Part shown: positions 1 through 48,821 of the stretch, one piece after another | Layout of the letters: each line of letters opens with the position of its first letter | Numbering within the stretch: position 1 is the first letter of the stretch | The notes under the pieces: generated by a model | What the model was told of the DNA's origin: nothing | The model's input: the letters and a program-made list of their open reading frames with translations, nothing else | Databases searched by the model: none | Position numbers and translations under genes: made by a program | Origin: Gemmatimonadales bacterium | GTDB lineage: Bacteria > Gemmatimonadota > Gemmatimonadetes > Gemmatimonadales > GWC2-71-9 | Length of the DNA stretch: 48,821 nt | Reading direction: 5' to 3' | Assembly: GCA_013820855.1 (NCBI GenBank) | Contig: JACDHV010000002.1 | Span: 1 to 48,821 of the forward strand

Positions 1-266
1 CCATAGTACCGCGTGGTGACCTGCCCCTTGTCCGGAATGTGGACCAGCGCCCGCGCCAGGAACTCCAGCGGGTCCGCGGTCTCGGTACCGGCGGTGGGGC
101 CCTCTGGCTTGTCGGAGCGATACGTCACGGCCTTCGCGGTCCGGTCGTACGTCAGCCGCTCCAGTGCGACGGGATTCCGTGCGCAGTACCGCGCGCACAC
201 GGTAATGCCCCGCCATGGCGGGGCGTCGTGACACCGCTCACCGGCCTGCCGTGGGGTGATCCCGTT
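1..266 (-). mobile_element. IS91-family (rolling-circle Y2-type) transposase relic: internal fragment with the 5' part missing and the 3' part running off the window
   Basis: The minus-strand frame is open from 266 to 1. It translates ...ITVCARYCARNPVALERLTYDRTAKAVTYRSDKPEGPTAGTETADPLEFLARALVHIPDKGQVTTRYYG. This resembles the recalled central block of IS91/IS801 transposases (RL.yd..V.y....leF..R.l.HiP.kg..iRyYG). There is no start codon, and the frame opens directly after the hypF stop codon. Confidence 0.5.
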
Positions 267-2477
267 TCAGACCGCGAATGCCGCAAGCGCCACCTGGCCC
301 AGCGCGATGCCGCCGTCGTTCGGCGGCACGGCCCGGTTCGACCAGATACGGAGTCCGGCCGGGGCGAGGCGGGTGCGCAGCTCGCGGCTCAGCAACTCGT
401 TCTGAAATACGCCGCCCGAGAGCACGACGGTGGCGATGCCGGTGCCGTGGTGGAGCGCGAGCACCGCCGCGGCGAGACCGGCCGCGAGCCCGCCGTGAAA
501 GGCGCGGGCGACCGTGCCGCGGTCCCGGCCCGCCCGCCGGTCGGCGAGCAGGGCGGCGAGGAGCGGCCGGTAGTCCAGCACGCCGGCGGCGTAGGGCATC
601 GGGTACGGCTCGGCGGGGCCCCCGGCATGCGCGAGGTGCTCCAGCCAGACTGCCGCCTGACCTTCGTAGGTGATCTCACGCGTGAACCCGAGCAGCGCGG
701 CCGCGGTGTCGAACAGGCGCCCGGCGGAGGTCGTCGGGAAGCAGCGAACGTCCTTCGTCACCAGTTCGGCGGCACGGGCATAGCGCTCGGGCAGCTCGAA
801 CGGGGCCTCGCCGGCCGCGGGCGCCGTATCCGTCTGCGCGAGGAAGCCGGCGGCTGCCTGCACCGGCCAGCGGGCCGCGGCGTCGCCGCCGGGCAGCACC
901 GCGGGGAGGAGGTGCGCCGCCCGAACCAGCCCGCCCGCCACACTGCCGGTGAACAGCTCACAGCCCCAGATCGTCCCGTCATCGCCCCAGCCGGTGCCGT
1001 CGAGAGCGATTCCGATCACGGGCTCGTCGAGCATGCCCTGCTCGGCGAGCACGCTCGCGACGTGCGCCCGGTGGTGCTGCACCGCGTGGTGGGCCGCGGC
1101 GGGCAGGTCGAGCCCGTACGCCGACGACACGTAACCCGGGTGGGCATCATGCGCGACCATGAGCGCCGAGCGGTCCACGTCATACATCTCGAGCAGGTCG
1201 TCGATCGCGGTCGCGAAAGCTTCGCGGGCAAGCGCGTGATCGAGGTCGCCGATGTGCTGGCTCGCCACCGCTTCACCGCCGACGACCAGCACCACGGCGT
1301 TCTTCAGGTCGGCGCCGACGCCGAGCAGAGGACGCGCCGTCGGGATCCGCGCGACCACGCCGGGCGCGAGGCCGCGCGCGCGCCGCAGCACCACCGGCGG
1401 GCGCACCACCGAGTCATCCATGCGGCGGGCGATCGGCCGATCGCCTACGAGGAAGGCGTCGGCGATGCCGGTGAGACGGGCGGCGGCGTCGGAATCCTCG
1501 AATGCGATCGGCTCGCCCGACCGGTTACCACTGGTGAGTACCAGCACCGGCGGCGCGCCGGCATCGAACAGCAGGTGGTGCAGCGGGGTGGACGGGAGCA
1601 TCACGCCCAGCTCGTCGCTGTCGGGCGCCACTCCCGGCAGCTCGATGAGCGCGGGCGCGAGTACGATCGGACGGGCGACGCCGGTGAGCACCGCCTCCGC
1701 CCCGCGCTCGAGCCGCACGAGACGCTTCGCAGTGGGCAGATCGCGGGCGAGGAGCGCGAAGGGGCGCTCCTTCCGGAACTTCCGCGTCCGCAGCGCCTCG
1801 ACCGCGGCGGCGTTCGACCCATCGCAGGCGAGGTGATAGCCGCCGAGTCCCTTCACGGCGAGGATGCGGCCGCCGCGGAGCAGCGCAGCGGCGGCGGCGA
1901 CCGGATCGCCGGCATCCGATCCGGCGATCCCGCGCAGCACGTACCCCGGGCCGCAACGCGGGCACGCGACCGGCTGCGCATGGAACCGGCGGTCGGCGGG
2001 GTTGGCGTATTCGGCGGCGCACTCGGAGCACATCGGCCACTCGTGCATAGTGGTGCGCGGGCGGTCGTATGGCAGGCCGAGCATGATCGAGTACCGTGGT
2101 CCGCATTCGGTGCAGTTGATGCAGGGATAGCCGAACCGGCGGTCGGCGGGGTCGCGCAGCTCGCGCAGGCAGGCATCGCACACCGCTAGGTCGGGCGAGA
2201 TGCCGGCGGTCGGCCGTGCGGCGCCCGCGCTGTGGCGGATCTCGAACGCCGCCGGGGCGTGCGGCAGTACGGCGGAGGCATCGATCCGGTCCACCCGCGC
2301 CGCGACGGGAGCCTCGCGCTCGAGCGCCGTTGCGAAAGCGTCGAGCGTCCGCGGGTCGCCCTCCACGTGGATCTCGACGCCATCGCCGGTATTGAGCACC
2401 CAGCCGGCGATGCCATGGCTCCGGGCGAGCCGCCAGACGAACGGGCGGAACCCCACGCCCTGAACCACGCCACGCAC
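267..2477 (-). CDS. hypF: [NiFe]-hydrogenase maturation carbamoyltransferase HypF
   Basis: 736-aa ORF. It has an N-terminal acylphosphatase-like VQGVGFRP block and two Cys4 zinc-finger blocks (CDACLRE...CINCTECGPRYS and CSECAAEY...CPRCGPGY), followed by YrdC-like and Kae1-like regions. GTG start at 2477; a slightly more upstream start is possible. Confidence 0.95.
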   Translation of the reverse strand: MRGVVQGVGFRPFVWRLARSHGIAGWVLNTGDGVEIHVEGDPRTLDAFATALEREAPVAARVDRIDASAVLPHAPAAFEIRHSAGAARPTAGISPDLAVCDACLRELRDPADRRFGYPCINCTECGPRYSIMLGLPYDRPRTTMHEWPMCSECAAEYANPADRRFHAQPVACPRCGPGYVLRGIAGSDAGDPVAAAAALLRGGRILAVKGLGGYHLACDGSNAAAVEALRTRKFRKERPFALLARDLPTAKRLVRLERGAEAVLTGVARPIVLAPALIELPGVAPDSDELGVMLPSTPLHHLLFDAGAPPVLVLTSGNRSGEPIAFEDSDAAARLTGIADAFLVGDRPIARRMDDSVVRPPVVLRRARGLAPGVVARIPTARPLLGVGADLKNAVVLVVGGEAVASQHIGDLDHALAREAFATAIDDLLEMYDVDRSALMVAHDAHPGYVSSAYGLDLPAAAHHAVQHHRAHVASVLAEQGMLDEPVIGIALDGTGWGDDGTIWGCELFTGSVAGGLVRAAHLLPAVLPGGDAAARWPVQAAAGFLAQTDTAPAAGEAPFELPERYARAAELVTKDVRCFPTTSAGRLFDTAAALLGFTREITYEGQAAVWLEHLAHAGGPAEPYPMPYAAGVLDYRPLLAALLADRRAGRDRGTVARAFHGGLAAGLAAAVLALHHGTGIATVVLSGGVFQNELLSRELRTRLAPAGLRIWSNRAVPPNDGGIALGQVALAAFAV

Positions 2478-2515
2478 CCGGAGGAGCCGCGCCTCCGTCT
2501 CGACACCGCCCGGCG

Positions 2516-2803
2516 TCAGCGCTCCTCCGCGGCCGGCGGCGAAACGGTGCAGCCGCGGCCCTGCCAGCCGATGGCGACGACGCGCCCATCCTCGACCAAG
2601 ACCGGTACGGTTCGCCCGCCGCCGGTCAGCCGGTGCAGCCGCACCAGCGCCGCCGGATCGCGCTCGACGTCGTACTCCACGAACTCACGGCCCTCCCACT
2701 CGAGCCGCTCACGACACTCCGCGGTGTAGGGACAGGCCGCGCTGCCGAACAGCTCCACCCGCCGCCGTGGCTCCGGCTCGGCCGCACCGGTCCGCTCAAC
2801 CAT
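2516..2803 (-). CDS. Glutaredoxin/thioredoxin-fold small protein (monothiol CPYT motif, Cys near the C-terminus)
   Basis: Taken from the internal ATG at 2803 of ORF 2516..2953: MVERTG...VELFGSAACPYTAECRERLEWEGREFVEYDVERDPAALVRLHRLTGGGRTVPVLVEDGRVVAIGWQGRGCTV.... The ATG overlaps the upstream stop codon by 8 nt (ATGGTTGA). Confidence 0.7.
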   Translation of the reverse strand: MVERTGAAEPEPRRRVELFGSAACPYTAECRERLEWEGREFVEYDVERDPAALVRLHRLTGGGRTVPVLVEDGRVVAIGWQGRGCTVSPPAAEER

Positions 2804-3974
2804 TCGCCAGCGCCTCCAGCGCGCCCCGCAGGACATGATAGATGGACGCCTGCACCTCCTGGATCCGCGGGATGTAGTCGGACCGCACGACGAGGGCGTG
2901 ATCGGCGAGGCCGCGACGCACGATTTCGCCACCATCGTATCCGAGCAGGGCAACAGTCAGCATGCCGCGGCGCCTCGCTTCCTCGAGCGCCACGATGATG
3001 TTGGCGGAACCGCCGCTGGTGGAGATGGCGAACGCGATGTCGGCGCTGCCGCCGTGAGCGACGAGCTGGCGCAGGAAGACCAGCTCGATACCGACGTCGT
3101 TCGCGATCGCGCTCAGGCTCGCCGGCTCGAGCGACAGCGACAGCGCGGGCACCGGATGCCAGCCGGACGGCGGGGCCACGCAGTCGAGCGCGAAATCGTT
3201 CGCATCGGTGGCCGAGCCGCCGTTGCCGAAGGTGAGGACGCGGCCGCCGCGGGCCACGCGCTCGTGAATCGCCGCGGCGGCTGCCACGATCGCGCCGGCC
3301 TGCTCTGCCGCAACGGCCGCACGCAGCGCCTCATCGTCCGCCGCCTTGGCCCGGATCGAGTCGGCGACCTGCGCAGCGATCCCGCCCATCTCCTGCTTCG
3401 CCGCGCCGAGGAACGGGTAGAGAAAGCCGGCGGCGCCCACCTCATGGCCGCGCTCCCGGTGTTCGAAGAAGACGTGCACCGTCTCCCACAGGGTATGGTA
3501 GAGGATCTCGACCAGCTCCTGGTGCACGAACGGGTCGCTCGACGGTATCGGCGGAGCATAGTCACCGGCGGGGCCGCACAGCGCGAAGGTCTGTGCGCCC
3601 CGCGCGCCCGCCGCATCCAGCGCGGCATCCACCTCCGGATCGCCGGCGGGGCCGGCGAAGCCCATCACGATATCCTCGCCGGTTACCAGTGCCGGTACCC
3701 ACTCGGGAAACGCGATGGAGAGGTCGAGCGCCGGCAGCGCCCGCTTGCCGACGATCACCGGATGCACAAACTCGACGGCTACGTGCTGGGCGTCGGTGGC
3801 GCAGGCGCCGCGGCCGAACGCGAGCAACCGCCCGCCGCGCAGGAAACGCTCCGCCATTTCACGGCAGGCGGCGGCGAGCGGCTCGGCCTCGTGCGCGAAG
3901 AAGGCGGCCGACGCGGCATTGCGCGCTAGGAGCGCCTCCTCGACGATGCGCGACGGGGAGAGGAGCGACGGCAC
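2796..3974 (-). CDS. Double SIS-domain (GmhA/phosphoheptose-isomerase-like) protein of the hydrogenase cluster
   Basis: 392-aa ORF with two SIS-like halves (FGRGACATDAQHVAVEF... and FGNGGSATDANDFALD...AISTSGGSANI). GTG start 6 nt after the hypE stop. Confidence 0.8.
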   Translation of the reverse strand: MPSLLSPSRIVEEALLARNAASAAFFAHEAEPLAAACREMAERFLRGGRLLAFGRGACATDAQHVAVEFVHPVIVGKRALPALDLSIAFPEWVPALVTGEDIVMGFAGPAGDPEVDAALDAAGARGAQTFALCGPAGDYAPPIPSSDPFVHQELVEILYHTLWETVHVFFEHRERGHEVGAAGFLYPFLGAAKQEMGGIAAQVADSIRAKAADDEALRAAVAAEQAGAIVAAAAAIHERVARGGRVLTFGNGGSATDANDFALDCVAPPSGWHPVPALSLSLEPASLSAIANDVGIELVFLRQLVAHGGSADIAFAISTSGGSANIIVALEEARRRGMLTVALLGYDGGEIVRRGLADHALVVRSDYIPRIQEVQASIYHVLRGALEALANG

Positions 3975-3980
3975 GGCGGT

Positions 3981-5018
3981 TCAACAGATCCTGGGGAGGG
4001 GATCGCCGACGAGCATGTCGACGATACGGGCGCCGCCGTACGGCGCCGTCGAGAGCACCGCGCCGGCGGGCTCGGTGCGGATCTCGCCGATCAGCGCGGC
4101 CGCCTCGCCGCCGGGGGTCGCTCGCACAGCGGCCAGCGCGGCGTCGGCGACCTCCGGAGCGAGCACTGCGAGGAACTGCCCCTCGTTGGCGATGTGCAGC
4201 GGATCGAGCCCGAGCAGCTCACACGCGCCGCGGACCTGGTCGCGCAGCGGGATCATCTCCTCCAGTAGCCCCACACCGAGCCGGGTGTCGACGGCCAGCT
4301 CATTCAGTGCGCTCGCCACGCCGCCGCGGGTCGGGTCGCGCATCCAGCGGAGCCCGTCGGCTGCGACGTCGAGCAACCGCTCCACGAACGGCAGCACCGG
4401 ACGCGTGTCGGAGCAGAGGCTCGCCTCGAAGTCGAGCTCGCCGCGGGCGAGCAGGATGGTGATGCCGTGGTCGCCGATCGGCCCGGAGAGGAGCACCCGA
4501 TCGCCCGGCCGGACCGCCGCGGGCGAGAGCCGGGCCCGCGGGTCGACGATGCCGAGACCGGTCGTGGTGATGTACATCCCGTCGGCCTTGCCGTGCTCCA
4601 CCACCTTCGTGTCGCCGCCGACGACGCCGACGCCCGCCCGCTCGGCGGCCGCAGCGATCGCCCGCACCTCGGCTTCGAGCACCGACGCCGCGAGCCCCGC
4701 CTCGAGCACGAGCGTGACCACGAGCGCGGCCGGACGGGCAGCCGCCATGGCGAGATCGTTCAGGGTTCCGTTCACCGCCAGTTCGCCGATCGACCCGCCG
4801 GGAAAGCGAAGCGGCCGCACCACGAAGGCGTCGGCCGTGAGCGCGACCCGTTCGGCGCCGAGCTCGAGCACGGCGGCGTCCATCAGGGGACCGAGGAGCG
4901 GTCCTCCGAGCAGCGGCGCGATGAGCCCCTCGACGAGCCGGCGGCTCGCCTTGCCGCCCGCCCCATGCGCCATTTCGATCTGCGGGTCACGGAAGCGGAC
5001 CGCGCCGGCGCTTCTCAT
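3981..5018 (-). CDS. hypE: Hydrogenase maturation protein HypE
   Basis: Internal ATG at codon 45 of ORF 3981..5150. The N-terminus is MRSAGAVRFRDPQIEMAHGAGGKASRRL and the C-terminus is the diagnostic ...DPLPRIC. ATGA overlap with the hypD stop. Confidence 0.95.
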   Translation of the reverse strand: MRSAGAVRFRDPQIEMAHGAGGKASRRLVEGLIAPLLGGPLLGPLMDAAVLELGAERVALTADAFVVRPLRFPGGSIGELAVNGTLNDLAMAAARPAALVVTLVLEAGLAASVLEAEVRAIAAAAERAGVGVVGGDTKVVEHGKADGMYITTTGLGIVDPRARLSPAAVRPGDRVLLSGPIGDHGITILLARGELDFEASLCSDTRPVLPFVERLLDVAADGLRWMRDPTRGGVASALNELAVDTRLGVGLLEEMIPLRDQVRGACELLGLDPLHIANEGQFLAVLAPEVADAALAAVRATPGGEAAALIGEIRTEPAGAVLSTAPYGGARIVDMLVGDPLPRIC

Positions 5019-6160
5019 CCGGCCGCGGCGGCCGGCGCGGGAGCCGCGTCTTCCTCCAACCGGGCGCGCCGGTGCGCGAAGTTGTAGTAGGCGGCGCACG
5101 CGCCCTCGGAGGACACCATCAGGGCGCCGACCGGATGCTCCGGCGTGCACTCGCGTCCGAACAGCTTGCAGCGGTGCGGCTTGAGCACGCCCTTCAGCAC
5201 CTCACCGCACTGCGCCGCCTTCGGATCGGTTACCCGGACACCGGGCAGCTCGAACCGGCGCTCGGCGTCGAAGTCGGCGTAGGCCGCTGAGACACCGAGC
5301 GCCGACTGGGAGATGAAGCCGAGTCCCCGCCACTCGAAATACGGCCGCAGTTCGAATGTCTCAGCCATTGCCTGGAGCGCGGGGAGGTTTCCCTCCCACG
5401 GCACCACCCGAGCGTACTGGTTTTCCACCTCCGCCCGGCCCTCCCGGAGCTGGCGCAGGATCATGACGATTCCCTGCAGGACGTCGAGTGGCTCGAAGCC
5501 GGACACGACGATCGGCCGGCCGTAATCGCGGGCCACGAATTCGTACGGACGGCAGCCGATGACGGTCGAAACGTGCCCGGGGCCGATGAATCCGTCGATG
5601 CGCATGTCGGGCGAATCGAGGATGGCGCGGATGGCGGGAATGATCGTGACGTGGTTGCTGAAGACGGTCAGGTTCGGCACGCCGAGGCTGCGGGCGCGCC
5701 GCAGCGTCAGCGCAGTGGACGGCGCCGTGGTTTCGAAGCCGATCGCGAAGAAGACGACCTGCCGATCAGGGTTGTCGCAGGCAAGCTTGAGCGCGTCGAG
5801 CGGCGAGTAGACCATCCGGATGTCGGCGCCGCGCGCGATGTGCTCAAGCGGACTGCCGCGGCGCCCCGGCACCCGCATCATGTCGCCGAACGCGGTGACG
5901 ATCGCGCCGTGCTCGACCGCCAGGGCGAGCCCGTCGTCCACGCGGCCCATCGGCAGCACGCACACCGGGCAGCCGGGGCCGTGCACCAGCTCGATGCTGT
6001 CCGGCAGGAGATCCTCGAGCCCGAAGCGATAGATCGCATGCGTGTGGCCGCCGCACACCTCCATGAACCGATAGTGGCGGCCGGGCTCCATGAGCCGGCG
6101 GATCTCGTCGGCGGTCCGGCGGATGAGCTGCGGGTCGCGGAACTCGTCCACGTACTTCAT
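5015..6160 (-). CDS. hypD: Hydrogenase maturation protein HypD
   Basis: Internal ATG at codon 115 of ORF 5015..6502: MKYVDEFRDPQL...EVCGGHTH...GPGCPVCV...FETTAP...GPGHVS. The upstream 114 codons are Arg/Gly-rich junk. ATGA overlap with the preceding gene. Confidence 0.95.
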   Translation of the reverse strand: MKYVDEFRDPQLIRRTADEIRRLMEPGRHYRFMEVCGGHTHAIYRFGLEDLLPDSIELVHGPGCPVCVLPMGRVDDGLALAVEHGAIVTAFGDMMRVPGRRGSPLEHIARGADIRMVYSPLDALKLACDNPDRQVVFFAIGFETTAPSTALTLRRARSLGVPNLTVFSNHVTIIPAIRAILDSPDMRIDGFIGPGHVSTVIGCRPYEFVARDYGRPIVVSGFEPLDVLQGIVMILRQLREGRAEVENQYARVVPWEGNLPALQAMAETFELRPYFEWRGLGFISQSALGVSAAYADFDAERRFELPGVRVTDPKAAQCGEVLKGVLKPHRCKLFGRECTPEHPVGALMVSSEGACAAYYNFAHRRARLEEDAAPAPAAAAG

Positions 6161-6411
6161 GGGACCGCCTCCCCCGCCGCGACCAGGCCGATGGCGACAC
6201 CCATGTGCACCAGCACGACGTCGCCCGGGCGCGCGTCCGGCACGAAATCGAGCGCCACCCCGGCGCGCGCACCGGTGCGGTCCTCGACCGTGGCGATGCC
6301 GGCCGGGGCGTCCAGCGCAATCACCCGGGCGGGGACCGCGACATCGCCGCAGGTGGTGCAGCCGTCCTGTTCCAGCGTACAGGTGCCGAAGCGGGTCAGG
6401 TCGTCGGTCAT
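6157..6411 (-). CDS. HypC/HupF-family chaperone, variant copy without the N-terminal MC motif
   Basis: Internal ATG at codon 135 of ORF 6157..6813: MTDDLTRFGTCTLEQDGCTTCGDVAVPARVIAL...GDVVLVHMGVAIGLV. The C-x-T-C-G-D block and the C-terminal VLVH.G.A block resemble HupF/HypC-like proteins. ATGA overlaps at both ends. Confidence 0.7.
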   Translation of the reverse strand: MTDDLTRFGTCTLEQDGCTTCGDVAVPARVIALDAPAGIATVEDRTGARAGVALDFVPDARPGDVVLVHMGVAIGLVAAGEAVP

Positions 6412-6674
6412 TCGAATTGGTATCCCTCGACTTCCTCGGCCGCCAGCGTCGCCTCGCCGAGCATGGTGAGCAGACGGAGCTGTTCCTCGGCCTGCTCGGC
6501 ACTGATGCGGCTCATGGCGAAGCCGACGTGAATCAGCACCCAGTCGTCCACCGCCAGGCCGTCGGGACGCAGCAGATCGACGTTCACCTTGCGGCGAACG
6601 CCGGTGACGTCGACGACGGCAAAACTCGGCTCGGCCGCGAACTCGACGATGCGGCCCGGGATGGCGAGACACAC
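6408..6674 (-). CDS. hypC: Hydrogenase maturation chaperone HypC
   Basis: 88 aa beginning MCLAIPGRIVEF, the canonical HypC N-terminus, followed by ...DDWVLIHVGFAM. GTG start. Confidence 0.9.
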   Translation of the reverse strand: MCLAIPGRIVEFAAEPSFAVVDVTGVRRKVNVDLLRPDGLAVDDWVLIHVGFAMSRISAEQAEEQLRLLTMLGEATLAAEEVEGYQFE

Positions 6675-6686
6675 GGGCGCGGCCGC

Positions 6687-6788
6687 CTACATGTCCCGCA
6701 TCTTGAGGTAGCGCCGTATTTCGGGATACTGGTGCACCAGCAGCATCCCCACCCCCGCCGCCACCGCGAGCAGCACGATCCGGCCCAT
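6687..6788 (-). CDS. 33-aa single-pass membrane micro-protein, absent from the ORF track
   Basis: Read by hand: ATG at 6788, TAG at 6689-6687. It encodes MGRIVLLAVAAGVGMLLVHQYPEIRRYLKMRDM. A purine-rich GAGAGGCGGTGG sequence lies upstream. It fills the only sizeable gap between the protease gene and hypC, with a hydrophobic helix followed by a basic tail. Confidence 0.45.
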   Translation of the reverse strand: MGRIVLLAVAAGVGMLLVHQYPEIRRYLKMRDM

Positions 6789-6802
6789 GACACCACCGCC
6801 TC

Positions 6803-7645
6803 TCATCTGGCACTCTCGTTTGAGGGTGACGCCGGCCACTCGCCGGCCGTCAGGTCCTGCACCAGCTTCTCGACCAGCCGCACCGCGCCGGCGACCGCGG
6901 TCTGCACCGGCGCGCTCAGCCGAGTGATGATTGCGGTCGGGTCGTGGTCTTCCGGAAACTGCTCCGGCTCGCAGCCGACCACCAGGGTTCGGGGTGGCTC
7001 CCCGCCGAGCCCGCGCACCAGGTGCAGGACGCGCACGGGGTCCATGCCGTGCGTCTCGACCGTTGGCGGCGCCGCATCGTCGAGCTCCGGCTCGAGCACG
7101 AACAGCGTGCCGGGTGCCTCGCCGCGCGGCATGGCATCGATCAGGATTGCGGCGTCGTAACCGTTCTGGAGCGCGTAGGCGAGATCGATGCCACGGATGC
7201 CGAACTCCCGGACCGTTACCCCCGGAGGCCAGCGCCGTTCCACGAGCGCCTGCGCAACCACCACACCGAATCCGTCGTCGCCCAGGAAGACGTTGCCGAT
7301 ACCGGCGACCAGGATCCGCGGCGCGCCGCGGGCCATGTCGTCATCGAGCGGCAGCGGCTCGACCTCGTCGGGCGCGAAGAAGAAGCGATGCGCCGGGAAC
7401 CGGCCTTCGCCGAGATCGCGACCCGGATCGTCGTTCACGGTGACGGCGAGCATCAGCTCGCCGCCGATGTCCTGTTCGATCGTCTCCACACGGGCGGTGC
7501 GGCCGGCGAGCACCATGTCGAAGGCGTCGCGGCCGGACCGCGGCCGGAGCCTCACCATGCTGCCGGTTCGCAGCTCGACACCGGCCACCTCGATGTTGGT
7601 GGGGGCGGGCCGGGCCGCGTCGCTCCAGAAATCCGCGCCGCTCAT
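6803..7645 (-). CDS. Hydrogenase maturation endopeptidase (HyaD/HupD family) with an in-frame ~103-aa N-terminal domain of unknown function
   Basis: The ATG at 7645 overlaps the upstream stop (ATGA). Residues 104-280 carry RILVAGIGNVFLGDDGFG...ILIDA...VETHGMDP, typical of the protease. Residues 1-103 (MSGADFWSDAARPAPTNIEVAGVELRTGSMVRLRPRSG...FFFAPDEVEPLP) have no recognised family. No stop codon separates the two parts, and there is no SD before the internal ATG at 7336. Confidence 0.85.
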   Translation of the reverse strand: MSGADFWSDAARPAPTNIEVAGVELRTGSMVRLRPRSGRDAFDMVLAGRTARVETIEQDIGGELMLAVTVNDDPGRDLGEGRFPAHRFFFAPDEVEPLPLDDDMARGAPRILVAGIGNVFLGDDGFGVVVAQALVERRWPPGVTVREFGIRGIDLAYALQNGYDAAILIDAMPRGEAPGTLFVLEPELDDAAPPTVETHGMDPVRVLHLVRGLGGEPPRTLVVGCEPEQFPEDHDPTAIITRLSAPVQTAVAGAVRLVEKLVQDLTAGEWPASPSNESAR

Positions 7646-8667
7646 TCGGCGCCGACGACGCGCAGCTCGCGCACCGCTCCGTGCAGGCGGGACAGCTCCT
7701 CCGGACCGAGCGCCATGCAGCGGTCGAGGATCTCGCGCGCCCGGGGATCTGAGTCGCGCATCTCGGCGCGCTCCTCGTCGGTGAGCGCGAGGATGTTCAG
7801 GATGAGGAGCTGATCGATCTCGCCGCCGTCGAAGAGGTCGCCGGGGCTCTCGGGGGCGATCCGGGGATAATCTCCGAGAATGATCGGGGCGGACAGCAGC
7901 GTGTGGCGCTCGCCAAGCTCGCCCACGAGCACGGGCCAGGCGCCGATGTTGCGGCACGCGGCGGCGGCGGCGGCGAGCTCCGCGGGCGGGTCGGTGAGCG
8001 ATACGAAGGCGCCGCCATTCGCCTGGACGGTGGCATGAGTCGAGATGAGCGCCCTCCGCTGCGCCGCCTCGCGACTGCCGCCGCTCCACGGCGTCGTGTT
8101 GGCGATTTCGATTCGGAGCCGCCAGAGCCCCGGCTGCACCGCCACCGCGCGGAGCGTGACGGCGCCCTGGATCCCGTCCCACGACCGCACCACGGCGCCG
8201 ACCGGCCGCCCCTCCTCGAGGACCGGCTCCTCGGCGGTCCCGGCGGCGATGTCGAGCGGCACCAGCCGCGGCGTTTCGAGTGCCGCCGGCGCCAGATCGT
8301 CCAGGATGACCTGGCGCTCGACCGCCTCCTCCCAGGCGAGGTGGCGGCGTCCGCCGGCGACCAGCTCGTCCACGTACCGTCGATTTCCATCCGCATCGCA
8401 CGCAACCCGTCGGTCGACGACCTGAAGGAACCGCACCCGGACCCGCAGCCGTGCCGCAGCCGGGTCGGCAGCCTCGAGGAGGCACTCGGTGACGATCCGC
8501 CAGGCGTCATCACCGCCGCGGGCGTCGCTCCACGCCTGCGGGTACACGCCACCGAAGGTCCAGCGCTGGCGGTTCTTCAGCGCGGAACGGCGGTACGGCC
8601 AGAGCAGGTAGCCCTCGTAGAGCACCGCCTGCGCGATGCGCTCGAGCGCGGCATCGGAGCCGCTCAT
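7642..8667 (-). CDS. 341-aa conserved-looking protein of unknown function in the hydrogenase operon
   Basis: ATG-initiated ORF that starts 1 nt after the preceding stop, and its own stop overlaps the next start (ATGA). Globular composition; no motif recognised. Confidence 0.8.
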   Translation of the reverse strand: MSGSDAALERIAQAVLYEGYLLWPYRRSALKNRQRWTFGGVYPQAWSDARGGDDAWRIVTECLLEAADPAAARLRVRVRFLQVVDRRVACDADGNRRYVDELVAGGRRHLAWEEAVERQVILDDLAPAALETPRLVPLDIAAGTAEEPVLEEGRPVGAVVRSWDGIQGAVTLRAVAVQPGLWRLRIEIANTTPWSGGSREAAQRRALISTHATVQANGGAFVSLTDPPAELAAAAAACRNIGAWPVLVGELGERHTLLSAPIILGDYPRIAPESPGDLFDGGEIDQLLILNILALTDEERAEMRDSDPRAREILDRCMALGPEELSRLHGAVRELRVVGAE

Positions 8668-8668
8668 G

Positions 8669-8893
8669 TCAGGGGGGGGAGAGGTTGGGCATGCGTGGGT
8701 CGATCGGGTTCCGGTTCTTGGCGTTGATTCCGGTGGACCGGGCGGCGGTGGAGGTGCCGTCGGGCAGATGCCCGTCCTGGGCCTCGTAGTTGCCGGGCGA
8801 GTTGCCCTGCTTGACGCCCTTGACGTGCGTGGGCGCGCCCGGCGAGGTCTGTGGCTTGCCGACGGTCAGGTTGTTCGACTGTTTCGACTTCAT
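8669..8893 (-). CDS. 74-aa hydrophilic, low-complexity (N/Q/K/G/P/S/T-rich) protein
   Basis: Internal ATG at codon 38 of ORF 8669..9004, preceded by a strong SD (GGGGGAGGTGGCACGATG): MKSKQSNNLTVGKPQTSPGAPTHVKGVKQGNSPGNYEAQDGHLPDGTSTAARSTGINAKNRNPIDPRMPNLSPP. ATGA overlap with the upstream gene. Confidence 0.6.
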   Translation of the reverse strand: MKSKQSNNLTVGKPQTSPGAPTHVKGVKQGNSPGNYEAQDGHLPDGTSTAARSTGINAKNRNPIDPRMPNLSPP

Positions 8894-9552
8894 CGTGCCA
8901 CCTCCCCCGGTTCGGACGACGCCGGCGCCGCGCGGCGCCGCAGATCGTCGAAGAACAGATCCAGTTTCTCCCATACGGTATCGCCGCCGCTGAGACCCTT
9001 CCACTCGCCGCGCAGCAGGGCGACGAGGCGATAGCAGACATCGATCGGGACGAGCCAGCAGTCGCGCGCCCCCCGCGCCCGGTTGACGAGCACCGCCTCG
9101 ACGTCGCTCTGCAGCTCACGGATTACCGGGTGCGCGGCTTCGAGCGCGGACCACTCCGGTGGGTCGATGGTCGCGTCCGTCGGGCCCAGCGCGCCCGGGA
9201 ACACCGCCACCGGCCCGCTCTCGGAATGCCGGACGAGGAATGCGAGCGCGACCGGAATCCGGAGCGTCTCCCAGACAGCGTCGTCGTGTGCCAGCTCCGG
9301 GAGCGCCTGAAGGCGCTCGGGAACCAGCCGGTAGCGTCCGCCATGCGTCGCCGAGAGGTCGAGCACCATGGCGCAGGGCCGGCAGGCGCAGCGCAGCAGG
9401 CCGGCCGACAGTTCCACCAGATGCTGATGCTCGGGCGGAATCGGTGTGGCGCAGAGATCGCAGCGTTCGGGCGCCCCCGGATCATCCGCGGAGCGCGGCG
9501 GTGCCGCGGCAGTGGCACCGCGCCGGATCAGACCGCGCAACCGGCCGGTCAT
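8890..9552 (-). CDS. 220-aa Cys-rich protein (recalled to resemble DUF5947-type proteins of group 1h clusters)
   Basis: Internal ATG at 9552 with an ATGA overlap to the NifU-like gene. The N-terminal region carries CDLCATPIPPEHQHLVELSAGLLRCACRPC, five Cys arranged like a metal site. Confidence 0.75.
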   Translation of the reverse strand: MTGRLRGLIRRGATAAAPPRSADDPGAPERCDLCATPIPPEHQHLVELSAGLLRCACRPCAMVLDLSATHGGRYRLVPERLQALPELAHDDAVWETLRIPVALAFLVRHSESGPVAVFPGALGPTDATIDPPEWSALEAAHPVIRELQSDVEAVLVNRARGARDCWLVPIDVCYRLVALLRGEWKGLSGGDTVWEKLDLFFDDLRRRAAPASSEPGEVAR

Positions 9553-10085
9553 CGCCCGTTGCCGAGCTGCACCAGCATCGGGGCGGCGGGCGGCGCGGGT
9601 GCGGAAGCGCCGTTCTCCGCCTCGATGCCCGTGAGCTCCGGCGCGGCCCGGAGCACCGCCTCCTCGACCGAGCTGTGCAGCGTAACGGCCGACGACGGGC
9701 ACCCCTTGCAGCTGCCGGTGAGCCGCACGCGCGCGATGCCGCCGTCTACGGCGAGCAGCTCGACATCGCCGCCGTGCGAGCGGATGTAGGGCCGCACCTC
9801 GTCGAGCGCCGCCCCGACCCGCGCCTCCACCGCATCGGGATGCAGCTCGTGCAGCATCAGCAGATGACCCACGAGCGGATCGGCGGTGAAGCGGTCCAGC
9901 AGGCCGGGGCCGCCGACATCCGAGGCGGCAGCCACGATGCGGGCGAGCGCCGCGCCGTAGAGCTCGACGATTCCCTGCACCGCCGCGAGCGCGGCGTCGC
10001 GGGCGGCGGGATCCTCGATCAGTTCGACCTGCGCGAGCAGCGCCTCGACCTCGGCGGCCCGCGCATCGAGCGACGGGTCGCTCAC
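9549..10085 (-). CDS. NifU C-terminal-domain (Nfu-like) Fe-S scaffold-type protein
   Basis: GTG at 10085 overlaps the hhyL stop (GTGA). The sequence is MSDPSLDARAAEVEALL... and the C-terminal half carries LDEVRPYIRSHGGDVELLAVDGGIARVRLTGSCKGCPSSAVTL, the NifU/Nfu signature with CxxC. Confidence 0.85.
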   Translation of the reverse strand: MSDPSLDARAAEVEALLAQVELIEDPAARDAALAAVQGIVELYGAALARIVAAASDVGGPGLLDRFTADPLVGHLLMLHELHPDAVEARVGAALDEVRPYIRSHGGDVELLAVDGGIARVRLTGSCKGCPSSAVTLHSSVEEAVLRAAPELTGIEAENGASAPAPPAAPMLVQLGNGR

Positions 10086-11881
10086 CCGCCCAGCCCGTAC
10101 TGTGACGAATGCACCTGCTCGAGCACCTTGCCGTTGCCGAGATACATGTGCACGCCGCACGGGAGGCAGGGATCGAAGCTGCGCACGGCGCGCATGATGT
10201 CGATGCCCTTGAAGTCGTCGGGGCCGTTCTCCTCGAAGATCGGCATGCCCTGCACCGCATCCTCGTACGGCCCGGGAGTCCCGAGACTGTCGCGGGGGCT
10301 GCCGTTCCAGGGAGTCGGCGGGTAGGGGTGATAGTTGGCGATCTTGCCGTCGCGGATCACCATGTGATGCGAGAGCACCCCCCGCACCGCCTCGTGGAAG
10401 CCGCAGCCGATGGCGTTCTCCGGCACCTTGAAATCGGTGAACGTCTTGGTCCTTCCGGCCCGCACCTCGTCCATGGCCTTCTCGAGGAAGAAGATGGCCT
10501 GCGCGGCGGCGTACGCGATGAAGTACGCGCGCGCCCGGTCCCGCTCGATGGTGTTGGACCACTGCGGGATCTTCCACTCGAGCGTGGCCGCGGGATGCTT
10601 GAGGCTCTTCGGCAGATTGATCTGCACGCTGTGCCCGGTGGCCTTCACGTAGCCGGTGTCGACGGTCCCGGCGAGCGCGGTGGCCCAGAAGCGCGCGAGC
10701 GGACCGCCGCCGGTGTCAAGCGCGAGGTGATCACCGCTCTGGGGATGGAACCAGCGCGGGCTCATGACCCAACTGTACTTGTCGTCGAAGTTCCGCTTCT
10801 GGGGGCGCGGAATCGTCGTCTGGTTCCACGGATGCCGCCGGTCCACCGGGTTCCCGAGCGGATCGGTGGACACGAACATCTCATCGTTCTCCCAGTCGTC
10901 GTAGAACGAGCTGCCGAGCAGGATGCGGATGCCGAGATTTATGTCCACCAGATCGGTGGTGATGAGCTTGCCGTCCACGACGATGCCCGGGGTGACGTAC
11001 ATCGCGTTGCCCCACTCGTTCATCGTGCGGTACTGGTAATCGCAGACGTCCGGGTTCTGGAACGCGCCCCAGCACCCGAGCAGGATGCGCCGCTGCCCCA
11101 CCCGCTCATATCCCGGCAACGCCTCGTACCAGAAATCGAAGATGTCGTCGTTCATCGCGACCGCTTCCTTGACGAAGTCGAGGATGGAGACGAGGCGCGA
11201 CAGGTAGTCGGTGAAGACCTGGGTGGTGGCGATGGTGCCGACGCCGCCGGGATAGACGGTGGACGGATGGACGTGGCGCCCTTCCATGAGGCAGAACATT
11301 TCGCGGGTGACGCGGCTGACCCTCAGCGCCTCCCGGTACACCGCCCCGGTGAAGGGGTTGAAGGCCCGCATGATGTCGCCGATGGTGCGGTATCCGTGGA
11401 TTTCGGAGTGCGGCGCGGGGGTGCGGTTCGCCTTGTCGAGGACGCCCGGATTGGTCTGCTTGACCATCTCCTCGCACCAGTCCACGAAGACCAGGTTGTC
11501 CTGGAAGATGGTGTGGTCGAACATGTACTCGGCGGCCTCGCCGAGGTTCACGATCCACTCCGCCAGGTTGGGCGGCTGGATGCCGTACGCCATCTGCTGG
11601 GCGTAGGTGGAGCAGACGGTGTGGTTATCGCCGCAGATGCCGCAGATCCGGCTGGTGATGAAGCCGGCGTCGCGGGGGTCCTTCCCCTTCATGAAGACGC
11701 TGTAGCCGCGGAAGATGGAGGAAGTGCTGTGGCACTCCGCGACCTCCCGGTTCTCAAAATCGATCTTGGTGTAGATGCCGAGATTCCCGACGATCCGGGT
11801 GATCGGATCCCAGTGCATCTCGACCAGCTTGCCGCGCCCCGCCGTGGAGGGGGCACCGGCGGCTACGTCTCGGGTGGCCAT
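10082..11881 (-). CDS. hhyL: [NiFe]-hydrogenase large subunit, group 1h (formerly group 5) type
   Basis: Internal ATG at 11881, preceded by a GAGGAG SD. The L1 motif is TSRICGICGDNH and the L2 motif is SFDPCLPCGVH, followed by a 21-aa C-terminal extension (MYLGNGKVLEQVHSSQYGLGG) of the kind removed by the maturation protease. 599 aa. Confidence 0.95.
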   Translation of the reverse strand: MATRDVAAGAPSTAGRGKLVEMHWDPITRIVGNLGIYTKIDFENREVAECHSTSSIFRGYSVFMKGKDPRDAGFITSRICGICGDNHTVCSTYAQQMAYGIQPPNLAEWIVNLGEAAEYMFDHTIFQDNLVFVDWCEEMVKQTNPGVLDKANRTPAPHSEIHGYRTIGDIMRAFNPFTGAVYREALRVSRVTREMFCLMEGRHVHPSTVYPGGVGTIATTQVFTDYLSRLVSILDFVKEAVAMNDDIFDFWYEALPGYERVGQRRILLGCWGAFQNPDVCDYQYRTMNEWGNAMYVTPGIVVDGKLITTDLVDINLGIRILLGSSFYDDWENDEMFVSTDPLGNPVDRRHPWNQTTIPRPQKRNFDDKYSWVMSPRWFHPQSGDHLALDTGGGPLARFWATALAGTVDTGYVKATGHSVQINLPKSLKHPAATLEWKIPQWSNTIERDRARAYFIAYAAAQAIFFLEKAMDEVRAGRTKTFTDFKVPENAIGCGFHEAVRGVLSHHMVIRDGKIANYHPYPPTPWNGSPRDSLGTPGPYEDAVQGMPIFEENGPDDFKGIDIMRAVRSFDPCLPCGVHMYLGNGKVLEQVHSSQYGLGG

Positions 11882-11895
11882 GGCGGGTCTCCTCG

Positions 11896-12954
11896 TCAGC
11901 GATTCAGGTGGCGCGGCGCGTAGCCGGTCGTGAGCGCCGGGCGGTTGTGGCGCCACTTCGGCTCCTTGTTCACCGTGTCGTTGGTGATGGCGCGGAGCCG
12001 GCGGAAGAGCTTGCCGTACGCGCCGATCATCGTGGAGGACACGGTGCCGCCGGGCGGCTGGTCCATGAACGGCATGAACTTGTCGGGGAAGCCGGGCATG
12101 GTGCAGCCGATGCAGATGCCGCCGACGTTGGGGCAGCCCCCGATTCCGTTCATCCATCCGCGCTTCGGCACGTTGCAGTTAACGACCGGACCCCAGCAGC
12201 CGATCTTCACCTGGCACTTGGGGCTGTTGTAGTCGTGCGCGAAATCGCCCTGCTCGTAGTAACCCGCGCGGTCGCAGCCTTCGTGCACCGTCTTGCCGAA
12301 GAGCCAGGTGGGACGGAGCTGGTCGTCGAGCGGAATGACCGGCGCCTTGCCCGCCGCCTGGAAGAGCAGCCAGGTGAGGGTCTCCATGAAGTTGTCGGGC
12401 TGGACCGGGCAGCCGGGGACGTTCACGATGGGGAGGCCGCCGGCGGAGCGGAAATCCCAGCCGAGGTAGTCGGCGAGACCCATGCAGCCGGTGGGATTGC
12501 CGGCCATGGCGTGAATCCCGCCGTAGGTGGCACAGGTGCCGGCGGCGACGACGCCCCAGGCGCCGGGCGCCAGCCGGTCGATCCACTCGTTGACCGTGAT
12601 CGGCTCGCCGGTGGCGGGGTCGTTCCCCATCGAGGTCCAGTAGCCCTCGCCGTTGATCTGCTCGTTGGGAATGGAGCCCTCGATGACGAGCACATACGCC
12701 GCACCGAGCTCGCCGCGCGCCGCCTTGAAGAACGGCTCGAGGAAGTCGCCCTGCCCTCCGCCCATACTCGGCGAGAGCACCTTGTTGTGCAGGTGCACCT
12801 TCGGGAGCCCGGGGATCAGGCCGAGTACCACGTCCTCTATGCTCGGCTGGGTGGCCGCCGTGATGGAAATGGTGTCGCCGTCACAGCTTAGCCCTTCCGA
12901 AATCCACAGGACGTGGACCTCGTCCACCCCGCCGCCGCTGGTCGTCTCATCCAT
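11896..12954 (-). CDS. hhyS: [NiFe]-hydrogenase small subunit, group 1h type, without a Tat signal
   Basis: 352 aa: MDETTSGGGVDEVHVLWISEGLSCDGDT...GTCATYGG...PGCPVQPDN...CWGPVVNCNVPKRGW...CPNVGGICIGC. There is no RRxFxK twin-arginine leader. A strong GAGGAGGA SD precedes the ATG. Confidence 0.95.
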   Translation of the reverse strand: MDETTSGGGVDEVHVLWISEGLSCDGDTISITAATQPSIEDVVLGLIPGLPKVHLHNKVLSPSMGGGQGDFLEPFFKAARGELGAAYVLVIEGSIPNEQINGEGYWTSMGNDPATGEPITVNEWIDRLAPGAWGVVAAGTCATYGGIHAMAGNPTGCMGLADYLGWDFRSAGGLPIVNVPGCPVQPDNFMETLTWLLFQAAGKAPVIPLDDQLRPTWLFGKTVHEGCDRAGYYEQGDFAHDYNSPKCQVKIGCWGPVVNCNVPKRGWMNGIGGCPNVGGICIGCTMPGFPDKFMPFMDQPPGGTVSSTMIGAYGKLFRRLRAITNDTVNKEPKWRHNRPALTTGYAPRHLNR

Positions 12955-13125
12955 CGGATGTCCTCCTCGCCGCTGCCGTCAGGCGCTTGTCGCGCGGAAT
13001 GCCAAACGGGTCCGGGCCGCTCCTGCCGGGATCAAGCTCGCCCGGAGGAGCGGCCCGACCGGGCCGCCACTGCTGCATCGTGACCTGCATCGAACGCCAC
13101 TCCCATCGCCGCCACCCCCTTCATT

Positions 13126-13143
13126 CCATACTACCCATACTAC
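13126..13143. repeat. Perfect tandem 9-bp direct repeat CCATACTAC x2 in the hhyS/hypA divergent region
   Basis: Read directly from the sequence. It lies in the only AT-richer patch of the intergenic region, just downstream of the putative minus-strand -10 element. Confidence 0.85.
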
Positions 13144-13156
13144 ACTAGGACCACCC

Positions 13157-13170
13157 TTGACATTCGTCAA
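13157..13170. promoter_or_regulatory. Perfect palindrome TTGAC-ATTC-GTCAA (FNR/FixK-type TTGA-N6-TCAA geometry) that also supplies -35-like hexamers for both divergent promoters
   Basis: On the plus strand, TTGACA (13157-13162) is followed by 18 nt and then TATGGG (13181-13186), just before the hypA GTG. On the minus strand, TTGACG (13170-13165) is followed by 17 nt and then TAGTGT (13147-13142). The assignment is by sequence resemblance only. Confidence 0.35.
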
Positions 13171-13192
13171 CACGCGGCCGTATGGGTCAGGG

Positions 13193-13558
13193 GTGCACGA
13201 GCTGTCGATCGCGATGAGTCTGGTGGAGGCGGCCTCCGAGGAGGCGCGCCGGCACGGCGACGTGCGGGTGGAGGCGCTGCACCTGCGGATCGGGGTGCTG
13301 GCCGGCGTGGTGCGGGAGGCGCTGGCGTTTTCGTTCGAGCTGGCCGCCGAGGGCACCCCCGTTGCCGGGGCGAGACTGATCATCGAGGAGGTTCCCGTGA
13401 CCGTGGCGTGCCCTACCTGCCAGGCCGAGCGGGCGCTCGCGTCGCCGCAGGAGTTCCGCTGTCCGGTCTGCGGGACGGCGACCGGGCACGTTGTGGCCGG
13501 CCGCGAGCTCGTTCTCACCGCCCTGGAACTGGAGGATCATGACTCCGCGAATCGTTGA
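13193..13558 (+). CDS. hypA: Hydrogenase nickel-insertion protein HypA
   Basis: GTG start giving (M)HELSIAMSLVEAA..., with the Zn site CPTCQ...CPVCG. 121 aa, taken from the frame of ORF 12653..13558. Confidence 0.9.
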   Translation: MHELSIAMSLVEAASEEARRHGDVRVEALHLRIGVLAGVVREALAFSFELAAEGTPVAGARLIIEEVPVTVACPTCQAERALASPQEFRCPVCGTATGHVVAGRELVLTALELEDHDSANR

Positions 13559-14195
13559 GGTCCGGCGCGACCTCCTCCGCAAGAACGACCTGCTCGCCCA
13601 TCAGCTCCGATCGCGCTTCGCCGCCGCCGGGGTCACGGTCGTGAACCTCGTGTCGGGCCCTGGCGCCGGCAAGACCGCGCTGCTCGAAGCGACCCTCGCC
13701 GCGCTGCACCCCGGTCGCCGGGTGGCGGCGCTCGTCGGCGACCTGGCGACCGATAACGACGCGCGGCGGCTGGGACGCAGCGGGGCGCCGGTGCGCCAGA
13801 TAACCACCGGCACGGTCTGCCACCTCGACGCTGAGATGGTCGCCGCCGCGCTCGACGACTGGGACCTCGGGGCGCTCGACCTGCTGTTCATCGAAAACGT
13901 GGGGAATCTGGTCTGCCCGGCGAGCTTCGACCTGGGGGAGAGTCTGCGGGTGGTGCTGTTCTCGGTGACGGAGGGCGAGGACAAGCCGCTCAAGTACCCG
14001 ACGATCTTCAACGGCGCCGACCTGGCGGTGCTGACGAAGCTCGATCTCGCCGAGGCGGTCGAATTCGACCGGGCCGCCGCCTACCGCAACGTGCAGGCGG
14101 TGCGGCCGGGGCTCGAGATCGTCGAGGTGTCGGCCAAGCGCGGCACCGGGCTCGACGGGTGGCTCGCGCGGTTCAGCGCCCGTATTTCCGCATGA
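13539..14195 (+). CDS. hypB: Hydrogenase nickel-incorporation GTPase HypB
   Basis: Internal ATG after a GGAGGA SD, overlapping the hypA 3' end by 20 nt. It carries the P-loop SGPGAGKT, the ENVGNLVCPASFDLGE block and LTKLDL. There is no His-rich N-terminus. Confidence 0.95.
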   Translation: MTPRIVEVRRDLLRKNDLLAHQLRSRFAAAGVTVVNLVSGPGAGKTALLEATLAALHPGRRVAALVGDLATDNDARRLGRSGAPVRQITTGTVCHLDAEMVAAALDDWDLGALDLLFIENVGNLVCPASFDLGESLRVVLFSVTEGEDKPLKYPTIFNGADLAVLTKLDLAEAVEFDRAAAYRNVQAVRPGLEIVEVSAKRGTGLDGWLARFSARISA

Positions 14196-14927
14196 TCCCC
14201 CGCAACCGGTCATGCGGCAGGGCGTAGGACCGGACATCGTCGGCGCCGGTCATCGTGGTCGCCGCAACGAGCGCGTTCGTGATCGCCTCCTCAGTCGCCT
14301 GAACGGTGGCGGCGAAGAGCGGATCGATACGGCTGTTCGGCACCATCGCGAGCGGTACCGGGGCCGCCGAGTCGCGGGCCGCGCCGCGATTGGCAGTCGA
14401 AAAGGCGACGAAGATGTCGCCCGATCCGTTGCCGGCGATGCTCCCCTCCCGTCCGAGGCCGAGCGCCGCCCGCTTGACGATGCGCTCGAGCTGGTGCGGG
14501 AGCAGGGGCGCGTCGGTCGCGACGACGATGATGATCGATCCGAGCTCCCGCGCCGGCATCTCATCCGCGGCTCCATTCACCGCACCGGTGCGGCTCCCGC
14601 ACGCCGGCAGCCCCTTCAGGAATGCCTGCGACGGCTCGGCGCCGGCGGCGCAGAGCGTCGGCGCGTCGAACTCCCGCCCCACCAGCACTCCGGCGATCCG
14701 CAGCTGGCGCCGTGACCGTAGTTGCATTGCACGAGCACCCCGACGGTATAGCCGCCCTTGAAGCCGTTGCAGATCATGCCGGTGCCGCCGCCCACGGCGC
14801 CTTCGGCGACCGGCCCGCCCGTAGCGCCGTCCAGTGCGGCCGCCGCGTGTTCCGGCTTCACATGAAAGCCATCAATGTCGTTGAGGCGGTCGTCGCCATC
14901 TACGAGTATCAGTCGACCATGTATCAT
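14173..14927 (-). pseudogene. C-terminal relic of a DmpA/S58 (P1-family) aminopeptidase paralogue
   Basis: ORFs 14616..14927 and 14173..14727 together align to the C-terminal ~60% of the intact paralogue at 37840..39060 ([53 protein letters not shown]...RKYGR). The relic lacks roughly 190 N-terminal residues. It has a 14-codon deletion that removes IGTASRRLSDRAGG, the expected autoprocessing site. It also has a 1-nt frameshift near 14714. Confidence 0.8.
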
Positions 14928-15177
14928 GTTTAGGTCGTGGTGGTGGACGAGGTCTGGACCTCGGTGGGCTCCACCAATTTCGACAACCGGTCGTTCCGGC
15001 TGAACGACGAGGCCAACCTCAACATCCTCGACGCCGGGCTCGCCGCCGGCCAGGCGACGGTGTTCGAGGCCGACAAGGCGAGAGCCCGCCGGATCACATT
15101 CGATGATTGGCGCCGAGCGCCCCCGCCGGGAGCGGGCCGTCGAGTGGCTCGCGGGCCTGCTGCGGCTCCAGCTTTAG
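14889..15177 (+). pseudogene. C-terminal relic of a phospholipase D / cardiolipin synthase family gene (second HKD motif onward)
   Basis: The plus frame reads ...[12 protein letters not shown][TAG][29 protein letters not shown]. This is an H-x-K-x4-D...GS.N.D.RS motif with a stop codon (14931-14933) exactly where the catalytic Lys codon belongs. A frameshift in the C-run near 15120 separates ...ITFDDWRR from the typical tail [16 protein letters not shown] (TAG at 15175-15177). Everything upstream of ~14889 is missing. Confidence 0.75.
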
Positions 15178-15185
15178 GAGAGTCC

Positions 15186-16505
15186 ATGAGTTTTCTGCGC
15201 CGGTGGTGGGCCGGGGTCTGGTCCAGCCTGTGGTTCATCCCGGGCCTGATCGTGGTGGGGTCCGCCGGTGCGGCCGTGCTGCTGGTCGAGATGACCCTGC
15301 CCTTCGGCGACGCAGCCCTCCGGTGGCCTCGGCTCCTGGGAGCGGGGGCGGAGGGATCCCGGGGCATGCTGACGGCGGTCGCCACCTCGATGATCACCGT
15401 CGCCGGCGTGGTGTTCTCCATCACGATCGTGGTCCTGTCGCTGGCCTCCAGTCAGTACACCTCGCGGGTCCTCCGGAGCTTCATGATCGACCGGGCCAAT
15501 CAGGCGGTCCTGGGCGTGTTCGTCGGCATCTTCGCCTACTGCCTGGTCGTCCTGCGCACCATTCGGAGTGGGGACGAAGGGGTGTTCGTCCCCTCGCTCG
15601 CGGTTCTCGGCGGAGTGGTGCTGGCCTTCGTGGGCATAGGCTTCCTGGTCTACTTCATCCACCACATCGCGACCGCCATCCAGGCCTCGTCGATCCTTGC
15701 CGCGGTGGCGGAGGACACGCTCCGGGCCGTGGACCGGATGTTTGCCGAACAGGTGGGTGGGGCGGCGAATGATGAGGCGGCCTCCGCCAGGGAACAGGAC
15801 GCGCGGGTGCGGCACCGGCTGCCGGTCCCGGCGGGCCGGTCGGGCTACATCCAACTGGTGGACGACAAGGTGCTGCTCGAGGTCGCCCATCGGGGCGACA
15901 CGGTGGTACGAATGGAACGGAGCGTCGGCGAGTTCGTGATCGAGGGGGCCGTGCTGGCGGTAATCGAGGTGGAGGAAGCCGGCACTGCGCGGGAGGACAT
16001 CGGACGTCTGGCGGGCGCCTTCACCATCGACCGACAGCGCAGCGTTGACCAGGACCCGGCCTACGGGATCCGTCAGATCGTGGATGTGGCGCTGAAGGCG
16101 CTCTCGCCCGGCATCAACGACAGCACGACCGCGGTCATGTGCGTGGACTATCTGACGGCCATCCTCAGCCGGGTAGCCTGCCGCCACATCCCTTCGCCCC
16201 TGCGTACTCGGGACGGCGTTCTTCGGGTCATCGCCCGGGGGCCGTCGTTCGGCACGTTGATGGACGAAGCCTTCGATCAGATCCGGCAGCACGGCGGCGG
16301 AAACGTGGCGGTGCTGGGACGGCTGATCTGGGCCTACCGGTCGCTTTCCGAGCTTTCGATCGGGCCCGCCCAGCGCCGCCTCCTGCTCGACCATGTCGCC
16401 GCGCTGCGGGAAGCGATCCAGCGCACGGTCCCGTCACCCACCGAGCGCCGGGAGCTCGAGGCCGATCTGGATGAGCTGACCCTCCGGTTGGTCGAACCGG
16501 CCTAA
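15186..16505 (+). CDS. Multi-pass membrane protein (recalled DUF2254 family)
   Basis: Internal ATG at codon 84 of ORF 14937..16505, after an AGGAG SD: MSFLRRWWAGVWSSLWFIPGLIVVG...SMITVAGVVFSITIVVLSLASSQYTSRVLRSF. 439 aa. Confidence 0.8.
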   Translation: MSFLRRWWAGVWSSLWFIPGLIVVGSAGAAVLLVEMTLPFGDAALRWPRLLGAGAEGSRGMLTAVATSMITVAGVVFSITIVVLSLASSQYTSRVLRSFMIDRANQAVLGVFVGIFAYCLVVLRTIRSGDEGVFVPSLAVLGGVVLAFVGIGFLVYFIHHIATAIQASSILAAVAEDTLRAVDRMFAEQVGGAANDEAASAREQDARVRHRLPVPAGRSGYIQLVDDKVLLEVAHRGDTVVRMERSVGEFVIEGAVLAVIEVEEAGTAREDIGRLAGAFTIDRQRSVDQDPAYGIRQIVDVALKALSPGINDSTTAVMCVDYLTAILSRVACRHIPSPLRTRDGVLRVIARGPSFGTLMDEAFDQIRQHGGGNVAVLGRLIWAYRSLSELSIGPAQRRLLLDHVAALREAIQRTVPSPTERRELEADLDELTLRLVEPA

Positions 16506-16554
16506 GTCCCGGAATCAGTAGGGCGGTCGCAACCCGTCGCCGCATCAGTTCCGC

Positions 16555-17636
16555 TCATCGAAGAGCTCGGGCGCACGCGTCGGCGCGGCCCAACAGCACC
16601 TCGCGCTCGCGGGCGTTGCGGGTGAGCGATGCCGCGCGCTCGAACTCGGCGCGGGCCTCGTCGAAGCGGCCGAGCTTGTCGAGCAGATCGCCCCGCACGG
16701 CCGGAAGGAGGTGGTAGGACTTGAGCATCGGCTCCGCGGTCAGCGCGTCCACCCGCTCGAGGCCCGCCGCCGGCCCGAAGGCCACCGAGACCGCGACCGC
16801 CCGGTTCAGCTCCACCACGGGGGAGGGCGCGATCCGGGCCAGCTGCTCGTACAGCGCCGCGATGCGTTCCCAGTCCGTGTCGTCCGGCGTGCGAGCCCGC
16901 GCATGGCACGCGGCGATCGCGGCTTGCAATGCGTAGGAGCCGGAGGCCCCACCCAGCTCCCCGGCCCGTCGAAGCTTGGCCAGACCACGCCGGATGAGGA
17001 GTTGATCCCAGCGGCCGCGGTTCTGCTCGAGCAGGAGAATGGGCTCCCCCTCCGGCCCGATGCGCGCCTTGGATCGCGACGCCTGGATCTCCATCAGCAC
17101 GACCAGCCCATGCACCTCGGGCTCCTCGGGAGCGAGGCCGGCCAGAATCCGTCCCAACCGGAGTGCGTCCTCGCACAACGCCGGCCGCATCCAGTCGTCG
17201 CCGGCGGTGGCCGCGTAGCCCTCGTTGAACACGAGATAGAGGACCTCGAGCACCGACGACAGCCGGGCGGCGAGCTCGGGGCCCCGGGGGACCTCGAACG
17301 GTACCTTCGCCTCGGCGAGGGTCCGTTTGGCCGGACGATCCGCTGCGCGATGGTGGCGGTGGAAACCAGGAAGGCCCGGGCGATCTCCTCGGTCGTGAGA
17401 CCACCGAGCAGGCGGAGCGTGAGCGCGACCCGCGCCTCGGTCGAGAGGACCGGATGACAGGCGGTGAACATCAGGCGCAGCAGGTCGTCGCCGACGTGAT
17501 CGTCGATCGCGGCGTCGAGATCCGGCACGGCCGCCTCCTGGCGGGCCTCGAGCTCGTGCCCGAGCTGCTGCCGCGCGCTCATCGAGACGGTGGGCCTCAG
17601 GCTTTCCACCGCCACCGGCAGAGAACCTGGCGTCAA
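16555..17636 (-). pseudogene. ECF sigma factor with a long C-terminal (ECF42-like) extension, 5'-truncated and frameshifted
   Basis: Frame of ORF 17094..17636: ...DDLLRLMFTACHPVLSTEARVALTLRLLGGLTTEEIARAFLVSTATIAQRIVR. Frame of ORF 16555..17715 continues (A)KRTLAEAKVPFEVPRGPELAARLSSVLEVLYLVFNEGY... to the C-terminus. A single missing base near 17331 (CGGCCAAAC where CGGGCCAAAC is expected) splits the frames. The whole sigma-2 region is absent upstream. Confidence 0.75.
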
Positions 17637-17680
17637 CCTGGACCGTACCCCGCCGCGGCCCCGGACGTCCAGGTGGATGA

Positions 17681-17902
17681 CAGTCCCCGCCAGCCGGGAG
17701 CACCGACCTGGCCATCTCCCGGCGTGACCTCGCGATCGCGCTGAGGCGGCTGGGACGCTACGAGGAAGCGGAGAAGCTGCTGCTGGAGAGCTATCCGGTC
17801 ATGCTCGACCGCTGGGGTGATGACGGCCCGGCCGTGGCCGCCACCCGACAGGCAGTGGCGGAGCTGGGCCGGCTCACGGGAAGGCCGCCAGCGCTGCCGT
17901 GA
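17681..17902 (+). pseudogene. C-terminal TPR-repeat tail of a lost gene
   Basis: Start-less open frame not present in the ORF track: ...DLAISRRDLAIALRRLGRYEEAEKLLLESYPVMLDRWGDDGPAVAATRQAVAELGRLTGRPPALP*. This is the typical final TPR of kinase- or regulator-type proteins. Confidence 0.45.
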
Positions 17903-17904
17903 CT

Positions 17905-18597
17905 CTAGACGCGGCCCGCCTTCGCCGGGTCGCCGGCATTGGCGCGGAACGCCTCCTGCCGCTCCGGCTTTGCCTCGGCCAGCGCGCGGCGCACCGCTTC
18001 CGCGTCGGCGTCGGCCCCGTACACCGGCGTGCCGGGCTGCTGCCGCCACGACTCGTCCAGGCTTCCCGCGTCCACCCCGTCGAACCCCAGCTCGTCGAGC
18101 AGGCGGATGACCACGTCCTTGGCCCGAGGGTCGTCGCCCGCCACCGGCAAGGCGATGCGGTCGGGCGATCCCTCCGGCTTCCCTCGCTCCAGCAGGTTCC
18201 GGGCGTAGATGCTGTTGAGCGCCTTGACGACCGGCCGGCGGAGCTGGTCGGCGACCCACCGGCTCTCGGTGGTACCGTTCTCGATCGGGTCGATCCTGCC
18301 GTCACGCTGCTGCGGGTAGTAGTTGCCGGTGTCCACCACGACCACCTCGTCGGGAACGCCGTCGAACAGGCCGGCCGGCAGGCGGGCAACGTTCTTCTCC
18401 GGTATGGTCACGATCACCACCTCCCCGGCACGCGCGGCTTGCTCCACGGGCACCGGCCTGGCTCCGGACTCTTTCGCCAGCGCGGCCAGCGACTCGGGCC
18501 CCCGCGAGTTGGCGATGGACACGTCATGGCCAAGCGCCGTCAGACGGCGCGCCAACGCGCCGCCGATGTTGCCCGCGCCGATGATGCCGATTCTCAT
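17905..18597 (-). CDS. NADP-binding oxidoreductase (NpdG/F420-reductase-like, Rossmann fold)
   Basis: 230 aa beginning MRIGIIGAGNIGGALARRLTALGHDVSIANSRGPESL. The length is normal for the family. Confidence 0.85.
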   Translation of the reverse strand: MRIGIIGAGNIGGALARRLTALGHDVSIANSRGPESLAALAKESGARPVPVEQAARAGEVVIVTIPEKNVARLPAGLFDGVPDEVVVVDTGNYYPQQRDGRIDPIENGTTESRWVADQLRRPVVKALNSIYARNLLERGKPEGSPDRIALPVAGDDPRAKDVVIRLLDELGFDGVDAGSLDESWRQQPGTPVYGADADAEAVRRALAEAKPERQEAFRANAGDPAKAGRV

Positions 18598-18606
18598 GCT
18601 CCCCTC

Positions 18607-19191
18607 CTATCGATCGATGAACGTCATCATCTTCTCGTTGTACCTCGGCCCCGCCACCACCTCTGGCGGCAGCGCCCGGTCGAGCTCCGCGATCTCCCCC
18701 GGGTCGAGAGCCAGTGACGCGCCGCCGGCGTTCTCCTCCAGGTACCGCCGCCGCTTGGTGCCCGGGATGGGCACGATATCATCGCCCTTGTGCAGCAGCC
18801 AGGCGAGTGCCACCTGCGCGGGTGTGGCGCCTCTCCGCCGTGCCAGCTCGGTGACGACGGACGCCGCCCGCATGTTGGCATCGAAGTTGGCGCCCTGGAA
18901 CCGGGGATCTCCCCCCAGGCCGATGCCAAGCTCGCGGAGGACCGGGATGATGTCGCTCTCCAGGTTCCGCTCCCACAGGGAATATTCGTGCCGACGAGCT
19001 GACCGCCCTCGATGTGGAAGCCGAACTTGGTGGCGAGGACGACCTGGTCGCGCTTGCCCTTCAGTGCCCGGCCAAGCAGCTCCTCGTTGGTGAAAAGGGC
19101 CGTAGGCCTCTGCAGTGTCGAGGAAGGTGACGCCGATCTCGATGGCGGAGACCTCCAGGCCCTGACCACCGAGCTTCCGGGTCGGGAGCAT
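18607..19191 (-). pseudogene. Aldo/keto reductase relic: still an open 194-codon frame, but with three internal deletions and a frame excursion
   Basis: From the ATG at 19191 the frame reads MLPTRKLGGQGLEVSAIEIG|VTFLDTAEAYGPF, then about 35 out-of-frame codons, then EYSLWERNLESDIIPVLRELGIGL|GGDPRFQGANF...VALAWLL...DIVPIPGTKRRRYLEENAG...RY. The ancestral TNEELLGRALKGKRDQVVLATKFGF segment sits in the frame of ORF 18627..19169. Typical family members are about 330 aa. Confidence 0.8.
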
Positions 19192-19721
19192 CACAGCCCC
19201 GCGTGCCTCCGCGCGACGTCCGCCAGCGCGGCCCAGTCGCGATCTCCTTCGCCCTGGGCGACGGCCTCGAGCAGGTGGTCGCGGAGAACGCTCGCGAACG
19301 GCATCGGCGTCCTCGCGCCCTCGGCCGCCTCCAGTAGCAGCCGCAGATCCTTCAGGCCGAGCACGAGCCCGAACGCGGCCGAGACGTAACCGACGCCATG
19401 GCGCCGGTGCTCCGCCGCCAGCTCCTCGGCGAGACGCACCGAGATCGTGGCCATGTTCACGTGGATGGTGCCGGGTGGGGCTTCTTCCAGCAGGTCCGGA
19501 GCGAGGAAGATCCCGCGCACGGCCTCGTCGTCGGCGAGCATCGAGAACACGGTGCCCGTGCAGGCCATGCGGGCCTCGCTCACCGGCTCGGCACCCTTGC
19601 GGGCGAGTTCCTCCACCGGCAGGCGACTTCGATTCCAGACGCGAAGCTGGTGCCCCGCCGCGAGCAGGTTGGCGGCCATCGCGCTGCCCATGGCGCCGAG
19701 TCCGATGAATCCCGCTTCCAT
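19191..19721 (-). CDS. 3-hydroxyisobutyrate/6-phosphogluconate-dehydrogenase-like NAD(P) oxidoreductase with a large in-frame internal deletion (probably non-functional)
   Basis: 176 aa. The N-terminal Rossmann part (MEAGFIGLGAMGSAMAANLLAAGHQLRVWNRS...HGVGYVSA) is joined directly to the C-terminal FGLVLGLKDLRLLLEAA...GEGDRDWAAL block. About 110 residues that normally lie between them are absent. Its stop shares one base with the start of the downstream AKR relic (TGATG). Confidence 0.65.
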   Translation of the reverse strand: MEAGFIGLGAMGSAMAANLLAAGHQLRVWNRSRLPVEELARKGAEPVSEARMACTGTVFSMLADDEAVRGIFLAPDLLEEAPPGTIHVNMATISVRLAEELAAEHRRHGVGYVSAAFGLVLGLKDLRLLLEAAEGARTPMPFASVLRDHLLEAVAQGEGDRDWAALADVARRHAGL

Positions 19722-19775
19722 TGCCGTAACCTAGGTACGTCGATGCCGTGGGAGAACCGCGAGGAGCGGCGCGGG

Positions 19776-19910
19776 TCAGAACTCGATTTTGCCCACCACG
19801 CCTCGCACCGGGCCCAGCTTCCGCGAGACCCACTTCCCGCTGAGATGGCCCAGCAGGCCGCCGGTGAGCACGTCGGAGGTCCAGTGCCGGTCGTCGTTGA
19901 CCCTGGCCAT
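19776..19910 (-). pseudogene. C-terminal relic of a PAP2-family phosphatase
   Basis: Hand translation gives MARVNDDRHWTSDVLTGGLLGHLSGKWVSRKLGPVRGVVGKIEF*. This carries the third PAP2 motif (R-x5-H-x3-D). The rest of the protein is missing and a stop codon lies 19 codons upstream. Confidence 0.5.
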
Positions 19911-20012
19911 GGCGGTCACCCTGGAGGTGAATTGCGCTACCCGGGGGGCTCGGCGATGGGTCCGCTATCTCCTCCGGTGCGAAAGCTCGACGCGAGAAGA
20001 GAGCGGTGAAAT

Positions 20013-20627
20013 CTACGGGTGGGTCGCGGAGGCGGTTTCCCGGACGCCCACGATCACCGGCAGACCCCTCCCCACGCAGAGGGCCACGGCGAGCCAGGCG
20101 ACGGTGCGGAGCGCGGGCAGCATGAGCGCGGCGGCCGCGGAGGCGAAGGTGTGCGCCGGGAATTCCGAGAGAGCGCGCGCGAGGGCGAGGCCGCAGAACG
20201 CCGTCACCTTGGTGACCGAGTAGCCGGTCCGCATCCAGGACGAGCCGACCAGGAAGCGGGCGACGGTGCCGCGGTGCTGGTCGAATGGGGCGACTCCCCT
20301 GGCCACCCCGATGGTTCGGAGCGCATCGGTCATGGTGGTCCGCGCCACCACGATGAGCGGTATCGCCGCCGGGATCATGCCGAGGTCGGCGAAGCACACC
20401 CACAGCACCAGCTCGTAGGTCCGGTCCGCCGCGATGTCGAGGACGCTGCCGAAGAGCGTCGTGCGTCCGGTCCTCCGGGCCACGAGGCCATCCACCGTGT
20501 CGAGCATGAGGCCCAGGAAGAGCAGGGCTGCGCCGGTGAGCTGGAGGGCAGGGGATCCCCGGTACAGGATCACGACGCAGATCAGCAGGATCGGGAACCG
20601 GGACATCGTGATCCGGTTGGCCGGCAC
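20013..20627 (-). CDS. CDP-alcohol phosphatidyltransferase family protein
   Basis: 204 aa with DTVDGLVARRTGRTTLFGSVLDIAADR, which matches D-x2-DG-x2-AR-x8-G-x3-D-x3-D. Multi-pass membrane profile. Confidence 0.85.
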   Translation of the reverse strand: MPANRITMSRFPILLICVVILYRGSPALQLTGAALLFLGLMLDTVDGLVARRTGRTTLFGSVLDIAADRTYELVLWVCFADLGMIPAAIPLIVVARTTMTDALRTIGVARGVAPFDQHRGTVARFLVGSSWMRTGYSVTKVTAFCGLALARALSEFPAHTFASAAAALMLPALRTVAWLAVALCVGRGLPVIVGVRETASATHP

Positions 20628-20750
20628 GGCTCGCCTCCAGGCGTTTTACCCAGGGTGGCGGGCCGGCGTCCTCTGCGCGTGACTTGTGCGGAGCGACCAC
20701 GTACCCGCCGCGCGTCGCGCGTGTCACGGGGAGACATTACGATTGGCGGC

Positions 20751-21710
20751 ATGAACGCCCTGGTCTTGAGCGGCGGGAACATCAAGGGCGCCTACCAGGC
20801 GGGCATCGTCTCCACCCTCCTCCAGGCCGGCTATGTCCCCCAGATCGCCACCGGAGTGTCGGTCGGCGCACTCAATGCCGGCTATCTGGCAGGCCTCGCG
20901 CCGTCAGGGACGGCGCCCGACTGGCCGGCCATCGGCCGGAGACTGGAGGCCTTCTGGCGCGAGCACGTCACCGGCGCCGAGAGCTTCGTCAGGAAGCGCG
21001 GCATTCCCGCCGTGCTGTGGAGCCTGATCCGCAAGCGCTGGCAGGGTCTGTTGGATACCGGACCGCTGGGGGATGTGGTGCGGAAAGAGCTGGCCACGGC
21101 CGACCCGCGGAGGACGTCGTTACGGCTCCGCGTGGGCGCGGTGAACATTCTGACGGGCGATCTGGTCTACAAGGACAGCAGCGAGCCGAGGCTGGTGGAC
21201 TACATCCTCGCGAGCGCCGCGGAGCCGGTGGCGATGCCGCTTCAGGTAATCGGCGATCAGCCGTACTACGACGGCGGCTTGCGCGACATCGCGCCCCTCA
21301 AGCAGGCGATCGACATGGGTGCCACCCGGGTCGTCTGCGCCCTGTGCCAGACGGCGGGCGTCGGCCCGGTCGAGCGCGGCTTCGATCGCGGCGACGCCTT
21401 TCATCTCGTGTCGCGGGTCGTGGCCATCACCAGCAACGAGATCGTGCGCAACGACATCGAGACGTTCCTGGAGATCAACCAGCAGCTCCTGATCGACCGG
21501 AGCCAGCCGATGCTCGCCGACAAGCGCTACATCCCGATTCTGGTGATCCGGCCAGCCCAGCCGATCCCATTCGACCTGGAGCATTTCACCTCGGCCGACA
21601 TCGCCCGAATGATCGACCAGGGACGGGCCGACACGGTTCGAGAAGTGCGGGCGGCGCAGGCCGATCCCGGTCATTCCGGCCACGAGATCGCCAGGGATCT
21701 CCGGGTCTGA
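20751..21710 (+). CDS. Patatin-like phospholipase
   Basis: Internal ATG of ORF 20019..21710: MNALVLSGGNIKGAYQAG (oxyanion hole), GVSVG (GxSxG nucleophile) and YDGGL (catalytic Asp). 319 aa. Confidence 0.9.
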   Translation: MNALVLSGGNIKGAYQAGIVSTLLQAGYVPQIATGVSVGALNAGYLAGLAPSGTAPDWPAIGRRLEAFWREHVTGAESFVRKRGIPAVLWSLIRKRWQGLLDTGPLGDVVRKELATADPRRTSLRLRVGAVNILTGDLVYKDSSEPRLVDYILASAAEPVAMPLQVIGDQPYYDGGLRDIAPLKQAIDMGATRVVCALCQTAGVGPVERGFDRGDAFHLVSRVVAITSNEIVRNDIETFLEINQQLLIDRSQPMLADKRYIPILVIRPAQPIPFDLEHFTSADIARMIDQGRADTVREVRAAQADPGHSGHEIARDLRV

Positions 21711-21819
21711 CCCCCTCGACCCTGCGGTCTGGACCGGCCGCCAGGCGATGCACCGGCGGCGCATTGCGCCCCCCGAGCGGTGCTCCTACAGTTCAAGTGA
21801 CCCGTCGCTGGAGCACAGC

Positions 21820-22011
21820 GTGAAAGGCCGCATCTCCAAGACATTGGAAACGATCCTGCTCGACCCCGGCGCGCGGCGGCAATTGCGCGAGCACCTCATC
21901 AAGGGCCGCGACGGCTGGGTCAGGATGAACGGCAAGACGTACCGGGTACAGATCGACGTCATGACCAGGGCGAAAGGCCCGCTGACCGGGGGACTCGCGG
22001 CAGCGGGATGA
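21820..22011 (+). CDS. 63-aa hypothetical protein (start uncertain; the ORF-track start is 21748)
   Basis: GTG at 21820 after a GGAG SD: (M)KGRISKTLETILLDPGARRQLREHLIKGRDGWVRMNGKTYRVQIDVMTRAKGPLTGGLAAAG. The stop overlaps the next ATG (ATGA). Confidence 0.5.
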   Translation: MKGRISKTLETILLDPGARRQLREHLIKGRDGWVRMNGKTYRVQIDVMTRAKGPLTGGLAAAG

Positions 22012-22832
22012 ACTTCGCCTTTCCGGCCCTCCTCGTTTTCCTGTTGCTCCTTCCAGGCATCGTTCTCCGTTACAGCTACGCCCGCGGCCCCTGGGGCTGG
22101 GCGAGTCCGACGTCGCTGCGGCGTGTCTCCGAGGAGCTGGCCTACGGGGTGGCTTTCGCCCTCGTGCTGCACGTGGTGTGGCTCGCGATCGTGGGGCGGC
22201 TGGGCTACCAGCCTGACGTGGACGCGATGTTCCTGCTGCTGGTGGGGAGCTTCGGGGACGGCGGCGATCACCTGGACCGCGTGCGCTCCTCGGTCGCGGC
22301 CCACTACGGCGGCGTCGCCGGGTATCTCGTGTCGCTCTACGCGGCGGCCGGCATCGCCGGGAATCTCGGGCACCGCGCCGTGCGGCGGCTCAAGCTCGAC
22401 CATCTCACCAAGACCTTCCGCTTCGACAACTACTGGTACTACATGCTTACCGGGGAGGTGCTCGACTTCCGGGAGAACGCCGGCGAGGGCAGGGCGGTGG
22501 ACGGCGTCTACTTCTCCGCGGTGGTGGACCACGCGTCGGGCAGCTATCTCTACCGCGGGATCGTGTCCGATTTCACCTTCGACCGCGACGGCGCGCTGGA
22601 CACGATCGTGCTGACCGACGCGCACCGACGGAGGCTGGTGGACGACCGCGAGGAAGAGGAGCCCACCGCGCACGTCGGCCCCGTGGAGCCGGACGAACGC
22701 TACTACGAGATCCGGGGCGATTTCCTCATCCTCCGCTACGCGGAGATCCGGACGCTCAACCTCGACTATTTCGCCGTCACGCTCATCGAGAGCATGCCCG
22801 CCGCCCTGGAGGGAAGCGTCGCCCAGAGCTGA
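22008..22832 (+). CDS. 274-aa membrane protein of unknown function (three N-terminal TM helices plus a soluble domain)
   Basis: MNFAFPALLVFLLLLPGIVLRYSY...FRFDNYWYYMLTGEVLDF.... It is translationally coupled to the preceding small ORF and followed by a terminator. Confidence 0.75.
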   Translation: MNFAFPALLVFLLLLPGIVLRYSYARGPWGWASPTSLRRVSEELAYGVAFALVLHVVWLAIVGRLGYQPDVDAMFLLLVGSFGDGGDHLDRVRSSVAAHYGGVAGYLVSLYAAAGIAGNLGHRAVRRLKLDHLTKTFRFDNYWYYMLTGEVLDFRENAGEGRAVDGVYFSAVVDHASGSYLYRGIVSDFTFDRDGALDTIVLTDAHRRRLVDDREEEEPTAHVGPVEPDERYYEIRGDFLILRYAEIRTLNLDYFAVTLIESMPAALEGSVAQS

Positions 22833-22877
22833 GCCGAATCGCCGCGGGTGACGACGTCGGAACCATGTGCTATGCTG

Positions 22878-22917
22878 AGAGGGGGCGGCGGTCAGCCGGC
22901 CCCCTCTTTACTCTTTC
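22878..22917 (+). terminator. Rho-independent-type terminator
   Basis: AGAGGGGGCGGC-GGTCA-GCCGGCCCCCTCT forms a 12-bp stem with one bulge. It is followed by TTTACTCTTT, 46 nt after the stop at 22832. Confidence 0.55.
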
Positions 22918-22930
22918 GGTGAGGTGCTGC

Positions 22931-22978
22931 ATGCAGGAGCTCATCAACCAGGTCGCCCAGCGCACCGGCACCAAGTAG
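22931..22978 (+). other. 15-codon mini-ORF MQELINQVAQRTGTK*: either a relic of an HU/IHF-family N-terminus or a leader peptide
   Basis: A GGTGAGGTG SD lies 5 nt upstream. ELINQVA..TG..K resembles the HU N-terminus (M.K.ELI..VA...g.sK) and is cut by a TAG. A GGTCAGG...CCTGACC hairpin (22980-23017) follows. Confidence 0.3.
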
Positions 22979-23143
22979 CGGTCAGGGGGTGTTTCGGTCC
23001 CGCCTGATGGCCTGACCTGGGAGCACACGGACCGGCCTACTGCGTCATGGATCACAGCGGGAGCGGTCCTTCCAGTGGAGCGGGGCCGGTTCGCCTGCCG
23101 GGACGATTAGCTTCTGGTATCGCCCCATCCCGAGAGTCTCCAG

Positions 23144-23878
23144 GTGACGGACCGCCACACCAATCCCGATCCTCCTCCAACCCGCCTCCCCCTGATCGGC
23201 GGGGCCCTGGCGCTGCTCGTGGCGGTCATGCCGGGAGCCGCCGGGGCGCAGCGCCAGGGCGGGGTGCCGCCGGAGGAGGTGGCGAGGGCCGTAGTGCTCG
23301 CGGACTCCACGGGGGATTGGGGCGCGCTGCTGCGGCTCGCCCATCCGGACGCCCTGATCCGGTTTCGCGGCCTCCAGACCTTCCAGCTGCGGATGCTGGG
23401 CACTCCGGAGCCGGTGATCGACACGCTGGCGGCCGATTCGATCGCCGCCGACTCCAGCCTCCAGGCCCGCTGGCATCGGGCTCGCACCCGCCAGGTGCGG
23501 TTCATGCTCGACTCCGTGTTCCAGGTTCCCGACCTGGACTCGCTGGCCCACACGTCCCCCGATACGGTGTTCGCCCGGTGGTTCCGGGGATCCCGGGCGA
23601 TACATGCCGGGGATTCGGGCGCGGTCGCCGCGAAGCGACCTCCCTCCTATCGGGTGATCGGCGCCGTCCGGGCGAGCGATACGCTGGCGTACGTCGTGGT
23701 GGAGCGGCCGGTGGTGCAGCCGCTCGGGCCGATGCCGCAGATGTTCCGCGACTTCCCCCACGAGACGCACCAGACCGAGGTCATGGTCATGCGGCGCTAC
23801 GGGCGGGAGTGGAGGAGCATGCTGGACGGCGTCGGCGAGCCCTACGGCTTCGGCGCCGAACTGGAGGCCGAGGAGTGA
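23144..23878 (+). CDS. Secreted hypothetical protein (signal peptide)
   Basis: 244 aa; GTG start. The N-terminus ...[24 protein letters not shown] looks like a Sec signal. Confidence 0.7.
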
Positions 23879-24207
23879 CCCTGGCCCTCTCCCTCGCGCT
23901 CGCCCTGGTTCTTTCCGTCGTCTCCACGCCACTCGCCCAGCAACGAGCCCGCGCCCGGGAGCTCGGGATCGCTCCGGGCCTGCTTCCGGCCGGTCCGCTC
24001 AACGCCATCACCGACGTCGCGGGTGTCGCCGTGGGGCAGACCACGGTGCGCGAGGGCGACTCGGTCAGGACCGGCGTCACCGCGATCGTCCCCCACGGGG
24101 GCGACGTCTTCCGGGAGCGGGTGCCGGCGGCCATCCACGTGGGCAACGGCTACGGAGAGCTGGTCGGCGTCAGCCAGGTGGCGGTGGCGGCCGCCCTCGG
24201 GGTCTGA
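23875..24207 (+). pseudogene. N-terminal relic (~110 codons) of a DmpA/S58 (P1-family) aminopeptidase
   Basis: GTG overlapping the upstream stop (GTGA): [58 protein letters not shown]...[13 protein letters not shown]...NGYGELVG. This aligns to the first ~105 mature residues of the intact paralogue at 37840..39060. The homology then ends and a stop codon follows. Confidence 0.7.
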
Positions 24208-24290
24208 CCAGGCCGGGCCGGCAACCTTTTGGCTGCCGCTTCCGTCAGAAGGCTCGTCGCCATTCTCCAGCCCCGGCCCACGAGCGTTCA

Positions 24291-26738
24291 ATGGATACGC
24301 TGCTTCAGGATCTCCGCTACAGCCTCCGCCGGCTGGCCAAGAGCCCGGCATTCACCGCCATCGTCGTCCTCACGCTCGCCCTGGGCATCGGGGCCAACAC
24401 CGCGATCTTCAGCGCGGTGAACGCCGTGCTGCTCAGGCCACTGCCCTACCACGACCCGCACCGGCTGGTGACGATCGAGCACCTGTATCCCTCCCTCGAC
24501 GGGATGGAAGCACCGGTCTCGGTCCCGGGGTTCCTCGACTATGAGAAGAAGGGGCGATCGTTCGAGTCCATGGCCGTGCAGACCGGGTGGCAGGCCAATT
24601 TGACCGGTGTGGGCGAGCCGGTGCGGATGCAGGGGCAGCGGGTCACCGGGAGGTTCTTCGGCACGCTCGAGGTGCCTGCCCTGCTGGGCCGGACGCTCCA
24701 GCCTGGCGAGGATGCACCCGGCCGCGACAGGGTGGCGGTGATCAGCTACGAGGCGTGGCAGCGGATCTTCGGAGCCGACCCCGCCATCGTGGGCCGCAGC
24801 CTGGCGCTCAACGGCGAGAGCTACGAGGTCGTGGGAGTGATGCCGAGCGGCTTCCGCGACTTCTTCAACCGGACTGCGGAGATCTGGGCGCCGCTGGTCT
24901 TCCGACCCGAGCAGATGACCGATGAGAACCGCACCAGCGAGTTTCTCAATCTCACGGCACGCATGAAGCCGGGCGTCACGGTGGCGCAGGCCCAGGGTGA
25001 GATGCGGACCTTGGCCGAGCAGCTCAAGCGAGACTACCCCGACAGCTACCCGCCGAGCTGGAGTCTGCTGGTGACCGGATTGAGCCTCCAGGCCACCGGC
25101 GACGTCCGACCCGCGCTGCTGGTGCTGCTGGGAGCGGTCGGGTTCGTGCTCCTCATCGCCTGCGCCAACGTGGCCAACCTGCTCCTGGCCCGCGCCGCCG
25201 CCCGCTCCAAGGAGATCGCCGTCCGCACCGCGCTGGGCGCCACCTGGGAGCGGCTGCTGAAGCAACTGCTCACCGAGAGCGTGCTGGTCTCGCTCGCGGG
25301 CGGGGCGGTCGGTTTGCTGCTGGCGTACCTGGGGGTGCGCGCCATGGTGGCCATGGACGTCGGCAATTTGCCTCGGGCCGACGAGATCGGGATCGACGGC
25401 ACGGTCATGGTCTTCACGCTCGTGGTGTCGCTGGTAGCCGGGGTGCTGTTCGGCCTGGCGCCCGCGCTCCACACGGCGACACCCAATCTGCACGGCGCCC
25501 TCAAGGAGGGCGGGCGCGGCACCACCGCCGACCGTGGGAGCCACGCCCTGCGGCGGAGCCTGGTGGTCACCGAAGTGGCGCTCGCGCTCACCCTGCTCAC
25601 CGGCGCGGGACTGCTGCTCAAGAGCTTCGCGCGGCTCCAGGGCGTGGACCCGGGGTTCGAGCCGTCCAGTCTGATGACCTTGAACCTTTCGCTTCCGCCG
25701 GCCAAGTACCCGAGCGACACGGCGCAGGTCGCCTTCTTCGATCAGGCGCTCGCCGCGATCGAGCGGGTGCCGGGCGTGACCGGCGTGGGCGCCACCACGG
25801 TGATGCCGTTCGGCGGAAGCTGGTCCACCGGCAGCTTCGACATCGAAGGGTACCAGCCGCCCGAGAACCAGCCCGGGCCCTGGGGCGACATCCGGATCGT
25901 GAGCCCGCGGTTCTTCGAAACCCTGCGGATCCCCCTGCTGCGCGGCCGGTATCTCTCCGACGAGGACCGCGACGGCTCGCGGCTCGTGGCCGTGATCGAT
26001 CAGGAATTCGTGCGCCGCTACTGGCCCAAGGACGACCCGATCGGCAAGCGCTTCACCTTCGGCCCGCCGGATGGCGTGACCGACACCACCCAGAACGAAT
26101 GGATCGAGATCGTGGGTGTGGTGGGCCACACGGCCCACGAGGGACTCGACGCCGATCCGCGAATCCAGCTCTACCTGCCGTACCGCCAAGTGACGCAGCC
26201 ATTCATGGCCCTGGCGGTTCGCACCACCGGAAGCCCGGACCGGTACGTCAACCTCGTGCGCGATGCCATCCGGTCGGTCGACGCCGACCAGCCGATCTCG
26301 GGGGTGAGCAACATGGACGAGATGCTCTCGCGGGCGGTGGGCCAGCGGCGACTCTCGATGGTGCTGCTGAGCATCTTCTCGGGCATCGCCCTGGTGCTCG
26401 CCTCCATCGGCATCTACGGCGTCATGAGCTACTCCGTCACCCAGCGATCCCGCGAGCTGGGAGTGCGCATCGCGCTCGGTGCCGACCGCGGCGACGTCCT
26501 CAGGCTCGTGCTGCGCCAGGGAATGGGCCTCGCGCTGCTGGGCATCGGAATCGGGCTCGCCGCCGCCCTGGCCCTGACTCGGCTCATCGAGAGCCAGCTC
26601 TACGGCGTGGCCGCGACCGACCCGCTCACTTTTCTGCTGGTGGCCGGCGTCCTGGCCGCGACCGCGCTTCTGGCCAATCTCATCCCCGCCCTGCGGGCCA
26701 TGCGGATGGACCCCGCGGCGGTCCTGAGGGAGGAGTGA
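24291..26738 (+). CDS. ADOP-family duplicated permease (MacB/FtsX-like ABC transporter permease)
   Basis: 815 aa with the hallmark N-terminus [41 protein letters not shown]. It has two MacB-periplasmic/FtsX modules. Confidence 0.9.
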
Positions 26739-26849
26739 CCCAGGTCATCATCAACTCCGGACGGCACTTAGCCCCGGGGGGTGGACGCTGGGCGCCGACT
26801 GGCGATCTTTCGGGGTCGGAATTCACCGAACCCTTGGAGGCGTTACCCG

Positions 26850-27053
26850 ATGGCCACTCGTCTCGATAAGACGCTGAAACGCGAGCTGGAAGTCGAAGGG
26901 AAGCTCTACACCGTCACCATCTCGCCCGAGGGTGTGAAGATCGTGCCCAAGGGAGCCCGAAAGGGACCCGAGATCACCTGGCAGACGCTGCTCAGCGGTG
27001 ATGCCGAGCTTCGCCGCGATCTGAACGTCTCGGTCGACGCGTACAGCGGGTAA
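26850..27053 (+). CDS. 67-aa hypothetical protein
   Basis: Internal ATG 9 nt after a GGAGG SD: MATRLDKTLKRELEVEGKLYTVTISPEGVKIVPKGARKGPEITWQTLLSG... Confidence 0.6.
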   Translation: MATRLDKTLKRELEVEGKLYTVTISPEGVKIVPKGARKGPEITWQTLLSGDAELRRDLNVSVDAYSG

Positions 27054-27164
27054 CCTCTGCCCGGCGCCCGAAGGCTGGGCGCGCTGGTAGCGGCGGTCAC
27101 CGCCTGGCTCGCATCGTCCGCCCGGGCGCAGGAGCCTAGCGGGTTCCTGAACCGCACGGTCACG

Positions 27165-27845
27165 GTGGATGGCGTGAGCCACCGCTACCAGGTGTACGTG
27201 CCCGTCGACTATTCGCACGCCCGGCGCTGGCCGGTGATCCTCTTCCTGCACGGCTCGGGGGAGCAGGGTACCGACGGGCTCCTCCAGACCGGCGTGGGGC
27301 TCGGAGAGGCCATTCGGAGGCACGCCGAGCGCTGGCCGGCGGTCGTGGTCTTTCCGCAGGCGCCGCCTGCGCACCGCTGGCACGGCAAGGTGGCCCACCT
27401 CGCGCTGGCGACGCTCGACAAGACCCTCCAGGAATTCACCACCGACGCCGACCGGATCTACCTCGTCGGTTTCTCGGCCGGCGCGAACGGCGTCTGGAAT
27501 CTCGCCTACCGGTATCCCGAGCGATTCGCCGCGCTGGTCGCGGTCTGCGGCTGGGTGGCGCCCACGGCGGACCGCCGCGAAGCGATCGTGCCGGCGGACA
27601 GCGGCCCGCCGTATCCGACGGTCGCCCGACGGATTCATTCCCTGCCGGTGTGGATCTGGCACGGAGGAGCGGACGACGTCGTGCCCGTGGAAGAGTCCCG
27701 CCGCATGGCGCAGGCGCTCCACGCCCGCGGAGGGCAGGTCACCTATACCGAGCTTCCCGGCGTGGGCCACGATTCGTGGATTTCGGCGTTCGAGGCACTG
27801 GAGCTTCCCGCCTGGCTGCTGGCTCAGCGTCGCCGGGCCGGCTGA
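27165..27845 (+). CDS. Alpha/beta-hydrolase (carboxylesterase/phospholipase-type), probably secreted; the true start is likely upstream
   Basis: It carries the GFSAG nucleophile elbow, LFLHGSGEQG and WHGGADDVVP...GHDSW. The in-frame upstream sequence 27054-27164 encodes a signal-peptide-like RRLGALVAAVTAWLASSARAQEP with no ATG, GTG or TTG. Confidence 0.85.
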   Translation: MDGVSHRYQVYVPVDYSHARRWPVILFLHGSGEQGTDGLLQTGVGLGEAIRRHAERWPAVVVFPQAPPAHRWHGKVAHLALATLDKTLQEFTTDADRIYLVGFSAGANGVWNLAYRYPERFAALVAVCGWVAPTADRREAIVPADSGPPYPTVARRIHSLPVWIWHGGADDVVPVEESRRMAQALHARGGQVTYTELPGVGHDSWISAFEALELPAWLLAQRRRAG

Positions 27846-27852
27846 TCCCGGC

Positions 27853-28290
27853 GTGCTCGGGCCGCTGAGGGCGACGGCACTCCTGCTCGCGATCGCCGCT
27901 TGCGGAGCCGGCGCCGGGAACGACGCCGAGTCGGCCGAGTCTCGGCTGAGCCGTGCGAGGGTGGCGTTGGGGGGCGGCTTCGTCGGCGGGCCGGCGAGCG
28001 GACTCCGCGCGCGGCTCGACTCGGGCCTGATCGTCCAGCCGCCCGAGCCGGACTCGGCGCTGCGGGGCGTGGCAGCCGTCGCCTACCTCGAGCGGCTCGC
28101 CAGAGCGACCGACGTGAGCCACTCGGAGCTCCTGCCGGGCAGGATCTCCGAGGAAGGCGGGTTTCTCCTCGAGCACGGCACGTGGATCCTGGAGTCGGGA
28201 CGCCGGTACCACAGCCGCTACACGATACGCTGGCGGGACTCGCCGACCGGATGGAGAGTCGTGCTGTGGCGGTGGACGCGATTTCGTTAG
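27853..28290 (+). CDS. Hypothetical lipoprotein
   Basis: 145 aa; GTG start; lipobox LLLAIAAC. Confidence 0.65.
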   Translation: MLGPLRATALLLAIAACGAGAGNDAESAESRLSRARVALGGGFVGGPASGLRARLDSGLIVQPPEPDSALRGVAAVAYLERLARATDVSHSELLPGRISEEGGFLLEHGTWILESGRRYHSRYTIRWRDSPTGWRVVLWRWTRFR

Positions 28291-28383
28291 GACCGGTGCC
28301 CCGATCACCGCTGGCCCGGGACGCACTCCGGCCGTACATTCTCGGCGAGAAGCAACCGGCCGGCCCGGCGATCAGGAGGAAAC

Positions 28384-28782
28384 GTGACGCAGAGCATTCC
28401 CGCTCGACTGACCCCGGCGGAGGGACGCAAGTTCGCCTTCACGCTCATGGCGGCCTTCGGCGTTCTGGCCGGCGTCGGCTGGTGGCGGGGAAGTGCGCGA
28501 GGCGCCCTCGTCTTCGGCGCGATCGCCGGGGCGTTCGCGCTCGGCGGACTGCTGGTGCCCGGCAGGCTGGGGCCGGTGTATCGCGCGTGGATGGGATTCG
28601 CCCTCGCCCTCTCCAAGGTCACCACGCCGATCTTCATGGGCATCGTGTACTTTCTGGTCATCACGCCCATCGCGGTGATCCGCCGCGCGGTGGGGGGCAA
28701 TCCGCTCCGTGCCCAGCGCGGGGCCAGCGGGTGGGTGGACAGGCATCAGGCCCCCCGCGGCGATCTCACCCGGCAGTTCTAG
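28384..28782 (+). CDS. SxtJ-family-like small membrane protein (recalled family)
   Basis: 132 aa with an AGGAGGAAAC SD. Two or three TM segments; ...PIFMGIVYFLVITPIAVIRRAVGGNPL. Confidence 0.7.
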   Translation: MTQSIPARLTPAEGRKFAFTLMAAFGVLAGVGWWRGSARGALVFGAIAGAFALGGLLVPGRLGPVYRAWMGFALALSKVTTPIFMGIVYFLVITPIAVIRRAVGGNPLRAQRGASGWVDRHQAPRGDLTRQF

Positions 28783-28805
28783 CTCGGCAGAGGAGGAGAG
28801 AGAGG

Positions 28806-28964
28806 ATGGCAAAGGGCGGACTGGCCCCGGAGCTGTGGGCCTACATGCGGGTGCGGAAAAAGTGGTGGCTCGCCCCGATCCTGATCGTGCTGCTGCTGGT
28901 GGGGGCGCTGCTGGTCTTCGCGCAGGGCTCGGCGCTGGCACCGTTCATCTACACGATCTTCTAG
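28806..28964 (+). CDS. 52-aa membrane protein (recalled DUF5989 family)
   Basis: MAKGGLAPELWAYMRVRKKWWLAPILIVLLLVGALLVFAQGSALAPFIYTIF with a GGAGGAGAGAGAGG SD. The KKWWL...PFIYT.F pattern matches my recollection of the usual SxtJ partner. Confidence 0.65.
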   Translation: MAKGGLAPELWAYMRVRKKWWLAPILIVLLLVGALLVFAQGSALAPFIYTIF

Positions 28965-28966
28965 AG

Positions 28967-28990
28967 GCCTGCCCTCGCTCGAGGGCAGGC
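28967..28990 (+). terminator. Perfect 10-bp stem / 4-nt loop hairpin directly after the stop codon, with no U-tract
   Basis: GCCTGCCCTC-GCTC-GAGGGCAGGC, read directly from the sequence. Confidence 0.4.
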
Positions 28991-29050
28991 GACGCGGATC
29001 ACACCCCGCAGACCGCCGGCAGGGTGCCTTCGGAGCGGAAGGGAGGCTCC

Positions 29051-29686
29051 ATGACTACCCGTGCCGACAAGCTCACCACATACCGCCGCAAGCGGGACTT
29101 CACCCGCACCCGGGAGCCCGCGGGCGGCGGCCGCAGCAAGTCCTCCAAGCTGGCCTACGTGATCCAGAAGCACGCCGCGAGCCGGCTGCACTACGACCTC
29201 CGGCTCGAGCTCGACGGGGTGATGAAGAGCTGGGCCGTTCCCAAGGGCCCCAGTCTCGACCCCTCCGTGAAGCGTCTCGCGATCCACGTCGAGGACCACC
29301 CCATCGAGTACAACCGGTTCGAGGGCACCATCCCCGCGGGCGAGTATGGCGGCGGCACCGTCATGGTGTGGGACTACGGCACCTACACGTCCGCAAACGG
29401 GGAGGGAGATCCCGAGCAGGCGCTGCGCGAGGGATACCGCATTGGCGACTTCAAGTTCGTCCTGCGGGGCAAGCGGCTCAGAGGCTCGTGGGTGCTGGTG
29501 CGGACCAAGGGCTGGGGAGACCGGAGCCGGCAGGGGCAGTGGCTCCTGATCAAGCATCGTGACGACGATGCGGACCCCGACACCGATCCCGTGGCCGAGT
29601 ACCTGACGTCCGCCACGAGCGGCCGGACGATGGAGGAGATCGCGGAAGGCAAACCGGCCAAGCGCCCGCGCAAGCCCCGCGGCTAG
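29051..29686 (+). CDS. Stand-alone DNA ligase D 3'-phosphoesterase (LigD-PE) domain protein
   Basis: Internal ATG after a GGGAGG SD: YRRKRDFTRTREP...YVIQKHAASRLHYDLRLELDGVMKSWAVPKGPSLDP...HVEDHPIEYNRFEGTIPAGEYGGGTVMVWD. Confidence 0.85.
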   Translation: MTTRADKLTTYRRKRDFTRTREPAGGGRSKSSKLAYVIQKHAASRLHYDLRLELDGVMKSWAVPKGPSLDPSVKRLAIHVEDHPIEYNRFEGTIPAGEYGGGTVMVWDYGTYTSANGEGDPEQALREGYRIGDFKFVLRGKRLRGSWVLVRTKGWGDRSRQGQWLLIKHRDDDADPDTDPVAEYLTSATSGRTMEEIAEGKPAKRPRKPRG

Positions 29687-29718
29687 GTTACACGGATACC
29701 CAAGCGGAAGGAGTCCCG

Positions 29719-29946
29719 ATGACCGGCCGGCCGTCGGTGGGCCTGGCGGATCTGGACGAAGTCTCACGGCGCATCGCCGCGGGCCAGTTCAGCAACCGTC
29801 CCGGATGCATCCTGGAAGTCTCGACCTATGTCTGGAACCGGAACTCCTTCGAGGCCCAGCACGGCTTCGAGGACGCCTGCCAGGCGCACGGGATTCGGTT
29901 CGCCGTCATCGAGCGGATCGGCGGCATCGAGTGGTCTTGTCCCTAG
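29719..29946 (+). CDS. 75-aa hypothetical protein
   Basis: ATG after a GGAAGGAG SD. No family recognised. Confidence 0.5.
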   Translation: MTGRPSVGLADLDEVSRRIAAGQFSNRPGCILEVSTYVWNRNSFEAQHGFEDACQAHGIRFAVIERIGGIEWSCP

Positions 29947-30194
29947 GACGGCCCCGGCTTTTCGGCCTCCGGTCCGAACCGCCGCTCGAGCCGGTCGAGC
30001 AGCACCGCGAGGGTGGAGCGCATGTGACCGACCTCGTCCTCCAGCTCGTCCAGCCTCCCCTCGAGCGAACGGGCCCGGCCCTCCGCCGCCTTCGCCCGGG
30101 CCGTGGCGGTCTTGGCCTTCGACGTGGCCTCTTTGGCCTTCGACTTCGTGTTGCGGAGCTGGATCTGCTGAATCAGGTCCCAGACGAACGCCAT
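29943..30194 (-). CDS. 83-aa coiled-coil hypothetical protein
   Basis: Internal ATG after a GGGAGGGAC SD: MAFVWDLIQQIQLRNTKSKAKEATSKAKTATARAKAAEGRARSLEGRLDELEDEVGHMRSTLAVLLDRLE... Confidence 0.5.
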   Translation of the reverse strand: MAFVWDLIQQIQLRNTKSKAKEATSKAKTATARAKAAEGRARSLEGRLDELEDEVGHMRSTLAVLLDRLERRFGPEAEKPGPS

Positions 30195-30276
30195 AGTCCC
30201 TCCCGAGAATCGTTGTGGTTCCACCCAGAGTAGGAGGCCCCGCCATGCGACGCTGTGACCGGCCTCATCCGGCGCC

Positions 30277-30750
30277 GTGAGCGACCGGGCCCTGCGCGAT
30301 CACGTCGCGGCCCTGATCGGCTGGGAGGACGCGCATGCCGGACTGGAGCAGGTCGTGGACGGCGTGCCCCCGGACCAGTGGGGTGCGCCGGCTCCCGGGC
30401 TGCCCTACACGCTCTGGCAGTTGCTGGAGCATCTGCGGCTCACCCAGCACGACATCCTCGACTTCTGCCGCAATCCCGGGTACACCCAGCCGCGGTGGCC
30501 GGAGGACTACTGGCCCGCGGAGCCTGCCCCGCCCGACGACGGCGCCGCAGCCAGGAGCATCGCCGCGTTCCGGGAGGAGCGGCAGACGCTGGCCGCCCTC
30601 GCCGGGGACGAGAGCCTCGACCTCTTCGCGCGCATTCCCCACGGCACGGGCCAGACCTACCTGCGGGAGCTGCTGCTGGTCGCCGACCACACATCCTATC
30701 ACCTGGGGCAGATGGTCGTGGTACGGCGCGCGCTCGGAATCTGGGAGTAG
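30277..30750 (+). CDS. DinB-family (DinB_2) protein
   Basis: 157 aa; GTG start. ...YTLWQLLEHLRLTQHDIL...ADHTSYHLGQMVVVRR shows a His-triad-type pattern. Confidence 0.8.
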   Translation: MSDRALRDHVAALIGWEDAHAGLEQVVDGVPPDQWGAPAPGLPYTLWQLLEHLRLTQHDILDFCRNPGYTQPRWPEDYWPAEPAPPDDGAAARSIAAFREERQTLAALAGDESLDLFARIPHGTGQTYLRELLLVADHTSYHLGQMVVVRRALGIWE

Positions 30751-30767
30751 GGAAGCCGAGCCGGCCG

Positions 30768-31196
30768 GTGTCGCGCCTTCTCCTCGCCATCGCATTGGGT
30801 CTGCTCGCGCCCGCTGCCGCCGAGGCGCAGCGGGCCGCGACGCCGGCGGACTTCCTCGGCATCACGCGGTGCGAGGGCGGCGCGGCGGTCACGAGCCTGC
30901 GGCACGACGTGCGGGACTCGATGCTCGTGGCCGAGATCGAGGCGCACGAGTCGGTCCACCGGGAGCAGGCCGCGATGCACGAGAGCTGCGAGGCCTTCCT
31001 CGCCTCGCTCACCAGCGCGCGCCGCATCATCGACGCCGAGCTGCCGGCGTACTGCGCGCAGTGGAAGATCGTGGTGGCGCGTGGCGCGGATTCCGCGCTC
31101 ACCCGGCGGGAGTTCGCCTGGCGGATCGCCGCCCAGTCGGGGGCCATGGAGAACCGGCTGCAGGTCACCCAGCGCCTCGAGCAGGAGTGCCGCTAG
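30768..31196 (+). CDS. Small secreted protein with an HExxH motif
   Basis: GTG start with the signal-like sequence VSRLLLAIALGLLAPAAAEAQ. It contains AEIEAHESVHREQAAMHES (HESVH). Confidence 0.6.
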   Translation: MSRLLLAIALGLLAPAAAEAQRAATPADFLGITRCEGGAAVTSLRHDVRDSMLVAEIEAHESVHREQAAMHESCEAFLASLTSARRIIDAELPAYCAQWKIVVARGADSALTRREFAWRIAAQSGAMENRLQVTQRLEQECR

Positions 31197-31843
31197 TGGC
31201 CGAAGGAACGGAGCGCAGCGCGAGCAGGGTGGTGCCGGCCGCCGCGGCGATCGCCGCGCTGGTCGTGCTCGTCTGGCTCGGCGGGCACGCGACCAACACG
31301 GTCGGCCGGTTCCTCCCCAGCCTCGGCAGGACCACCGTAGACCACGGCGTGGTCGTCGAGCGCACTCGGGCGGTGGCTCGCCTGGTCACCAGCGAAACCG
31401 CGATGCGCGACGTGGTGGTGTACCAGAACCGGCTGCTGGGCTCGACCAAGCGAAGCCTGGTCGTGGTGACAGGCAAGGTGCTGGCGGGGTTCGATCTCGA
31501 TCTCGGCACGGAGGTGCAGGTGGATCACCAGGCCAGGGTGGTGCGCGTGCGTCTCCCGCCGGCCAAGGTCCTGGGCGTCGAAGTGACCGAGCTCCAGACC
31601 TACGACGAGCAGCACGGACTCTGGAATCCCTTACGGCCCGCGGACCGCGACACGATCTTCCGGCTGGCCCGGGAGCAGCTGGTAAAGAGCGCCGAGGATG
31701 TCGAGCTGGCCAGATACACCGAGGAGAGCGCGCGGCGTCTGCTCGAGGCGCTGGTGAGCGTGGAGGGCTACAGCACCGAGGTCGTCTTCAGCGGCTCTCC
31801 GCGCCCGACCGACCCCGCCGAAGCGGAGGGAGCCAGCCCCTGA
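31196..31843 (+). CDS. Membrane-anchored protein (recalled DUF4230 family)
   Basis: The GTG shares 1 nt with the previous TAG. N-terminal TM segment AAAIAALVVLVWLGG, then ...ARLVTSETAMRDVVVYQNRLLGSTKRSLVVVTGKVLAGFDL. Confidence 0.7.
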   Translation: MAEGTERSASRVVPAAAAIAALVVLVWLGGHATNTVGRFLPSLGRTTVDHGVVVERTRAVARLVTSETAMRDVVVYQNRLLGSTKRSLVVVTGKVLAGFDLDLGTEVQVDHQARVVRVRLPPAKVLGVEVTELQTYDEQHGLWNPLRPADRDTIFRLAREQLVKSAEDVELARYTEESARRLLEALVSVEGYSTEVVFSGSPRPTDPAEAEGASP

Positions 31844-32101
31844 AGGTGAGTGGCGGGCATTGCTTCCGATGTCTCCCGGCATTCACAGGCTGGCAGTCCG
31901 GATCGACGGCGGAGCCTGGAGGGCCCCGTCCGGTACCCGTCCCATCGCCAGCGAGTTCGGCGGCGAAGTCGCCGAAGTGATCGTCGAGTAGCCTACCGCG
32001 TCGCGAAGCCGCGGGCGGGCCCTCGTATTGGGCGGAGGAGTGAGGTCAGGTATGCTTCGGCGACCTCGGAGAGTCTTCCACCCAGTCCCAGGAGGCGACC
32101 G

Positions 32102-32698
32102 ATGGCATCGCGGAAGCGGTATCGGCTGGATCAGGTGGCGGTGGAGCCGGGTGAGGTACGGAGGGCCAAGTGGACCTTCGCGAAAGGCGGGCGCCAGGCG
32201 CCGGTGAAGGGAAGCGAGCACCTCTACACGGTTACCGACGGCAACCTCGGCGGCCGGAACAAGTGGGAGTTCCTGGTGCGGGTGCCGGACGAGTCGGACG
32301 GAAGGGTGGAGATCCGGCCGAAGGGAACCCCGCCGCTGCAGACCTGGAAGGCGCTGACCTACCGCTCGCTGCAGTTCCAGAAGGCCACCAAGGGCGACGC
32401 GCGCGGCAAGCGGTACTGCAAGGTGTCGCTCGCGGTGCCGCCGGCCGGACGGGCGAAGGACGATCCCCGCGGGAACCGCACGAAGGACGTCATCCGGGGC
32501 GATCAGCGCCGGGACCTTCCGAAGTGGTTCCAGAGCCTTCAGGGTCGGATGCGGACCAAGGAGCGGGTCCGCAGCACCCGCGGAACCGACGGCAACACCC
32601 TCGTCATCCTCGTCCAACCGGACGACTACGCGATGATGATCCGCCTCTACTTCGCCATGAAGGTGTGGATCCTCAGGGAGGGCATCGAGCTAGAGTGA
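32102..32698 (+). CDS. 198-aa very basic hypothetical protein
   Basis: Internal ATG after an AGGAGG SD. Arg/Lys-rich with a hydrophobic tail, ...TLVILVQPDDYAMMIRLYFAMKVWILREG. Its stop overlaps the next start (GTGA). Confidence 0.65.
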   Translation: MASRKRYRLDQVAVEPGEVRRAKWTFAKGGRQAPVKGSEHLYTVTDGNLGGRNKWEFLVRVPDESDGRVEIRPKGTPPLQTWKALTYRSLQFQKATKGDARGKRYCKVSLAVPPAGRAKDDPRGNRTKDVIRGDQRRDLPKWFQSLQGRMRTKERVRSTRGTDGNTLVILVQPDDYAMMIRLYFAMKVWILREGIELE

Positions 32699-33936
32699 GC
32701 GAGGAACAGCGCTACCGGTCACGCACCCCCGCGTCGGCCCGCTACTTCGAGGAGGCCCGGCGCTACCTTCCCGGCGGCGATTCCCGCAGCACGCTCTTCT
32801 ATCCGCCCTATCCCGCCGTGCTCGACCGCGGTGAGGGTTGCCGGCTGGTGGATCTGGACGGGAATCGCCTGCTGGACTTCACCGGCAACCACTCCGTGCT
32901 GGCCCATGGGTATCTCGAGCCCGCCGTGATGCTGGCGATCCGGCGGCAGCTCGAGCGGGGCTCGTGCTTTCCCGGTCCTACCGAGCCGCAGCTGCGGCTC
33001 GCGCGGCACCTGGTGGAGCGGGTCGGCTCGCTCGAGCGGGTGCGCTTCACCAACTCGGGAACCGAAGCGGTGATGATGGCGCTCCGCGCCGCACGGACGT
33101 TCACCGGCCGTCGCAAGGTCGCGAAGCTCGAGGGCGGCTATCACGGCACCTCGGAGGACGTGACGGGTACCACCCACCCTGAATTGGTCCTCCTGCCCGC
33201 GAACGATGCCGGGGGCGCGGTCGCGATCCTCGAGCGCGAGGCCCGGGAGCTCGCCGCCCTGCTGGTCGAGCCCGTCCAGGGCTCGGCCGGGATGATCCCG
33301 CTCGATGCGGGGGTGCTGCGCGCGCTGCGTGAGGCCACCCGCCGGCTAGGCATCGTGCTGGTCTTCGATGAAGTCGTGAGCCTGCGAATCGCGTACGGCG
33401 GGGCTGAGGAACACTACGGGGTCTCGCCCGACATGACCTGTCTCGGCAAGGTGGTCGGCGGCGGGCTTCCACTCGGCGCGTTCGGCGGGCGGGAGGACAT
33501 CATGTCGCTCTTCGATCCCTCGCTCGGGCCGCCGGCCGTCCCCCACCCGGGCAGCTACAACGCCAACCCGGTGAGTCTGGCGGCGGGGCTCGCAACCCTG
33601 GAGCTGCTCACCCGCGACGTGATCGAGCGACTCAACCTGCTGGGGGCTCGGTTGCGGTCGGAGCTGAAGCGGGCCTTCGACGAGGCGGGAGTTCCGGCCG
33701 CGATCACCGGACTCGGCTCGCTGTTCGGAATCCATGCGACCGACGGGCCGGTCCGTACCATCCGCGACGCCGCGCGCGGGAACGCGGAGCTGCGGCATCG
33801 AATCTTTCTGGGGCTGTACAACGAGGGGGTGCTGGTGGACCCTCGCGGCGTCGGGACGCTCTCCACGGCGATCGGGGAAGCGGAGATCGAGCGCCTGCTG
33901 GAGGCGGTCCGTACGGTGCTCTCACGAAACCGGTAG
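32695..33936 (+). CDS. Class-III (glutamate-1-semialdehyde aminomutase-like) PLP aminotransferase
   Basis: (M)SEEQRYRSRTPASARYFEEARRYLPGGDSRS...NSGTEAVMMALRAAR...FDEVVS.RIAYGGAEE...CLGKVVGGGLPLGAFGGR. 413 aa. Confidence 0.9.
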   Translation: MSEEQRYRSRTPASARYFEEARRYLPGGDSRSTLFYPPYPAVLDRGEGCRLVDLDGNRLLDFTGNHSVLAHGYLEPAVMLAIRRQLERGSCFPGPTEPQLRLARHLVERVGSLERVRFTNSGTEAVMMALRAARTFTGRRKVAKLEGGYHGTSEDVTGTTHPELVLLPANDAGGAVAILEREARELAALLVEPVQGSAGMIPLDAGVLRALREATRRLGIVLVFDEVVSLRIAYGGAEEHYGVSPDMTCLGKVVGGGLPLGAFGGREDIMSLFDPSLGPPAVPHPGSYNANPVSLAAGLATLELLTRDVIERLNLLGARLRSELKRAFDEAGVPAAITGLGSLFGIHATDGPVRTIRDAARGNAELRHRIFLGLYNEGVLVDPRGVGTLSTAIGEAEIERLLEAVRTVLSRNR

Positions 33937-33946
33937 CAGGGCGGAG

Positions 33947-35485
33947 GTGAGCGGCCTGCCCGAGCGGCCTCTCTTCGCCGCCGCCCTCGTGCTGCCTCTC
34001 GCGGCGCTCAAGCTGGCCCTGCACCTGGCGGTCAATCTGCTGACGCCGTACGGCGTCCACAGGGACGAGTTGCTGTATCTCGGCATGGGTCGCCATCTCC
34101 GGATCTGGGAGATGGACTTCCCCCCGGCCATCGCCCTCGTCGCCGAAATCTCCCGGATCCTGCTGGGAGACTCTCTCACCGCGATTCGTTTCTTTCCCGC
34201 GGTGTTCGGCTGCGCGGTGCTGGTGCTCGCGGCGCTCATCGCGCGCGAGCTGGGCGGAGGCCGGGTGGCCCAAGGGCTGGCCGCGCTCTGCGTGCTCACC
34301 AGCCCGCTGTTTCTGCGATCCGCCAACCTCCTGCAGCCGGTCGTGATGGACCAGTTGACCTGGACCGCCGCACTCTACGTTCTGGTCCGGCTCTGCCGGG
34401 GTTACGGTCCGCGCGGCTGGCTCCTGCTCGGATTGGTGCTGGGGCTGGGCCTGCTTACGAAATTCAGCGTCGCATTCATCGGCGTCGCAATCGTGGTCGG
34501 CCTTCTCCTCTCGCCGCTCAGGGGCGCTCTGCTCACGCCATGGCCCTGGACCGGACTCGCATGTGCGCTCGTCGTCGGCGCCCCCAGCCTGGTCGGCCAG
34601 CTCCGGCTCGGATTCCCGGTGCTGGCGCAGATGGCCGAGCTGCGGGAGAGCCAGCTCGAGCGCGTCACCCCCGTGGGTTTTCTGCTCGGTCAGTTGCTCT
34701 GGGGCCCGGCCGTGCTCCTCGCCCTCGCCGGGCTCTACGGCCTGCTATTCAGCCCCGCACTGCGCCCCTTCCGGGTGATCGGGGTGACCTGCGCGGCGGC
34801 GTTCCTCATTCTCCTCATCCTTCAGGGGAAGCCCTACTACGCGGGGCCGCTGTACCCGACGCTTTTCGCGGCCGGCGGCTTCCTCGTCGAGCGGGCGGCG
34901 CGGGGCCTGGCCGCGGAGCTCCTTCAGGTCGGTGCCGTGGCCGTCCTCCTCGCCTTCGCCGTCGGCACGCTGCCGCTCGGCGTGCCGATCCTGCCGCCAC
35001 CGATCATGGCGGGCTATGCCCAGGCACTCGGCGTGGAGGCGGCGGTGAGAACCAATACGGGCGAGGTAGAGTCGCTGCCCCAGGACTATGCCGACATGCT
35101 GGGCTGGGAGGAGCAGGTGGCGGCTGTCGCGCGGGTGTATCACGCACTGCCGGCCGGGCAGCGCGAGCGCGCGGTGGTCGTCGCCGGGAACTACGGCGAG
35201 GCGGGGGCACTCGACTTCTACGGGCCCAAGTACGGGCTACCCGGGGTGGTGAGTCCCGCCGGCAGCTACTGGTTCTTCGGTCCGGGTGAGCGGCCGGGCG
35301 AGGTGGTGATCACCATCGGTATTTCGCGGGAGGACCTGCAGAAATTCTTCGACTCGGTGGAGACGGCCGCCACGGTGAGCCACCCCTGGGCGGTGTCGGA
35401 GGAGCGGCGCCTCGCCATCAACATCGGCACCGCGCCGCGCACCACCCTTCAGGAGCTGTGGCCGTCGCTGGCCGGGCAGAACTGA
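33947..35485 (+). CDS. ArnT/PMT-like glycosyltransferase family 39 membrane protein (start uncertain)
   Basis: Multi-pass membrane protein: ...RDELLYLGMGRHLRIWEMDFPPAIALV...GLLTKFSVAF.... GTG at 33947 is the first candidate start after the upstream stop. Confidence 0.8.
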   Translation: MSGLPERPLFAAALVLPLAALKLALHLAVNLLTPYGVHRDELLYLGMGRHLRIWEMDFPPAIALVAEISRILLGDSLTAIRFFPAVFGCAVLVLAALIARELGGGRVAQGLAALCVLTSPLFLRSANLLQPVVMDQLTWTAALYVLVRLCRGYGPRGWLLLGLVLGLGLLTKFSVAFIGVAIVVGLLLSPLRGALLTPWPWTGLACALVVGAPSLVGQLRLGFPVLAQMAELRESQLERVTPVGFLLGQLLWGPAVLLALAGLYGLLFSPALRPFRVIGVTCAAAFLILLILQGKPYYAGPLYPTLFAAGGFLVERAARGLAAELLQVGAVAVLLAFAVGTLPLGVPILPPPIMAGYAQALGVEAAVRTNTGEVESLPQDYADMLGWEEQVAAVARVYHALPAGQRERAVVVAGNYGEAGALDFYGPKYGLPGVVSPAGSYWFFGPGERPGEVVITIGISREDLQKFFDSVETAATVSHPWAVSEERRLAINIGTAPRTTLQELWPSLAGQN

Positions 35486-35623
35486 GTCCGGCGATCGCGG
35501 ACTGACGGGCGGGGCGGGCTCTGGTGCCGGCCGAGCACCTGACGCAGATTAGTCGAACGTCACTCCCCGAGAGTGCGATGAGACTCGGCAACCGATCGAT
35601 GAGCAAATCCTCCGAATTCTGGT

Positions 35624-36151
35624 ATGACTGGCGCTTTCCGCTGGTGGGCCCCCGCTGGTGGCTCGCCAGGATCAAAGGCCGCGCGTAGCTGCCTCCTCCC
35701 ATTCGCCCTTCTGGTACTCTCCGCCTGTGGCGCGCCGGCCATCAGGGCACCCGACCGCGTGGCCCCCTGGCTCCGCGAGGATCCCCAGCGTTGCCTGCTG
35801 ACGCGCGATCTCAGTGAGAACATGGAGGCGATGGCGCGACGGTGCGCCGAGGCCTTCGTGCGCCAGAACGGCTACACCGACCTTCCGGCGACCGAGGACT
35901 CCACCCGCTGGGTCCTCGAGGCCGGGGAGAAGGCCGTCTGGCCCCGGGTGCTCGCCTCCCGCGTCGGCAGCCTCGAGCGCGACGCCGCGACCGTCCAGTG
36001 CAGCATGCGTCAATGCGTCGTGTTCTTCCGGATCCGACGCATGCCGCTGCTCTGCGCCTACCGCATCGTCACCATGACGCAGGTGTTCACCAAGCTGCAT
36101 CTGGAGCCCGGCGGCATTCACGACGTGCGCTGCGACGAGCGCCGGGCCTAG
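35624..36151 (+). CDS. Hypothetical lipoprotein
   Basis: 175 aa with lipobox LLVLSAC. No family recognised. Confidence 0.6.
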   Translation: MTGAFRWWAPAGGSPGSKAARSCLLPFALLVLSACGAPAIRAPDRVAPWLREDPQRCLLTRDLSENMEAMARRCAEAFVRQNGYTDLPATEDSTRWVLEAGEKAVWPRVLASRVGSLERDAATVQCSMRQCVVFFRIRRMPLLCAYRIVTMTQVFTKLHLEPGGIHDVRCDERRA

Positions 36152-36229
36152 CGCCGGGTCAGTTCGGCGCCCGCCGGCGTCGGGGCCCCCGCCCGGAAAC
36201 GGACATCCCGGTCGCAGGTACGGACGAAC

Positions 36230-36753
36230 TCGTTCCCGCCGATCGTGCCGTCGGGACCGCTCAGCCCGATCGTGTACTACATGGAGAATCGGCGGCAGAT
36301 GCAGGCCGGGGAGATCGTATACTATGGATTACGGTTCGGACTGGGAGTACTACACCTCGGACATCACCCGTACGTGGCCGGTCTCGCGCGGCTTCACGGC
36401 GGAGCAGGAGAAGATGGACCGCTGCGTGCTCGAGGCCAGGAACGCCATCATCGCGGCGATGAAGCCCGGTGCCACGCTCACCACCTTGAAGGACGCGGCG
36501 GAGCAGGTCTACGCCCGCCACGGCTATCGCGACGAGTTTCTCGGCACCGGGCGCTACATCGTTCAACGTGGAGCCGATACTGCAGTCTCCCGAGCGGAGG
36601 ATCCATCTCCGGCTGGAGGACACCGTGGCACTGACCGAGAAGGGACCGGAAAACCTCACCGCCGCGGTGCCGGCGGACCTGGAGCCACTGTACGCACTGA
36701 TCCGGGAGAAGGGAGTGAACTCGGGCCCCGTGCCGCGGGCGACGAGCCGATAG
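36230..36753 (+). pseudogene. Relic of an M24 (Xaa-Pro aminopeptidase/creatinase-fold) peptidase
   Basis: Three successive frames read FPPIVPSGPLSPIVYYMENRRQMQAGEIV, then DYGSDWEYYTSDITRTWPVSRGFTAEQEKMDRCVLEARNAIIAAMKPG...HGYRDEF, then FNVEPILQSPERRIHLRLEDTVALTEKGPENLTAAVP. The N-terminal domain and the HG.GH...VHE metal-ligand segment are missing. Confidence 0.7.
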
Positions 36754-36778
36754 GCACCACCCGCCCAAACGCAGGCGG

Positions 36779-36826
36779 CCCCCGGGGGTCATACTGCTGG
36801 CCGCGACCCCGGGGACCGTATACTGC
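36779..36826. repeat. Two imperfect direct repeats, each a GC palindrome followed by ATACTGC
   Basis: CCCCCGGGGG-TC-ATACTGC (36779-36797) and CCCCGGGG-ACCGT-ATACTGC (36807-36826), about 75 nt upstream of the ATG at 36902. Confidence 0.5.
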
Positions 36827-36901
36827 GGTGGTGTTGCATTCATTCGGATGCAGGCAGCCTCGAAAAGGTTGCGCCGGACCCGTGACCGCTAGATTGCAGT
36901 C

Positions 36902-37147
36902 ATGCGGGAAGCCCGCCTTCGCCCAGAATTCGCCGATCTCTATCCCGAGCTGATCCCCGGCCAGTGGGAGCCCGCGTCGCGGATCGTCGAGGTGGTGCTC
37001 GCGCGGTTCCTCCTCCTCCAGCAGATGGCGTCGGATCCCATGGAGCGCGCGCTGCAGGAGTCCCATTTCGAGTTTCGGGGCGGCGCCGAGGAGCCCCCGC
37101 GCGCCAACCCGCGACGGCGGGTCGAGGATCACGCGGACGACCCGTAG
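36902..37147 (+). CDS. 81-aa hypothetical protein
   Basis: ATG-initiated ORF with no clear SD. A TAGATT hexamer 6 nt upstream could be a -10 element of a leaderless transcript. Confidence 0.4.
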   Translation: MREARLRPEFADLYPELIPGQWEPASRIVEVVLARFLLLQQMASDPMERALQESHFEFRGGAEEPPRANPRRRVEDHADDP

Positions 37148-37235
37148 GGACGAGTGTACTCCCGGAGGTCGGCCGCGAAAGGCGCGCGCCGACCCCGCCA
37201 TCTCGGTTTACGAACCTTATCCTGGCCGGCGATTC

Positions 37236-37766
37236 ATGGACGACCCGCGTTATCCCATCGGCCCGTTCGCTTTCGACGGTCTGCGGACGCCGGAGCTGCG
37301 CCGCGACCGTATCGCGCGCATCGCCGCGGCGCCGGCCAGGCTCCGCGCGGCGGTGACCGGCTTGACGGACGCGCAGCTCGACACGCCCTATCGCGACGGT
37401 GGCTGGACGGTGCGCCAGGTGGCGCACCACGTGCCGGACAGCCATCTCAATGCGTACACCCGCTTTCGGCTCACCCTGACCGAGCCGCAGCCGACCATCA
37501 AGCCGTACCTGGAGTCCCGCTGGGCCGAGCTTCCCGACGCCCGCGGCGCGCCGGTGGAGATGTCGCTGGCCCTGCTTGAGGCGCTGCACCTCCGGTGGGT
37601 CTTGCTGCTCCGAAGCCTCGAGTCCGTGGACTGGGAGCTGACCTACGTGCATCCGGAGCATGGCCGGGAGTGGTCGCTGGACGAAGCGCTCGCGATGTAC
37701 GCCTGGCACGGCGAGCACCACACCGCGCACGTCACCCGGCTCCGCGATCGCGAGGGGTGGCGATGA
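37236..37766 (+). CDS. YfiT/DinB-family putative metal-dependent hydrolase or thiol transferase
   Basis: 176 aa: ...YRDGGWTVRQVAHHVPDSHLNAYTRFRLTLTE...YAWHGEHHTAHVTRL. Confidence 0.85.
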   Translation: MDDPRYPIGPFAFDGLRTPELRRDRIARIAAAPARLRAAVTGLTDAQLDTPYRDGGWTVRQVAHHVPDSHLNAYTRFRLTLTEPQPTIKPYLESRWAELPDARGAPVEMSLALLEALHLRWVLLLRSLESVDWELTYVHPEHGREWSLDEALAMYAWHGEHHTAHVTRLRDREGWR

Positions 37767-37839
37767 CGACCCTGGCGGATCGCCGAACGGTGGTTCGGCG
37801 CCGCCGAGCGGCAGCTCAGCCCCGGTGAGGTCGCACCCC

Positions 37840-39060
37840 GTGAAGCCCGGTCGCGCGCTACCGGTGCTGCTGGCGGCGGCCTTAGCCCTGGGCTCGGGTC
37901 CGGCCGGCGCGCAGGGAGTTCCCGCCAGGGCGCGCGATCTGGGCATACCGCTCGAGGGCACGCCCGGCCGGCTGGACGCGATCACCGACGTGCCCGGCGT
38001 GACTGTAGGGCATGTGACGATCGTTCGGGGAGCGGGGAAGCTCGCGGTGGGAAAGGGTCCCGTCCGCACCGGCATTACGGCCGTGTTTCCGCGCGGGAAG
38101 GCCGATCTGGCTCCGGTCTTCGCCGGCTGGTTCAGTCTCAACGGCAACGGCGAGATGACCGGGACGGCCTGGGTCGACGATTATGGACTGTTGGCCTATC
38201 CCATCACCATCACCAACACAAACAGCGTAGGCACCGTGCGGGATGCGGTGATCGAGTGGGGCCGCACCCGGCTCTCCGACGCGTTCAACTGCTGTCTTCC
38301 CGTCGTGACCGAGACGTGGGACGGCGACCTGAACGACATCTACGGCTTCCACGTGACCAAGGGCCACGTATTCCGCGCCCTGGAGAGCGCGGTGCCAGGC
38401 CCCGTGCCCGAGGGCAACGTCGGCGGCGGCACCGGGATGAGCTGTCTGGGGTTCAAGGGCGGCATCGGTACCGCGAGCCGGCGGCTCTCCGACCGGGCCG
38501 GCGGCTTCACCGTCGGCGTGCTGGTGCAGTGCAACTTCGGCCAGCGGCGGCTGCTTCGAATCGCCGGCGTGCCGGTGGGGCAGGAGATCACGGAGCCTCG
38601 CCCCTGCTACGAGGGGCCGGGCCTCGACTCGGCGCGTGCAGCCGAGCGCTGCCCTACGGGCGTCACCCGCCCGGAAAAGGACCAGGGCTCCATCATCGCG
38701 GTGGTGGCCACCGACGCCCCGCTGCTGCCGCATCAGCTCCGCCGCGTGGCGCGGCGTGTAGCGCTCGGCATCGGCCGGATGGGCGGAATCGCGGGGGCCG
38801 GATCGGGCGATCTGTTCATCGCCTTCTCTACCGCGAGCACCGGCACACCTGGAGAGCACGGCGTCAGGCCGGTGCGGATGCTGGGTGAGGAATGGATCGA
38901 CCCGGTGTACGAGGCGACGGTGCAGGCCACCGAGGAGGCGATCATCAACGCGATGCTGGCCGCGAAGACCATGCGTGGCGCCGACGGATACGTGGTGCCG
39001 GCACTGCCGCACGATCGGCTCAAGGAAGTACTTCGGAAATACGGCAGGCTGGCGGACTAG
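37840..39060 (+). CDS. Intact DmpA/S58 (P1-family) aminopeptidase with a signal peptide
   Basis: GTG at 37840 (alternative 37825): (M)KPGRALPVLLAAALALGSGPAGAQG...ITDVPGVTVGH...GGGTGMSCLGFKGGIGTASRRL...VVATDAPLLPHQL...ALPHDRLKEVLRKYG. Confidence 0.9.
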   Translation: MKPGRALPVLLAAALALGSGPAGAQGVPARARDLGIPLEGTPGRLDAITDVPGVTVGHVTIVRGAGKLAVGKGPVRTGITAVFPRGKADLAPVFAGWFSLNGNGEMTGTAWVDDYGLLAYPITITNTNSVGTVRDAVIEWGRTRLSDAFNCCLPVVTETWDGDLNDIYGFHVTKGHVFRALESAVPGPVPEGNVGGGTGMSCLGFKGGIGTASRRLSDRAGGFTVGVLVQCNFGQRRLLRIAGVPVGQEITEPRPCYEGPGLDSARAAERCPTGVTRPEKDQGSIIAVVATDAPLLPHQLRRVARRVALGIGRMGGIAGAGSGDLFIAFSTASTGTPGEHGVRPVRMLGEEWIDPVYEATVQATEEAIINAMLAAKTMRGADGYVVPALPHDRLKEVLRKYGRLAD

Positions 39061-39176
39061 CGACCAGCCCATATCTGGCGGCGTCCTGCACGGGGTCGGC
39101 GGAGCCGGATTGTGGCGGCCCCGGCGGTCGGGCCCCACCTCCTGTGGCGATGCCGTGCACACCGGTCCCCCAACCG

Positions 39177-40028
39177 TCACCCTATCTGCACTCCTGCCAC
39201 CGGATGGAAGTCCCGCCACACCTCGCGGTATGGCTCCACCATCAGCTCCACGAACCGCTCCAGCGCCACCGGAAACGGGAAGCGCCGGCGGAACTCCAAG
39301 GCGGTGACGCCCAGCATTGCCCGCAGGTGCCTGCCGAAGCTCTGGGGGGAGGAGTACTCGAGCCGGTAGGCGACGTCGGCGACGGACATGCCGGAGGCCT
39401 CGAACAGATAGGCGGCGTGAAGCAGGCGGATGGCGGACAGATAGTTCTTGGGTGAGGGAAGCCCCGCCCGCGAGAACCGCGACATCAGGGTGCTCGGCCG
39501 CACGTAGAGCCGCTCGGCGAGGGCGGTGACCGTCGGCGTGTCGGGCGCGAGGCGGATCATGGCCTCGACGAAGAGCCGCGCGTCGGCCGGCGCCTCGGCG
39601 ATCGCCGCGAGGATGGGCCCCTGAATCCGGGATACCGCCCGCGTGGCCGGCTGGCCCACGACCTGGCGAAGCCGGTTCCAGCCGGTCGGGGAGGTGACAT
39701 CGACCACCTGCTGGACGCCGGAGGCGCCGAGCCTGAGCAGCATCTCGGTAGAGGACGGATCGTGCTGCGAGACCAGGGCGACGGTGGGGATCCCGGGAAA
39801 CTCGTGGACCAGATGCCGCACCGCCTCGACCTGCTCGGGCGGGCAGCGATGCACCGACAGGAGCACCGCGTCCACCGCCCGCTCCCGCACCACGCGCACG
39901 GCATCCGGCACCGAATCCCGGTGAACGACCGCGAAGCACCCGCTGCCCGCGGCGTCCACCCGCAGGCGCTCTCCGGGAAGAAGCACCGCGGCAACGGTGG
40001 TGGACGGGAGATCGGCGGTGGCGGGCAC
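39177..40028 (-). CDS. AraC-family transcriptional regulator with an N-terminal receiver-like domain
   Basis: 283 aa; GTG start. The C-terminal HTH region reads ...YVRPSTLMSRFSRAGLPSPKNYLSAIRLLHAAYLFEASGMSVADVAYRLEYSSPQSFGRHLRAMLGVTALEFRRR. Confidence 0.85.
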   Translation of the reverse strand: MPATADLPSTTVAAVLLPGERLRVDAAGSGCFAVVHRDSVPDAVRVVRERAVDAVLLSVHRCPPEQVEAVRHLVHEFPGIPTVALVSQHDPSSTEMLLRLGASGVQQVVDVTSPTGWNRLRQVVGQPATRAVSRIQGPILAAIAEAPADARLFVEAMIRLAPDTPTVTALAERLYVRPSTLMSRFSRAGLPSPKNYLSAIRLLHAAYLFEASGMSVADVAYRLEYSSPQSFGRHLRAMLGVTALEFRRRFPFPVALERFVELMVEPYREVWRDFHPVAGVQIG

Positions 40029-40064
40029 GGGATCCTCGATGCGATGGGTGCAAGAGGATGTATC

Positions 40065-40105
40065 TGAAACGTCAATCCGGGTTCAACCCGAAACGTCCTG
40101 AAACA
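40065..40105. promoter_or_regulatory. Three TGAAAC/GAAACGTC direct repeats in the AraC/kinase divergent region
   Basis: TGAAACGTC (40065-40073), GAAACGTC (40090-40097) and TGAAACA (40099-40105). A TATATT hexamer lies at 40161-40166, upstream of the kinase ATG. Confidence 0.35.
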
Positions 40106-40195
40106 CCGCCCCGAGCAACGTTTTTCGGCAGACGCGCATCAAACGGTGACCCCGGCTCGGTATATTCCTGACCCGTCACTCTCGACCGGTCCCAC

Positions 40196-43100
40196 ATGAG
40201 CCACCCGACGACCGACCCGTTCGAGGCCCTCCAGGCCGCGCTCGAGCCACAGTACCGGCTGGAGCGCGAGCTGGGACGAGGAGGGATGGGCGTCGTCTTC
40301 CTCGCGACCGACACCACACTCGACCGCCGGGTGGCCATCAAGGTGGTCCATCCCGAGCTCGCGGCGCATCCCTCCATCGTTCGCCGGTTCCTCGCCGAAG
40401 CCCGCACCATCGCCCGGCTTCGCCATCCCGGCATCGTCGCCGTCCACACCGCGGGCACGGCGCGGGGGCTCCTCTACTACGTCATGGACGAGGTAAACGG
40501 CGAGAGCCTGAGGCAGCGGCTGAGCCGGGAGGGGAAGCTGCGCGTCGACGACGTGAGGCGGATCGTGGCCGATCTAGCCGCCGCGCTCGATGCCGCCGGT
40601 CGGGCCGGGGTGGTGCACCGCGACGTCAAGCCTGAAAACGTGCTGCTCGAGGCCGGAAGCGGCCGTCCACTCCTGGCCGACTTCGGCATCGCGCGCGCGA
40701 TGGTGACGGAAGGGGCCTCGAGCACGGGCCAGGGCGTCGCGGTGGGCACGCCCAGTTACATGAGCCCGGAGCAGGCCGCCGGCGAGGAGGTGGACAGCCG
40801 GAGCGATCTCTACGGGCTCGGAGTCGTCGCCTACGAGATGCTGGCCGGCCATCCCCCATTCCAGGGCACCACCCGGGTGGTGGTCTCCAAGCACATCGCC
40901 GAGCGGCCGGTGCCGATCGAGCGGGTCCGGCCCGACTGCCCGAAGCCGCTGGCGGGCGCGGTCATGAAGGCGCTGGAGAAACACCCCGCCGAGCGCTGGC
41001 AGACCGGCGAGGAGCTGCGCCAGGCGGTGGCGGGAGAGCGCGCGCTGCCCCAGCGGCGCCCCGACCGGCGCACCGCCCTCGTGGCCGCCGCGGCGATCGC
41101 GCTGGCCGCGCTCGGCGCCACCGTCGGCCTCGCGCGACGCAGCGACGGCCCTCCGGCCGGGGTGAACCCGCGGCATTCGATCCTCGTGCTTCCGTTCGAC
41201 AACCTGCGCGACGATCCGGCCGTGGACTGGATGCGCGACGGGAGCGTCAGCATGCTCGGGCTCAACCTGTCGCAGTGGAACGACCTTACGGTCGTGGACC
41301 AGGAGCGGCTGCACGACCTCCTCGGCCGCCACGAGCTCGAGCCGGGCGAGGACATCGGGCTCGACATGGCCCGCCGCCTCGCCCGCGACGCGGGGGTGTG
41401 GACCGTCGTCCTGGGCGACTTCACGCGCGCGGGCGACTCGCTCCACCTCGCGGCGCGGGTGTACGACGTCGCCTCCGGCGCCCGGGTCAGCGTCGCCCGG
41501 GTGGACGACCGCGCGGGAGAGGATGCCCGCACGCTCTTCGACCAGCTCGCGGCCAAGCTGCTCGATCTCTCGGGCGCGCCGACCGACCTGCCGGTCGGGC
41601 TCGCCCGCTCGACCAGCCAGTCGCTCGAGGCCTACCGGGCCTATCTGGCCGGCGTGGACCGGCTCAACCGCTGGGATCTCGCGGGCGCCGAGCGCGATCT
41701 GAGCCGGGCGCTGGCGATCGACTCCTCCTTCGGGCTGGCCTACTACAAGCTCGCCCTGACCCGCGGCTGGCTGGTCGGCACCGATGATTCGGTGGCCGAC
41801 CGCGCCATCGTGCGGGCGACCGCGCTGTCCGCCAGGCTGCCCGAGCACGACCGCACCGTCATCAACGCCTATCGCGCATTCATCGGTGGCGAGTTCGTGG
41901 AGGCTCGGGATCTGTACCAGCGGCTCCTCACCCGCAACGGAGGCGACGCCGATGCGTGGTACGGGCTGGGTGAGGCCTGGTTCCACGACACCGCCGGTCC
42001 CGACAAGGCGCCGGCGTTCACCCAGGCGATCCGCGCCTTCCGGCGCGCCCTCGACCTCGACCCCGAGTACGCGCTCGCCTACGACCACGTGCAGTCCATG
42101 CTCGGCATGGCCGCGGAGGCGAGGCCCGAGTACGCCCTCGTGGCGACGGATTCCTTCGCCCTCGCAGCCGCGCCCAGCGGCCGGGCCCTGCTCGACAGCC
42201 TCGCCCTCCAGGCCGCAATCCGGCGGGCCCGGTCGGCGGGGCTCACGACTGCGCGCAACTGGGTCTCCACCCAGCCGAGCACGCTGCGGGCGCATGGCGC
42301 GATGGTGGACGCGTATCTGGCCTCGGGCAACTTCGACGCCGCATTGGGCGAGGTGGACCGCTTCCGCAACACGACTCCCGTCCACCCCGAGCTGCCGTTC
42401 GTCGAGGCCCGCATCCGGTTCGCCTCGGGCGACGTGGACCGCGCGGCCGAGCAGCTCCGGACGGCGCTGGACACCGTGGCGCCCCAGGATTTCTGGCCCT
42501 ATCAGGGCACCCCGACCGTCGTCTTCGACATCGCGGCGGCGGCGAACGTCTTCGCCTATCAGGGCGACCTCGCCAACGCGGCGAAGGCGCTCGACCTGGC
42601 CGACCAGGTGCGTCGCGAAGTGGTCAAGCACCCGGCGAGTGGACCGGAGGGTCACATGAACGAGAGCTGGCGCCGGGTGGTGCTGGGCCAGCTCTATGCG
42701 GGTGTCGGCGTGCCGGCCGCCTCGCTCCGCCAGGTCTGGCAGAGCGCCGCGGAAGCCGGCCGGATGGCGAAGCCGGACGCGCGGAAGCACCTCGTCCACA
42801 GCGGTGCGTCGGCCGCGATCGGCCTCTTCACCGGGCCGAGCGCGGACAGCACGGCGCTGGTCGAGTACCGGGCGATGACCGGCGAATCGTTCTCGCCCGA
42901 GGTGCGCGCGCTGCTGGCCCTGAGCCGGGGCGACTCCAGCGGCGCCCGCCGGATGCTCGGCGAGACCGACACGGTCTCTGCGGGCATGCCCAAGTGGACC
43001 GCGGGGCTCTACAACCGGCCGCTCGCGGCGCAGGCCTACTACCTCCTGGGCGACTACGACCGGACGCTCACCACGCTGCGCGACTTCGAGCCCGCGGCGC

Positions 43101-43306
43101 TCAAGACCGGTGGCTTCGACTCCCGCTGGGGTATGCTGGGCCGGGTGCGCCTCCTCCGGGCCGCCGCCTACGAGCGGCTGGGCCGCCGCTCGGAGGCGCG
43201 CCAGGAGTATCGGGAGGTCCTCGCCCAGTGGAAGACCGCCGACGCCTCGCTGAAGCCTTTCGTCCAGCAGGCGGAGCAGGGCCTGGCCCGGCTGGGCGAG
43301 GCGTAA
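40196..43306 (+). CDS. Ser/Thr protein kinase with a TM segment and a long TPR-containing C-terminal region
   Basis: 1036 aa with GRGGMGVVFLA, AIKV, HRDVKPENVLL, DFGIAR and SPEQ. A TM segment lies near TALVAAAAIALAALGATVGLA. Confidence 0.9.
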   Translation: MSHPTTDPFEALQAALEPQYRLERELGRGGMGVVFLATDTTLDRRVAIKVVHPELAAHPSIVRRFLAEARTIARLRHPGIVAVHTAGTARGLLYYVMDEVNGESLRQRLSREGKLRVDDVRRIVADLAAALDAAGRAGVVHRDVKPENVLLEAGSGRPLLADFGIARAMVTEGASSTGQGVAVGTPSYMSPEQAAGEEVDSRSDLYGLGVVAYEMLAGHPPFQGTTRVVVSKHIAERPVPIERVRPDCPKPLAGAVMKALEKHPAERWQTGEELRQAVAGERALPQRRPDRRTALVAAAAIALAALGATVGLARRSDGPPAGVNPRHSILVLPFDNLRDDPAVDWMRDGSVSMLGLNLSQWNDLTVVDQERLHDLLGRHELEPGEDIGLDMARRLARDAGVWTVVLGDFTRAGDSLHLAARVYDVASGARVSVARVDDRAGEDARTLFDQLAAKLLDLSGAPTDLPVGLARSTSQSLEAYRAYLAGVDRLNRWDLAGAERDLSRALAIDSSFGLAYYKLALTRGWLVGTDDSVADRAIVRATALSARLPEHDRTVINAYRAFIGGEFVEARDLYQRLLTRNGGDADAWYGLGEAWFHDTAGPDKAPAFTQAIRAFRRALDLDPEYALAYDHVQSMLGMAAEARPEYALVATDSFALAAAPSGRALLDSLALQAAIRRARSAGLTTARNWVSTQPSTLRAHGAMVDAYLASGNFDAALGEVDRFRNTTPVHPELPFVEARIRFASGDVDRAAEQLRTALDTVAPQDFWPYQGTPTVVFDIAAAANVFAYQGDLANAAKALDLADQVRREVVKHPASGPEGHMNESWRRVVLGQLYAGVGVPAASLRQVWQSAAEAGRMAKPDARKHLVHSGASAAIGLFTGPSADSTALVEYRAMTGESFSPEVRALLALSRGDSSGARRMLGETDTVSAGMPKWTAGLYNRPLAAQAYYLLGDYDRTLTTLRDFEPAALKTGGFDSRWGMLGRVRLLRAAAYERLGRRSEARQEYREVLAQWKTADASLKPFVQQAEQGLARLGEA

Positions 43307-43318
43307 TCCGTTATATTT

Positions 43319-43750
43319 GAGGCGCTGGCCGAGTGCGATGGTCGCGGGGCGGTCGCAAGGCCGTCTCGAGGAAAGTCCGAGCTCCACAGGGCAGACTGCC
43401 AGGTAACGCCTGGGCGCCGAAAGGCGACGGACAGGGCAACAGAGAACAGACCGCCACGCGGACCCTCGCAAGAGGCGATGCGGGGTAAGGGTGAAACGGT
43501 GGGGTAAGAGCCCACCGCGCCGCTGGCAACAGCGGCGGCACGGCAACCCCCAGTCGGAGCAAGGCCAAATAGGCGGCGAGGTGTGGCCCACACCGTTCCC
43601 GATTCCGCGAGGATGAGGGGTCAGCCGCGGGTAGGCTGCTAGAGGTGGCCGGCGACGGCCATCCCAGACAGATGACCATCTCCCCCGCCGCCGATCGGCA
43701 CAAGGCGGCGGGAGAAACAGAACTCGGCTTACGGCTCGGCCAGCGGCGGC
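43319..43750 (+). ncRNA. rnpB: RNase P RNA, bacterial type A
   Basis: The P4 5' strand is GAGGAAAGTCCGAGCTCCACAGGGCAG (from ~43368). The P4 3' strand is ACAGAACTCGGCTTAC (~43717-43732). P1 pairs CGCTGGCCGAG (43323-43333) with CTCGGCCAGCG (43735-43745). The ends are approximate, to about 5 nt. Confidence 0.85.
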
Positions 43751-43774
43751 CCCCCGGCGAATACCCGGGGGGCC
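43748..43774 (+). terminator. Perfect 10-bp GC hairpin at the 3' end of rnpB, with no U-tract
   Basis: GGCCCCCCGG-CGAATAC-CCGGGGGGCC. Confidence 0.4.
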
Positions 43775-43842
43775 GTCTCGTGCCGCATGCCATATCCTCG
43801 GGCGACGGTTTACCTTTTCCAGCCGAACCCAGGGAGGATCGG

Positions 43843-44628
43843 ATGCCGACATACCACGTTGCGTTGGGTGCGCTGGGCACCCTGGCTCTGGCGCTGCCCG
43901 GCGGCCGGGTCGCGCCGGTGACCGCGAAGTACCGGGTGGAGCAGCGTCTCACCCAGGAGGTGGACGGCACGGCCAGCGGGGCGGGCAAGGAGGTCCTCCA
44001 GTTCACCACGACCACCTTCGTCACGGTCACCCTGAACGACAGCGCGGGCGGCCGGACCATGCGGGTGGTGATCGACTCGATGAAGGGCGACAGCGCCACG
44101 CCCATTCCGGCCGCGGTCATGGACAGCGCCCGGGGCGGGGAGTTCCGCGCCTTCCTGGACCGCTCGGGCAAGCCGTCGCCGCTCACGCCGACCGGCACCT
44201 CCGCGGCCGCCACGCAGGTGCAGGGTCTGCTCACCGACTTCTTCCCCTGGGTGCGGGCGGGCTTCAAGGTGGGCGAAGCCTGGGCGGACACCTCGGTGAA
44301 CACCACGGGGGCGGGGAGCGACACCGTCACCGTCCGTCGGGTGACGAATTACAAGGCCGCGGCGAACGAGACGCGCGACGCCGCCAGGGCAGTCAGGATC
44401 ACCGCCGCTCACACGTCCACCGTGGCCGGGAATCAGCCCACCCCGCAGGGACCGGCGAAGCTCGAGGGCACCGGCAGCGGGAGCGGCGCCTACTTCGTGA
44501 GCCCCGACGGCCGCTATCTCGGAGGCGAGTGGCAGCTCCGCTCCGCCCTCCAGCTCTCGGGCGCCTTCGCCAAGAATCCGGTTCCCATCACGATCACGCA
44601 GACGACGAAGGTCACGGCTGTCCGATGA
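43843..44628 (+). CDS. Secreted hypothetical protein
   Basis: Internal ATG after an AGGGAGGA SD: MPTYHVALGALGTLALALPGG.... 261 aa. Confidence 0.7.
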   Translation: MPTYHVALGALGTLALALPGGRVAPVTAKYRVEQRLTQEVDGTASGAGKEVLQFTTTTFVTVTLNDSAGGRTMRVVIDSMKGDSATPIPAAVMDSARGGEFRAFLDRSGKPSPLTPTGTSAAATQVQGLLTDFFPWVRAGFKVGEAWADTSVNTTGAGSDTVTVRRVTNYKAAANETRDAARAVRITAAHTSTVAGNQPTPQGPAKLEGTGSGSGAYFVSPDGRYLGGEWQLRSALQLSGAFAKNPVPITITQTTKVTAVR

Positions 44629-45527
44629 GACGGAGAACCAATCCGGCCACCCTGGTGGCCACCGCCCTCCTCCTGGCCGGCTGCGCGTCCAGCACCGCCT
44701 CCGTGGACGGCACCGAGGCTCCGGCCCCCCGACCGGTCGATCCCGACGCGCCGCCGCCGCCCGAGGGAGGGCGTGGCCGCGCCGTGAGCTACAGTCCGGT
44801 GCAGCGGAAGGCCTACCGACTGGAACACCGGGACAGCCTGGTGATGCAGTATCCGGGCGGCGCGAGCCAGACGCAGGCGCGCGATCGGGTCGCCTTTCTC
44901 CGGCTGACCCTCGCCCAGGCGCCGGTAGAAGGAACCTACCGCGTCACCGTCTCGCTCGACTCACTGGAGGCGCTGGAGAGCGGAACTCCGGTGCCCGCGG
45001 ACTCGGCCGCCGCGGCGCGGGGAACCGTCTGGAGCGGCACGCTCTCGAGCGTCGGGACGCTCTCACCGCTCACGGCGGACCGCTCGGGCACCCTGACCGA
45101 TGAGCTGGCCGGTCATCTCCGCCTGCTTTTCCCCGCGCTGCCACAGGACGGCGTGCGCGAGGGGATGCAGTGGACCGACTCGACCCAGTACCCGCTGGCG
45201 TCCGACGCGTTCACCGGCACGGAGAGCTCGGTCACGATCTATCGGGCCGCCAACAAGGAAGAGGCCGGGGGTCGCGACGCGATTCCGCTGGAGACGACCA
45301 GCAAGTACACCCGGTCCGGCAAGCGGGTGCAGGCCGAGCAGGAGCTGGAGATGACCGCCTCGGGCACCCGCACCGGTGTCCACCGGCTTGGCGTCGACGG
45401 CGTCCTGGTATCGGCGCAGGGCACCGACACCGGCGAGATGGAGATCTCGGTGCCCGCCCTCGGGCAGACGGTTCCCATCACCCGATCGAGCACCTACGCC
45501 GTCACCTCGCTCTCGCCCGGTCCGTAG
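44625..45527 (+). CDS. Hypothetical lipoprotein
   Basis: ATGA overlap with the previous gene; lipobox LLLAGC. 300 aa. Composition and layout are similar to the upstream gene. Confidence 0.7.
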   Translation: MRRRTNPATLVATALLLAGCASSTASVDGTEAPAPRPVDPDAPPPPEGGRGRAVSYSPVQRKAYRLEHRDSLVMQYPGGASQTQARDRVAFLRLTLAQAPVEGTYRVTVSLDSLEALESGTPVPADSAAAARGTVWSGTLSSVGTLSPLTADRSGTLTDELAGHLRLLFPALPQDGVREGMQWTDSTQYPLASDAFTGTESSVTIYRAANKEEAGGRDAIPLETTSKYTRSGKRVQAEQELEMTASGTRTGVHRLGVDGVLVSAQGTDTGEMEISVPALGQTVPITRSSTYAVTSLSPGP

Positions 45528-46395
45528 CCGCCTCCGGCGGCTGCTCGCCCTGGCGCTGATTCCGCTGGGGCTCTTCCTCCTCTGGCTCTTCGCCGTCTGG
45601 CCCCCGCCGGTGTGGTACCGCACGCACTGGCCGTCCCGGACCGAGTTCATGAGAGCGCAGATCGTGGCATCGCAGCGGGGCGGCGAGGCGCTCCGCTACC
45701 GGCCCATTCCCCTGGAGTCGATCTCCCCCGACATGATCACGGCGGCGGTGACGGCCGAGGACGCGCGCTTCTGGACTCACGGCGGGATCGACTGGCACGA
45801 ACTGCGGAAGGCGCTGGGGTATCGGTCGGGCAAGCTCGACTGGGGATCGGCGAGAGACCGCGGCGAGCTGTGGCGGGCGCTCGGGAGCGTGCCCGGACGC
45901 GGCGAGGCGCTCCGCGGGGCGAGCACGATCACACAGCAGGTCGCCAAGAACCTCTACCTCTCGCCGGCGCGGAATCCTCTCCGGAAGCTCAAGGAGGCGG
46001 TGACCGCCTACCGGCTCGAGCTGGCCCTGCCCAAGCGCCGTATCCTGGAGCTGTACCTGAACATCGCGGAGCTGGGCAAGGGCGTCTGGGGCGTGGAGGC
46101 GGCCAGCCGGCGGTACTACGGCAAGTCGGCGCGGGGCCTCACGCGGAGTCAGGCGGCGGCGCTCGCGGCCACGCTGCCGTTCCCGCTCAGCTCCAATCCC
46201 GCCTACCGTCCGGTGAGAATGCGGAAGCGGCAGAGCCTCATCCTGCGCCGGATGCGGGGCGAGCAGATCGAGGTGCCGGCCGTACCCGAGGAGCCGATCA
46301 CGCAGCCCGGCGACAGCATCGTCTGGACACCGGGGATGGATTCGCTGCTGGATTCACTGCGCGCGCCGGTCGAGACGCTGCCTCCCGCCTTCTAG
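45376..46395 (+). CDS. mtgA: Monofunctional peptidoglycan glycosyltransferase (GT51); the true start is probably near 45520-45545
   Basis: ...TAEDARFWTHGGIDW...GASTITQQVAKNLYL...RKLKEAVTAYRLE...KRRILELYLNIAELG. The only canonical start (GTG at 45376) would overlap the upstream lipoprotein gene by about 150 nt. The TM anchor LRRLLALALIPLGLFLLWLF begins right after that gene's stop codon. Confidence 0.85.
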   Translation: MSTGLASTASWYRRRAPTPARWRSRCPPSGRRFPSPDRAPTPSPRSRPVRSRLRRLLALALIPLGLFLLWLFAVWPPPVWYRTHWPSRTEFMRAQIVASQRGGEALRYRPIPLESISPDMITAAVTAEDARFWTHGGIDWHELRKALGYRSGKLDWGSARDRGELWRALGSVPGRGEALRGASTITQQVAKNLYLSPARNPLRKLKEAVTAYRLELALPKRRILELYLNIAELGKGVWGVEAASRRYYGKSARGLTRSQAAALAATLPFPLSSNPAYRPVRMRKRQSLILRRMRGEQIEVPAVPEEPITQPGDSIVWTPGMDSLLDSLRAPVETLPPAF

Positions 46396-47507
46396 TCCAC
46401 CAGCCTCAGCGGCATCACGAGCGTCAGGTAGCTGGCCGGGTCGTTCCAGCCGACCGGCTCGCAGGTGGCCGCCCGCTCCGGCGCCTTGAAGGTCAGCCGG
46501 ATCTCGTCGGTCGGGATGTACTTGAGGATCTCGAGGAGATACGACGCGTTGAACCCGATCTCCAGCGGGTCGCCCTCGTAGCTCACCGTCAGCTCCTCCT
46601 GCGCCTCGCCCAGGTCGGGCGTCTGCACCGAGAGCTTGCACGAGCCGTTGGCGAACGCCATCCGGATGCGGTGCGTCTGATCGCTGGCCACAATGCTCAT
46701 CCGCCGCAGCGCGGAGGTGATCGCGGCCTTGTCCGCGGTGGCGGACTTGTCGTTCTCGCGGGGGATCACCTGCTCGTAGTTCGGGTAGGGCCCCTCGATC
46801 AGGCGGGTGAACACCTGGGTGCCGGCGGAGCGGAAGCCGAGATGATTTTCGCTGCGGGCAATCTCCACGGTCTCGTCGGCATCGAAGAGGCGGCGGATCT
46901 GCTCCAGGGCCTTGGGCGGCACGATGAGATCGGCCTGGGACGCGCTGCCGGACGGCGGCGTGGGCACGTCCATCCGCGCGAGCCGGTGCCCGTTGGTGGC
47001 CACCATCCGCATCCGCTCGGGGCGGAGCTCCCAGAGCACGCCGTTGAGGATCGGGCGGCTCTCCTCGGTGCTCGCCGCGAAGGCGACGTGCGCGATGAGC
47101 TTCTGCAGGTCCTTCGCCGGCGCGCGCCACCCACCGTCGAACTTGACCGCGGGAAACGCGGGAAACTCCTCGCGCGGCAGACCGAGCAGCCGGAACTTGG
47201 AGCGTCCGCACTCGATCGTCACCCGCTGCTCGCCGGCGCCGGTGATCCGGATGGCGGCGCTGGGCAGCTCGCGCACGATCTCGACCAGCTTGCGCGCCGG
47301 CAGCGTGATCGCGCCCTCCTGCTCCACCTGCGCCGGGACCGTCGTGCTCACGGAAATGTCGAGGTCGGTACCGGACAGTCGAATGCCGTCCTTCGTGGCC
47401 TCGAGGAGGATGTTCGAGAGGATGGGCAGCGTGGTCTTGGCCGGCACGCTCGCCGCCACCGCCACGAGTCCCTCCTGCAGCTGCTCCCGCGTGATCGTGA
47501 GCTTCAT
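46392..47507 (-). CDS. dnaN: DNA polymerase III beta sliding clamp
   Basis: 371 aa: MKLTITREQLQEGLVAVAASVPAKTTLPILSNILLEA.... A GAAGGAG SD precedes the start. Confidence 0.95.
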   Translation of the reverse strand: MKLTITREQLQEGLVAVAASVPAKTTLPILSNILLEATKDGIRLSGTDLDISVSTTVPAQVEQEGAITLPARKLVEIVRELPSAAIRITGAGEQRVTIECGRSKFRLLGLPREEFPAFPAVKFDGGWRAPAKDLQKLIAHVAFAASTEESRPILNGVLWELRPERMRMVATNGHRLARMDVPTPPSGSASQADLIVPPKALEQIRRLFDADETVEIARSENHLGFRSAGTQVFTRLIEGPYPNYEQVIPRENDKSATADKAAITSALRRMSIVASDQTHRIRMAFANGSCKLSVQTPDLGEAQEELTVSYEGDPLEIGFNASYLLEILKYIPTDEIRLTFKAPERAATCEPVGWNDPASYLTLVMPLRLVD

Positions 47508-47727
47508 GCCGCTCCTTCGAGGCTATAAGCAATACTGCTTTACCATATATATTAGAACTAGCAGCAGTAGTAGAGGCTCTGGAAATGTGCGCCGCTGCCG
47601 CAACGCACCCCACGCCGTACAGTTACCTCTCTGTGACCGTGTCGATACCCTGTGCGGGTTGGGGACGGCCACCCCCTGTTCTTCACCGCGTTCAAGAGTT
47701 CCCACAGCGCCAGCCCACACGCGGGGA
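47508..47727. promoter_or_regulatory. dnaA-dnaN spacer with a ~55-nt AT-rich island: candidate dnaN promoter and/or oriC unwinding element
   Basis: CTATAAGCAATACTGCTTTACCATATATATTAGAACTAGCAGCAGTAGTAG (about 47523-47573) is the most AT-rich stretch I noticed in the window. Only weak DnaA-box-like sites are present (GTTCCCACA and several TGTG-N5 sites). Confidence 0.35.
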
Positions 47728-48821
47728 TTACTCTGCGGACAACTCCTGCCGCGCGTGCTCGACCCGCTCGCGAAAGCTGCGATCGCGCGTCATCTGACGG
47801 CTCACCTTGTCCACGCTGTGAATGACGGTGGAGTGATCGCGGCCGCCGAAGGCCTGGCCGATCTCCACCAGCTGCATCTCCAGCAGCTCGCGCGCGAGAT
47901 ACATCGCGATCTGGCGCGGCACGGTGAGCGTCTTGATCCGGGCCTTGGACCGCAATCCCTCCGGCGTCACGCCCCAGCGGCGCGCGATGACCTCCTGGAC
48001 CTTGTTGATCGACGGCCGCGCGCGGGGCGCGGGCCCGTCCTCCCCGGGCCGGATCCGGTCGGAGAGCGCCTCGCGGGCCAGCTCGATCGAGACTTCCTTG
48101 TGCTTGAGCGAGGCGTAGAGCAGCAGCTTGATGATGCAGCCCTCGAGCTCGCGGACGTTGGACCGCACGTGCTCGGCGATGAAGCGGAGCACGTCGTCCG
48201 GGATCGTCATCTCGAGGTGGTCCTGCTCCTGCTTCTTCCGCAGGATGGCGATCCGGTGCTCCAGGTCGGGCTGGCCGATGTCGGCGACCATTCCCCACTC
48301 GAACCGGCTGACCAGCCGGGCCTCCAGCCCGGGAATCTCCTTCGGGGGCCGGTCGGACGTGAGCACGATCTGCTTGTTGCCCTCGTACAGGGCGTTGAAC
48401 GTGTGGAAGAACTCCTCCTGCGTCATTTCCTTGCCCTCGAGGAAATGCACGTCGTCCACCAGGAAGAGGTCCACGTCCATGCGATAGCGGCGCCGGAACT
48501 CCGGCATCGTGCGGCTGTGGATGCTCTCGATCACTTCGTTGATGAACTGCTCGGCGCCGACGTAGAGCACCCGGGTCTCCGGCTGGCGCCGGATCACACC
48601 ATGGGCGATCGCCTGCATCAGGTGGGTCTTGCCGAGTCCCGTCGCGCCGTAGATGAAGAGCGGGTTGTAGGTCTTGCCCGGAGATTCGGCCGCCGCGTGG
48701 GCCGCCGCCGCCGCGAGCTCGTTCGACTTGCCGATGACGAACGTCTCGAAGGTGTAGCGCTCGTTGAGCGCCTGGCTGCTCGGATTGCCGGCCGGCGCGC
48801 GGCCATCGGCGACGTCGCCGG
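47728..48821 (-). CDS. dnaA: Chromosomal replication initiator DnaA, 5'-partial (N-terminus lies beyond the window)
   Basis: The frame is open to the window edge. It reads ...NERYTFETFVIGKSNELAAAAA...NPLFIYGATGLGKTHLMQAIAH (Walker A)...LLVDDVHF...RELEGC...RQIAMYLARELL...IGQAFGGRDHSTVIH. Confidence 0.95.
   Translation of the reverse strand, partial: GDVADGRAPAGNPSSQALNERYTFETFVIGKSNELAAAAAHAAAESPGKTYNPLFIYGATGLGKTHLMQAIAHGVIRRQPETRVLYVGAEQFINEVIESIHSRTMPEFRRRYRMDVDLFLVDDVHFLEGKEMTQEEFFHTFNALYEGNKQIVLTSDRPPKEIPGLEARLVSRFEWGMVADIGQPDLEHRIAILRKKQEQDHLEMTIPDDVLRFIAEHVRSNVRELEGCIIKLLLYASLKHKEVSIELAREALSDRIRPGEDGPAPRARPSINKVQEVIARRWGVTPEGLRSKARIKTLTVPRQIAMYLARELLEMQLVEIGQAFGGRDHSTVIHSVDKVSRQMTRDRSFRERVEHARQELSAE

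Follow-up and report, generated by a model that had tools for sequence, protein, structure and literature searches.

Consumption of atmospheric H2 has been demonstrated for group 1h [NiFe]-hydrogenases from Actinobacteriota, Acidobacteriota, Chloroflexota and Verrucomicrobiota. Among biochemically characterised enzymes, the nearest to ours is HofK/HofG of Cupriavidus necator (Ralstonia eutropha) H16 (structure 5AA5), which is described as a low-affinity group 1h hydrogenase and comes from a proteobacterial megaplasmid. Mycobacterium smegmatis Hhy (MSMEG_2720/2719), compared here by description, also belongs to group 1h; its activity requires HhyE (MSMEG_2718), and its structural genes lie in a different operon from its maturation genes. 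In Gemmatimonadota, the only hydrogenase shown experimentally to oxidise atmospheric H2 is the group 2a (Huc-type) enzyme of Gemmatimonas aurantiaca, which is expressed in growth, not persistence. Since tests in this phylum have covered only the group 2a enzyme, an earlier interpretation of our DNA from its letters (the sequence-only reading) fairly spoke of a less-studied lineage. Group 1h genes of Gemmatimonadota metagenome-assembled genomes (MAGs) are already in public data.

The window, meaning the whole 48,821-nucleotide stretch analysed, carries an intact group 1h hydrogenase cluster of an uncultured soil Gemmatimonadales bacterium. The cluster comprises 15 intact, collinear minus-strand genes (267-12954; 12,688 nt, measured from the start codon of hhyS through the stop codon of hypF) and a divergent plus-strand hypAB pair (13193-14195), the same tally as in the sequence-only reading, whose span of 267-14195 coincides with gene boundaries almost to the base: the hypF stop codon ends at position 267 and the hypB stop codon at 14195. 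The minus-strand order is hhyS, hhyL, a short NifU-like hhyE, DUF5947, g5 (74 aa), g6 (341 aa), protease, DUF6893, two HypC-family genes, hypD, hypE, a double-SIS protein, a glutaredoxin-like protein and hypF. Genes were called from codon-position GC and codon log-odds, with a caller whose training set was seven genes of the operon itself; GC3 of about 0.85-0.92 across the cluster genes backs the 15 minus-strand and two plus-strand genes.

The small subunit HhyS (352 aa; 11896-12954, minus strand) matches Pfam Oxidored_q6 and NiFe_hyd_SSU_C and aligns from residue 9 with HofK (5AA5_A; 587 bits), with all Cys motifs in common, including the CDGD (Cys-Asp) motif of the proximal cluster. No twin-arginine motif was found in its first 70 residues and no C-terminal transmembrane helix or membrane anchor in the protein (maximum KD19 1.16). 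A strong Shine-Dalgarno sequence, AGGAGG, precedes hhyS, and a stop codon lies just 8 codons 5' of its ATG, so a hidden leader is impossible; the proposal of a cytosol-facing enzyme lacking a Tat leader thus stands. The large subunit HhyL (599 aa; 10082-11881, minus strand; Pfam NiFeSe_Hases) contains verbatim the L1 motif TSRICGICGDNH and the L2 motif SFDPCLPCGVH that had been picked out earlier, both of which are named as group 1h/5 signatures (PMC5364354). HhyL extends 21 residues past His578, the same His at which the mature C. necator large subunit ends. The two systems also have the L1/L2 motifs, the FeS Cys motifs and the proximal-cluster Asp in common, and neither has a Tat signal. With HofG (5AA5_C), HhyL scores 1069 bits at 75% identity, whereas all other solved hydrogenases (groups 1a-g, 2a, 3 and 4 in the PDB) reach at most 160 bits and the group 2a Huc enzyme, of the class found in Gemmatimonas, 124 bits. 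By its sequence the enzyme is thus, as first proposed, a group 1h (Hhy, 'actinobacterial-type') [NiFe] uptake hydrogenase, a type predicted to be oxygen-tolerant, cytoplasm-facing and H2-oxidising.

Between hhyL and the hyp genes lies a set of accessory genes, all on the minus strand. Directly 3' of hhyL, as in M. smegmatis, and overlapping it by GTGA, is a short-form HhyE homologue (178 aa; 9549-10085; Pfam NifU, 5.6e-22) consisting of a NifU-like domain with a CKGC motif. It is 48% identical to the N-terminal 165 residues of a long homologue from a related locus (L067), but the C-terminal CxxC/Rieske-like metal-binding part of that protein has no match anywhere in the window. Short HhyE forms have been described (PMC6883350); M. 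smegmatis HhyE differs in having two extra C-terminal CxxC motifs. The DUF5947 protein (220 aa; 8890-9552; Pfam DUF5947, 6.6e-63; motif CDLC...H.H...CACRPC) is present in nearly all related loci as a conserved group 1h accessory protein and has no sequence relative in the PDB. The g5 gene (8669-8893), which has an ATGA overlap with the gene upstream, encodes a conserved hydrophilic protein with no Pfam or NCBIfam match; tblastn homologues occur in 60 of 83 sequences, window included, and have the motif THVxG..GN...GH..DGTST..RSTGIN..PIDP.MPNLSP in common. The g6 protein (7642-8667) has more than 7000 homologues (top match 68%, from a Gemmatimonadales MAG) and no Pfam, NCBIfam or PDB match; its AF2 model (pLDDT 82.5) gave no convincing Foldseek match. 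Next to it is the maturation endopeptidase (280 aa; 6803-7645; Pfam HycI; NCBIfam TIGR00072, 110.6 bits over residues 112-261), which bears an additional N-terminal module of about 110 aa with no family match. P0181 combines a g6 homologue with a module equivalent to this N-terminus in one fusion, and g6 is probably a maturation factor acting with the protease. The DUF6893 protein (33 aa; 6687-6788; Pfam DUF6893, 5.9e-10, profile positions 2-32 of 32) contains the only predicted transmembrane segment in the cluster (KD19 1.94). Its start at ATG 6788, preceded by GGGGGAG, exactly fits the 32-position profile, and the gene was called at equal length in an independent assembly (L001). DUF6084, which 42 of 82 related loci carry, is absent from the cluster. 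The island had been called complete, which holds for its canonical parts but not for DUF6084 and the HhyE C-terminal domain, both found in many relatives. The same reduced set occurs in 25 other loci, mostly from Streptomyces.

All six Hyp functions reported earlier matched their Pfam families. On the minus strand these are hypC (88 aa, starting MCLAIPG; 6408-6674; HupF_HypC, 1.3e-24), a second HypC/HupF-family gene (84 aa; 6157-6411; HupF_HypC, 1.2e-11), hypD (381 aa; 5015-6160; HypD, 1.4e-149, profile positions 2-350 of 351), hypE (345 aa, ending PRIC; 3981-5018; AIRS and AIRS_C) and the carbamoyltransferase gene hypF (736 aa; 267-2477; Acylphosphatase, zf-HYPF in two stretches, Sua5_yciO_yrdC, HypF_C and HypF_C_2). 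On the plus strand, hypA (121 aa, reading MHELSI; 13193-13558; HypA, 4.9e-25) has a GTG start that aligns with the ATG of hypA in the nearest relative found, a Gemmatimonadales MAG contig (L082; DASUJH010000014.1, GCA_036279355.1), and overlaps hypB (218 aa; 13539-14195; cobW/HypB/UreG; 80% identity to HypB of that contig) by 20 nt. The catalytic motifs are intact (HypC MC-, HypE -PRIC, HypA MHE, HypD CGGH/GPGCPVC/GFETT). Between hypE and hypF lie minus-strand genes for a double SIS-domain, GmhA-like protein (392 aa; 2796-3974; Pfam SIS_2 in two stretches, with an NCBIfam gmhA-like match under the cut-off), an accessory gene of acidobacterial and other 1h clusters, and for a glutaredoxin-like protein (95 aa; 2516-2803; Pfam Glutaredoxin) that matches NCBIfam NF041212 at 76.7 bits (cut-off 66) and is a Cys form of the "Uxx-star" family. 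No nickel transporter gene was found in the window.

Relatives were taken from a genome collection in which 570 loci were confirmed (tblastn, E <= 1e-3) and the best 80 of the 570 kept; in these, HhyL identity is 74-79% and the accessory genes are largely alike. The Gemmatimonadales contig L082 has the same order, with hypB-hypA divergent from hhyS-hhyL-NifU-DUF5947-g5-g6-protease up to the contig end before the hyp genes, and likewise lacks DUF6084. Identities are 84.5% for HhyS, about 81.5% for HhyL, 71% for g5, 68% for g6, 65% for the protease and 80% for HypB. However, other genes flank hypB there, and HhyL identity is only about 82% in a protein conserved at 75-79% across phyla. Streptomyces clusters (for example L003 and L004; HhyL 77-79%) also combine short HhyE, DUF5947, g5 and g6 and lack DUF6084, but there g6 and the protease gene lie upstream of hhyS, the other strand carries the hyp genes, and no SIS or glutaredoxin gene is nearby. 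Acidobacteriota clusters (L059, Acidobacteriaceae; L066, Acidoferrales) instead match the collinear hhyS-to-hypF order, SIS and glutaredoxin-like genes included, and their maturation-half identities are the highest among the best 80 of 570 genome loci (HypD 72-75%, HypE 68-69%, SIS 65-68%, HypF 56-57%). They differ in possessing DUF6084, in missing g5 and in having no hypAB match within the 10-kb flanks. As group 1h is already well known, the cluster is a sound, fairly ordinary further example of its type.

The minus-strand genes are packed as tightly as had been claimed: 8 of 14 junctions overlap, seven by four bases (ATGA or GTGA) and one, between the glutaredoxin-like and SIS genes, by eight (ATGGTTGA), a count that presumes the DUF6893 start at ATG 6788. 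The remaining six gaps are 14, 1, 14, 12, 6 and 38 nt. On the gene calls of this analysis, overlaps are commoner in the cluster than at same-strand junctions elsewhere in the window (8/14 versus 3/31; Fisher p = 0.0014). Such close packing points to co-expression, for which the simplest source would be a putative promoter in the 238-bp divergent region (12955-13192), which also holds the palindrome TTGACATTCGTCAA and the tandem CCATACTAC, repeated twice. No site in a consensus promoter scan passed the threshold, though internal signals may exist. A minus-strand sequence with a -35 element TTGACG (13170 to 13165), a 17-nt spacer and a -10 element TAGTGT (13147 to 13142) scores under it and is thus only a candidate hhyS promoter; at the aligned position, L082 has TTGACG, 17 nt and TACAAT. 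A single 12.7-kb transcript and "stoichiometric" translational coupling, as first suggested, may follow from this arrangement. The hhyS/hhyL pair is the sole one needing a 1:1 ratio, yet its junction is not overlapped: a 14-nt gap separates the genes, and hhyL has its own GAGGAG.

It is very likely that the cluster, intact and located in a Gemmatimonadales chromosome, encodes a group 1h uptake hydrogenase that probably functions as follows. By analogy with relatives, HypF and HypE would provide cyanide ligands from carbamoyl phosphate, the Fe(CN)2CO unit would be built by the two HypC paralogues with HypD and passed on to apo-HhyL, and HypA and HypB would insert nickel. The endopeptidase would then remove the 21 residues after His578, and processed HhyL would join HhyS, which is predicted to carry three [4Fe-4S] clusters, the proximal one Cys3-Asp ligated. 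Because HhyS has neither Tat signal nor membrane anchor, the enzyme would remain on the cytoplasmic side. HhyS would be the exit for electrons from H2, which would probably pass through the short HhyE, and perhaps also DUF5947, to reach the quinone pool and aerobic terminal oxidases, and could supply maintenance energy during starvation. Electron route, physiological role, H2 affinity and transcript structure are the least certain elements of this scheme, the relay step because DUF6084 and the HhyE C-terminal domain are missing; like M. smegmatis Hhy, the cluster has no cytochrome b subunit.

Could the large subunit belong to another class, such as group 1l (Hyl), 1f or 2a? HydDB-style classifiers are unable to tell 1h and 1l apart, and our neighbour-joining tree, which placed HhyL beside its Actinomycetota-dominated part, was built without a 1l reference. 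However, groups 1h and 1l are less than 40% identical, and the 75% identity to 5AA5 settles this point on sequence in place of HydDB. Moreover, in 1l loci five small transmembrane genes separate the subunit genes, against 14 nt here, and Huc scores far too low for group 2a, so that a class other than 1h is scarcely credible. Nor do we give much weight to an assembly artefact, in which a hydrogenase segment of actinobacterial (for example Solirubrobacterales) origin would have been joined to a Gemmatimonadales contig; this is very improbable. The contig is metagenome-derived, and for the accessory proteins the best scores among the 80 genome loci come from Solirubrobacteraceae MAGs (45-60%), but the independent assembly L001 is 98-100% identical over the whole cluster and repeats the joins over about 22 kb, both sides of hypB included. 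GC content is even, at about 0.70. The cluster lies ~32 kb from dnaN and dnaA, and the DnaN encoded on this contig shares 90-97% identity with proteins from Gemmatimonadales MAGs. A Gemmatimonadales MAG also has the closest cluster overall (HhyL 81.6%, g6 68%, HypB 80%), and several more top HhyL matches are labelled Gemmatimonadales, Gemmatimonadaceae or Gemmatimonadetes. The DnaN identities and this closest cluster make the host non-actinobacterial, in agreement with the sequence-only reading.

Two further alternatives, which leave class and host untouched, deserve more weight. Division of the 15 genes into at least two unequally expressed transcripts, for example hhyS-to-protease and hypC-to-hypF, is a serious possibility, though we lean towards one unit. 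Separate operons are found in M. smegmatis, structural subunits and Hyp factors are required in very unequal amounts, and in Methylacidiphilum there is an approximately 40-fold difference in read counts between hhyS and hhaF, which, however, lie in separate clusters. Here, gaps of 12-14 nt flank DUF6893 in the protease/hypC interval and a 38-nt gap precedes hypF. On the other hand, 38 nt is the largest gap, all 15 genes are on one strand with 8 junctions overlapping, no promoter-like sites were found and terminator-like sites occur only at chance rate, which argues for co-expression as one unit. As to affinity, membership of group 1h does not by itself imply the atmospheric-H2 type, because the C. 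necator enzyme is low-affinity. With this enzyme 75% identical, and high- and low-affinity 1h enzymes not told apart by sequence alone, the hydrogenase might be an O2-insensitive, low-affinity enzyme for locally raised H2. We consider this rather unlikely: enzymes of four phyla consume atmospheric H2, HhyL is equally close to Streptomyces (77-79%) as to C. necator, and the tree sets it apart from the latter.

The left boundary of the island (1-224, minus strand) comprises a GC hairpin followed by an IS91-type transposase fragment. The predicted hairpin lies inside the palindrome GCCCCGCCATGGCGGGGC (207-224), 42 nt past the hypF stop; the region folds no better than shuffled sequences (z = 0.42). 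The 5'-truncated transposase fragment runs from 200 to 1 and off the contig, and matches Pfam Y2_Tnp (6.6e-10) over profile positions 111-173 of 183 only. The L001 contig breaks off no more than about 70 nt from this point.

The stretch carries a group 1h [NiFe]-hydrogenase cluster that is intact and belongs to the chromosome of a Gemmatimonadales bacterium. Because the window is 70% G+C, raw ORF lists were crowded with shadow ORFs, and we defined genes by combining GC content at codon positions, a codon log-odds caller trained on seven genes of the operon itself, and inspection of start codons at every junction. Together, the three methods gave 15 genes on the minus strand between 12954 and 267, in addition to a plus-strand pair at 13193-14195. 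These are the 15 genes and divergent hypAB pair that the sequence-only reading had described, and its end points, 267 and 14195, each fall on the last base of a stop codon, that of hypF and that of hypB, respectively. High GC3 was also seen in antisense ORFs, such as those at 4467-5087 and 6944-7813 on the plus strand, but these were rejected as high-GC shadows of minus-strand genes. A second, independent metagenome assembly (GCA_020064125.1, contig JAITZQ014687721.1) carried the same genes at 98-100% identity and with the same gene calls. No RNA features were found inside the cluster in an Rfam gathering scan and a tRNA scan of the window, and a literature search returned no papers on the contig or assembly accession.

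Assignment with Pfam and NCBIfam placed the small subunit HhyS (352 amino acids (aa); Oxidored_q6 and NiFe_hyd_SSU_C) and the large subunit HhyL (10082-11881, minus strand; 599 aa; NiFeSe_Hases) at the head of the minus-strand array. They are followed, numbered in transcription order, by a NifU-like protein (g3, 178 aa), a DUF5947 protein (g4, 220 aa), two proteins without a family (g5, 8669-8893, 74 aa; g6, 341 aa), a maturation endopeptidase with an extra N-terminal module of ~110 aa (g7, 6803-7645, 280 aa; TIGR00072) and a DUF6893 protein (g8, starting at ATG 6788, 33 aa). The array continues with HypC (g9, 88 aa), a second HypC/HupF-family protein (g10, 84 aa), HypD (g11, 381 aa; 1.4e-149), HypE (g12, 345 aa), a double SIS (GmhA-like) protein (g13, 392 aa), a glutaredoxin-like protein (g14, 2516-2803, 95 aa) and a five-domain HypF (g15, 736 aa), whose stop codon ends at 267; hypA and hypB are encoded on the plus strand, divergently from hhyS. 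All six Hyp functions were found, as had been claimed, and these and the specific protease are intact as judged by Pfam and NCBIfam matches, full profile coverage and signature residues: HypC starts with MC-, HypE ends with -PRIC, HypA starts with MHE- and the HypD motifs are present. By the NCBIfam cut-off, the glutaredoxin-like protein (2516-2803, minus strand) belongs to the "Uxx-star" (seleno)protein family, with Cys in place of selenocysteine and 8 residues past the usual end of family members.

The L1 motif TSRICGICGDNH and the L2 motif SFDPCLPCGVH, from which the enzyme class had originally been recognised, were both exact matches in HhyL, with L2 followed by a 21-residue extension. These motifs are conserved in group 1h/5 and distinct from those of groups 1-4 (PMC5364354). 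Among all PDB sequences, HhyL matched best to 5AA5_C, the actinobacterial-type large subunit HofG of Cupriavidus necator H16 (1069 bits; 75% identity over 568 aligned residues), whereas the remaining PDB hydrogenases reached at most 160 bits and Huc (group 2a) 124 bits. The only plausible confusion is with the recently defined group 1l, which HydDB is unable to separate from 1h. Groups 1l and 1h share <40% identity, and 1l loci carry five small transmembrane (TM) genes between the subunit genes, unlike hhyS and hhyL, which lie 14 nt apart. Given the 75% identity to HofG, compared with <40% between 1l and 1h, and the adjacent subunit genes, we regard the proposed membership of HhyL in group 1h as established, the one reservation being that the tree was built by neighbour joining and without 1l references.

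The small subunit is of the same kind. HhyS matched the C. necator small subunit HofK with 587 bits and keeps every Cys motif; its SCDGDT aligns to GCDGDS of HofK, with CDGD where other classes carry CxxC, and the remaining Cys motifs are the same in both proteins. A Cys3-Asp proximal FeS cluster has been described for group 1h, and on its aligned ligands the proximal cluster of HhyS is predicted to be of this type. The absence of a twin-arginine motif, also noted in the sequence-only reading, was borne out: HhyS aligns to mature HofK from residue 9 onward, and the upstream stop lies just 8 codons ahead of its ATG. A missing twin-arginine signal peptide on the small subunit is a criterion for group 1h. 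HhyS also has no C-terminal membrane-spanning helix (maximum 19-residue hydropathy 1.16), and Pfam detected no cytochrome b family among the 17 cluster genes. DUF6893 is the only cluster protein with a TM-like segment.

Directly adjoining hhyL through a GTGA overlap, g3 matches Pfam NifU (5.6e-22) and has the CKGC motif, the features that define HhyE, a putative FeS protein for electron relay in Hhy. It is a short form, ending ~20 residues past the NifU domain. Long HhyE forms, such as that of the related locus L067, have an additional Rieske-like or CxxC domain at the C terminus (with two CxxC motifs in the full-length form); the L067 domain had no match anywhere in the window. Truncated HhyE forms occur in a subset of species, and Hhy of M. 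smegmatis needs HhyE to be active (PMC6883350). DUF5947 might have been the C-terminal half of HhyE encoded as a separate protein, but this idea was rejected, because L067 has a long HhyE plus a separate DUF5947. Neither DUF5947 nor g6 had a PDB sequence match at E <= 1, and nothing relevant to DUF5947, DUF6084 or DUF6893 was found in a literature search.

The hydrophilic g5 protein is conserved in 60 of 83 sequences (the window and 59 related ones), with the motif THVxG..GN..GH..DGTST..RSTGIN..PIDP.MPNLSP. Among 1h clusters, its gene adjoins that of DUF5947 in Actinomycetota, Gemmatimonadota, Chloroflexota and further groups; the acidobacterial loci do not show this. For g6, there are thousands of homologues and a confident AF2 model (pLDDT 82.5), but as Foldseek found nothing in the PDB beyond a spurious long match (7s9v_A, TM 0.27, rmsd 24 A), no fold was assigned. 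In one g6 homologue (P0181) from another organism, the N-terminal module of the protease (residues 6-107) appears as a C-terminal fusion (residues 348-449, 47% identity), tying g6 functionally to large-subunit processing. This domain fusion suggests that g6 and the maturation protease act together.

In the genome collection, 570 relatives were confirmed at tblastn E <= 1e-3, and our comparisons use the best 80 of these 570 loci, which span eight or more phyla with HhyL identities of 74-79%. The same gene arrangement as in the window, with hypB-hypA divergent from hhyS-hhyL-NifU-DUF5947-g5-g6-protease, was found in locus L082 of a Gemmatimonadales MAG (DASUJH010000014.1, GCA_036279355.1), at identities of 81.5% for HhyL, 84.5% for HhyS and 80% for HypB. 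Most loci also carry a DUF6084 gene, placed between DUF5947/g5 and g6. Trained on 41 such genes, a profile HMM detected DUF6084 in 42 of 82 loci, and did not detect it in the window, in the same locus of the second assembly (L001) or in L082. A reduced set (short HhyE, no DUF6084, g5 present) occurred in 26 of the 69 loci with enough flank, window included, the other 25 being mostly from Streptomyces. That the cluster is defective for want of DUF6084 was rejected as a strong claim, as these 25 loci share the reduced set; its presence in 26 of 69 loci marks it as a known configuration and not a defect. Streptomyces are high-affinity H2 oxidisers. The maturation half of the cluster (hypC-hypF, including the SIS and glutaredoxin-like genes) shares its arrangement with two Acidobacteriota loci, and of the 80 genome loci these two resemble it most. 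The structural half comes closer to clusters of the Thermoleophilia type.

Of the 14 junctions between the minus-strand genes, eight are overlaps, which measure 4 nt in seven cases (ATGA or GTGA) and 8 nt in the remaining one (ATGGTTGA); the other six are gaps of 14, 1, 14, 12, 6 and 38 nt; the numbers reported from the sequence alone hold if DUF6893 starts at ATG 6788. With this start, the length of DUF6893 exactly equals that of its Pfam profile, and GGGGGAG precedes it. Across the remainder of the window, the corresponding count is just 3 of 31 same-strand junctions (Fisher p = 0.0014). A consensus scan of 1-15000 found no promoter-like sites and four terminator-like sites against 3.6 expected, that is, the chance rate, and hence neither favours nor opposes internal signals. 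Genes on the same strand with gaps of at most 38 nt, eight overlaps and no predicted internal signals are what a single operon would look like, which is not proof of one. The further proposal of "stoichiometric" translational coupling fared less well. The hhyS and hhyL genes, the sole pair needing a 1:1 ratio, do not overlap: the gap between them is 14 nt and contains a GAGGAG of its own. M. smegmatis has separate operons for Hhy structure and Hhy maturation (PMC6883350); both observations argue against such coupling.

The 238-bp divergent region (12955-13192) carries a candidate promoter on the hhyS side, reading TTGACG, 17 nt, TAGTGT on the operon strand (13170 to 13142), and L082 has TTGACG, 17 nt, TACAAT at the aligned position. 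The region also contains the palindrome TTGACATTCGTCAA and the tandem repeat CCATACTAC, present twice. We regard the promoter hexamers, palindrome and tandem repeat as candidate regulatory elements only. The two arms of the palindrome are face-to-face -35-like hexamers, and the hypA GTG lies ~30 nt past a plus-strand TTGACA, so that a hypA transcript would be nearly leaderless.

At its right end, the contig carries dnaN (46392-47507) and dnaA (47728-48618), the latter running off the contig. The encoded DnaN is 90-97% identical to many metagenomic proteins, every named one of which is labelled Gemmatimonadales bacterium, and its 90% cluster has 284 members with a representative 97% identical to the window DnaN. 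The closest homologue of g6, a variable accessory protein, (68% identity) also comes from a Gemmatimonadales MAG, the one that harbours L082, the nearest cluster. By these matches, the non-actinobacterial host that had been suggested from gene content is correct. A neighbour-joining tree built from 83 HhyL sequences pairs the window with L082, next to an Actinomycetota-dominated part, and two other Gemmatimonadota sequences (L031 and L045) branch elsewhere. A chimeric assembly, which would join an actinobacterial hydrogenase segment to a Gemmatimonadales contig, is an unlikely source of the host assignment, as GC is uniform along the contig, the same joins occur in the second assembly and the closest related cluster, too, belongs to a Gemmatimonadales MAG. 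Within 45610-48618, the gene after dnaN is a convergent one for a monofunctional transglycosylase, in place of recF and gyrB, a gene order that differs from the one usual at actinobacterial origins. From dnaN to the hydrogenase cluster the distance is ~32 kb.

Group 1h hydrogenases count as the chief biological sink of atmospheric H2, and for soil bacteria as a source of energy for survival. High-affinity oxidation at atmospheric H2 is a trait of many, not all, group 1h members, and as the C. necator group 1h enzyme, 75% identical to that of the window, is low-affinity, H2 affinity is not readable from sequence. Direct evidence for group 1h comes from Actinobacteriota, Acidobacteriota, Chloroflexota and Verrucomicrobiota; for Gemmatimonadota, the source reports a test of a group 2a enzyme only. 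The enzyme class, the maturation pathway and the broad phylogenetic spread are well known already, 1h genes of Gemmatimonadota MAGs are in public databases, and the cluster leaves knowledge of the enzyme class unchanged. What the contig provides is a complete, intact and taxonomically anchored Gemmatimonadales 1h cluster, with dnaN and dnaA on the same contig, which supports a possible H2-scavenging role for the abundant soil phylum Gemmatimonadota. It also provides a defined gene set for heterologous expression, shows that the reduced accessory set occurs outside Streptomyces, and highlights DUF5947, g5 and g6 as three conserved, uncharacterised accessory proteins.

At the left border of the cluster, a perfect 18-nt GC palindrome, GCCCCGCCATGGCGGGGC, lies at 207-224, 42 nt past the hypF stop. 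A hairpin is predicted after hypF, but as the region is no more stable than shuffled sequences (z = 0.42), it stays a candidate terminator. Beyond the palindrome, a 5'-truncated IS91-type transposase ORF (200 to 1, minus strand; Y2_Tnp profile positions 111-173 only) runs off the contig. The contig of the other assembly (L001) breaks off no more than ~70 nt from there, suggesting that a mobile element present in several copies occupies the left border. To the right of hypB are gene fragments, comprising a C-terminal peptidase S58 piece, a PLD fragment fused to a DUF2254 gene, and truncated dehydrogenase genes. The S58 piece (14173-14727, minus strand; profile 186-304) lies beside hypB, an N-terminal S58 fragment (23875-24207, plus strand; profile 1-60) is found 9 kb away, and a full-length copy is located at 37840-39060 (plus strand). 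Possibly, an inversion or other rearrangement between ~14.7 and 24.2 kb broke a single gene into these two pieces.

The 90% cluster of HhyL has a single member, with the nearest HhyL in a collection of 5.8 billion proteins ~82% identical; compared with the 284 members for DnaN, this indicates that the host lineage is common in public data and the hydrogenase variant rare. When relatives without the cluster were sought in the metagenome collection through the neighbouring DUF2254 gene, only relatives of at most 57% identity were found. The IS91-type remnant, the right-hand gene fragments and the rare HhyL would fit a possible accessory island; the GC, which is not atypical, counts against one. 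A more far-reaching reading would have a rare, lineage-restricted island in a common soil Gemmatimonadales population, perhaps moved or rearranged via an IS91-type element, that encodes a streamlined Hhy (short HhyE, no DUF6084, 15-gene array) in which g5 and DUF6893 are unrecognised enzyme parts or a membrane link; we consider this improbable as a whole. If true, Gemmatimonadota would gain its first oxidiser of atmospheric H2 with a group 1h enzyme, and the link between Hhy and the respiratory chain could be traced from here.

Several genes next to the cluster (14937-19721) appear truncated or fused, among them the PLD-like C-terminal piece at the start of the DUF2254 protein, a DUF6596/TPR protein without detectable sigma-factor domains, an aldo-keto reductase fragment of 88 aa and an NAD-binding fragment of 176 aa. 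Gene decay or rearrangement appears to have affected this stretch. Farther along the contig, a full-length RNase P class A RNA (43325-43747, plus strand; 265 bits), the sole match of the Rfam and tRNA scans, sits between a gene for a 1036-aa Ser/Thr kinase-TPR protein and two genes without a family.

Follow-up and report, generated by a model that had tools for sequence, protein, structure and literature searches.

The window, by which we mean the entire 48,821-nucleotide stretch of the Gemmatimonadales contig analysed here, carries on its minus strand a 15-gene group 1h [NiFe]-hydrogenase island (267..12954, assigned from Pfam matches), in which the genes follow one another in the order hhyS, hhyL, hhyE, DUF5947, a gene for a 74-aa protein, x7642, protease, DUF6893, hypC, hypC2, hypD, hypE, SIS, grx-like and hypF. 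The large subunit HhyL is 74% identical to the HofG large subunit of C. necator pHG1 and about 75% identical to a copy on a mycobacterial plasmid, and its sole relative in the PDB is 5AA5. Downstream of hhyE, the gene for the DUF5947 protein (8893-9552, minus strand; Pfam, 212 bits) is followed by that for the 74-aa protein (8672-8893, minus strand), which has no Pfam match and a homologue of which lies directly upstream of the micro-gene described below in Micromonospora-type and Streptomycetaceae clusters. Two mechanically called open reading frames in this interval, 8664..9119 and 9123..9518 (window 8664-9518, minus strand), were judged to be wrong frames because their GC content by codon position is atypical. 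Closer to the feature under study, a [NiFe]-hydrogenase maturation endopeptidase of the HycI/HupD family with a fused N-terminal domain of about 103 aa is encoded at 6803..7645 (minus strand), the Pfam HycI model (PF01750) covering residues 410-539 of the long protease frame, and hypC (HupF/HypC family; PF01455, 86.5 bits) is found at 6408..6674 on the same strand.

Between these two genes lies a micro-ORF at 6687..6788 on the minus strand, which opens with an ATG at 6788, runs through 33 sense codons to 6690 and closes with a TAG at 6689-6687. This is exactly the 33-codon ATG-to-TAG frame given in a preliminary description of this DNA, its strand being the minus one, and its translation reads MGRIVLLAVAAGVGMLLVHQYPEIRRYLKMRDM without any mismatch. 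The protease frame ends with a TGA at 6805-6803 and hypC begins with a GTG at 6674 (MCLAIPG...), which leaves a spacer of 128 nt (6675-6802); the micro-ORF occupies 102 of these, with 14 nt left before it and 12 nt between its stop and hypC, so that the spacer is almost exactly filled, as had been remarked, and is also, as remarked, the largest gap in the operon, all other mapped junctions being 4-nt overlaps or gaps of at most 38 nt. The purine-rich sequence noticed upstream comprises the Shine-Dalgarno-like elements GAGG (6802-6799) and GGTGG (6797-6793) ahead of the ATG (6793..6802, minus strand, read from the sequence). We place the start at 6788 rather than at the upstream GTG at 6839 because the open frame of a same-genus relative (L004/L058) opens only one codon upstream of the corresponding MGR; near-identical copies are present in same-genus relatives (e.g. 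MGRLFRFALVIGAGVLLVHQYPEIRRYLKMSRM), and the 50-aa GTG-extended frame, used as a query, retrieved only the window's own protein. Searches of 6300-7200 for Rfam families, promoters and terminators gave no match, and the gene is predicted to be transcribed within the operon, between the genes for the maturation endopeptidase and HypC. The micro-ORF and hypC share a reading frame, with the TAG and four codons between them (window 6674-6788, minus strand). Read-through of the stop codon from the peptide into HypC was considered and rejected, as spacing and frame vary in Micromonospora (3, 21 or 22 nt), and this lack of conservation makes read-through unlikely to matter.

The peptide matches the Pfam family DUF6893 (PF21833) with 40.8 bits against a cut-off of 24.6 (E=2.2e-10), its residues 3-33 aligning with positions 2-32 of the 32-position profile, and a six-frame genome search scores it at 38.7 bits as the sole above-cut-off DUF6893 copy in the 3.49-Mb, 363-contig assembly. 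DUF3918, DLW-39 and MmpB, for which weak matches fell below the respective cut-offs, were discarded. In size and architecture the product is typical of the family, being a stand-alone protein of 33 aa with a short N-terminus and one hydrophobic helix: a profile search of 1.84 billion representative proteins returned 1,533 clusters (50% identity) at E<=1e-3, almost all of them 28-45 aa long with the match reaching the last residue, and a degenerate DNA pattern composed of the tail and the stop codon identified at least 119 loci in species-representative genomes. Group 1h clusters with DUF6893 occur in Actinomycetota, Acidobacteriota, Gemmatimonadota, Chloroflexota, Planctomycetota, Verrucomicrobiota and Pseudomonadota, and a conserved frame at the equivalent position, which the preliminary description had proposed to look for in other phyla, was found in several of them. 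The P-[DE]-I-[RK]-RYL-[KR] proteins that it tentatively placed beside actinobacterial hydrogenase genes do exist, as DUF6893, and are not limited to actinobacteria. Apparent natural fusions that would have named a partner (P0084, P0143, P0078 and P0070) were rejected as frame-shifted or chimeric gene calls; in P0084, P0143 and P0078 the micro-protein is joined artefactually to out-of-frame stretches of x7642-type genes or to a HypA fragment.

The notion that the gene is unannotated and would be missed by most gene callers does not survive comparison with public data. The exact 33-aa protein is present in the NCBI and Logan protein sets with a precomputed PF21833 match, the label 'DUF6893 family small protein' is applied by NCBI to relatives from Nocardia, Mycobacterium, Micromonospora and Cupriavidus, and the C. 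necator copy is PHG071. The gene tables of PLSDB omit the micro-gene both on pHG1 (L130 14699-14800) and on a Mycobacterium intracellulare plasmid (L131 14274-14393), and accessions exist for both (WP_011153993.1 and WP_418303059.1, respectively), so the lack of a listed gene in PLSDB is no proof that a gene is unannotated. A tblastn search of plasmids with the peptide, a short query of low complexity, gave no match, and pHG1 was reached through HhyL instead. No mention of DUF6893 or PHG071 was found in the literature searched, and no PDB chain resembles the family. As DUF6893 is a family without assigned function, membership in it says nothing about mechanism; the window's gene is an ordinary member of a catalogued family.

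It is conceivable that the frame does not encode a functional protein at all and is either a chance product of a GC-rich spacer or part of a spacer whose retention serves translational coupling or RNA structure alone. At 70% GC few stop codons are expected, and 1.5% of 20,000 shuffles of the spacer yield, on this strand, an ATG-initiated ORF of 33 codons or more that is closed by a stop, or 6.5% when ATG, GTG and TTG starts are all admitted; ORF length by itself is only mildly unusual. Nevertheless, such an origin is countered by the significance of the Pfam match, by amino acids that are conserved across phyla despite synonymous change, by a hydrophobic stretch that precedes the motif in 119 of 119 pattern matches, by conserved Shine-Dalgarno sites and starts, and by the retention of the gene sequence while its neighbours change, and the RNA variant further by the lack of an RNA family match. 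The GC content of the micro-ORF at codon positions 1, 2 and 3 (0.71/0.32/0.91) resembles that of the flanking genes, and a Shine-Dalgarno sequence (GGAGG, AAGGA or GAGG) lies 5-12 nt before the ATG in nearly all of 101 distinct ATG-start homologues. Among 11 Micromonospora loci, a test set retrieved through HhyL rather than through the peptide, the Shine-Dalgarno sequence and the stop are kept, the start swaps between ATG and GTG at the same position, and variable sites are distributed 10/7/18 over codon positions 1/2/3. Together with median pairwise dN/dS values of about 0.35-0.5 in several length classes, this distribution bears out the frame in the comparison of synonymous and nonsynonymous change that had been suggested earlier. 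The pN/pS ratio is 0.21 for the last 12 codons and 0.66 for the first 27, a contrast biased by sample choice, as the very low tail value is partly built in by a search pattern that selected on the tail. We therefore regard a non-functional or purely RNA-level origin as exceedingly improbable, and on comparative grounds the frame is a genuine, conserved and translated-looking gene of the DUF6893 family.

The occurrence of the peptide was compared with that of the hydrogenase in several samples. Hydrogenase or hyp genes lie within 8 kb in 111 of the 119 motif-selected loci. When 80 loci were seeded with a mycobacterial HhyL, the peptide was found in 78, the remaining two contigs ending before the protease region (78/78 Mycobacteriales loci where this region is covered), and when 80 loci were seeded with the window's HhyL, a canonical copy was found in 46, counting the weak syntenic one in L197; copies of all types, including the intermediate one in L167, are present in about 68 of these 80; of the 12 others, 8 lie on truncated contigs. 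At the level of whole genomes, six of the seven members of the window's genus and order that encode an HhyL of at least 65% identity carry the peptide (41 genomes examined), compared with none of the 34 others; across 201 Gemmatimonadota genomes the corresponding numbers are seven of eight with an HhyL of at least 73% identity and none of the remaining 193, which include three with a large subunit only about 42% identical to that of the window. On the HhyL tree the canonical form is scattered over both main branches. The presence of the peptide tracks the group 1h hydrogenase, though not universally, and we are nearly certain that DUF6893 is a real gene functionally tied to this enzyme.

The exceptions run in both directions. 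No copy was found in the full-length 1h loci L143, L168, L190, L191 and G004, nor in G184, a genome of the same phylum whose HhyL is 77% identical to that of the window and which has no DUF6893 match. The G004 locus (L132; G004:C1:2048000-2066000) belongs to the window's genus and encodes an HhyL of 65% identity; its hypA begins 32 nt after the protease gene (~9905-9938), and neither profile finds a micro-ORF anywhere in it. Conversely, about 7% of the family lies outside hydrogenase clusters. Such orphan copies occur in uncultured Actinomycetes (L087:4996-5112 and L020:5915-6031, also L080 and L096), and those of the L087/L020 type sit in a stress-signalling neighbourhood, among genes for a TetR regulator, CsbD-like and STAS-domain proteins and an anti-sigma-type HATPase_c_2 kinase. 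A different situation is seen in L124 (oriented, 2604-4300), from a genome of 56% GC, where an intact DUF6893 gene persists in a decayed hydrogenase cluster, with a truncated small-subunit fragment, a C-terminal HypF fragment, hypA and a frame-shifted hypB downstream and a HoxN/NiCoT-like ORF upstream on the opposite strand.

The Pfam model returns nothing above its cut-off in 22 of 23 Streptomycetaceae genomes, and with this family scored as lacking the peptide three changes suffice on the HhyL tree, one of which is the whole Streptomycetaceae clade. We considered that the Streptomycetaceae 1h clusters are peptide-free and rejected this, since a divergent homologue is seen at the syntenic spot; the weak PF21833 matches of about 20 bits in these genomes are noise. 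This form has about 50 residues, a transmembrane helix, the motif P-G-[LI]-V-R-E-[VI]-R-I-W-R-M and an extension of about 11 residues (for example ...ALALLIMEIPGIVREIRILRM-VGFPSGSRRPR), and is encoded after hhyE, the DUF5947 gene and the 74-aa gene and before hypA. It is present in 21 loci, namely L136 (13142-13336, plus strand) and L137, L138, L145, L146, L149-L151, L155-L158, L160, L164, L166, L176, L177, L198, L199, L203 and L204. A profile built from it cross-matches canonical members with E values of 1e-4 to 2e-6, its hhalign comparison with the family alignment yields 78% probability (E=1.8e-5), and forms intermediate between the canonical and Streptomycetaceae types occur (e.g. ...YPAIRREIRIWRM-stop); together, these relationships support homology of the Streptomycetaceae micro-protein to DUF6893. 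As the divergent form falls below the PF21833 cut-off, the Pfam model under-counts the family, and as the RRY and the terminal Met are replaced in it, neither is universal.

A transmembrane helix is predicted for residues 4-21 (IVLLAVAAGVGMLLVHQY; 6726..6779, minus strand) by Kyte-Doolittle analysis, with a 19-residue maximum of 1.94, and by AlphaFold2, which returns one helix over residues 2-32 with a mean pLDDT of 92, in agreement with the single hydrophobic helix proposed before. The uncharged run of the window's copy extends from I4 to Y21, about 18 residues, where the family median is 21. Residues 22-33 (PEIRRYLKMRDM-COOH; 6690..6725, minus strand) form a basic C-terminal tail, delimited by conservation across the family, in which P22-E-I-R-R-Y-L-K-M-R-D-M33-stop conforms to the family motif P-[DEA]-x-R-R-Y-[LIM]-[KR]-[ILM]-x-x-M plus stop. 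Across 120 distinct HhyL-seeded peptides the tail reads P(98%)-[D/A/E]-x-R(88%)-R(99%)-Y(98%)-[L/I/M]-[K/R](96%)-[I/L/M]-[R/E]-x-M(99%)-stop. Of the two words earlier applied to this tail, basic is apt but amphipathic is not, its helical hydrophobic moment being 0.28 as compared with 0.38 +/- 0.18 for shuffles. The mean net charge of the C-terminal flank is +3.1 versus +0.8 for the N-terminal one, with the C-terminal value larger in 83 of 103 members, and by the positive-inside rule this asymmetry suggests that the conserved tail faces the cytoplasm and the N-terminus the outside. The DUF6893 peptide is the only product of the 15-gene island with a transmembrane-like segment, the others being within the norm for soluble folds.

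The protease core gene directly adjoins the micro-gene in 92/119, 27/42 and 77/77 loci of three samples (about 82% overall), while the order of the surrounding genes differs between lineages. Mycobacteriales have the N-domain gene, then the peptide, then the protease; Micromonospora has the 74-aa gene, the peptide and hypC, sharing the micro-ORF-to-hypC order with the window; and outside these two groups the protease is followed by the peptide and then by hypA, hypB, hypC, hypF, SIS or hhyS. All 77 of the 77 scored Mycobacteriales loci (L215-L294) place the micro-gene between a separate N-domain gene of about 100 aa and the protease core gene; the window encodes N-domain and protease core as one continuous ORF (6803-7645), and there the micro-gene comes after both. 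On pHG1, PHG071 sits in the 'actinobacterial-type' hydrogenase cluster, between hypF and the protease gene, which we take to be PHG070.

We tentatively propose, at somewhat less than an even chance, that the peptide tethers the Hhy system to the membrane or serves it as an adaptor there, with the tail docking one of the soluble proteins of that system. The helix would span the cytoplasmic membrane with its N-terminus outside and its C-terminus inside, as expected from the positive-inside rule, the invariant tail would then be displayed at the inner membrane face, and there it would dock a soluble component, either mature HhySL(E) or the endopeptidase or last maturation intermediate. In this way the peptide would serve in trans, as tether or adaptor, an enzyme that lacks a Tat signal, carries no transmembrane tail on the small subunit and has no cytochrome b partner. 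The proposal draws on the status of the peptide as the sole transmembrane-like product of the island, on its charge bias and on the published membrane association of Hhy: the M. smegmatis enzyme is found only in the membrane fraction, from which 5% cholate does not release it, and neither a transmembrane region nor a signal peptide nor a cytochrome b partner is predicted for it (bioRxiv 10.1101/769216; PMC6883350). Several findings speak against a tether. The commonest neighbour of the micro-gene is the maturation protease and not hhyS, hhyL or hhyE, so that a role in maturation fits at least as well; a few full-length 1h loci have no copy, and the orphan members lie outside hydrogenase clusters; the Streptomycetaceae form has other residues in place of the 'invariant' RRY and the terminal Met; and the hydrophobic stretch of the window's copy is short.

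The main rival to the tether is a maturation-stage factor that would work with the endopeptidase and/or HypC during assembly only and have no place in the working enzyme. It might, for instance, bring the final maturation step to the membrane, or gate or recruit the protease. The appeal of such a factor lies in the adjacency to the protease core gene in all three samples, in the Mycobacteriales arrangement where the micro-gene separates two protease parts that are fused in the window, and in the hypA, hypB, hypC or hypF gene that otherwise usually follows. The C. necator enzyme was reportedly purified in active form from a soluble extract, which, if so, indicates that the peptide is neither needed for in vitro catalysis nor a tightly bound subunit of that preparation, and the purified and crystallised enzyme (5AA5) is without it. 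Gene order is fluid in these operons, however, which makes adjacency weak evidence, and several kb separate the micro-gene from the protease gene in Micromonospora-type and Streptomycetaceae clusters, where it comes after the hhyE-DUF5947-74-aa block. Moreover, we know of no [NiFe] maturation step that needs a membrane component. We accordingly consider a factor confined to maturation unlikely, at perhaps one chance in a handful or slightly better. Most characterised bacterial single-helix micro-proteins bind and tune a membrane protein, and the peptide could by analogy be a small regulatory subunit, like CydX, KdpF, AcrZ or MgtS, of another membrane complex that serves the hydrogenase (for instance a terminal oxidase, a quinone site or a HoxN/NiCoT-type Ni transporter) without binding the hydrogenase itself. 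A HoxN/NixA-family transporter gene does stand beside the C. necator pHG1 cluster, as does the NiCoT-like ORF beside the relic cluster of L124, and the orphan copies outside hydrogenase clusters are in line with a partner of this kind. Most peptide-bearing clusters, however, have no membrane-protein gene nearby, presence at the genome level follows HhyL and not a ubiquitous respiratory complex, and conservation is concentrated in the tail and not in the helix, as judged from the sample-biased pN/pS values given above, all of which leaves service to another complex improbable.

The closest known counterpart is PHG071 of C. necator H16 pHG1 (AAP85824.1, WP_011153993.1; MKGFLKYLVLPALVVALLANIKDIRRYIRIRSM), a DUF6893 member annotated as a hypothetical protein that shares with the window's peptide its size of 33 aa, its architecture and its place in a group 1h cluster; it differs in having a Lys where the window has the motif Pro, and in the window the order is protease, DUF6893, hypC. 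Bacterial single-helix micro-protein subunits such as CydX, KdpF and AcrZ, and Prli42, a membrane tether of a soluble complex, resemble DUF6893 in their length of about 30-50 aa, their single helix, their encoding in the operon of the complex served and in having been long overlooked, whereas they have no sequence relationship to it and their partners are known; the arrangement of Prli42, with a soluble N-terminus and a C-terminal helix, is the opposite one. The group 1d hydrogenases, in which a single helix together with a cytochrome b (HyaA/HyaC, HoxK/HoxZ) holds the enzyme at the membrane, may work alike. There, by contrast, the helix forms the C-terminal transmembrane part of the small subunit itself and contacts the haem b subunit in an enzyme that is exported by Tat to face the periplasm, and no sequence relationship exists, while the DUF6893 helix would act in trans on the cytoplasmic side with no cytochrome encoded. 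Anchors of the group 1d type are absent from the Hhy operon (PMC6883350). HucM, from the group 2a hydrogenase Huc of M. smegmatis, offers a precedent for a small non-catalytic protein that is encoded with a high-affinity hydrogenase and links it to the membrane (PMC10017518). It is a peripheral, tetrameric scaffold of 188-189 aa that forms an amphipathic coiled-coil tube and conducts menaquinone, as opposed to the one hydrophobic helix and 28-45 aa of DUF6893, and no similarity between the two was detected.

The family is already catalogued and does not represent a new kind of element, and the gain lies in a better-focused lead and fuller data on distribution, with genome-level counts of co-occurrence in Gemmatimonadota, statistics on neighbouring genes, the Streptomycetaceae variant and the exceptions to universality. 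Much of the atmospheric H2 taken up by soils is attributed to group 1h hydrogenases. Published work presents the membrane binding of the enzyme and its electron transfer to menaquinone as an unsolved problem (10.1101/769216; PMC6883350), and a conserved single-helix peptide that is essentially confined to the occurrence of this enzyme provides a concrete lead on the membrane attachment of Hhy. Going beyond a tether or adaptor, a bolder and more doubtful possibility, which we rate below that proposal, is that DUF6893 and its Streptomycetaceae form are the missing membrane subunit of group 1h hydrogenases, an in-trans helix whose conserved cytoplasmic tail would clamp the HhyS/HhyL/HhyE complex to the inner membrane face beside the quinone pool. 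If true, this would account for the resistance of membrane-bound Hhy to detergent and close the route by which electrons from atmospheric H2 reach the respiratory chain.

Follow-up and report, generated by a model that had tools for sequence, protein, structure and literature searches.

A predicted SH3-like module fused to the HybD-type maturation endopeptidase of a group 1h [NiFe]-hydrogenase cluster and its possible role in large-subunit maturation

The gene at 6803-7645 and its surroundings

By its sequence, the window (the whole stretch of 48,821 nucleotides that was analysed) carries a group 1h (formerly group 5, 'actinobacterial-type') [NiFe]-hydrogenase cluster. HhyL (10082-11881) has 74% identity over 598 residues to the large subunit encoded on plasmid pHG1 of C. 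necator H16, and its neighbours are a NifU-like gene, a DUF5947 gene, a gene termed X here, the protease gene that is the subject of this analysis, and a DUF6893 gene. The features discussed below are the following.

6687-6788, minus strand: DUF6893 membrane peptide of 33 aa, the next gene downstream (PF21833, E 2.2e-10)
6803-7645, minus strand: whole gene for module D, linker and endopeptidase, 280 aa plus stop (translation; AlphaFold2 model)
6860-7318, minus strand: HybD-type [NiFe]-hydrogenase maturation endopeptidase core, residues 110-262 (TIGR00072, PF01750, alignment to 1cfz, Foldseek)
7319-7351, minus strand: inter-domain linker, residues 99-109, PLDDDMARGAP (junction alignment; pLDDT 65)
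7352-7645, minus strand: module D, residues 1-98, predicted SH3-like small barrel (alignments, model, Foldseek)
7642-7645, minus strand: ATGA stop/start overlap of gene X and the D-protease gene (sequence; ATG 7643-7645 over TGA)
7642-8667, minus strand: gene X, conserved hypothetical protein of 341 aa, without D here (aligns with residues 4-349 of C. necator WP_011153991.1 at 47% identity)
10085-10147, minus strand: the 21 residues by which HhyL extends past His578 at its C terminus, presumed to be the substrate, …DPCLPCGVH/MYLGNGKVLEQVHSSQYGLGG (tail length)

Cleavage of HhyL after His578 is presumed from the established processing of [NiFe] large subunits. The DUF6893 gene is the usual follower of the protease gene and has the same place in two further loci (L001 and L002). 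A search of the window's genome for DUF6084 gave no match, and control genomes were equally silent. X had no match in Pfam or NCBIfam, even at E<=1, and no relative among PDB sequences.

The D-protease gene is present in a single copy in the 3.49-Mb genome that contains the window, a metagenome-assembled draft of 363 contigs from an uncultured organism. Translation of the minus-strand frame gives a protein that begins MSGADFWSD. As had been claimed in the preliminary description, the frame reaches an ATG that overlaps the preceding stop as ATGA: the ATG at 7643-7645 lies on the TGA of the 341-aa gene, an arrangement that points to coupled translation of X and the D-protease gene. Since no in-frame ATG, GTG or TTG is found in the 60 codons upstream of 7645, this ATG is the sole start that takes in the near-invariant W7. 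The internal Met codon at 7336 indeed lacks a Shine-Dalgarno sequence, as described earlier (duplex energy, +0.3 kcal/mol), but pairing before the ATG at 7645 is poor as well (-1.7 kcal/mol), and the missing Shine-Dalgarno sequence at 7336 is therefore weak evidence if taken alone. The open frame itself runs for 280 codons further upstream, to 8485, over gene X in another frame, because of the GC content of 70%.

A lack of homologues or of a coding signature in the N-terminal segment had been named as a possible objection to an extra module. The N-terminal 105 residues, used as the sole query, gave 1739 protein matches at E<=1e-3, and the GC content by codon position is 0.75/0.49/0.89 for residues 1-103, close to the 0.78/0.49/0.85 of the core. 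Module D is thus a true coding sequence and not a chance open frame. The full 280-aa protein was modelled by AlphaFold2 with a mean pLDDT of 90.1 and a pTM of 0.72.

Predicted domains of the fused protein

The core had been described as HyaD/HupD-like from residue ~110, and this was borne out: it opens at R110 (RILVAGIGNVFLGDDGFG) and matches TIGR00072 over residues 112-261 with 110.6 bits (cut-off, 47.45) and PF01750 over residues 130-259 with a score of 34.7 (cut-off, 23). D124 (7274-7276), D170 (7136-7138) and H199 (7049-7051) align with E16, D62 and H93 of HybD (1cfz), the metal ligands in the 1CFZ structure. The first ligand is Asp and not the Glu of HybD, in agreement with the family consensus GDDGFG. 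A Foldseek search with the full-length model found 1cfz_A (E 1.9e-11; TM 0.71 on the target) and also 5zby, 5ttx and 2e85. With the profiles passed, the triad kept and the HybD fold modelled, the core is predicted to be catalytically competent. The cut-offs of the subfamilies were missed (TIGR00140 [hupD], 61.4 versus 151.8; NF007777, 39.6 versus 190; NF007616, 32.9 versus 261), and the protease falls within the superfamily but outside the HyaD and HybD subfamilies, in a separate group 1h clade. It has the profiles, the fold and the three metal-ligand positions in common with HybD, HyaD, HupD and HoxM (peptidase family A31; E. coli HybD, PDB 1CFZ). Like the genes of these endopeptidases, it shares an operon with the cognate large-subunit gene, whose product has a tail after DPCxxCxxH. 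To our knowledge, endopeptidases of the HybD/HyaD/HupD/HoxM type consist of one domain and have lengths of about 150-195 aa, whereas the endopeptidase of the window has an N-terminal addition of 109 residues.

An alignment of 106 D sequences from several phyla contains 15 invariant positions (P35, D40, D43, G48, A51, D73, P74, G75, D77, L78, G79, H86, R87, F88 and F89) and about 20 near-invariant ones, including W7, D59, D72, E54, E94 and E96. The resulting signature is DDPGRDLG...PxHRFFFxPxEVEP; the protein of the window carries DDPG[RK]DLG ... HRFF[FY]xPxE[VI]EP together with P35, D40, D43 and G48, and every invariant column is present. Module D is hence under strong purifying selection at the protein level. 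D had no match in Pfam or NCBIfam, even at E<=1, and its profile found no relative among PDB sequences, where a chance match of 29 residues to a PDZ-like piece of a zinc protease had an E value of 0.47.

The AlphaFold2 models place strands at residues 17-20, 23-26, 30-33, 50-58, 64-70, 88-90 and 95-97. Because Foldseek results with the full-length model were dominated by the protease domain, D was modelled and searched alone, and then it matched SH3-like barrels only. The best matches were the BAH domain of EBS (E 5.5e-4) and PetP (E 3.6e-3; rmsd, 2.4 Å over 76 columns); these are weak, since only one match reached E<=1e-3 and SH3-like barrels are very widespread among proteins. The small barrel predicted for D comes closest to small docking subunits of redox complexes, and resembles PetP of cytochrome b6f (2N5U; 7R0W chain V), PsaE, the nitrile hydratase beta C-terminal domain and BAH domains; TM values were 0.5 when scaled to the query and reached 0.66-0.75 when scaled to PetP. 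Several of these barrels serve as small docking parts of large redox or metal enzymes. Identities are 12-21%, with E values mostly of 0.004-0.08 and no detectable sequence relationship, and D, unlike these barrels, carries its own invariant DDPGRDLG...HRFFF insert. The predicted likeness to these barrels is one of fold only and is no proof of common descent or function. The conserved segment 71-90 had a pLDDT of 88-90 in the full protein versus 72-77 in D alone, which weakly hints that it leans on the protease. The literature searched contained no paper that deals with module D, with PHG069 or with any endopeptidase carrying an N-terminal domain; D, which has no Pfam family, solved relative or paper, deserves a family of its own.

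The linker between D and the core is variable in length and sequence and rich in Pro, Ala, Asp and Gly in the junction alignment. Met104 (7334-7336) lies within it and is not conserved among the fused relatives. An ATG between D and the core was present in only 3 of 41 fused loci, and 16 of the 41 wholly lacked ATG, GTG and TTG in this interval. The best Shine-Dalgarno pairing before the protease had a median of -4.6 kcal/mol in the fused loci versus -8.8 and -8.6 kcal/mol where the protease is its own gene. The protease's own start signals have thus decayed in the fused group. Together with the constraint on D and the non-conserved linker Met, this supports the earlier proposal that the protease is made with an extra N-terminal module. 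As judged from these sequence features, the gene is a true and old fusion, most probably translated from the ATG at 7645 as one polypeptide of 280 aa.

Module D in other genomes

We compared the architecture across group 1h clusters, as the preliminary description had suggested, and found D as a free gene, fused to the protease or fused to X. Each of 89 loci contained exactly one D, and wherever the flank allowed a judgement, D lay between the ~340-aa X and the protease. The protease was fused to D behind a separate X in 45 loci, all three were separate in 24, X was fused to D before a separate protease in 14, and one locus (L009) had a triple fusion. Eighty genome loci had been ranked by their likeness to the D of the window, and the fused form is therefore over-counted here. 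In a less biased set, the best 150 of 1509 representatives (clusters at 50% identity), X-D fusions numbered 66, D alone 59, D-protease fusions 21 (about 14%) and triple fusions 4. The triple fusions were confirmed with PF01750 and come from at least 4 separate 50%-identity clusters, in addition to L009.

A tblastn search with the HhyL of the window found a match within the flank in 79 of the 89 D loci; the best pieces were mostly 68-91% identical, and four were at 49-58%. Most of the ten loci without a match are truncated upstream of D. One of the ten (L030) has a full upstream flank and yet no HhyL match, and another (L006) is the window's own short locus.

The D-protease fusion also occurs in isolate genomes of Nonomuraea, Actinomadura and Microtetraspora and in four genomes of the window's own genus (G010, G012, G019 and G023), with the junction read in two copies from G023. 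These two copies, flagged '1 TGA inside', were considered as a possible one-codon split form, a reading that was rejected, as the D-protease junction is in frame and the two parts are fused. The fused form is common and not special to the genome of the window.

In Acidobacteriota and other phyla, group 1h clusters contain stand-alone D genes of 96-110 aa, which precede the protease gene. Their products (e.g., P0153, P0215 and P0178) match the D of the window over the full length with 52-60% identity, keep the invariant residues and end with a stop of their own 0-12 residues past EVEP. Where D is fused in the window, these genes overlap the protease start by 4 nt or are separated from it by YceI or DUF1440 genes. 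With such insertions the gaps between D and the protease reach 775 nt, whereas those between X and D are at most 189 nt, with no inserted gene in any locus.

The third arrangement, in which D is the C-terminal domain of a hypothetical protein of ~450-476 aa, was found in C. necator H16 pHG1, Mycobacterium and Streptomyces, including plasmid records of Mycobacterium intracellulare and Streptomyces fungicidicus. The 'actinobacterial hydrogenase' cluster on pHG1 of C. necator (Ralstonia eutropha) H16 has the same gene order as the window, with identities of 47% for X, 53% for D (E 3e-27), 51% for the protease core and 74% for HhyL. There, WP_011153991.1 (476 aa) comprises X and D, and the protease WP_011153992.1 is a plain protein of 183 aa that starts 3 residues before the core, whereas in the window a stop and a start separate X from D, and D sits on the protease. 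We take WP_011153991.1 to be PHG069, by position, and WP_011153992.1 presumably sits where the protease PHG070 would be. The protease PHG070 is listed under its GenBank accession, as a tree entry only (PMC2670836).

A tree built from X, D and protease together (77 rows) required at least 7 changes of architecture, and the D-protease fusion arose at least 2 times. The clade that holds the window comprises 35 rows (SH-aLRT, 98) and spans Actinomycetota, Gemmatimonadota and Binatia; a second D-protease clade has 8 rows from Acidobacteriota, mostly Terriglobia. The boundaries around D have thus moved repeatedly, giving X-D before a free protease, three separate genes, X before D-protease (as in the window) and the triple fusion. 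The earlier suggestion of a fusion between genes that are separate elsewhere holds as far as the free D genes of 96-110 aa are concerned, but it was incomplete, since D is also the C terminus of X; what the window shows is a shifted gene boundary, which is more than the capture of a free factor by the protease.

Proposed role of D and alternative explanations

Since fusions run in both directions, X, D and the protease would function jointly and in equal amounts, most likely within one complex. In our analysis a docking module is the likeliest role of D, and we consider it fairly probable that the fused D-protease is a unit in which D docks both X and the protease during late maturation of HhyL. 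D would join the two on the nickel-loaded HhyL precursor, the protease would then cut off the 21-residue tail after His578, and with the tail gone the active site could close and HhyL could pair with HhyS. In the window, the docking piece would be covalently held about 10 residues from the first strand of the protease, which in turn would run straight into the metal-binding loop. Such a link would fix the stoichiometry, raise the local concentration and physically couple an accessory factor to the processing of HhyL, as had been proposed before.

That the joined gene is a product of assembly or of a frameshift in a metagenome-assembled genome is a thought prompted by the 363-contig draft, but 45 independent loci share the in-frame junction, those of the three isolate genera among them, and it recurs in genomes of the same genus, which effectively refutes the idea and leaves it a negligible chance. 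Very improbable, too, is initiation at the internal ATG at 7336, in place of the upstream ATG or in addition to it, which would give an ordinary protease of 177 aa with the fused form minor or absent. Met104 does precede the core by 6 residues, close to the usual start of stand-alone proteases, and the upstream ATG also lacks a good Shine-Dalgarno sequence. However, since the frame runs from D into the core without a stop, D can only be made in fused form, and yet it is under strong purifying selection. We rejected this start on the grounds that the Met is not conserved, that no Shine-Dalgarno sequence precedes it and that start signals have decayed in the fused group, to the point that the linker has no start codon at all in 16 of 41 relatives.

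Two further explanations concern the function of D and not the existence of the fusion. Since inserted genes separate D from the protease in some loci but X from D in none, D may belong functionally to X, the partner it has most often, with a looser link to the protease. D would then serve X at a maturation step unrelated to proteolysis, and indels would attach it to whichever neighbour comes next by neutral drift; the 4-nt overlap junctions are convertible by a single indel, and X-D is the most diverse architecture (66 versus 21 D-protease fusions among the best 150 of the 1509 representatives). We think this unlikely: the D-protease form has been kept in a large clade across Actinomycetota, Gemmatimonadota and Binatia and arose again in Acidobacteriota, triple fusions recur in at least 4 separate clusters and in L009, selection would remove a covalently joined domain that got in the way of the protease, and proteins that do not work together are seldom fused in a stable manner. 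A metal or ligand site could equally well be built from the charged residues that are invariant in D (D40, D43, D73, D77 and H86), and D would then be a small binding domain, for example for hand-off or sensing of nickel or iron. HybD recognises the nickel of its substrate, and the partner protease, from the family with this property, has kept the HybD triad; moreover, D59, D72, E54, E94 and E96 are near-invariant, and the conservation exceeds what a plain tether usually needs. Against this, D has no Cys and a single invariant His, a poor set for nickel, resembles no known metal-binding family in Pfam, NCBIfam, PDB profile or Foldseek searches, and has conserved arginines (R32, R76, R82 and R87) beside the acids, which suit a salt-bridged protein interface equally well. 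We regard a binding site as improbable. The docking role remains our preferred reading, and a more far-reaching form of it is offered only tentatively: X, D and the endopeptidase may be a late-maturation machine specific to group 1h, in which D would grip the HhyL precursor by its 21-residue tail or a 1h-specific surface and hand it between the protease and X, the latter being a new chaperone or checkpoint protein.

Implications for group 1h hydrogenases

Much of the soil uptake of atmospheric H2 is done by group 1h hydrogenases, and the conserved hypothetical genes of their clusters have been called 'function unknown' since these clusters were first described. They still were in papers of 2018 and 2026 (PMC5900883, PMC13332983). 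A domain fused to the protease, to X or to both is a classic Rosetta-stone signal, and X and D can therefore be provisionally assigned to the endopeptidase step, the final proteolysis of large-subunit maturation. The label 'hydrogenase maturation protease' on proteins of ~270 aa hides this second domain. For heterologous production of oxygen-insensitive hydrogenases, the accessory genes X and D may need to be supplied, and the assignment can be put to the test in the tractable M. smegmatis and C. necator. If the machine proposed above is real, it would make the 'conserved hypothetical' genes of hhy/hof clusters directly testable, and it would be the missing reason why the oxygen-insensitive, high-affinity 1h enzymes assemble in air.

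Reading frame and start of the fused gene

The fused gene encodes an N-terminal module of about 98 residues (D), a linker (residues 99 to 109), and the protease core (P), and it follows the gene for an unnamed protein, X.

6803-7645, minus strand: D-protease gene, with a translation of 280 residues
7642-8667, minus strand: gene X, 341 aa, whose TGA is shared with the downstream ATG (7643-7645) as ATGA

The preliminary description had placed the start at an ATG overlapping the stop of the preceding gene. Indeed, the ATGA overlap is present and suggests coupled translation of X and the D-protease gene. From 60 codons upstream to codon 20, the frame has no start codon other than ATG 7645, which is therefore the only one in that range to include W7. 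The internal Met at 7336, noted before as lacking a Shine-Dalgarno (SD) sequence, has a pairing energy of +0.3 kcal/mol, but that of ATG 7645 is also poor (-1.7 kcal/mol). The N-terminal segment carries a coding signature: codon-position GC is 0.75/0.49/0.89 in the first 103 codons versus 0.78/0.49/0.85 in the remainder, and both are normal for a 70% GC genome. Because of this GC content, the frame (6803-8485, minus strand) stays open for 280 further codons upstream of the true ATG, over gene X in another frame; a longest-ORF caller would give a false 560-aa protein starting at GTG 8485.

Met104, in the linker, is not conserved among fused relatives, whose linkers are about 8 to 18 residues long and rich in Pro, Ala, Asp, and Gly. 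Between D and the core, 16 of 41 fused loci have no start codon (ATG, GTG, or TTG) and only 3 have an ATG, with a median best SD energy of -4.6 kcal/mol, whereas a start codon was found in all 30 loci in which the protease is its own gene (median SD energies, -8.8 and -8.6 kcal/mol). The missing start codons and weaker SD sequences therefore argue that, in the fused lineage, the start signals belonging to the protease itself have decayed. This decay and the nonconserved Met104 bear out the proposal that the protease is made with an extra N-terminal module, and the cellular product is predicted to be the fused protein. An assembly artifact is excluded, since the same junction occurs in isolate Nonomuraea, Actinomadura, and Microtetraspora and in same-genus genomes. 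The D-P fusion is real, widespread, and stable, and its protease is intact.

Protease core and module D

A HyaD/HupD-like core had been proposed to begin near residue 110. In agreement with this, residues 110 to 262 are a [NiFe]-hydrogenase maturation endopeptidase by both TIGR00072 (110.6 bits; cutoff, 47.45) and PF01750 (34.7; cutoff, 23), and the closest PDB relatives by sequence are HybD-type peptidases. An AlphaFold2 model of the full protein (pLDDT, 90.1; pTM, 0.72) matched Escherichia coli HybD (1cfz) with an E value of 1.9e-11. In alignment, D124/D170/H199 correspond to Glu16/Asp62/His93, the HybD metal ligands known from the 1CFZ structure. The protein scored under the cutoffs of the HyaD/HybD subfamily models; judged by its sequence, it is a superfamily member in a separate clade.

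Residues 1 to 103 matched no Pfam or NCBIfam model. Homologues nevertheless exist: the first 105 residues alone retrieved 1739 proteins at E≤1e-3. Nearly all of the top 120 were 257 to 324 aa long with PF01750, and thus fused as in the window protein; the named sources among them were Solirubrobacterales and Gaiellaceae. Across 106 aligned D sequences, some fused and some free, 15 positions are invariant, including D40, D43, P35, and residues in a loop-helix (DDPGRDLG) and a strand (HRFFF), and about 20 more are ≥90% conserved, including W7; D contains no Cys. The model of D alone (pLDDT, 80) has strands at 17-20, 23-26, 30-33, 50-58, 64-70, 88-90, and 95-97 and two short helices. Foldseek returned only SH3-like small barrels, all as weak matches: the EBS BAH domain (E = 5.5e-4), PetP of cytochrome b6f (E = 3.6e-3; rmsd, 2.4 Å; TM, 0.75 on 7r0w chain V), the nitrile hydratase beta C-terminal domain, PsaE, and ribosomal eS4. 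A PDB sequence search found no solved structure for any sequence relative of D. The pLDDT of segment 71-90 is 88 to 90 in the full protein versus 72 to 77 in D alone, a hint only that this segment may pack on the protease.

Arrangement of X, D, and protease in group 1h clusters

The preliminary description had suggested that the fused parts are separate genes elsewhere, and a comparison of group 1h clusters confirmed this, with D free, fused to the protease, or C-terminal in X. With the 103 residues alone as the query, 936 proteins were found, chiefly "hypothetical proteins" of 96 to 110 aa encoded upstream of the protease on contigs with group 1h clusters. The order there is small subunit, large subunit, NifU-like, (small ORF), DUF5947, DUF6084, X (260 to 350 aa), D (~100 aa), protease, DUF6893. 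In L003 and L004, free D and the start of the protease gene share 4 nt; a YceI or DUF1440 gene lies between them in L001 (8291-8863) and L005 (8455-9060). These inserted genes (YceI-like; DUF1440 membrane protein) are unrelated to both, and L064 and L082 have gaps of about 660 nt at this place. A protein search of plasmid records revealed the third state, in which D makes up the last ~90 residues of the protein encoded ahead of the protease (Cupriavidus necator H16 pHG1, 476 aa; Mycobacterium intracellulare plasmid, 448 aa; Streptomyces fungicidicus plasmid, 469 aa). Residues 4 to 349 of the C. necator protein are 47% identical to window X and residues 382 to 469 are 53% identical to window D; its protease, 51% identical to the window core, begins 3 residues ahead of the core. 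The group 1h large subunits (HhyL) of the window and C. necator are 74% identical.

Scanning a single genome from each species gave 525 relatives, of which the best 80 were examined together with nine other D-bearing loci (L001 to L005, L087 to L089, and L006, which is the window's). All 89 loci have exactly one D. X is separate from a D-P fusion in 45 of the 89, all three are separate in 24, X-D precedes a separate protease in 14, and X-D-P is a single gene in 1. None of the 89 has an insertion separating X from D, and the gap there never exceeds 189 nt; the D-to-protease gap reaches 775 nt. An HhyL match flanks 79 of the 89, and most of the other ten are truncated upstream. Ranking by likeness to the query makes the best 80 favor the fused type. 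A profile search over 1.84 billion cluster representatives (50% identity), which is less biased, gave 1509 matches, and the top 150 comprised X-D (66), D alone (59, some of them fragments), D-P (21), and X-D-P (4); for two triple fusions, a PF01750 end was confirmed. Natural triple fusions of 526 to 587 aa, from several distinct 50%-identity clusters, are L009 (a Solirubrobacteraceae MAG) and the database proteins P0276, P0289, P0317, and P0332. Each cluster has one D, always encoded between X and the protease and fused to either neighbor or both.

In a maximum-likelihood tree of concatenated X, D, and P (77 rows, 600 columns), architectures were strongly grouped, yet at least 7 changes are needed. 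D-P appears at least twice. One occurrence is a 35-row clade (SH-aLRT, 98) that includes the window and is made up of Actinomycetota, Gemmatimonadota, and Binatia; another, apart from it, is a clade of 8 rows from Acidobacteriota, mostly Terriglobia, which is nested among split rows of that phylum. X-D has at least three positions on the tree (Mycobacterium/Streptomyces, Burkholderiaceae, and Chloroflexota/Rubrobacteraceae). Since the root is unknown, gains and losses are indistinguishable. Within the window's genus the D-protease gene is patchy, being complete or nearly so in 4 of 24 other genomes (G010, G012, G019, and G023, the last with two copies), while in several others the only proteases belong to different hydrogenase types; therefore, the group 1h island is accessory in the genus.

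Two short ORFs flank the D-protease gene and X.

6687-6788, minus strand: DUF6893 ORF, 33 codons, ATG start, directly after the protease gene; end-to-end Pfam match (E = 2.2e-10)
8669-8893, minus strand: short ORF for a low-complexity N/Q/K/G/P-rich peptide (MKSKQSNNLTVGKPQ...), between the DUF5947-like gene and X

A DUF6893 gene likewise follows the protease in L001 and L002; a 70-aa GTG ORF listed at 6584-6796 had no Pfam match. Other group 1h clusters have a DUF6084 gene (~210 to 230 aa) where the window has only the short ORF. A PF19562 (DUF6084) search of the window's whole genome gave no match, and control genomes were equally silent, so absence is unproven. In C. necator H16, M. intracellulare, and S. 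fungicidicus, RefSeq labels the group 1h small subunit, which is encoded ahead of the large one (L087, 1080-2135; L088, 1-980; L089, 36-1124), "hydrogenase expression protein HypE." This looks like a propagated misannotation because the real hypE is annotated further downstream, and it has been remarked upon (PMC13332983).

A possible role of D in HhyL maturation

We propose that X, D, and the protease act jointly in the final step of HhyL maturation. D would be a docking piece, in the window covalently tied to the protease about 10 residues from the strand running into the metal-binding loop; the substrate is presumed to be the HhyL tail of 21 residues that follows His578. In the main alternative, D would properly belong to X and its attachment to the protease would be neutral boundary drift, which the insertions on only the protease side of D support. 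However, D-P has been kept for long and originated repeatedly, and X-D-P triple fusions exist, and we regard such drift as unlikely. Slimmer still is the chance that the Asp/His cluster of D has a metal-binding role.

Public databases already list the fused proteins as "hydrogenase maturation protease," and the neighboring genes are still called conserved hypothetical, of unknown function (PMC5900883; PMC13332983). A literature search found no paper on D, on PHG069 (presumed, by position, to be the C. necator pHG1 protein WP_011153991.1), or on any endopeptidase carrying an extra domain at its N terminus. The fused protein joins a known protease family to an undescribed accessory domain in an architecture that is common and whose function, as we infer it, would lie in hydrogenase maturation.

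Follow-up and report, generated by a model that had tools for sequence, protein, structure and literature searches.

The closest described counterpart of the genes reported here is the actinobacterial-type hydrogenase operon on plasmid pHG1 of C. necator H16 (PHG064-PHG070), where hofK (small subunit) and hofG (large subunit) are followed by PHG066-069, a protease gene and then the hyp genes. The DUF5947 gene of pHG1 (PHG067) is the second after the large subunit gene, and it overlaps the gene for a DUF6084 protein (PHG068). In mycobacteria, the counterpart of the block consists of the genes from MSMEG_2718/2717 onward, and two putative Fe-S proteins of M. smegmatis, HhyE (MSMEG_2718) and HucE, are needed for H2 oxidation (PMC6883350). 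The accessory genes of the O2-tolerant group 1d hydrogenases, HoxL, O, Q, R, T, and V, follow the same logic, being enzyme-specific helpers encoded between structural and hyp genes, and this set includes a Cys-rich protein, the rubredoxin HoxR, needed for aerobic maturation (PMC6883350 citing Fritsch 2014). Their likeness to the genes studied here is one of analogy only, with neither Pfam matches nor PDB fold matches between them. The group 1h loci of Methylacidiphilum carry no such cassette (PMC6688271, PMC5364354), yet H2 is oxidised there by a group 1h enzyme without hhyE (PMC6688271, PMC5364354, PMC7174314), so the cassette is dispensable for some group 1h enzymes. It accompanies the genes of nearly all air-tolerant group 1h hydrogenases but is not universal.

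The locus analysed here lies on the minus strand of a 48,821-nucleotide stretch of Gemmatimonadales DNA (the window). It begins with hhyS (11896..12954), an ORF of 352 aa taken as a context gene for the group 1h [NiFe]-hydrogenase small subunit, which shares 72-85% identity with its counterparts in 43 complete related loci. The product of the large subunit gene hhyL (10082..11881, 599 aa) has the signature motifs of groups 1h/5 (PMC5364354), with TSRICGICGDNH as L1 and SFDPCLPCGVH as L2. HhyL residues 11-578 align with HofG (579 aa) of PDB 5AA5, the C. necator structure and the only solved group 1h enzyme, at E = 0, and the C-terminal 21 aa are the extension cut off by the endopeptidase. Between hhyL and the gene for that endopeptidase lie four minus-strand genes of 178, 220, 74, and 341 aa, here called G1 (9549..10085), G2 (8890..9552), G3 (8669..8893), and G4 (7642..8667). 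G1 starts with GTG, within a GTGA that it shares with the end of hhyL, G2 and G3 each begin in an ATGA overlap with the preceding gene, G4 starts 1 nt past the G3 stop, and the G4 stop lies in an ATGA overlap with the protease ORF (6803-7645). The coordinates and junctions agree with the original prediction of four genes joined by 4-nt overlaps or a 1-nt gap.

The 280-aa protease ORF matches TIGR00072 (6.2e-32, 110.6 bits vs the curated cut-off of 47.45) and PF01750 (1.9e-08). The HycI/HupD match is confined to residues ~110-261, so that the maturation endopeptidase domain (6803..7330) is preceded by an N-terminal extension of ~105 aa (7331..7645), for which no Pfam or PDB match was found. The next gene, whose start overlaps the protease stop (ATGA), encodes a 39-aa DUF6893 peptide (6687..6806; PF21833, 3.2e-10) consisting of a single hydrophobic helix; the same family occurs 3' of the protease in loci L003, L005, and L090 and on the P0125 contig. 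Two hypC/hupF genes, hypD, hypE, a SIS-domain gene, and hypF follow. The first description of the block had overlooked this peptide, the protease extension, and the absence of a DUF6084 gene.

The four-gene block is the local version of the known group 1h accessory cassette of the PHG066-069 type. It is located between hhySL and the endopeptidase gene and contains, in order, a NifU-family, a DUF5947, and a PHG069-like gene. We compared it with 89 loci, namely 80 genome loci retrieved with a G4 profile (from Actinomycetota, Chloroflexota, Binatia, Gemmatimonadota, Acidobacteriota, Myxococcota, Planctomycetota, and Burkholderiales) and 9 others. As far as contigs extend, all of them keep the order hhyS-hhyL-NifU-DUF5947-(G3)-DUF6084-G4-protease, which is shared with C. 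necator pHG1 and with Streptomyces and Mycobacterium plasmids. The original prediction held that the genes are not passengers and named a lack of synteny with hhySL elsewhere as its refuter; the conserved order bears it out on both points. Its view of the block as an unrecognised module fails, given the correspondence to PHG066-PHG069 and the mycobacterial genes and the existing name of the G2 family, DUF5947. Identities to pHG1 are 75% for HhyL, 40% for G2/PHG067, and 44-46% for G4/PHG069. Two differences in gene content stand out: pHG1 has a DUF6084 gene that the window lacks, and the window has a G3 gene that pHG1 lacks.

The missing gene would normally sit between G3 and G4, where the window has the 1-nt gap. 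A tblastn search of the 48.8-kb window with four DUF6084 proteins did not find it (best E 0.14). The locus of a sister Gemmatimonadales MAG (L006) likewise has no DUF6084 gene, and with that one exception the gene is kept in all comparison loci that cover its position. It was probably deleted in a small Gemmatimonadales clade, in which hhyS, hhyL, and the remaining cassette are still intact ORFs. Since G3 persists in a lineage with DUF6084 deleted, G3 does not depend on DUF6084.

For the function of the cassette we lean, by a modest margin of confidence, toward building the enzyme in air rather than carrying its electrons, with G3 as a candidate small subunit. G1 was originally described as a NifU-C-domain protein with a CKGC motif, and it is indeed matched by Pfam NifU PF01106 at residues 92-154 (E 5.6e-22, 78.1 bits vs a cut-off of 27). 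The motif reads GSCKGCPSS, with CKGC as the single CxxC. PDB Nfu/NFU1 domains match at E 4.6e-21 to 1e-3; among Nfu/NFU1/CnfU structures (2Z51, 2M5O, 1VEH, 1XHJ), residues ~82-161 align at E 4.6e-21 to 7e-10, CxxC included. Unlike those proteins, G1 has an additional helical N-terminal half of ~90 aa and is encoded in a hydrogenase operon; it ends ~24 residues past the Nfu domain. Assignment to NifU proper (TIGR02000, 45.4 bits vs a curated cut-off of 273.3) and to NfuA (TIGR03341, 38 bits vs 269.35) was rejected; in both cases only the Nfu domain is in common. Characterised Nfu members (NFU1/NfuA) are Fe-S cluster carriers. A NifU-family gene lies directly 3' of hhyL in the related loci as well, and G1 resembles MSMEG_2718, as published, in this position and in its NifU-like CxxC domain. 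It has no counterpart of the C-terminal domain in which MSMEG_2718 carries two more CxxC motifs, and it fits the truncated HhyE class of PMC6883350. The HhyE forms of 288-298 aa found in other loci have a second redox domain, Rieske-like in some, that G1 does not have. G1 is thus a putative Nfu-type Fe-S carrier, and the role in Fe-S delivery originally suggested for the block is a reasonable one for G1: it would assemble or hold a labile Fe-S cluster on CKGC and pass clusters to apo-HhyS, its presumed client.

M. smegmatis loses its Hhy activity when hhyE is deleted, and supplying NBT as an artificial acceptor in zymograms does not bring it back (PMC6883350); this fits an assembly factor and not a missing electron acceptor. 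Furthermore, purified Huc contains HucS, HucL, and HucM only (PMC10017518), so HucE, which is related to HhyE, is not part of that enzyme. These results weigh against a reading that we consider unlikely, in which G1, G2, or both hold stable Fe-S clusters, sit stoichiometrically on HhyS, and pass electrons from its distal cluster to the quinone pool, with G3, G4, and the DUF6893 peptide aiding membrane docking. The conserved CxxC of G1, the proximity of the cassette to the structural genes, and the Rieske-like domain of long HhyE forms speak for electron transfer, as does the co-migration of HhyE with HhyS/HhyL on native gels (cited in PMC6883350), which is compatible with a bound partner and is also a point against a purely assembling HhyE. 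The window G1, in contrast, is the short form with an Nfu domain only, of a family whose characterised members carry clusters from place to place. No chain of 5AA5 is related to G2, G3, or G4, the window proteins matching that structure through the large subunit only, and a search of the PDB by sequence and profile found no chain like any of the three. The operon encodes no cytochrome b, other acceptor, or membrane anchor, the 39-aa DUF6893 peptide excepted; this speaks for electron transfer and against assembly.

G2 is matched over its full length by PF19372 (DUF5947; 6.6e-63, 212 bits vs a cut-off of 25, model positions 1-176/177). The 220-aa gene model of the original prediction is preferred over the deposited annotation of 175 aa. 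Its five-Cys cluster CDLC...CACRPC is present but is only part of the picture, as the protein has seven Cys, and six of these, together with two His, never vary among 48 homologues (C31, C34, H42, H44, C55, C57, C60, and C173). This conservation makes G2 a probable metal-binding protein that may bind Zn or an Fe-S cluster and, together with G1, serve the small subunit either as a chaperone or as a redox helper. The invariant Cys6His2 set could also hold a redox-active cluster, and PHG067/MSMEG_2717 has been proposed as an electron acceptor (cited in PMC6883350), which favours electron transfer over assembly. The AlphaFold2 (AF2) model of G2 (pLDDT 83.8) has no PDB fold match; nor does that of G4 (pLDDT 84, pTM 0.82; best TM 0.25). 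That neither matches a known chaperone or maturation fold is, like the working Methylacidiphilum enzyme that has no hhyE, a point against the assembly reading.

Profile searches against Pfam and NCBIfam, which placed G1 and G2 in families, gave no match for G3 or G4. The original prediction saw no recognisable motif in G4, and although no named motif was found, G4 belongs to a very large family of more than 7396 homologues with 58 invariant columns; no Pfam domain occurs among the matches listed. G4 lies upstream of the protease in every comparison locus reached, and its homology to PHG069 (476 aa) covers the N-terminal ~340 aa of that protein. PHG069 is fused to the ~100-aa domain that in the window forms the protease extension. 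This domain is attached to the protease in 68 loci and to G4 in 10 (8 plus the annotated records L088 and L089), and it stands alone in 9; it is a mobile domain that either G4 or the protease can carry. Through these fusions G4 is tied to the maturation endopeptidase and not to a redox protein, which indicates assembly rather than electron transfer. We propose that G4 is a large-subunit maturation factor that would act on HhyL near the C-terminal cleavage, docked to the endopeptidase via the ~100-aa domain. A maturation role is also favoured because the cassette runs directly into DUF6893 and the hyp genes.

Translation signals further separate the four genes. In the window, G3 has an anti-Shine-Dalgarno (anti-SD) duplex energy of -12.3 kcal/mol, against -11.6 for hhyS and -8.7 for hhyL, so that the original claim of the strongest SD for G3 is true within the window. 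For G1, G2, G4, and the protease it is -4.8 kcal/mol or weaker, and G4 has no SD of its own (+2.9 kcal/mol). Median values across loci are -9.5 for hhyS, -8.6 for G3, -8.5 for hhyL, -6.4 for G1, -5.6 for G2, and -2.9 for DUF6084, although SD strength is a mere proxy for protein level and the starts in other loci were chosen by rule. Weak SDs for G1 and G2, set against those of the structural genes, count against electron carriers held stoichiometrically on HhyS. The idea that all four proteins are stoichiometric partners of the enzyme therefore does not carry over to G1, G2, and G4, with their weak SDs and, for G4, the fused-domain link to the endopeptidase; ribosome-binding-site strength and conservation suggest that it suits G3 alone, which would be produced at levels nearer to those of HhyS/HhyL than to those of helper proteins.

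The composition of G3 is odd, as first noted (N 11%, K 8%, G 11%, P 14%, vs only ~2% N+K in its neighbours), and the protein is very hydrophilic, without a hydrophobic core. These features, together with the lack of any match in Pfam, NCBIfam, or the PDB and its place directly 5' of the SD-less G4, could point to a chance ORF or to a leader whose strong SD restarts translation for G4 and the protease. Conservation already contradicts that reading, which we regard as extremely improbable. G3 has 609 homologues of 66-78 aa that are 62-77% identical; at 50% identity the family splits into 236 clusters, almost all of them stand-alone proteins of 55-85 aa, and 22 of ~73 residues are invariant along the full length to the extreme C-terminus. 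These include H23, Y36, H42, R52, and D65, but no Cys, and the conserved core H..G...GN..G.Y....GH...G.STA.RSTG......PIDP..PN..P is present in the window protein. In-frame GC3 is 0.92. In 28 of 43 loci, no accessory protein is better conserved than G3 (median identity 60% vs 46-57% for the others), which ranks above G1, G2, and G4. It occurs in 76 of 90 scanned sequences (the 89 comparison loci and the window), invariably within hhy clusters, and at the same site in 59/59 clade B loci, also where DUF6084 rather than G4 comes next. In one case (P0266) it is fused to DUF5947, apparently genuinely. G3 is thus a real, previously undescribed, and highly conserved protein family.

Cells that are starved or dormant express group 1h enzymes (PMC6776052, PMC4767420), and a small, very hydrophilic protein with 11% Gly would suit a hydrophilin/LEA-like protectant, with G2/G4 guarding the enzyme against O2 or desiccation in dormant cells and neither assembly nor electron transfer involved. 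We find this very unlikely, as invariant, position-specific residues at 22 of ~73 sites are unlike typical hydrophilins, the operon linkage to the endopeptidase and hyp genes is strict, and the KGG, LEA, and CsbD families gave no match to G3 even at E <= 10.

G3 may instead be an abundant partner or an extra subunit of the enzyme. It would most likely fold onto a conserved partner surface, either that of the HhySL enzyme or that of the DUF5947 protein; a mirror-tree analysis brought out no partner. HucM, the scaffolding third subunit of the group 2a enzyme Huc (PMC10017518), is a precedent for a non-catalytic subunit of an atmospheric H2 oxidiser, encoded beside the structural genes, and a model for G3, to which the 74-aa, hydrophilic G3 is likened by analogy. 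In its most specific form, offered tentatively and with more doubt than confidence, the proposal is that G3 is a third subunit in the most widespread clade of the group 1h hydrogenases that oxidise atmospheric H2, a peptide of extended shape lying around a conserved HhySL surface, where it would govern oligomerisation, stability, or the access of a partner or quinone.

While the cassette as a whole was already known, the G3 family and the loss of DUF6084 in the window and one sister MAG are unusual. G3 marks a large clade of loci that does not include C. necator; in a tree of HhyL and G4, pHG1 belongs to the other main clade. If G3 is a subunit, it would have been overlooked so far because C. 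necator and the examined mycobacterial locus both sit in the clade without G3.

The four genes between hhyL and the maturation protease gene, referred to here as G1 to G4, are all encoded on the minus strand. The small subunit gene hhyS (window 11896-12954, 352 aa) is followed after a 14-nt gap by the large subunit gene hhyL (10082-11881, 599 aa), then by G1 (9549-10085, 178 aa) with a GTGA overlap, G2 (8890-9552, 220 aa) and G3 (8669-8893, 74 aa), each with an ATGA overlap, G4 (7642-8667, 341 aa) after a 1-nt gap, and a protease ORF (6803-7645, 280 aa), again with an ATGA overlap. When the sequence was re-read together with Pfam and composition results, the coordinates, junctions, motifs, and composition in the original prediction proved correct for all four genes, as did its claim that G3 has the strongest Shine-Dalgarno (SD) site in the operon (-12.3 kcal/mol, vs -11.6 for hhyS). 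The deposited Gemmatimonadales bacterium entries H0X69_00335, H0X69_00340, and H0X69_00345 are proteins identical to those of the region. HhyL contains the group 1h signatures TSRICGICGDNH and SFDPCLPCGVH (PMC5364354), and its residues 11-578 align with HofG of C. necator (5AA5), the sole group 1h large subunit in the PDB; the extension cleaved by the endopeptidase is the 21 residues beyond His578. A literature search found no group 1h cryo-EM structure. Long antisense or out-of-frame ORFs, e.g., at 10109-11923 and 6944-7813 on the plus strand, are not genes, and are a common artefact at the contig's 70% G+C content.

The four genes had been predicted to be partners of the hydrogenase rather than passengers. 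A G4 profile scan with one genome per species yielded 597 confirmed relatives, the best 80 of which were taken as loci, from Actinomycetota, Chloroflexota, Binatia, Gemmatimonadota, Acidobacteriota, Polyangiaceae, Phycisphaerales, and Burkholderiales. When every component was searched by tblastn in all loci, gene order was identical in every locus as far as the contig extends; synteny with hhySL was kept throughout the sampled loci, so the four genes are not passengers there. Contigs with G3 or G4 homologues have the order hhyS-hhyL-NifU-DUF5947-G3-DUF6084-G4-protease. The annotated order on C. necator pHG1 is small subunit, large subunit, NifU family, DUF5947, DUF6084, a 476-aa hypothetical protein, protease, and hyp genes, with the four genes from NifU family to the 476-aa protein being PHG066-PHG069. 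Taken as a whole, the block was already on record as a set of conserved hypothetical genes, and genetic data have been published for one of its members. The cassette is not universal among group 1h enzymes: Methylacidiphilum has hhyS-hhyL-hupD, and hhyE is found nowhere in its genome (PMC6688271, PMC5364354). In Thermomicrobium under starvation, genes named hhaABC are induced together with hhyLS (PMC6776052); this name is applied inconsistently in the literature.

G1 contains an Nfu-type domain (PF01106, 5.6e-22) preceded by a helical half of ~90 aa; its PDB matches include CnfU, NFU1, and NifU C-terminal domains (best 4.6e-21), and it fell below the cut-offs for NifU proper and NfuA in an NCBIfam search. 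In M. smegmatis, deletion of hhyE leaves Hhy activity absent even with the artificial acceptor NBT, although on native gels HhyE runs together with HhySL (PMC6883350). HucS, HucL, and HucM are the only components of purified Huc (PMC10017518). The NifU-family gene exists in a short form of 164-200 aa, as in G1, and a long form of 288-301 aa (loci L003, L005, L007, and L089 compared), the latter with a weak Rieske match in L007, and both forms occur inside the G3-bearing clade described below. We rejected the idea that G1 and G2 are a split HhyE, as the C-terminal domain of long HhyE forms differs (Rieske-like) and loci with a long HhyE still have a separate DUF5947 gene next.

G2 is a full-length DUF5947 protein (Pfam 6.6e-63) in which C31, C34, H42, H44, C55, C57, C60, and C173 are invariant across 48 homologues. 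Its 220-aa start with the ATGA overlap appears correct, backed by homologue coverage and the Pfam model. The public annotation (P0391) is 175 aa long and starts 45 codons late, losing the invariant C31xxC34 pair. The AF2 model, a confident one (pLDDT 83.8), places the Cys motifs on two N-terminal beta hairpins, with an alpha/beta domain after them. DUF5947 was mentioned in no paper found, and for MSMEG_2715-2717 only expression tables were found; PHG067 and MSMEG_2717 are named homologues and have been proposed as an electron acceptor (PMC6883350). An electron-transfer role for the cassette would account both for the Cys-rich G2 and for there being no other acceptor in the operon, and we consider it possible but rather unlikely. 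The reading that we somewhat favor, and which is the best supported, is that the block is an assembly cassette, in which G2 may be a metal-binding helper.

G4 has no match in Pfam or NCBIfam, but its family is very large, with >7396 proteins at E <= 1e-3, 55-68% identity across phyla, and 58 invariant columns. The AF2 model, likewise confident (pLDDT 84, pTM 0.82), has a large beta core (residues 57-260), a helix at the N-terminus, and a bundle of helices at the C-terminus; an invariant stretch around residues 267-275 is modeled with low confidence. Foldseek searches of the PDB with the G2 and G4 models gave nothing credible (no match at E <= 0.001, with TM no higher than 0.25), so the folds yield no functional lead; searching the PDB by sequence and by profile also returned nothing for both proteins, and no solved complex contains either.

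A link between G4 and the protease comes instead from gene fusion. The HycI/HupD match in the protease ORF is limited to residues ~110-261, and the first ~105 aa (window 7331-7645, minus strand) form a separate domain with no match in Pfam or PDB. In 68 loci this domain is joined to the protease and in 9 it stands alone; G4 carries it in 8 loci plus two annotated plasmid records (10 in total). Such switching of a domain between neighboring genes is a classic indicator of products that work together, and would put G4 at the step where the large subunit is processed. The connection of G4 to the protease by fusion is new here.

G3 has no family match in Pfam or NCBIfam, with Pfam being empty even at E <= 10. 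Its 609 homologues are 66-78 aa long at 62-77% identity, and fall into 236 clusters, nearly all stand-alone, in a 50%-identity representative library. Among the 22 invariant columns, which are spread over G12 to P73, are two His and a single Tyr, Arg, and Asp each; none is Cys. The in-frame GC3 is 0.92. By these coding and conservation signals, G3 is a real gene, and that it is non-coding is highly improbable. The G3 family is undescribed in the literature searched, and its recognition as a distinct family is new. An ankyrin-like repeat was rejected for G3, as the only PDB matches are weak ones to designed consensus ankyrins (E 0.005-3) and the helix-forming hydrophobic pattern is absent. Of the apparent G3 fusions, P0353, P0354, P0328, P0383, and P0369 are frameshifted, Arg-rich mistranslations; only P0266 (DUF5947 plus G3), which is without the first CxxC, looks genuine.

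The window and 89 comparison loci were scanned in six-frame translation with an HMM, and G3 was found in 76 of these 90 sequences. Of the 14 negatives, four are contigs cut short; the remaining ten comprise C. necator, one Burkholderiales MAG, six Acidobacteriota, and the plasmid loci of Streptomyces and Mycobacterium. In a tree of HhyL and G4, nine of these ten group into one clade together with a Blastocatellia locus bearing a divergent G3 (the tenth, L070, was left out because its hhyL hit was too incomplete), and G3 is present in each of the 59 loci of the other clade. G3 thus marks a clade, the larger one. The source of the solved group 1h structure lies in the G3-less clade, so the only group 1h enzyme structurally known comes from a clade without G3. 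The Blastocatellia homologue (L073 3782-4018, HMM E about 1e-8), the sole G3 in that otherwise G3-less clade, is located between NifU and DUF5947, not after DUF5947.

Median anti-SD pairing over the loci was -9.5 kcal/mol for hhyS, -8.5 for hhyL, -8.6 for G3, -7.5 for G4, -6.5 for the protease extension, -6.4 for G1, -5.6 for G2, and -2.9 for DUF6084; gene starts in the other loci were chosen by rule, making these medians indicative only. By this measure, G3 expression would resemble that of a structural gene. Across 43 complete loci, identity to the window proteins had a median of 81% for HhyS and 76% for HhyL, followed by G3 (60%), the protease domain (57%), the protease extension (56%), G4 (55%), G1 (50%), and G2 (46%), with G3 being the top-conserved accessory protein in 28 of the 43. 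Mirror-tree comparison of G3 with each neighbor gave correlations of 0.31-0.48 with all and partial correlations <=0.27, singling out no neighbor. That G3 would be a stress protectant seems to us quite unlikely.

DUF6084 (PHG068 in C. necator), which usually lies between G3 and G4, is cleanly absent at their junction (window 8667-8669), where the two genes are 1 nt apart, and tblastn found no DUF6084-like sequence or remnant anywhere in the 48.8-kb window, which also rejects relocation within it. We rejected DUF6084 being a paralogue of G4 or G2, which would explain the loss, as hhalign gave a probability of <=0.3%. DUF6084 is present in all comparison loci covering the position except L006, a sister Gemmatimonadales MAG and the only other locus with the G3-G4 arrangement; the nearest G3 relatives beyond L006 retain it. 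The window and L006 are sisters in an NJ tree of HhyL and G4, their G4 proteins are only 68% identical, and their remaining cassette genes are all intact, so the deletion is likely old and tolerated, unless the gene has moved elsewhere in the genome. This natural deletion is new here.

Downstream of the cassette are a 39-aa DUF6893 peptide, two HypC/HupF genes, hypD, hypE, a SIS-domain gene, and hypF. The uncalled 39-aa ORF (MRGGGVMGRIVLLAVAAGVGMLLVHQYPEIRRYLKMRDM, window 6687-6806, minus strand; DUF6893 at 3.2e-10) starts in an ATGA overlap with the protease stop, and is the sole hydrophobic, membrane-like element of the hhy operon. In L003, L005, L090, and the P0125 contig, too, a member of this family comes after the protease. 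The peptide might tether to the membrane an enzyme that has no known anchor. The tandem HypC/HupF-family pair (6157-6674, minus strand) comprises a gene at 6408-6674 beginning MCLAIPGRIVEF and one at about 6160-6420 (HupF_HypC, 1.3e-11) with a Cys-rich N-terminal stretch (GTCTLEQDGCTTCGD). The 392-aa SIS-domain protein (2796-3974, minus strand) lies between hypE and hypF, and C. necator, L002, and L003 likewise have such genes in their hhy clusters. Just past the divergent hypA/hypB pair is a predicted 523-aa DUF2254 membrane protein (14934-16505, plus strand) with a PLD-like fragment at its N-terminus.

Alongside the gene structure, family membership, synteny, fusions, clade distribution, and SD and conservation ranks observed here, we infer the remaining roles within an assembly cassette, the Nfu domain aside: G1 would supply Fe-S clusters, G4, with DUF6084 in most lineages, would work with the endopeptidase on HhyL, and G3 may be a peptide that is plentiful, under tight constraint, and bound to a conserved surface.

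Much of the atmospheric H2 that soils take up is thought to be consumed by group 1h hydrogenases, and the topic bears on how these enzymes are assembled in air and connected to the respiratory chain. The accessory cassette is near-invariant over eight phyla, and a large unnamed protein, G4, would be tied to the cleavage step of large-subunit maturation. The conserved 74-residue G3, missing from the C. necator model enzyme, is a concrete, cheap target. DUF6084, otherwise constant, may be dispensable, provided that the genome has no copy at another site, which helps to rank these proteins for genetics.

Follow-up and report, generated by a model that had tools for sequence, protein, structure and literature searches.

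We put a probability of about 0.8 on the reading that position 14883-14894 of the window (the whole 48.8-kb stretch of DNA analysed here, which is contig C341 in a metagenome bin of 3.49 Mb, 363 contigs and 70% G+C) is a real, non-functional meeting of two gene remnants in a strain-variable, rapidly eroding stretch of the genome of a Gemmatimonadales-like soil bacterium. An earlier note on this DNA had described two 5′-truncated relics lying head to head and joined by a deletion or rearrangement, and our analysis supports both points, with a Pfam S58 peptidase on the minus strand and a PLDc_2 protein on the plus strand. To the left of the junction lies a [NiFe]-hydrogenase cluster, the last genes of which are hypA and hypB, and to the right a DUF2254 gene, an ECF sigma gene and then several oxidoreductase genes. 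The hydrogenase cluster is an atmospheric-H2 hydrogenase island, and an eroding stretch of ~7 kb adjoins it. The features of the locus are the following:

14173-14712, minus strand: distal segment of the S58 relic, comprising the alpha-chain end and the complete beta chain (PF03576 positions 186-304 of 307, E 3e-38)
14713-14894, minus strand: proximal segment of the S58 relic, in another frame than the distal segment (Pfam positions 111-186, E 6e-16)
14883-14894, no strand: junction zone GAGGCGGTCGTC, an imperfect 12-nt microhomology, identical in three other assemblies
14883-15177, plus strand: cardiolipin-synthase-like PLD relic, the last 98 codons, with the second HKD motif only (PLDc_2 and PLDc motif)
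14937-16505, plus strand: chance 522-codon open frame, which begins at a GTG within the PLD stump and reads 60 PLD codons, then a linker of 22 out-of-frame codons due to A15116, then DUF2254
15186-16505, plus strand: intact DUF2254 membrane-protein gene (PF10011 positions 2-366 of 368, E 7e-120)
16555-17570, minus strand: ECF sigma-factor relic at the far end of the block, from frame translations and alignments to L019 and C203
17726-17902, plus strand: start-less TPR-like gene tail, from its translation and a weak TPR_12 match for the corresponding 52-aa call in strain L025

Two truncated genes meet head to head

On the minus strand, 14173-14894 is what remains of an S58 (DmpA/BapA-type) peptidase gene, namely its 3′ part, 59% of the whole. 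Peptidase_S58 Pfam matches fall in two frames, at 14173-14727 and 14616-14927, and reach only profile positions 111-304 of 307; the relic begins at about codon 181 of a full-length homologue and lacks ~180 of 434 codons. The distal segment, which stops at 14173-14175 and overlaps the 3′ end of hypB by 23 nt, shares 73% amino acid identity with the intact peptidase G014:C171 (65-73% for the relic overall). Three intact homologues served for comparison, namely C219, the in-window paralogue at 37660-39060 and G014:C171. DNA alignments to intact homologues place the frameshift that the earlier note had reported in this gene at a 1-nt deletion at 14712/14713 (CNYG-CA/CGG, the missing base being in TACGGTCA-CGG), because of which the proximal and distal segments lie in different frames. 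Against all three homologues, the relic also shows a 42-nt in-frame deletion (14 codons, GFKGG...YTVG) within 14751-14757, the gap being flanked by TTCAAG and GGCGGCTATACC. In the intact genes the segment that is missing here has a GGCGGC (Gly-Gly) repeat at either end, just what one expects of a slipped-strand deletion, and its 14 codons align with ~I184-R197 of the BapA alpha chain, a conserved GG-IGT(A/S)S...GG segment. Given the N-terminal loss, the frameshift and the 14-codon deletion, the relic does not encode a complete alpha-beta precursor (~370 residues) in a single frame.

An S58 N-terminal fragment at 23938-24207 was considered as the missing half of the relic and rejected, as it shows 45% identity to G014, lacks the subfamily-specific insertion and would leave a gap of ~50 codons. 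In G014, the closest intact peptidase is the last gene of an operon made up of ALDH, aminotransferase and peptidase genes. The orthologous aminotransferase-ALDH pair of the bin lies on C145 (91% and 87% amino acid identity), a contig that breaks off in the end of an IS630-type element, right where the aminotransferase gene has its stop codon; this is suggestive of a link between the relic and a G014-type operon peptidase. We do not claim that the relic is the peptidase belonging after this pair, since no IS scar was found at the junction and the identity to the G014 peptidase is only 65-73%.

On the plus strand, 14802-15116 matches PLDc_2 (PF13091) at positions 65-131 of 132 (E 9e-13) and the PF00614 active-site motif (E 6e-6), the TAG inside the stump having been read through for the Pfam profile search only. 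With these E values and those of the peptidase segments, the similarities of both relics, also aligned to full-length homologues, are significant. The PLD relic lacks ~321 of 419 codons (77% of the gene), first HKD motif included; with this figure and the ~180 of 434 codons of the peptidase, the earlier statement that both genes lack their 5′ halves is only approximate. Two HKD motifs (HxKx4D) in one polypeptide are not found; only the C-terminal motif region is left, and its K codon is TAG. This TAG (14931-14933) stands at the HKD lysine (H-V-K-VVVV-D), as had been noticed before, where four PLD homologues have AAG or AAA, and it is made by a tandem GA>TT change (GTT TAG in the relic versus GTG/GTC AAG/AAA in the four genes). 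The intact homologues compared were C202/C203, C228, G020 and L019; full-length PLD relatives score 288 bits on TIGR04265 cardiolipin synthase, for which the cut-off is 290. The frameshift that had been proposed ahead of the PLD tail is likewise present, as a +1 insertion, A15116, which is absent from all PLD homologues compared and from the ~99%-identical strain L025. Beyond it, the tail (13 protein letters not shown) runs to its native stop, TAG at 15175-15177.

Both genes died recently in a zone of strain-specific deletions

Measured against G014:C171, the intact homologue nearest to it, the peptidase relic has a dN/dS ratio of 0.18. The PLD stump gives 0.18-0.31 when set against working PLDs, which give 0.15-0.24 among themselves. 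Since the ratios are like those found among working PLDs, nearly all of the divergence accrued while the genes still worked: with dN/dS about 0.2, both relics diverged from intact homologues while purifying selection still acted on them, which indicates that they died recently.

In the blocks that align, strain L025 (contig CBFDRI010000008.1 of GCA_965611895.1) shares 98.3-99.5% identity with the window, yet it differs from it at this exact spot. The PLD stump of L025 begins only at window position 15003, where it continues, in the same frame, ~52 codons from the start of an isochorismatase-like gene, and its left flank differs from that of the window and is absent from this bin. L025 lacks the segment in which the TAG and the two peptidase lesions (42-nt deletion and frameshift) lie, so that the comparison dates two window frameshifts, A15116 and a 1-nt deletion in the ECF gene, neither of which L025 has. 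Further right, L025 carries full-size genes for an aldo/keto reductase (AKR, 328 aa), a HIBADH-like protein (289 aa) and PAP2 (245 aa), in which the window shows deletions of 81, 241, 81, 339, 12 and ~673 nt, with ends that share 1-4 nt of microhomology. Altogether, at least 10 indels in ~7 kb stand against ~1% point divergence between the strains. The spot is a hot zone of strain-specific deletions, and the peptidase-PLD junction is one of these. The comparison with a ~99%-identical strain thereby offers a dated view of how fast a soil bacterium erodes ~7 kb.

Among 40 relatives, we found neither the junction, nor a hypB-peptidase or peptidase-PLD adjacency, nor an orthologous locus.

Most of the many deletions leave the reading frame open, a mildly unusual aspect of the region: so it is with the 42-nt deletion in the peptidase gene and, in the AKR and HIBADH genes, with those of 81, 241 (offset by a +1 insertion), 81, 339 and 12 nt.

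One could picture the junction as part of a burst of deletions peculiar to this strain, short, with microhomology at their ends and mostly frame-preserving, in which selection keeps dead genes translatable. We regard this as unlikely; if it were true, pseudogenes would shrink in frame rather than break, for instance so that genes further down an operon are spared Rho-dependent polarity.

The PLD stump belongs to a block with a second copy in the genome

The wider structure around the junction, which had been missed before, consists of a block with truncated genes at both ends, an intact PLD copy elsewhere in the genome, and the strain differences described above. The PLD stump is the left end of this ~2.7-kb block (14883-17570), which is made up of the PLD 3′ end, the intact DUF2254 gene and the 5′-truncated ECF sigma gene. 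DUF2254 is the sole whole gene of the block. The ECF relic lacks the sigma-2 region (~96 codons, the 5′ quarter) and carries the 1-nt deletion at 17330/17331; in L025, which has no such deletion, a 324-aa Sigma70_r4_2+DUF6596 gene is called. The TPR-like tail faces the ECF relic and forms a second head-to-head junction with it, and 72-80 nt at ~17571-17649 are absent from L025.

Searching within the bin, we found that window 14883-15173 matches C203 391-680 at 83% and window 16568-17569 matches C203 724-1721 at 83%, and that the 48.8-kb window has no other high-identity duplicates in the bin. Contigs C202 and C203 overlap by 134 nt and jointly carry an alpha/beta hydrolase gene, a full-length PLD gene, an ECF sigma gene (minus strand) and, further on, a radical SAM gene; in this copy PLD is intact, DUF2254 is lost and the ECF gene has a 5-nt deletion near its 3′ end. 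A collinear locus in the Gemmatimonadales genome L019 reads hydrolase, PLD, DUF2254, ECF (minus strand), kinase, radical SAM, and its DUF2254 gene, which stands after a full PLD gene, shares 77% amino acid identity with that of the window. These alignments show that the window block is a second, ~83%-identical copy of the C202/C203 locus. The two copies have undergone reciprocal loss, PLD being kept in one and DUF2254 in the other. The block is slightly nearer to L019 (PLD 86.4%, ECF 85.2%) than to its own C203 (82.0%, 82.7%), a pattern compatible with an old paralogue as well as with import from a related lineage. The window contig was also considered as coming from a contaminating congener; this was rejected, as ~83% duplicates on other contigs of the bin are confined to the PLD-tail and ECF segments.

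As the earlier note pointed out, the ORF track hides the PLD tail, because A15116 moves it into the DUF2254 frame and the resulting 522-aa ORF (14937-16505) runs on into DUF2254. Public gene calls contain a 521-aa PLDc_2+DUF2254 protein, and the fusion is absent from L025. Could this frame be a newborn functional fusion, providing a new start and an N-terminal extension after loss of the DUF2254 promoter? In its favour, the frame is uninterrupted, public annotations list it as a single gene, the insertion that creates it is recent and strain-specific, and in L025 too DUF2254 is preceded by a chimeric ORF (isochorismatase N-terminus plus PLD tail). Frame continuity by chance has, however, odds of one in three, the native DUF2254 ATG is kept at the usual spacing, and none of the more than 100 DUF2254 homologues listed (430-470 aa) has such an extension. 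Moreover, no promoter-like site was found upstream, and DUF2254 itself differs from its L025 allele at 17 positions with a dN/dS of 0.54, which, small as these numbers are, hints at relaxed constraint between the strains. A functional fusion is thus quite improbable, and the public 521-aa 'PLDc_2 + DUF2254' and 169-aa 'Peptidase_S58' proteins are artefacts of relics.

The peptidase relic retains its nucleophile

The earlier note had proposed that each gene was also hit at its catalytic centre. This is correct for PLD, with TAG at the HKD lysine, but not for the peptidase: the 14-codon loss is seen against three intact homologues, yet the nucleophile Ser is not in it. The relic keeps the self-cleavage site ELG↓SIIIVVATDAPLLPH (the arrow marks the cleavage point), and the codon of the nucleophile Ser is the complement of 14536-14538. 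The intact in-window paralogue matches BapA (PDB 3N2W) over its full length with an E value of 2e-96. Two BapA sequences in the PDB differ solely at ...QDKN[S/A]LLIVIATDAP..., which is aligned with ...DQG↓SIIAVVATDAP... of the paralogue. Judging from this difference, the Ser/Ala pair presumably represents a Ser250Ala precursor mutant. In the relic, ELG↓SIIIVVATDAPLLPH is aligned with N249↓S250 of BapA, and a Gly/Asn↓Ser self-cleavage site is present. N-terminal sequencing of a beta chain gave SIIVVIATDA, and the cut at Gly↓Ser was described as being "in accordance with" DmpA and BapA (PMC9570944). Because the relic retains this site, and on the strength of the BapA alignment and the beta-chain N-terminus (PMC9570944), the S58 nucleophile is, as judged from sequence, the Ser of G↓SIIIVVATDAP and lies outside the deleted 14 codons. 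For annotation, the KGGxGT motif is the wrong place to seek the S58 nucleophile.

The position of these lesions bears on the idea of adaptive, targeted inactivation, in which key residues were knocked out under selection first and truncation came after. A stop on the HKD lysine and a deletion that takes the very conserved motif KGG-IGT(A/S)S are what this idea would lead one to look for. It is nonetheless highly improbable: the peptidase still has its nucleophile, the 42-nt deletion is framed precisely by two GGCGGC repeats, the outcome expected of slippage, the PLD activity would not have been lost from the cell since an intact PLD paralogue remains in the genome, and at least 8 other deletions in the next 6 kb point to a general decay process. 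We infer that the landing of TAG on the HKD lysine is a coincidence without functional meaning; its position needs no special explanation, as the first HKD half was already gone from the PLD stump.

The junction is identical in three other assemblies

In alignments to homologues, the similarity to PLD genes sets in at 14883, and that to peptidase genes runs out between 14885 and 14894. Between them, GAGGCGGTCGTC reads as PLD (homologues GAGGCGGGCGTC/ATC) and its opposite strand as peptidase (G014 GACGGCGTCCTC), with a fit of 9-11 of 12. Exact-protein look-ups found the fused 521-aa ORF, HypB and the 169-aa peptidase stub in three further assemblies, which represent at least 2 further read sets and another assembler, from samples that may partly be related. 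The 41-kb contig JAITZQ014687721.1 of GCA_020064125.1 is 100% identical to window 14150-15250, and so are the Logan assemblies of SRR11719875 over 14602-15250 and of ERR15133369 over 13971-15008. An exact 22-mer across the junction gave, in genome and metagenome collections, two chance matches only, both in one unrelated alphaproteobacterial sequence. Truncation and frame disruption relative to intact homologues are accompanied by the same junction in three other assemblies. Misassembly is excluded for practical purposes, as the junction and the lesions within each covered range are identical in all three.

An assembly chimera, that is, two unrelated contigs misjoined at 14883-14894 with consensus errors for lesions, would suit a 363-contig metagenome bin and the classic signature of head-to-head truncated genes, but it is barely credible in view of this recurrence, since a k-mer assembler is not misled by a 12-nt imperfect match and chimeras do not produce in-gene stops and indels. 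There is as little to be said for recoding that keeps the genes working (TAG as an amino acid, programmed frameshifts, or two peptidase ORFs as separate alpha and beta chains): TAG does fall exactly at the Lys codon and the distal peptidase ORF does retain the G↓S site and the entire beta chain, but the PLD stump lacks 77% of the gene along with the first HKD motif, start and promoter region, its own terminal stop is TAG, the peptidase is short of ~180 codons at the N-terminus and of 14 conserved core residues, and in the ~99%-identical strain still more of the PLD stump is simply gone.

Within 14100-15400, no sigma-70-like promoter or terminator was found, which is weak evidence on expression. 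The two stumps probably have no function today.

Proposed origin of the junction

On the reading that two dead genes meet here, a single illegitimate-recombination event at the imperfect microhomology GAGGCGGTCGTC would have brought together a peptidase gene cut in its middle and the final quarter of a PLD copy. The event may have deleted what lay between two genes in divergent orientation, or an imported fragment may have integrated and been trimmed. An ancestral arrangement, with hypB beside an intact copy of the peptidase or the peptidase beside PLD, was found in none of the genomes searched. After truncation and promoter loss, neutral lesions would have accumulated, namely the 42-nt slippage deletion between the GGCGGC repeats, the 1-nt deletion, the GA>TT tandem substitution leading to TAG, and the 1-nt insertion.

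Relation to known systems

Among known enzymes, the peptidase relic resembles BapA (PDB 3N2W) and DmpA (PDB 1B65), Ntn hydrolases of MEROPS/Pfam S58 (P1), in its PF03576 match, its G↓SIIxVxATDAP site and its beta chain. It differs from them in lacking the first ~180 codons and 14 residues (~I184-R197 of BapA), and in being frameshifted. With these three lesions, the peptidase relic cannot fold or self-process, and it is a remnant rather than a member enzyme. The 98 codons of the PLD stump align to the C-terminal PLDc_2 domain of the cardiolipin synthase/PLD superfamily (TIGR04265, ClsA/ClsB type, two HKD motifs), and the H-x-K-x4-D-x6-G-S-x-N spacing is that of known PLDs. Compared with TIGR04265 cardiolipin synthases, the stump has the second HKD region only, with TAG for its Lys codon and a frameshifted tail, and the intact paralogue resides on C202/C203. 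Knowledge of either enzyme family is unchanged by the junction.

The biology of the junction is ordinary pseudogene formation, probably by microhomology-mediated illegitimate recombination together with slipped-strand deletion. As in such cases, the genes abut without a mobile-element scar, the homology at the break is short and imperfect, the 42-nt deletion lies between 6-nt direct repeats, and microhomologies of 1-4 nt mark the deletions nearby. Nothing essential sets this locus apart from ordinary pseudogene formation; what is unusual is the density of events.

Deletions in the AKR, HIBADH-like and PAP2 genes

Positions 18600-20000 of the window were compared with positions 5036-7773 of L025 (contig CBFDRI010000008.1 of GCA_965611895.1), which comes from a ~99%-identical strain. 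In the AKR and HIBADH-like genes the window carries deletions of 81, 241, 81, 339 and 12 nt, and every one of them keeps the frame, net, the 241-nt deletion being followed by a compensating +1 A. With the chance of staying in frame set at one in three for each deletion, the probability that the four exact multiples of three coincide by chance with the 42-nt deletion in the peptidase relic is ~0.004. A further deletion of ~673 nt relative to L025 has removed most of the PAP2 gene. The ends of the deletions, this last one included, have 1-4 nt in common.

Peptidase relics and an IS630-type repeat

The peptidase relic ends in RKYGR*, 3-10 codons short of its homologues (RKYGRLGGS* or RKYHRLVPAP*), so that its left edge may also be a rearrangement scar. 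This relic and the convergent hypB overlap by 23 nt (14173-14195). A second S58 relic, at 23800-24207 on the plus strand, consists of a signal peptide and ~90 N-terminal residues followed by a stop. We rejected it as the missing half of the relic at 14173-14894, since it belongs to a different subfamily, with 45% identity to G014, the relative that has the closest intact S58 peptidase.

The window's own genome also contains an identical repeat of 76-124 nt, found at C145:1-76 and at ends of contigs C338, C208, C109 and C23, which codes for the C-terminal end of an IS630-type transposase (...FQWTATADSILAKIERLTKRISGTSH*) and has CTAG as its last bases. One of the copies directly adjoins an aminotransferase stop codon; in G014, the S58 peptidase gene comes after the corresponding aminotransferase.

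Alleles and copies of the PLD-DUF2254-ECF block

In L019, another Gemmatimonadales genome, the hydrolase and PLD genes (3401-6109) are each broken across frames, as exemplified by the PLD pieces:

4727-6109 and 5133-5987, L019, PLD gene split across frames

These splits are probably indel errors of the assembly, and L019 is therefore unfit for uncritical use as an "intact" reference. Both ECF sigma copies of the window's genome look damaged, because the copy on contig C203 (724-2025, minus strand) has a deletion too, of 5 nt (GG-----ACGAGG), ~25 codons ahead of its stop. Between the DUF2254 alleles of the window (15186-16505) and L025 (1693-3012) there are 17 base differences, 16 of them within the first 192 codons; the residue differs at 10 codons (dN/dS 0.54), and changes have arisen in both lineages.

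A second chimeric junction in L025

L025:1133-1684 is preceded upstream by an SDR relic and by small phage-like genes, which are absent from the window's own bin. The interval itself is an open frame in which ~52 codons from the start of an isochorismatase-like hydrolase (ALLLIDVQQGLDEPRYG...PVIHFQ) run in frame into the final 59 codons of the PLD. It is a second chimeric junction of the same PLD stump, independent of that in the window.
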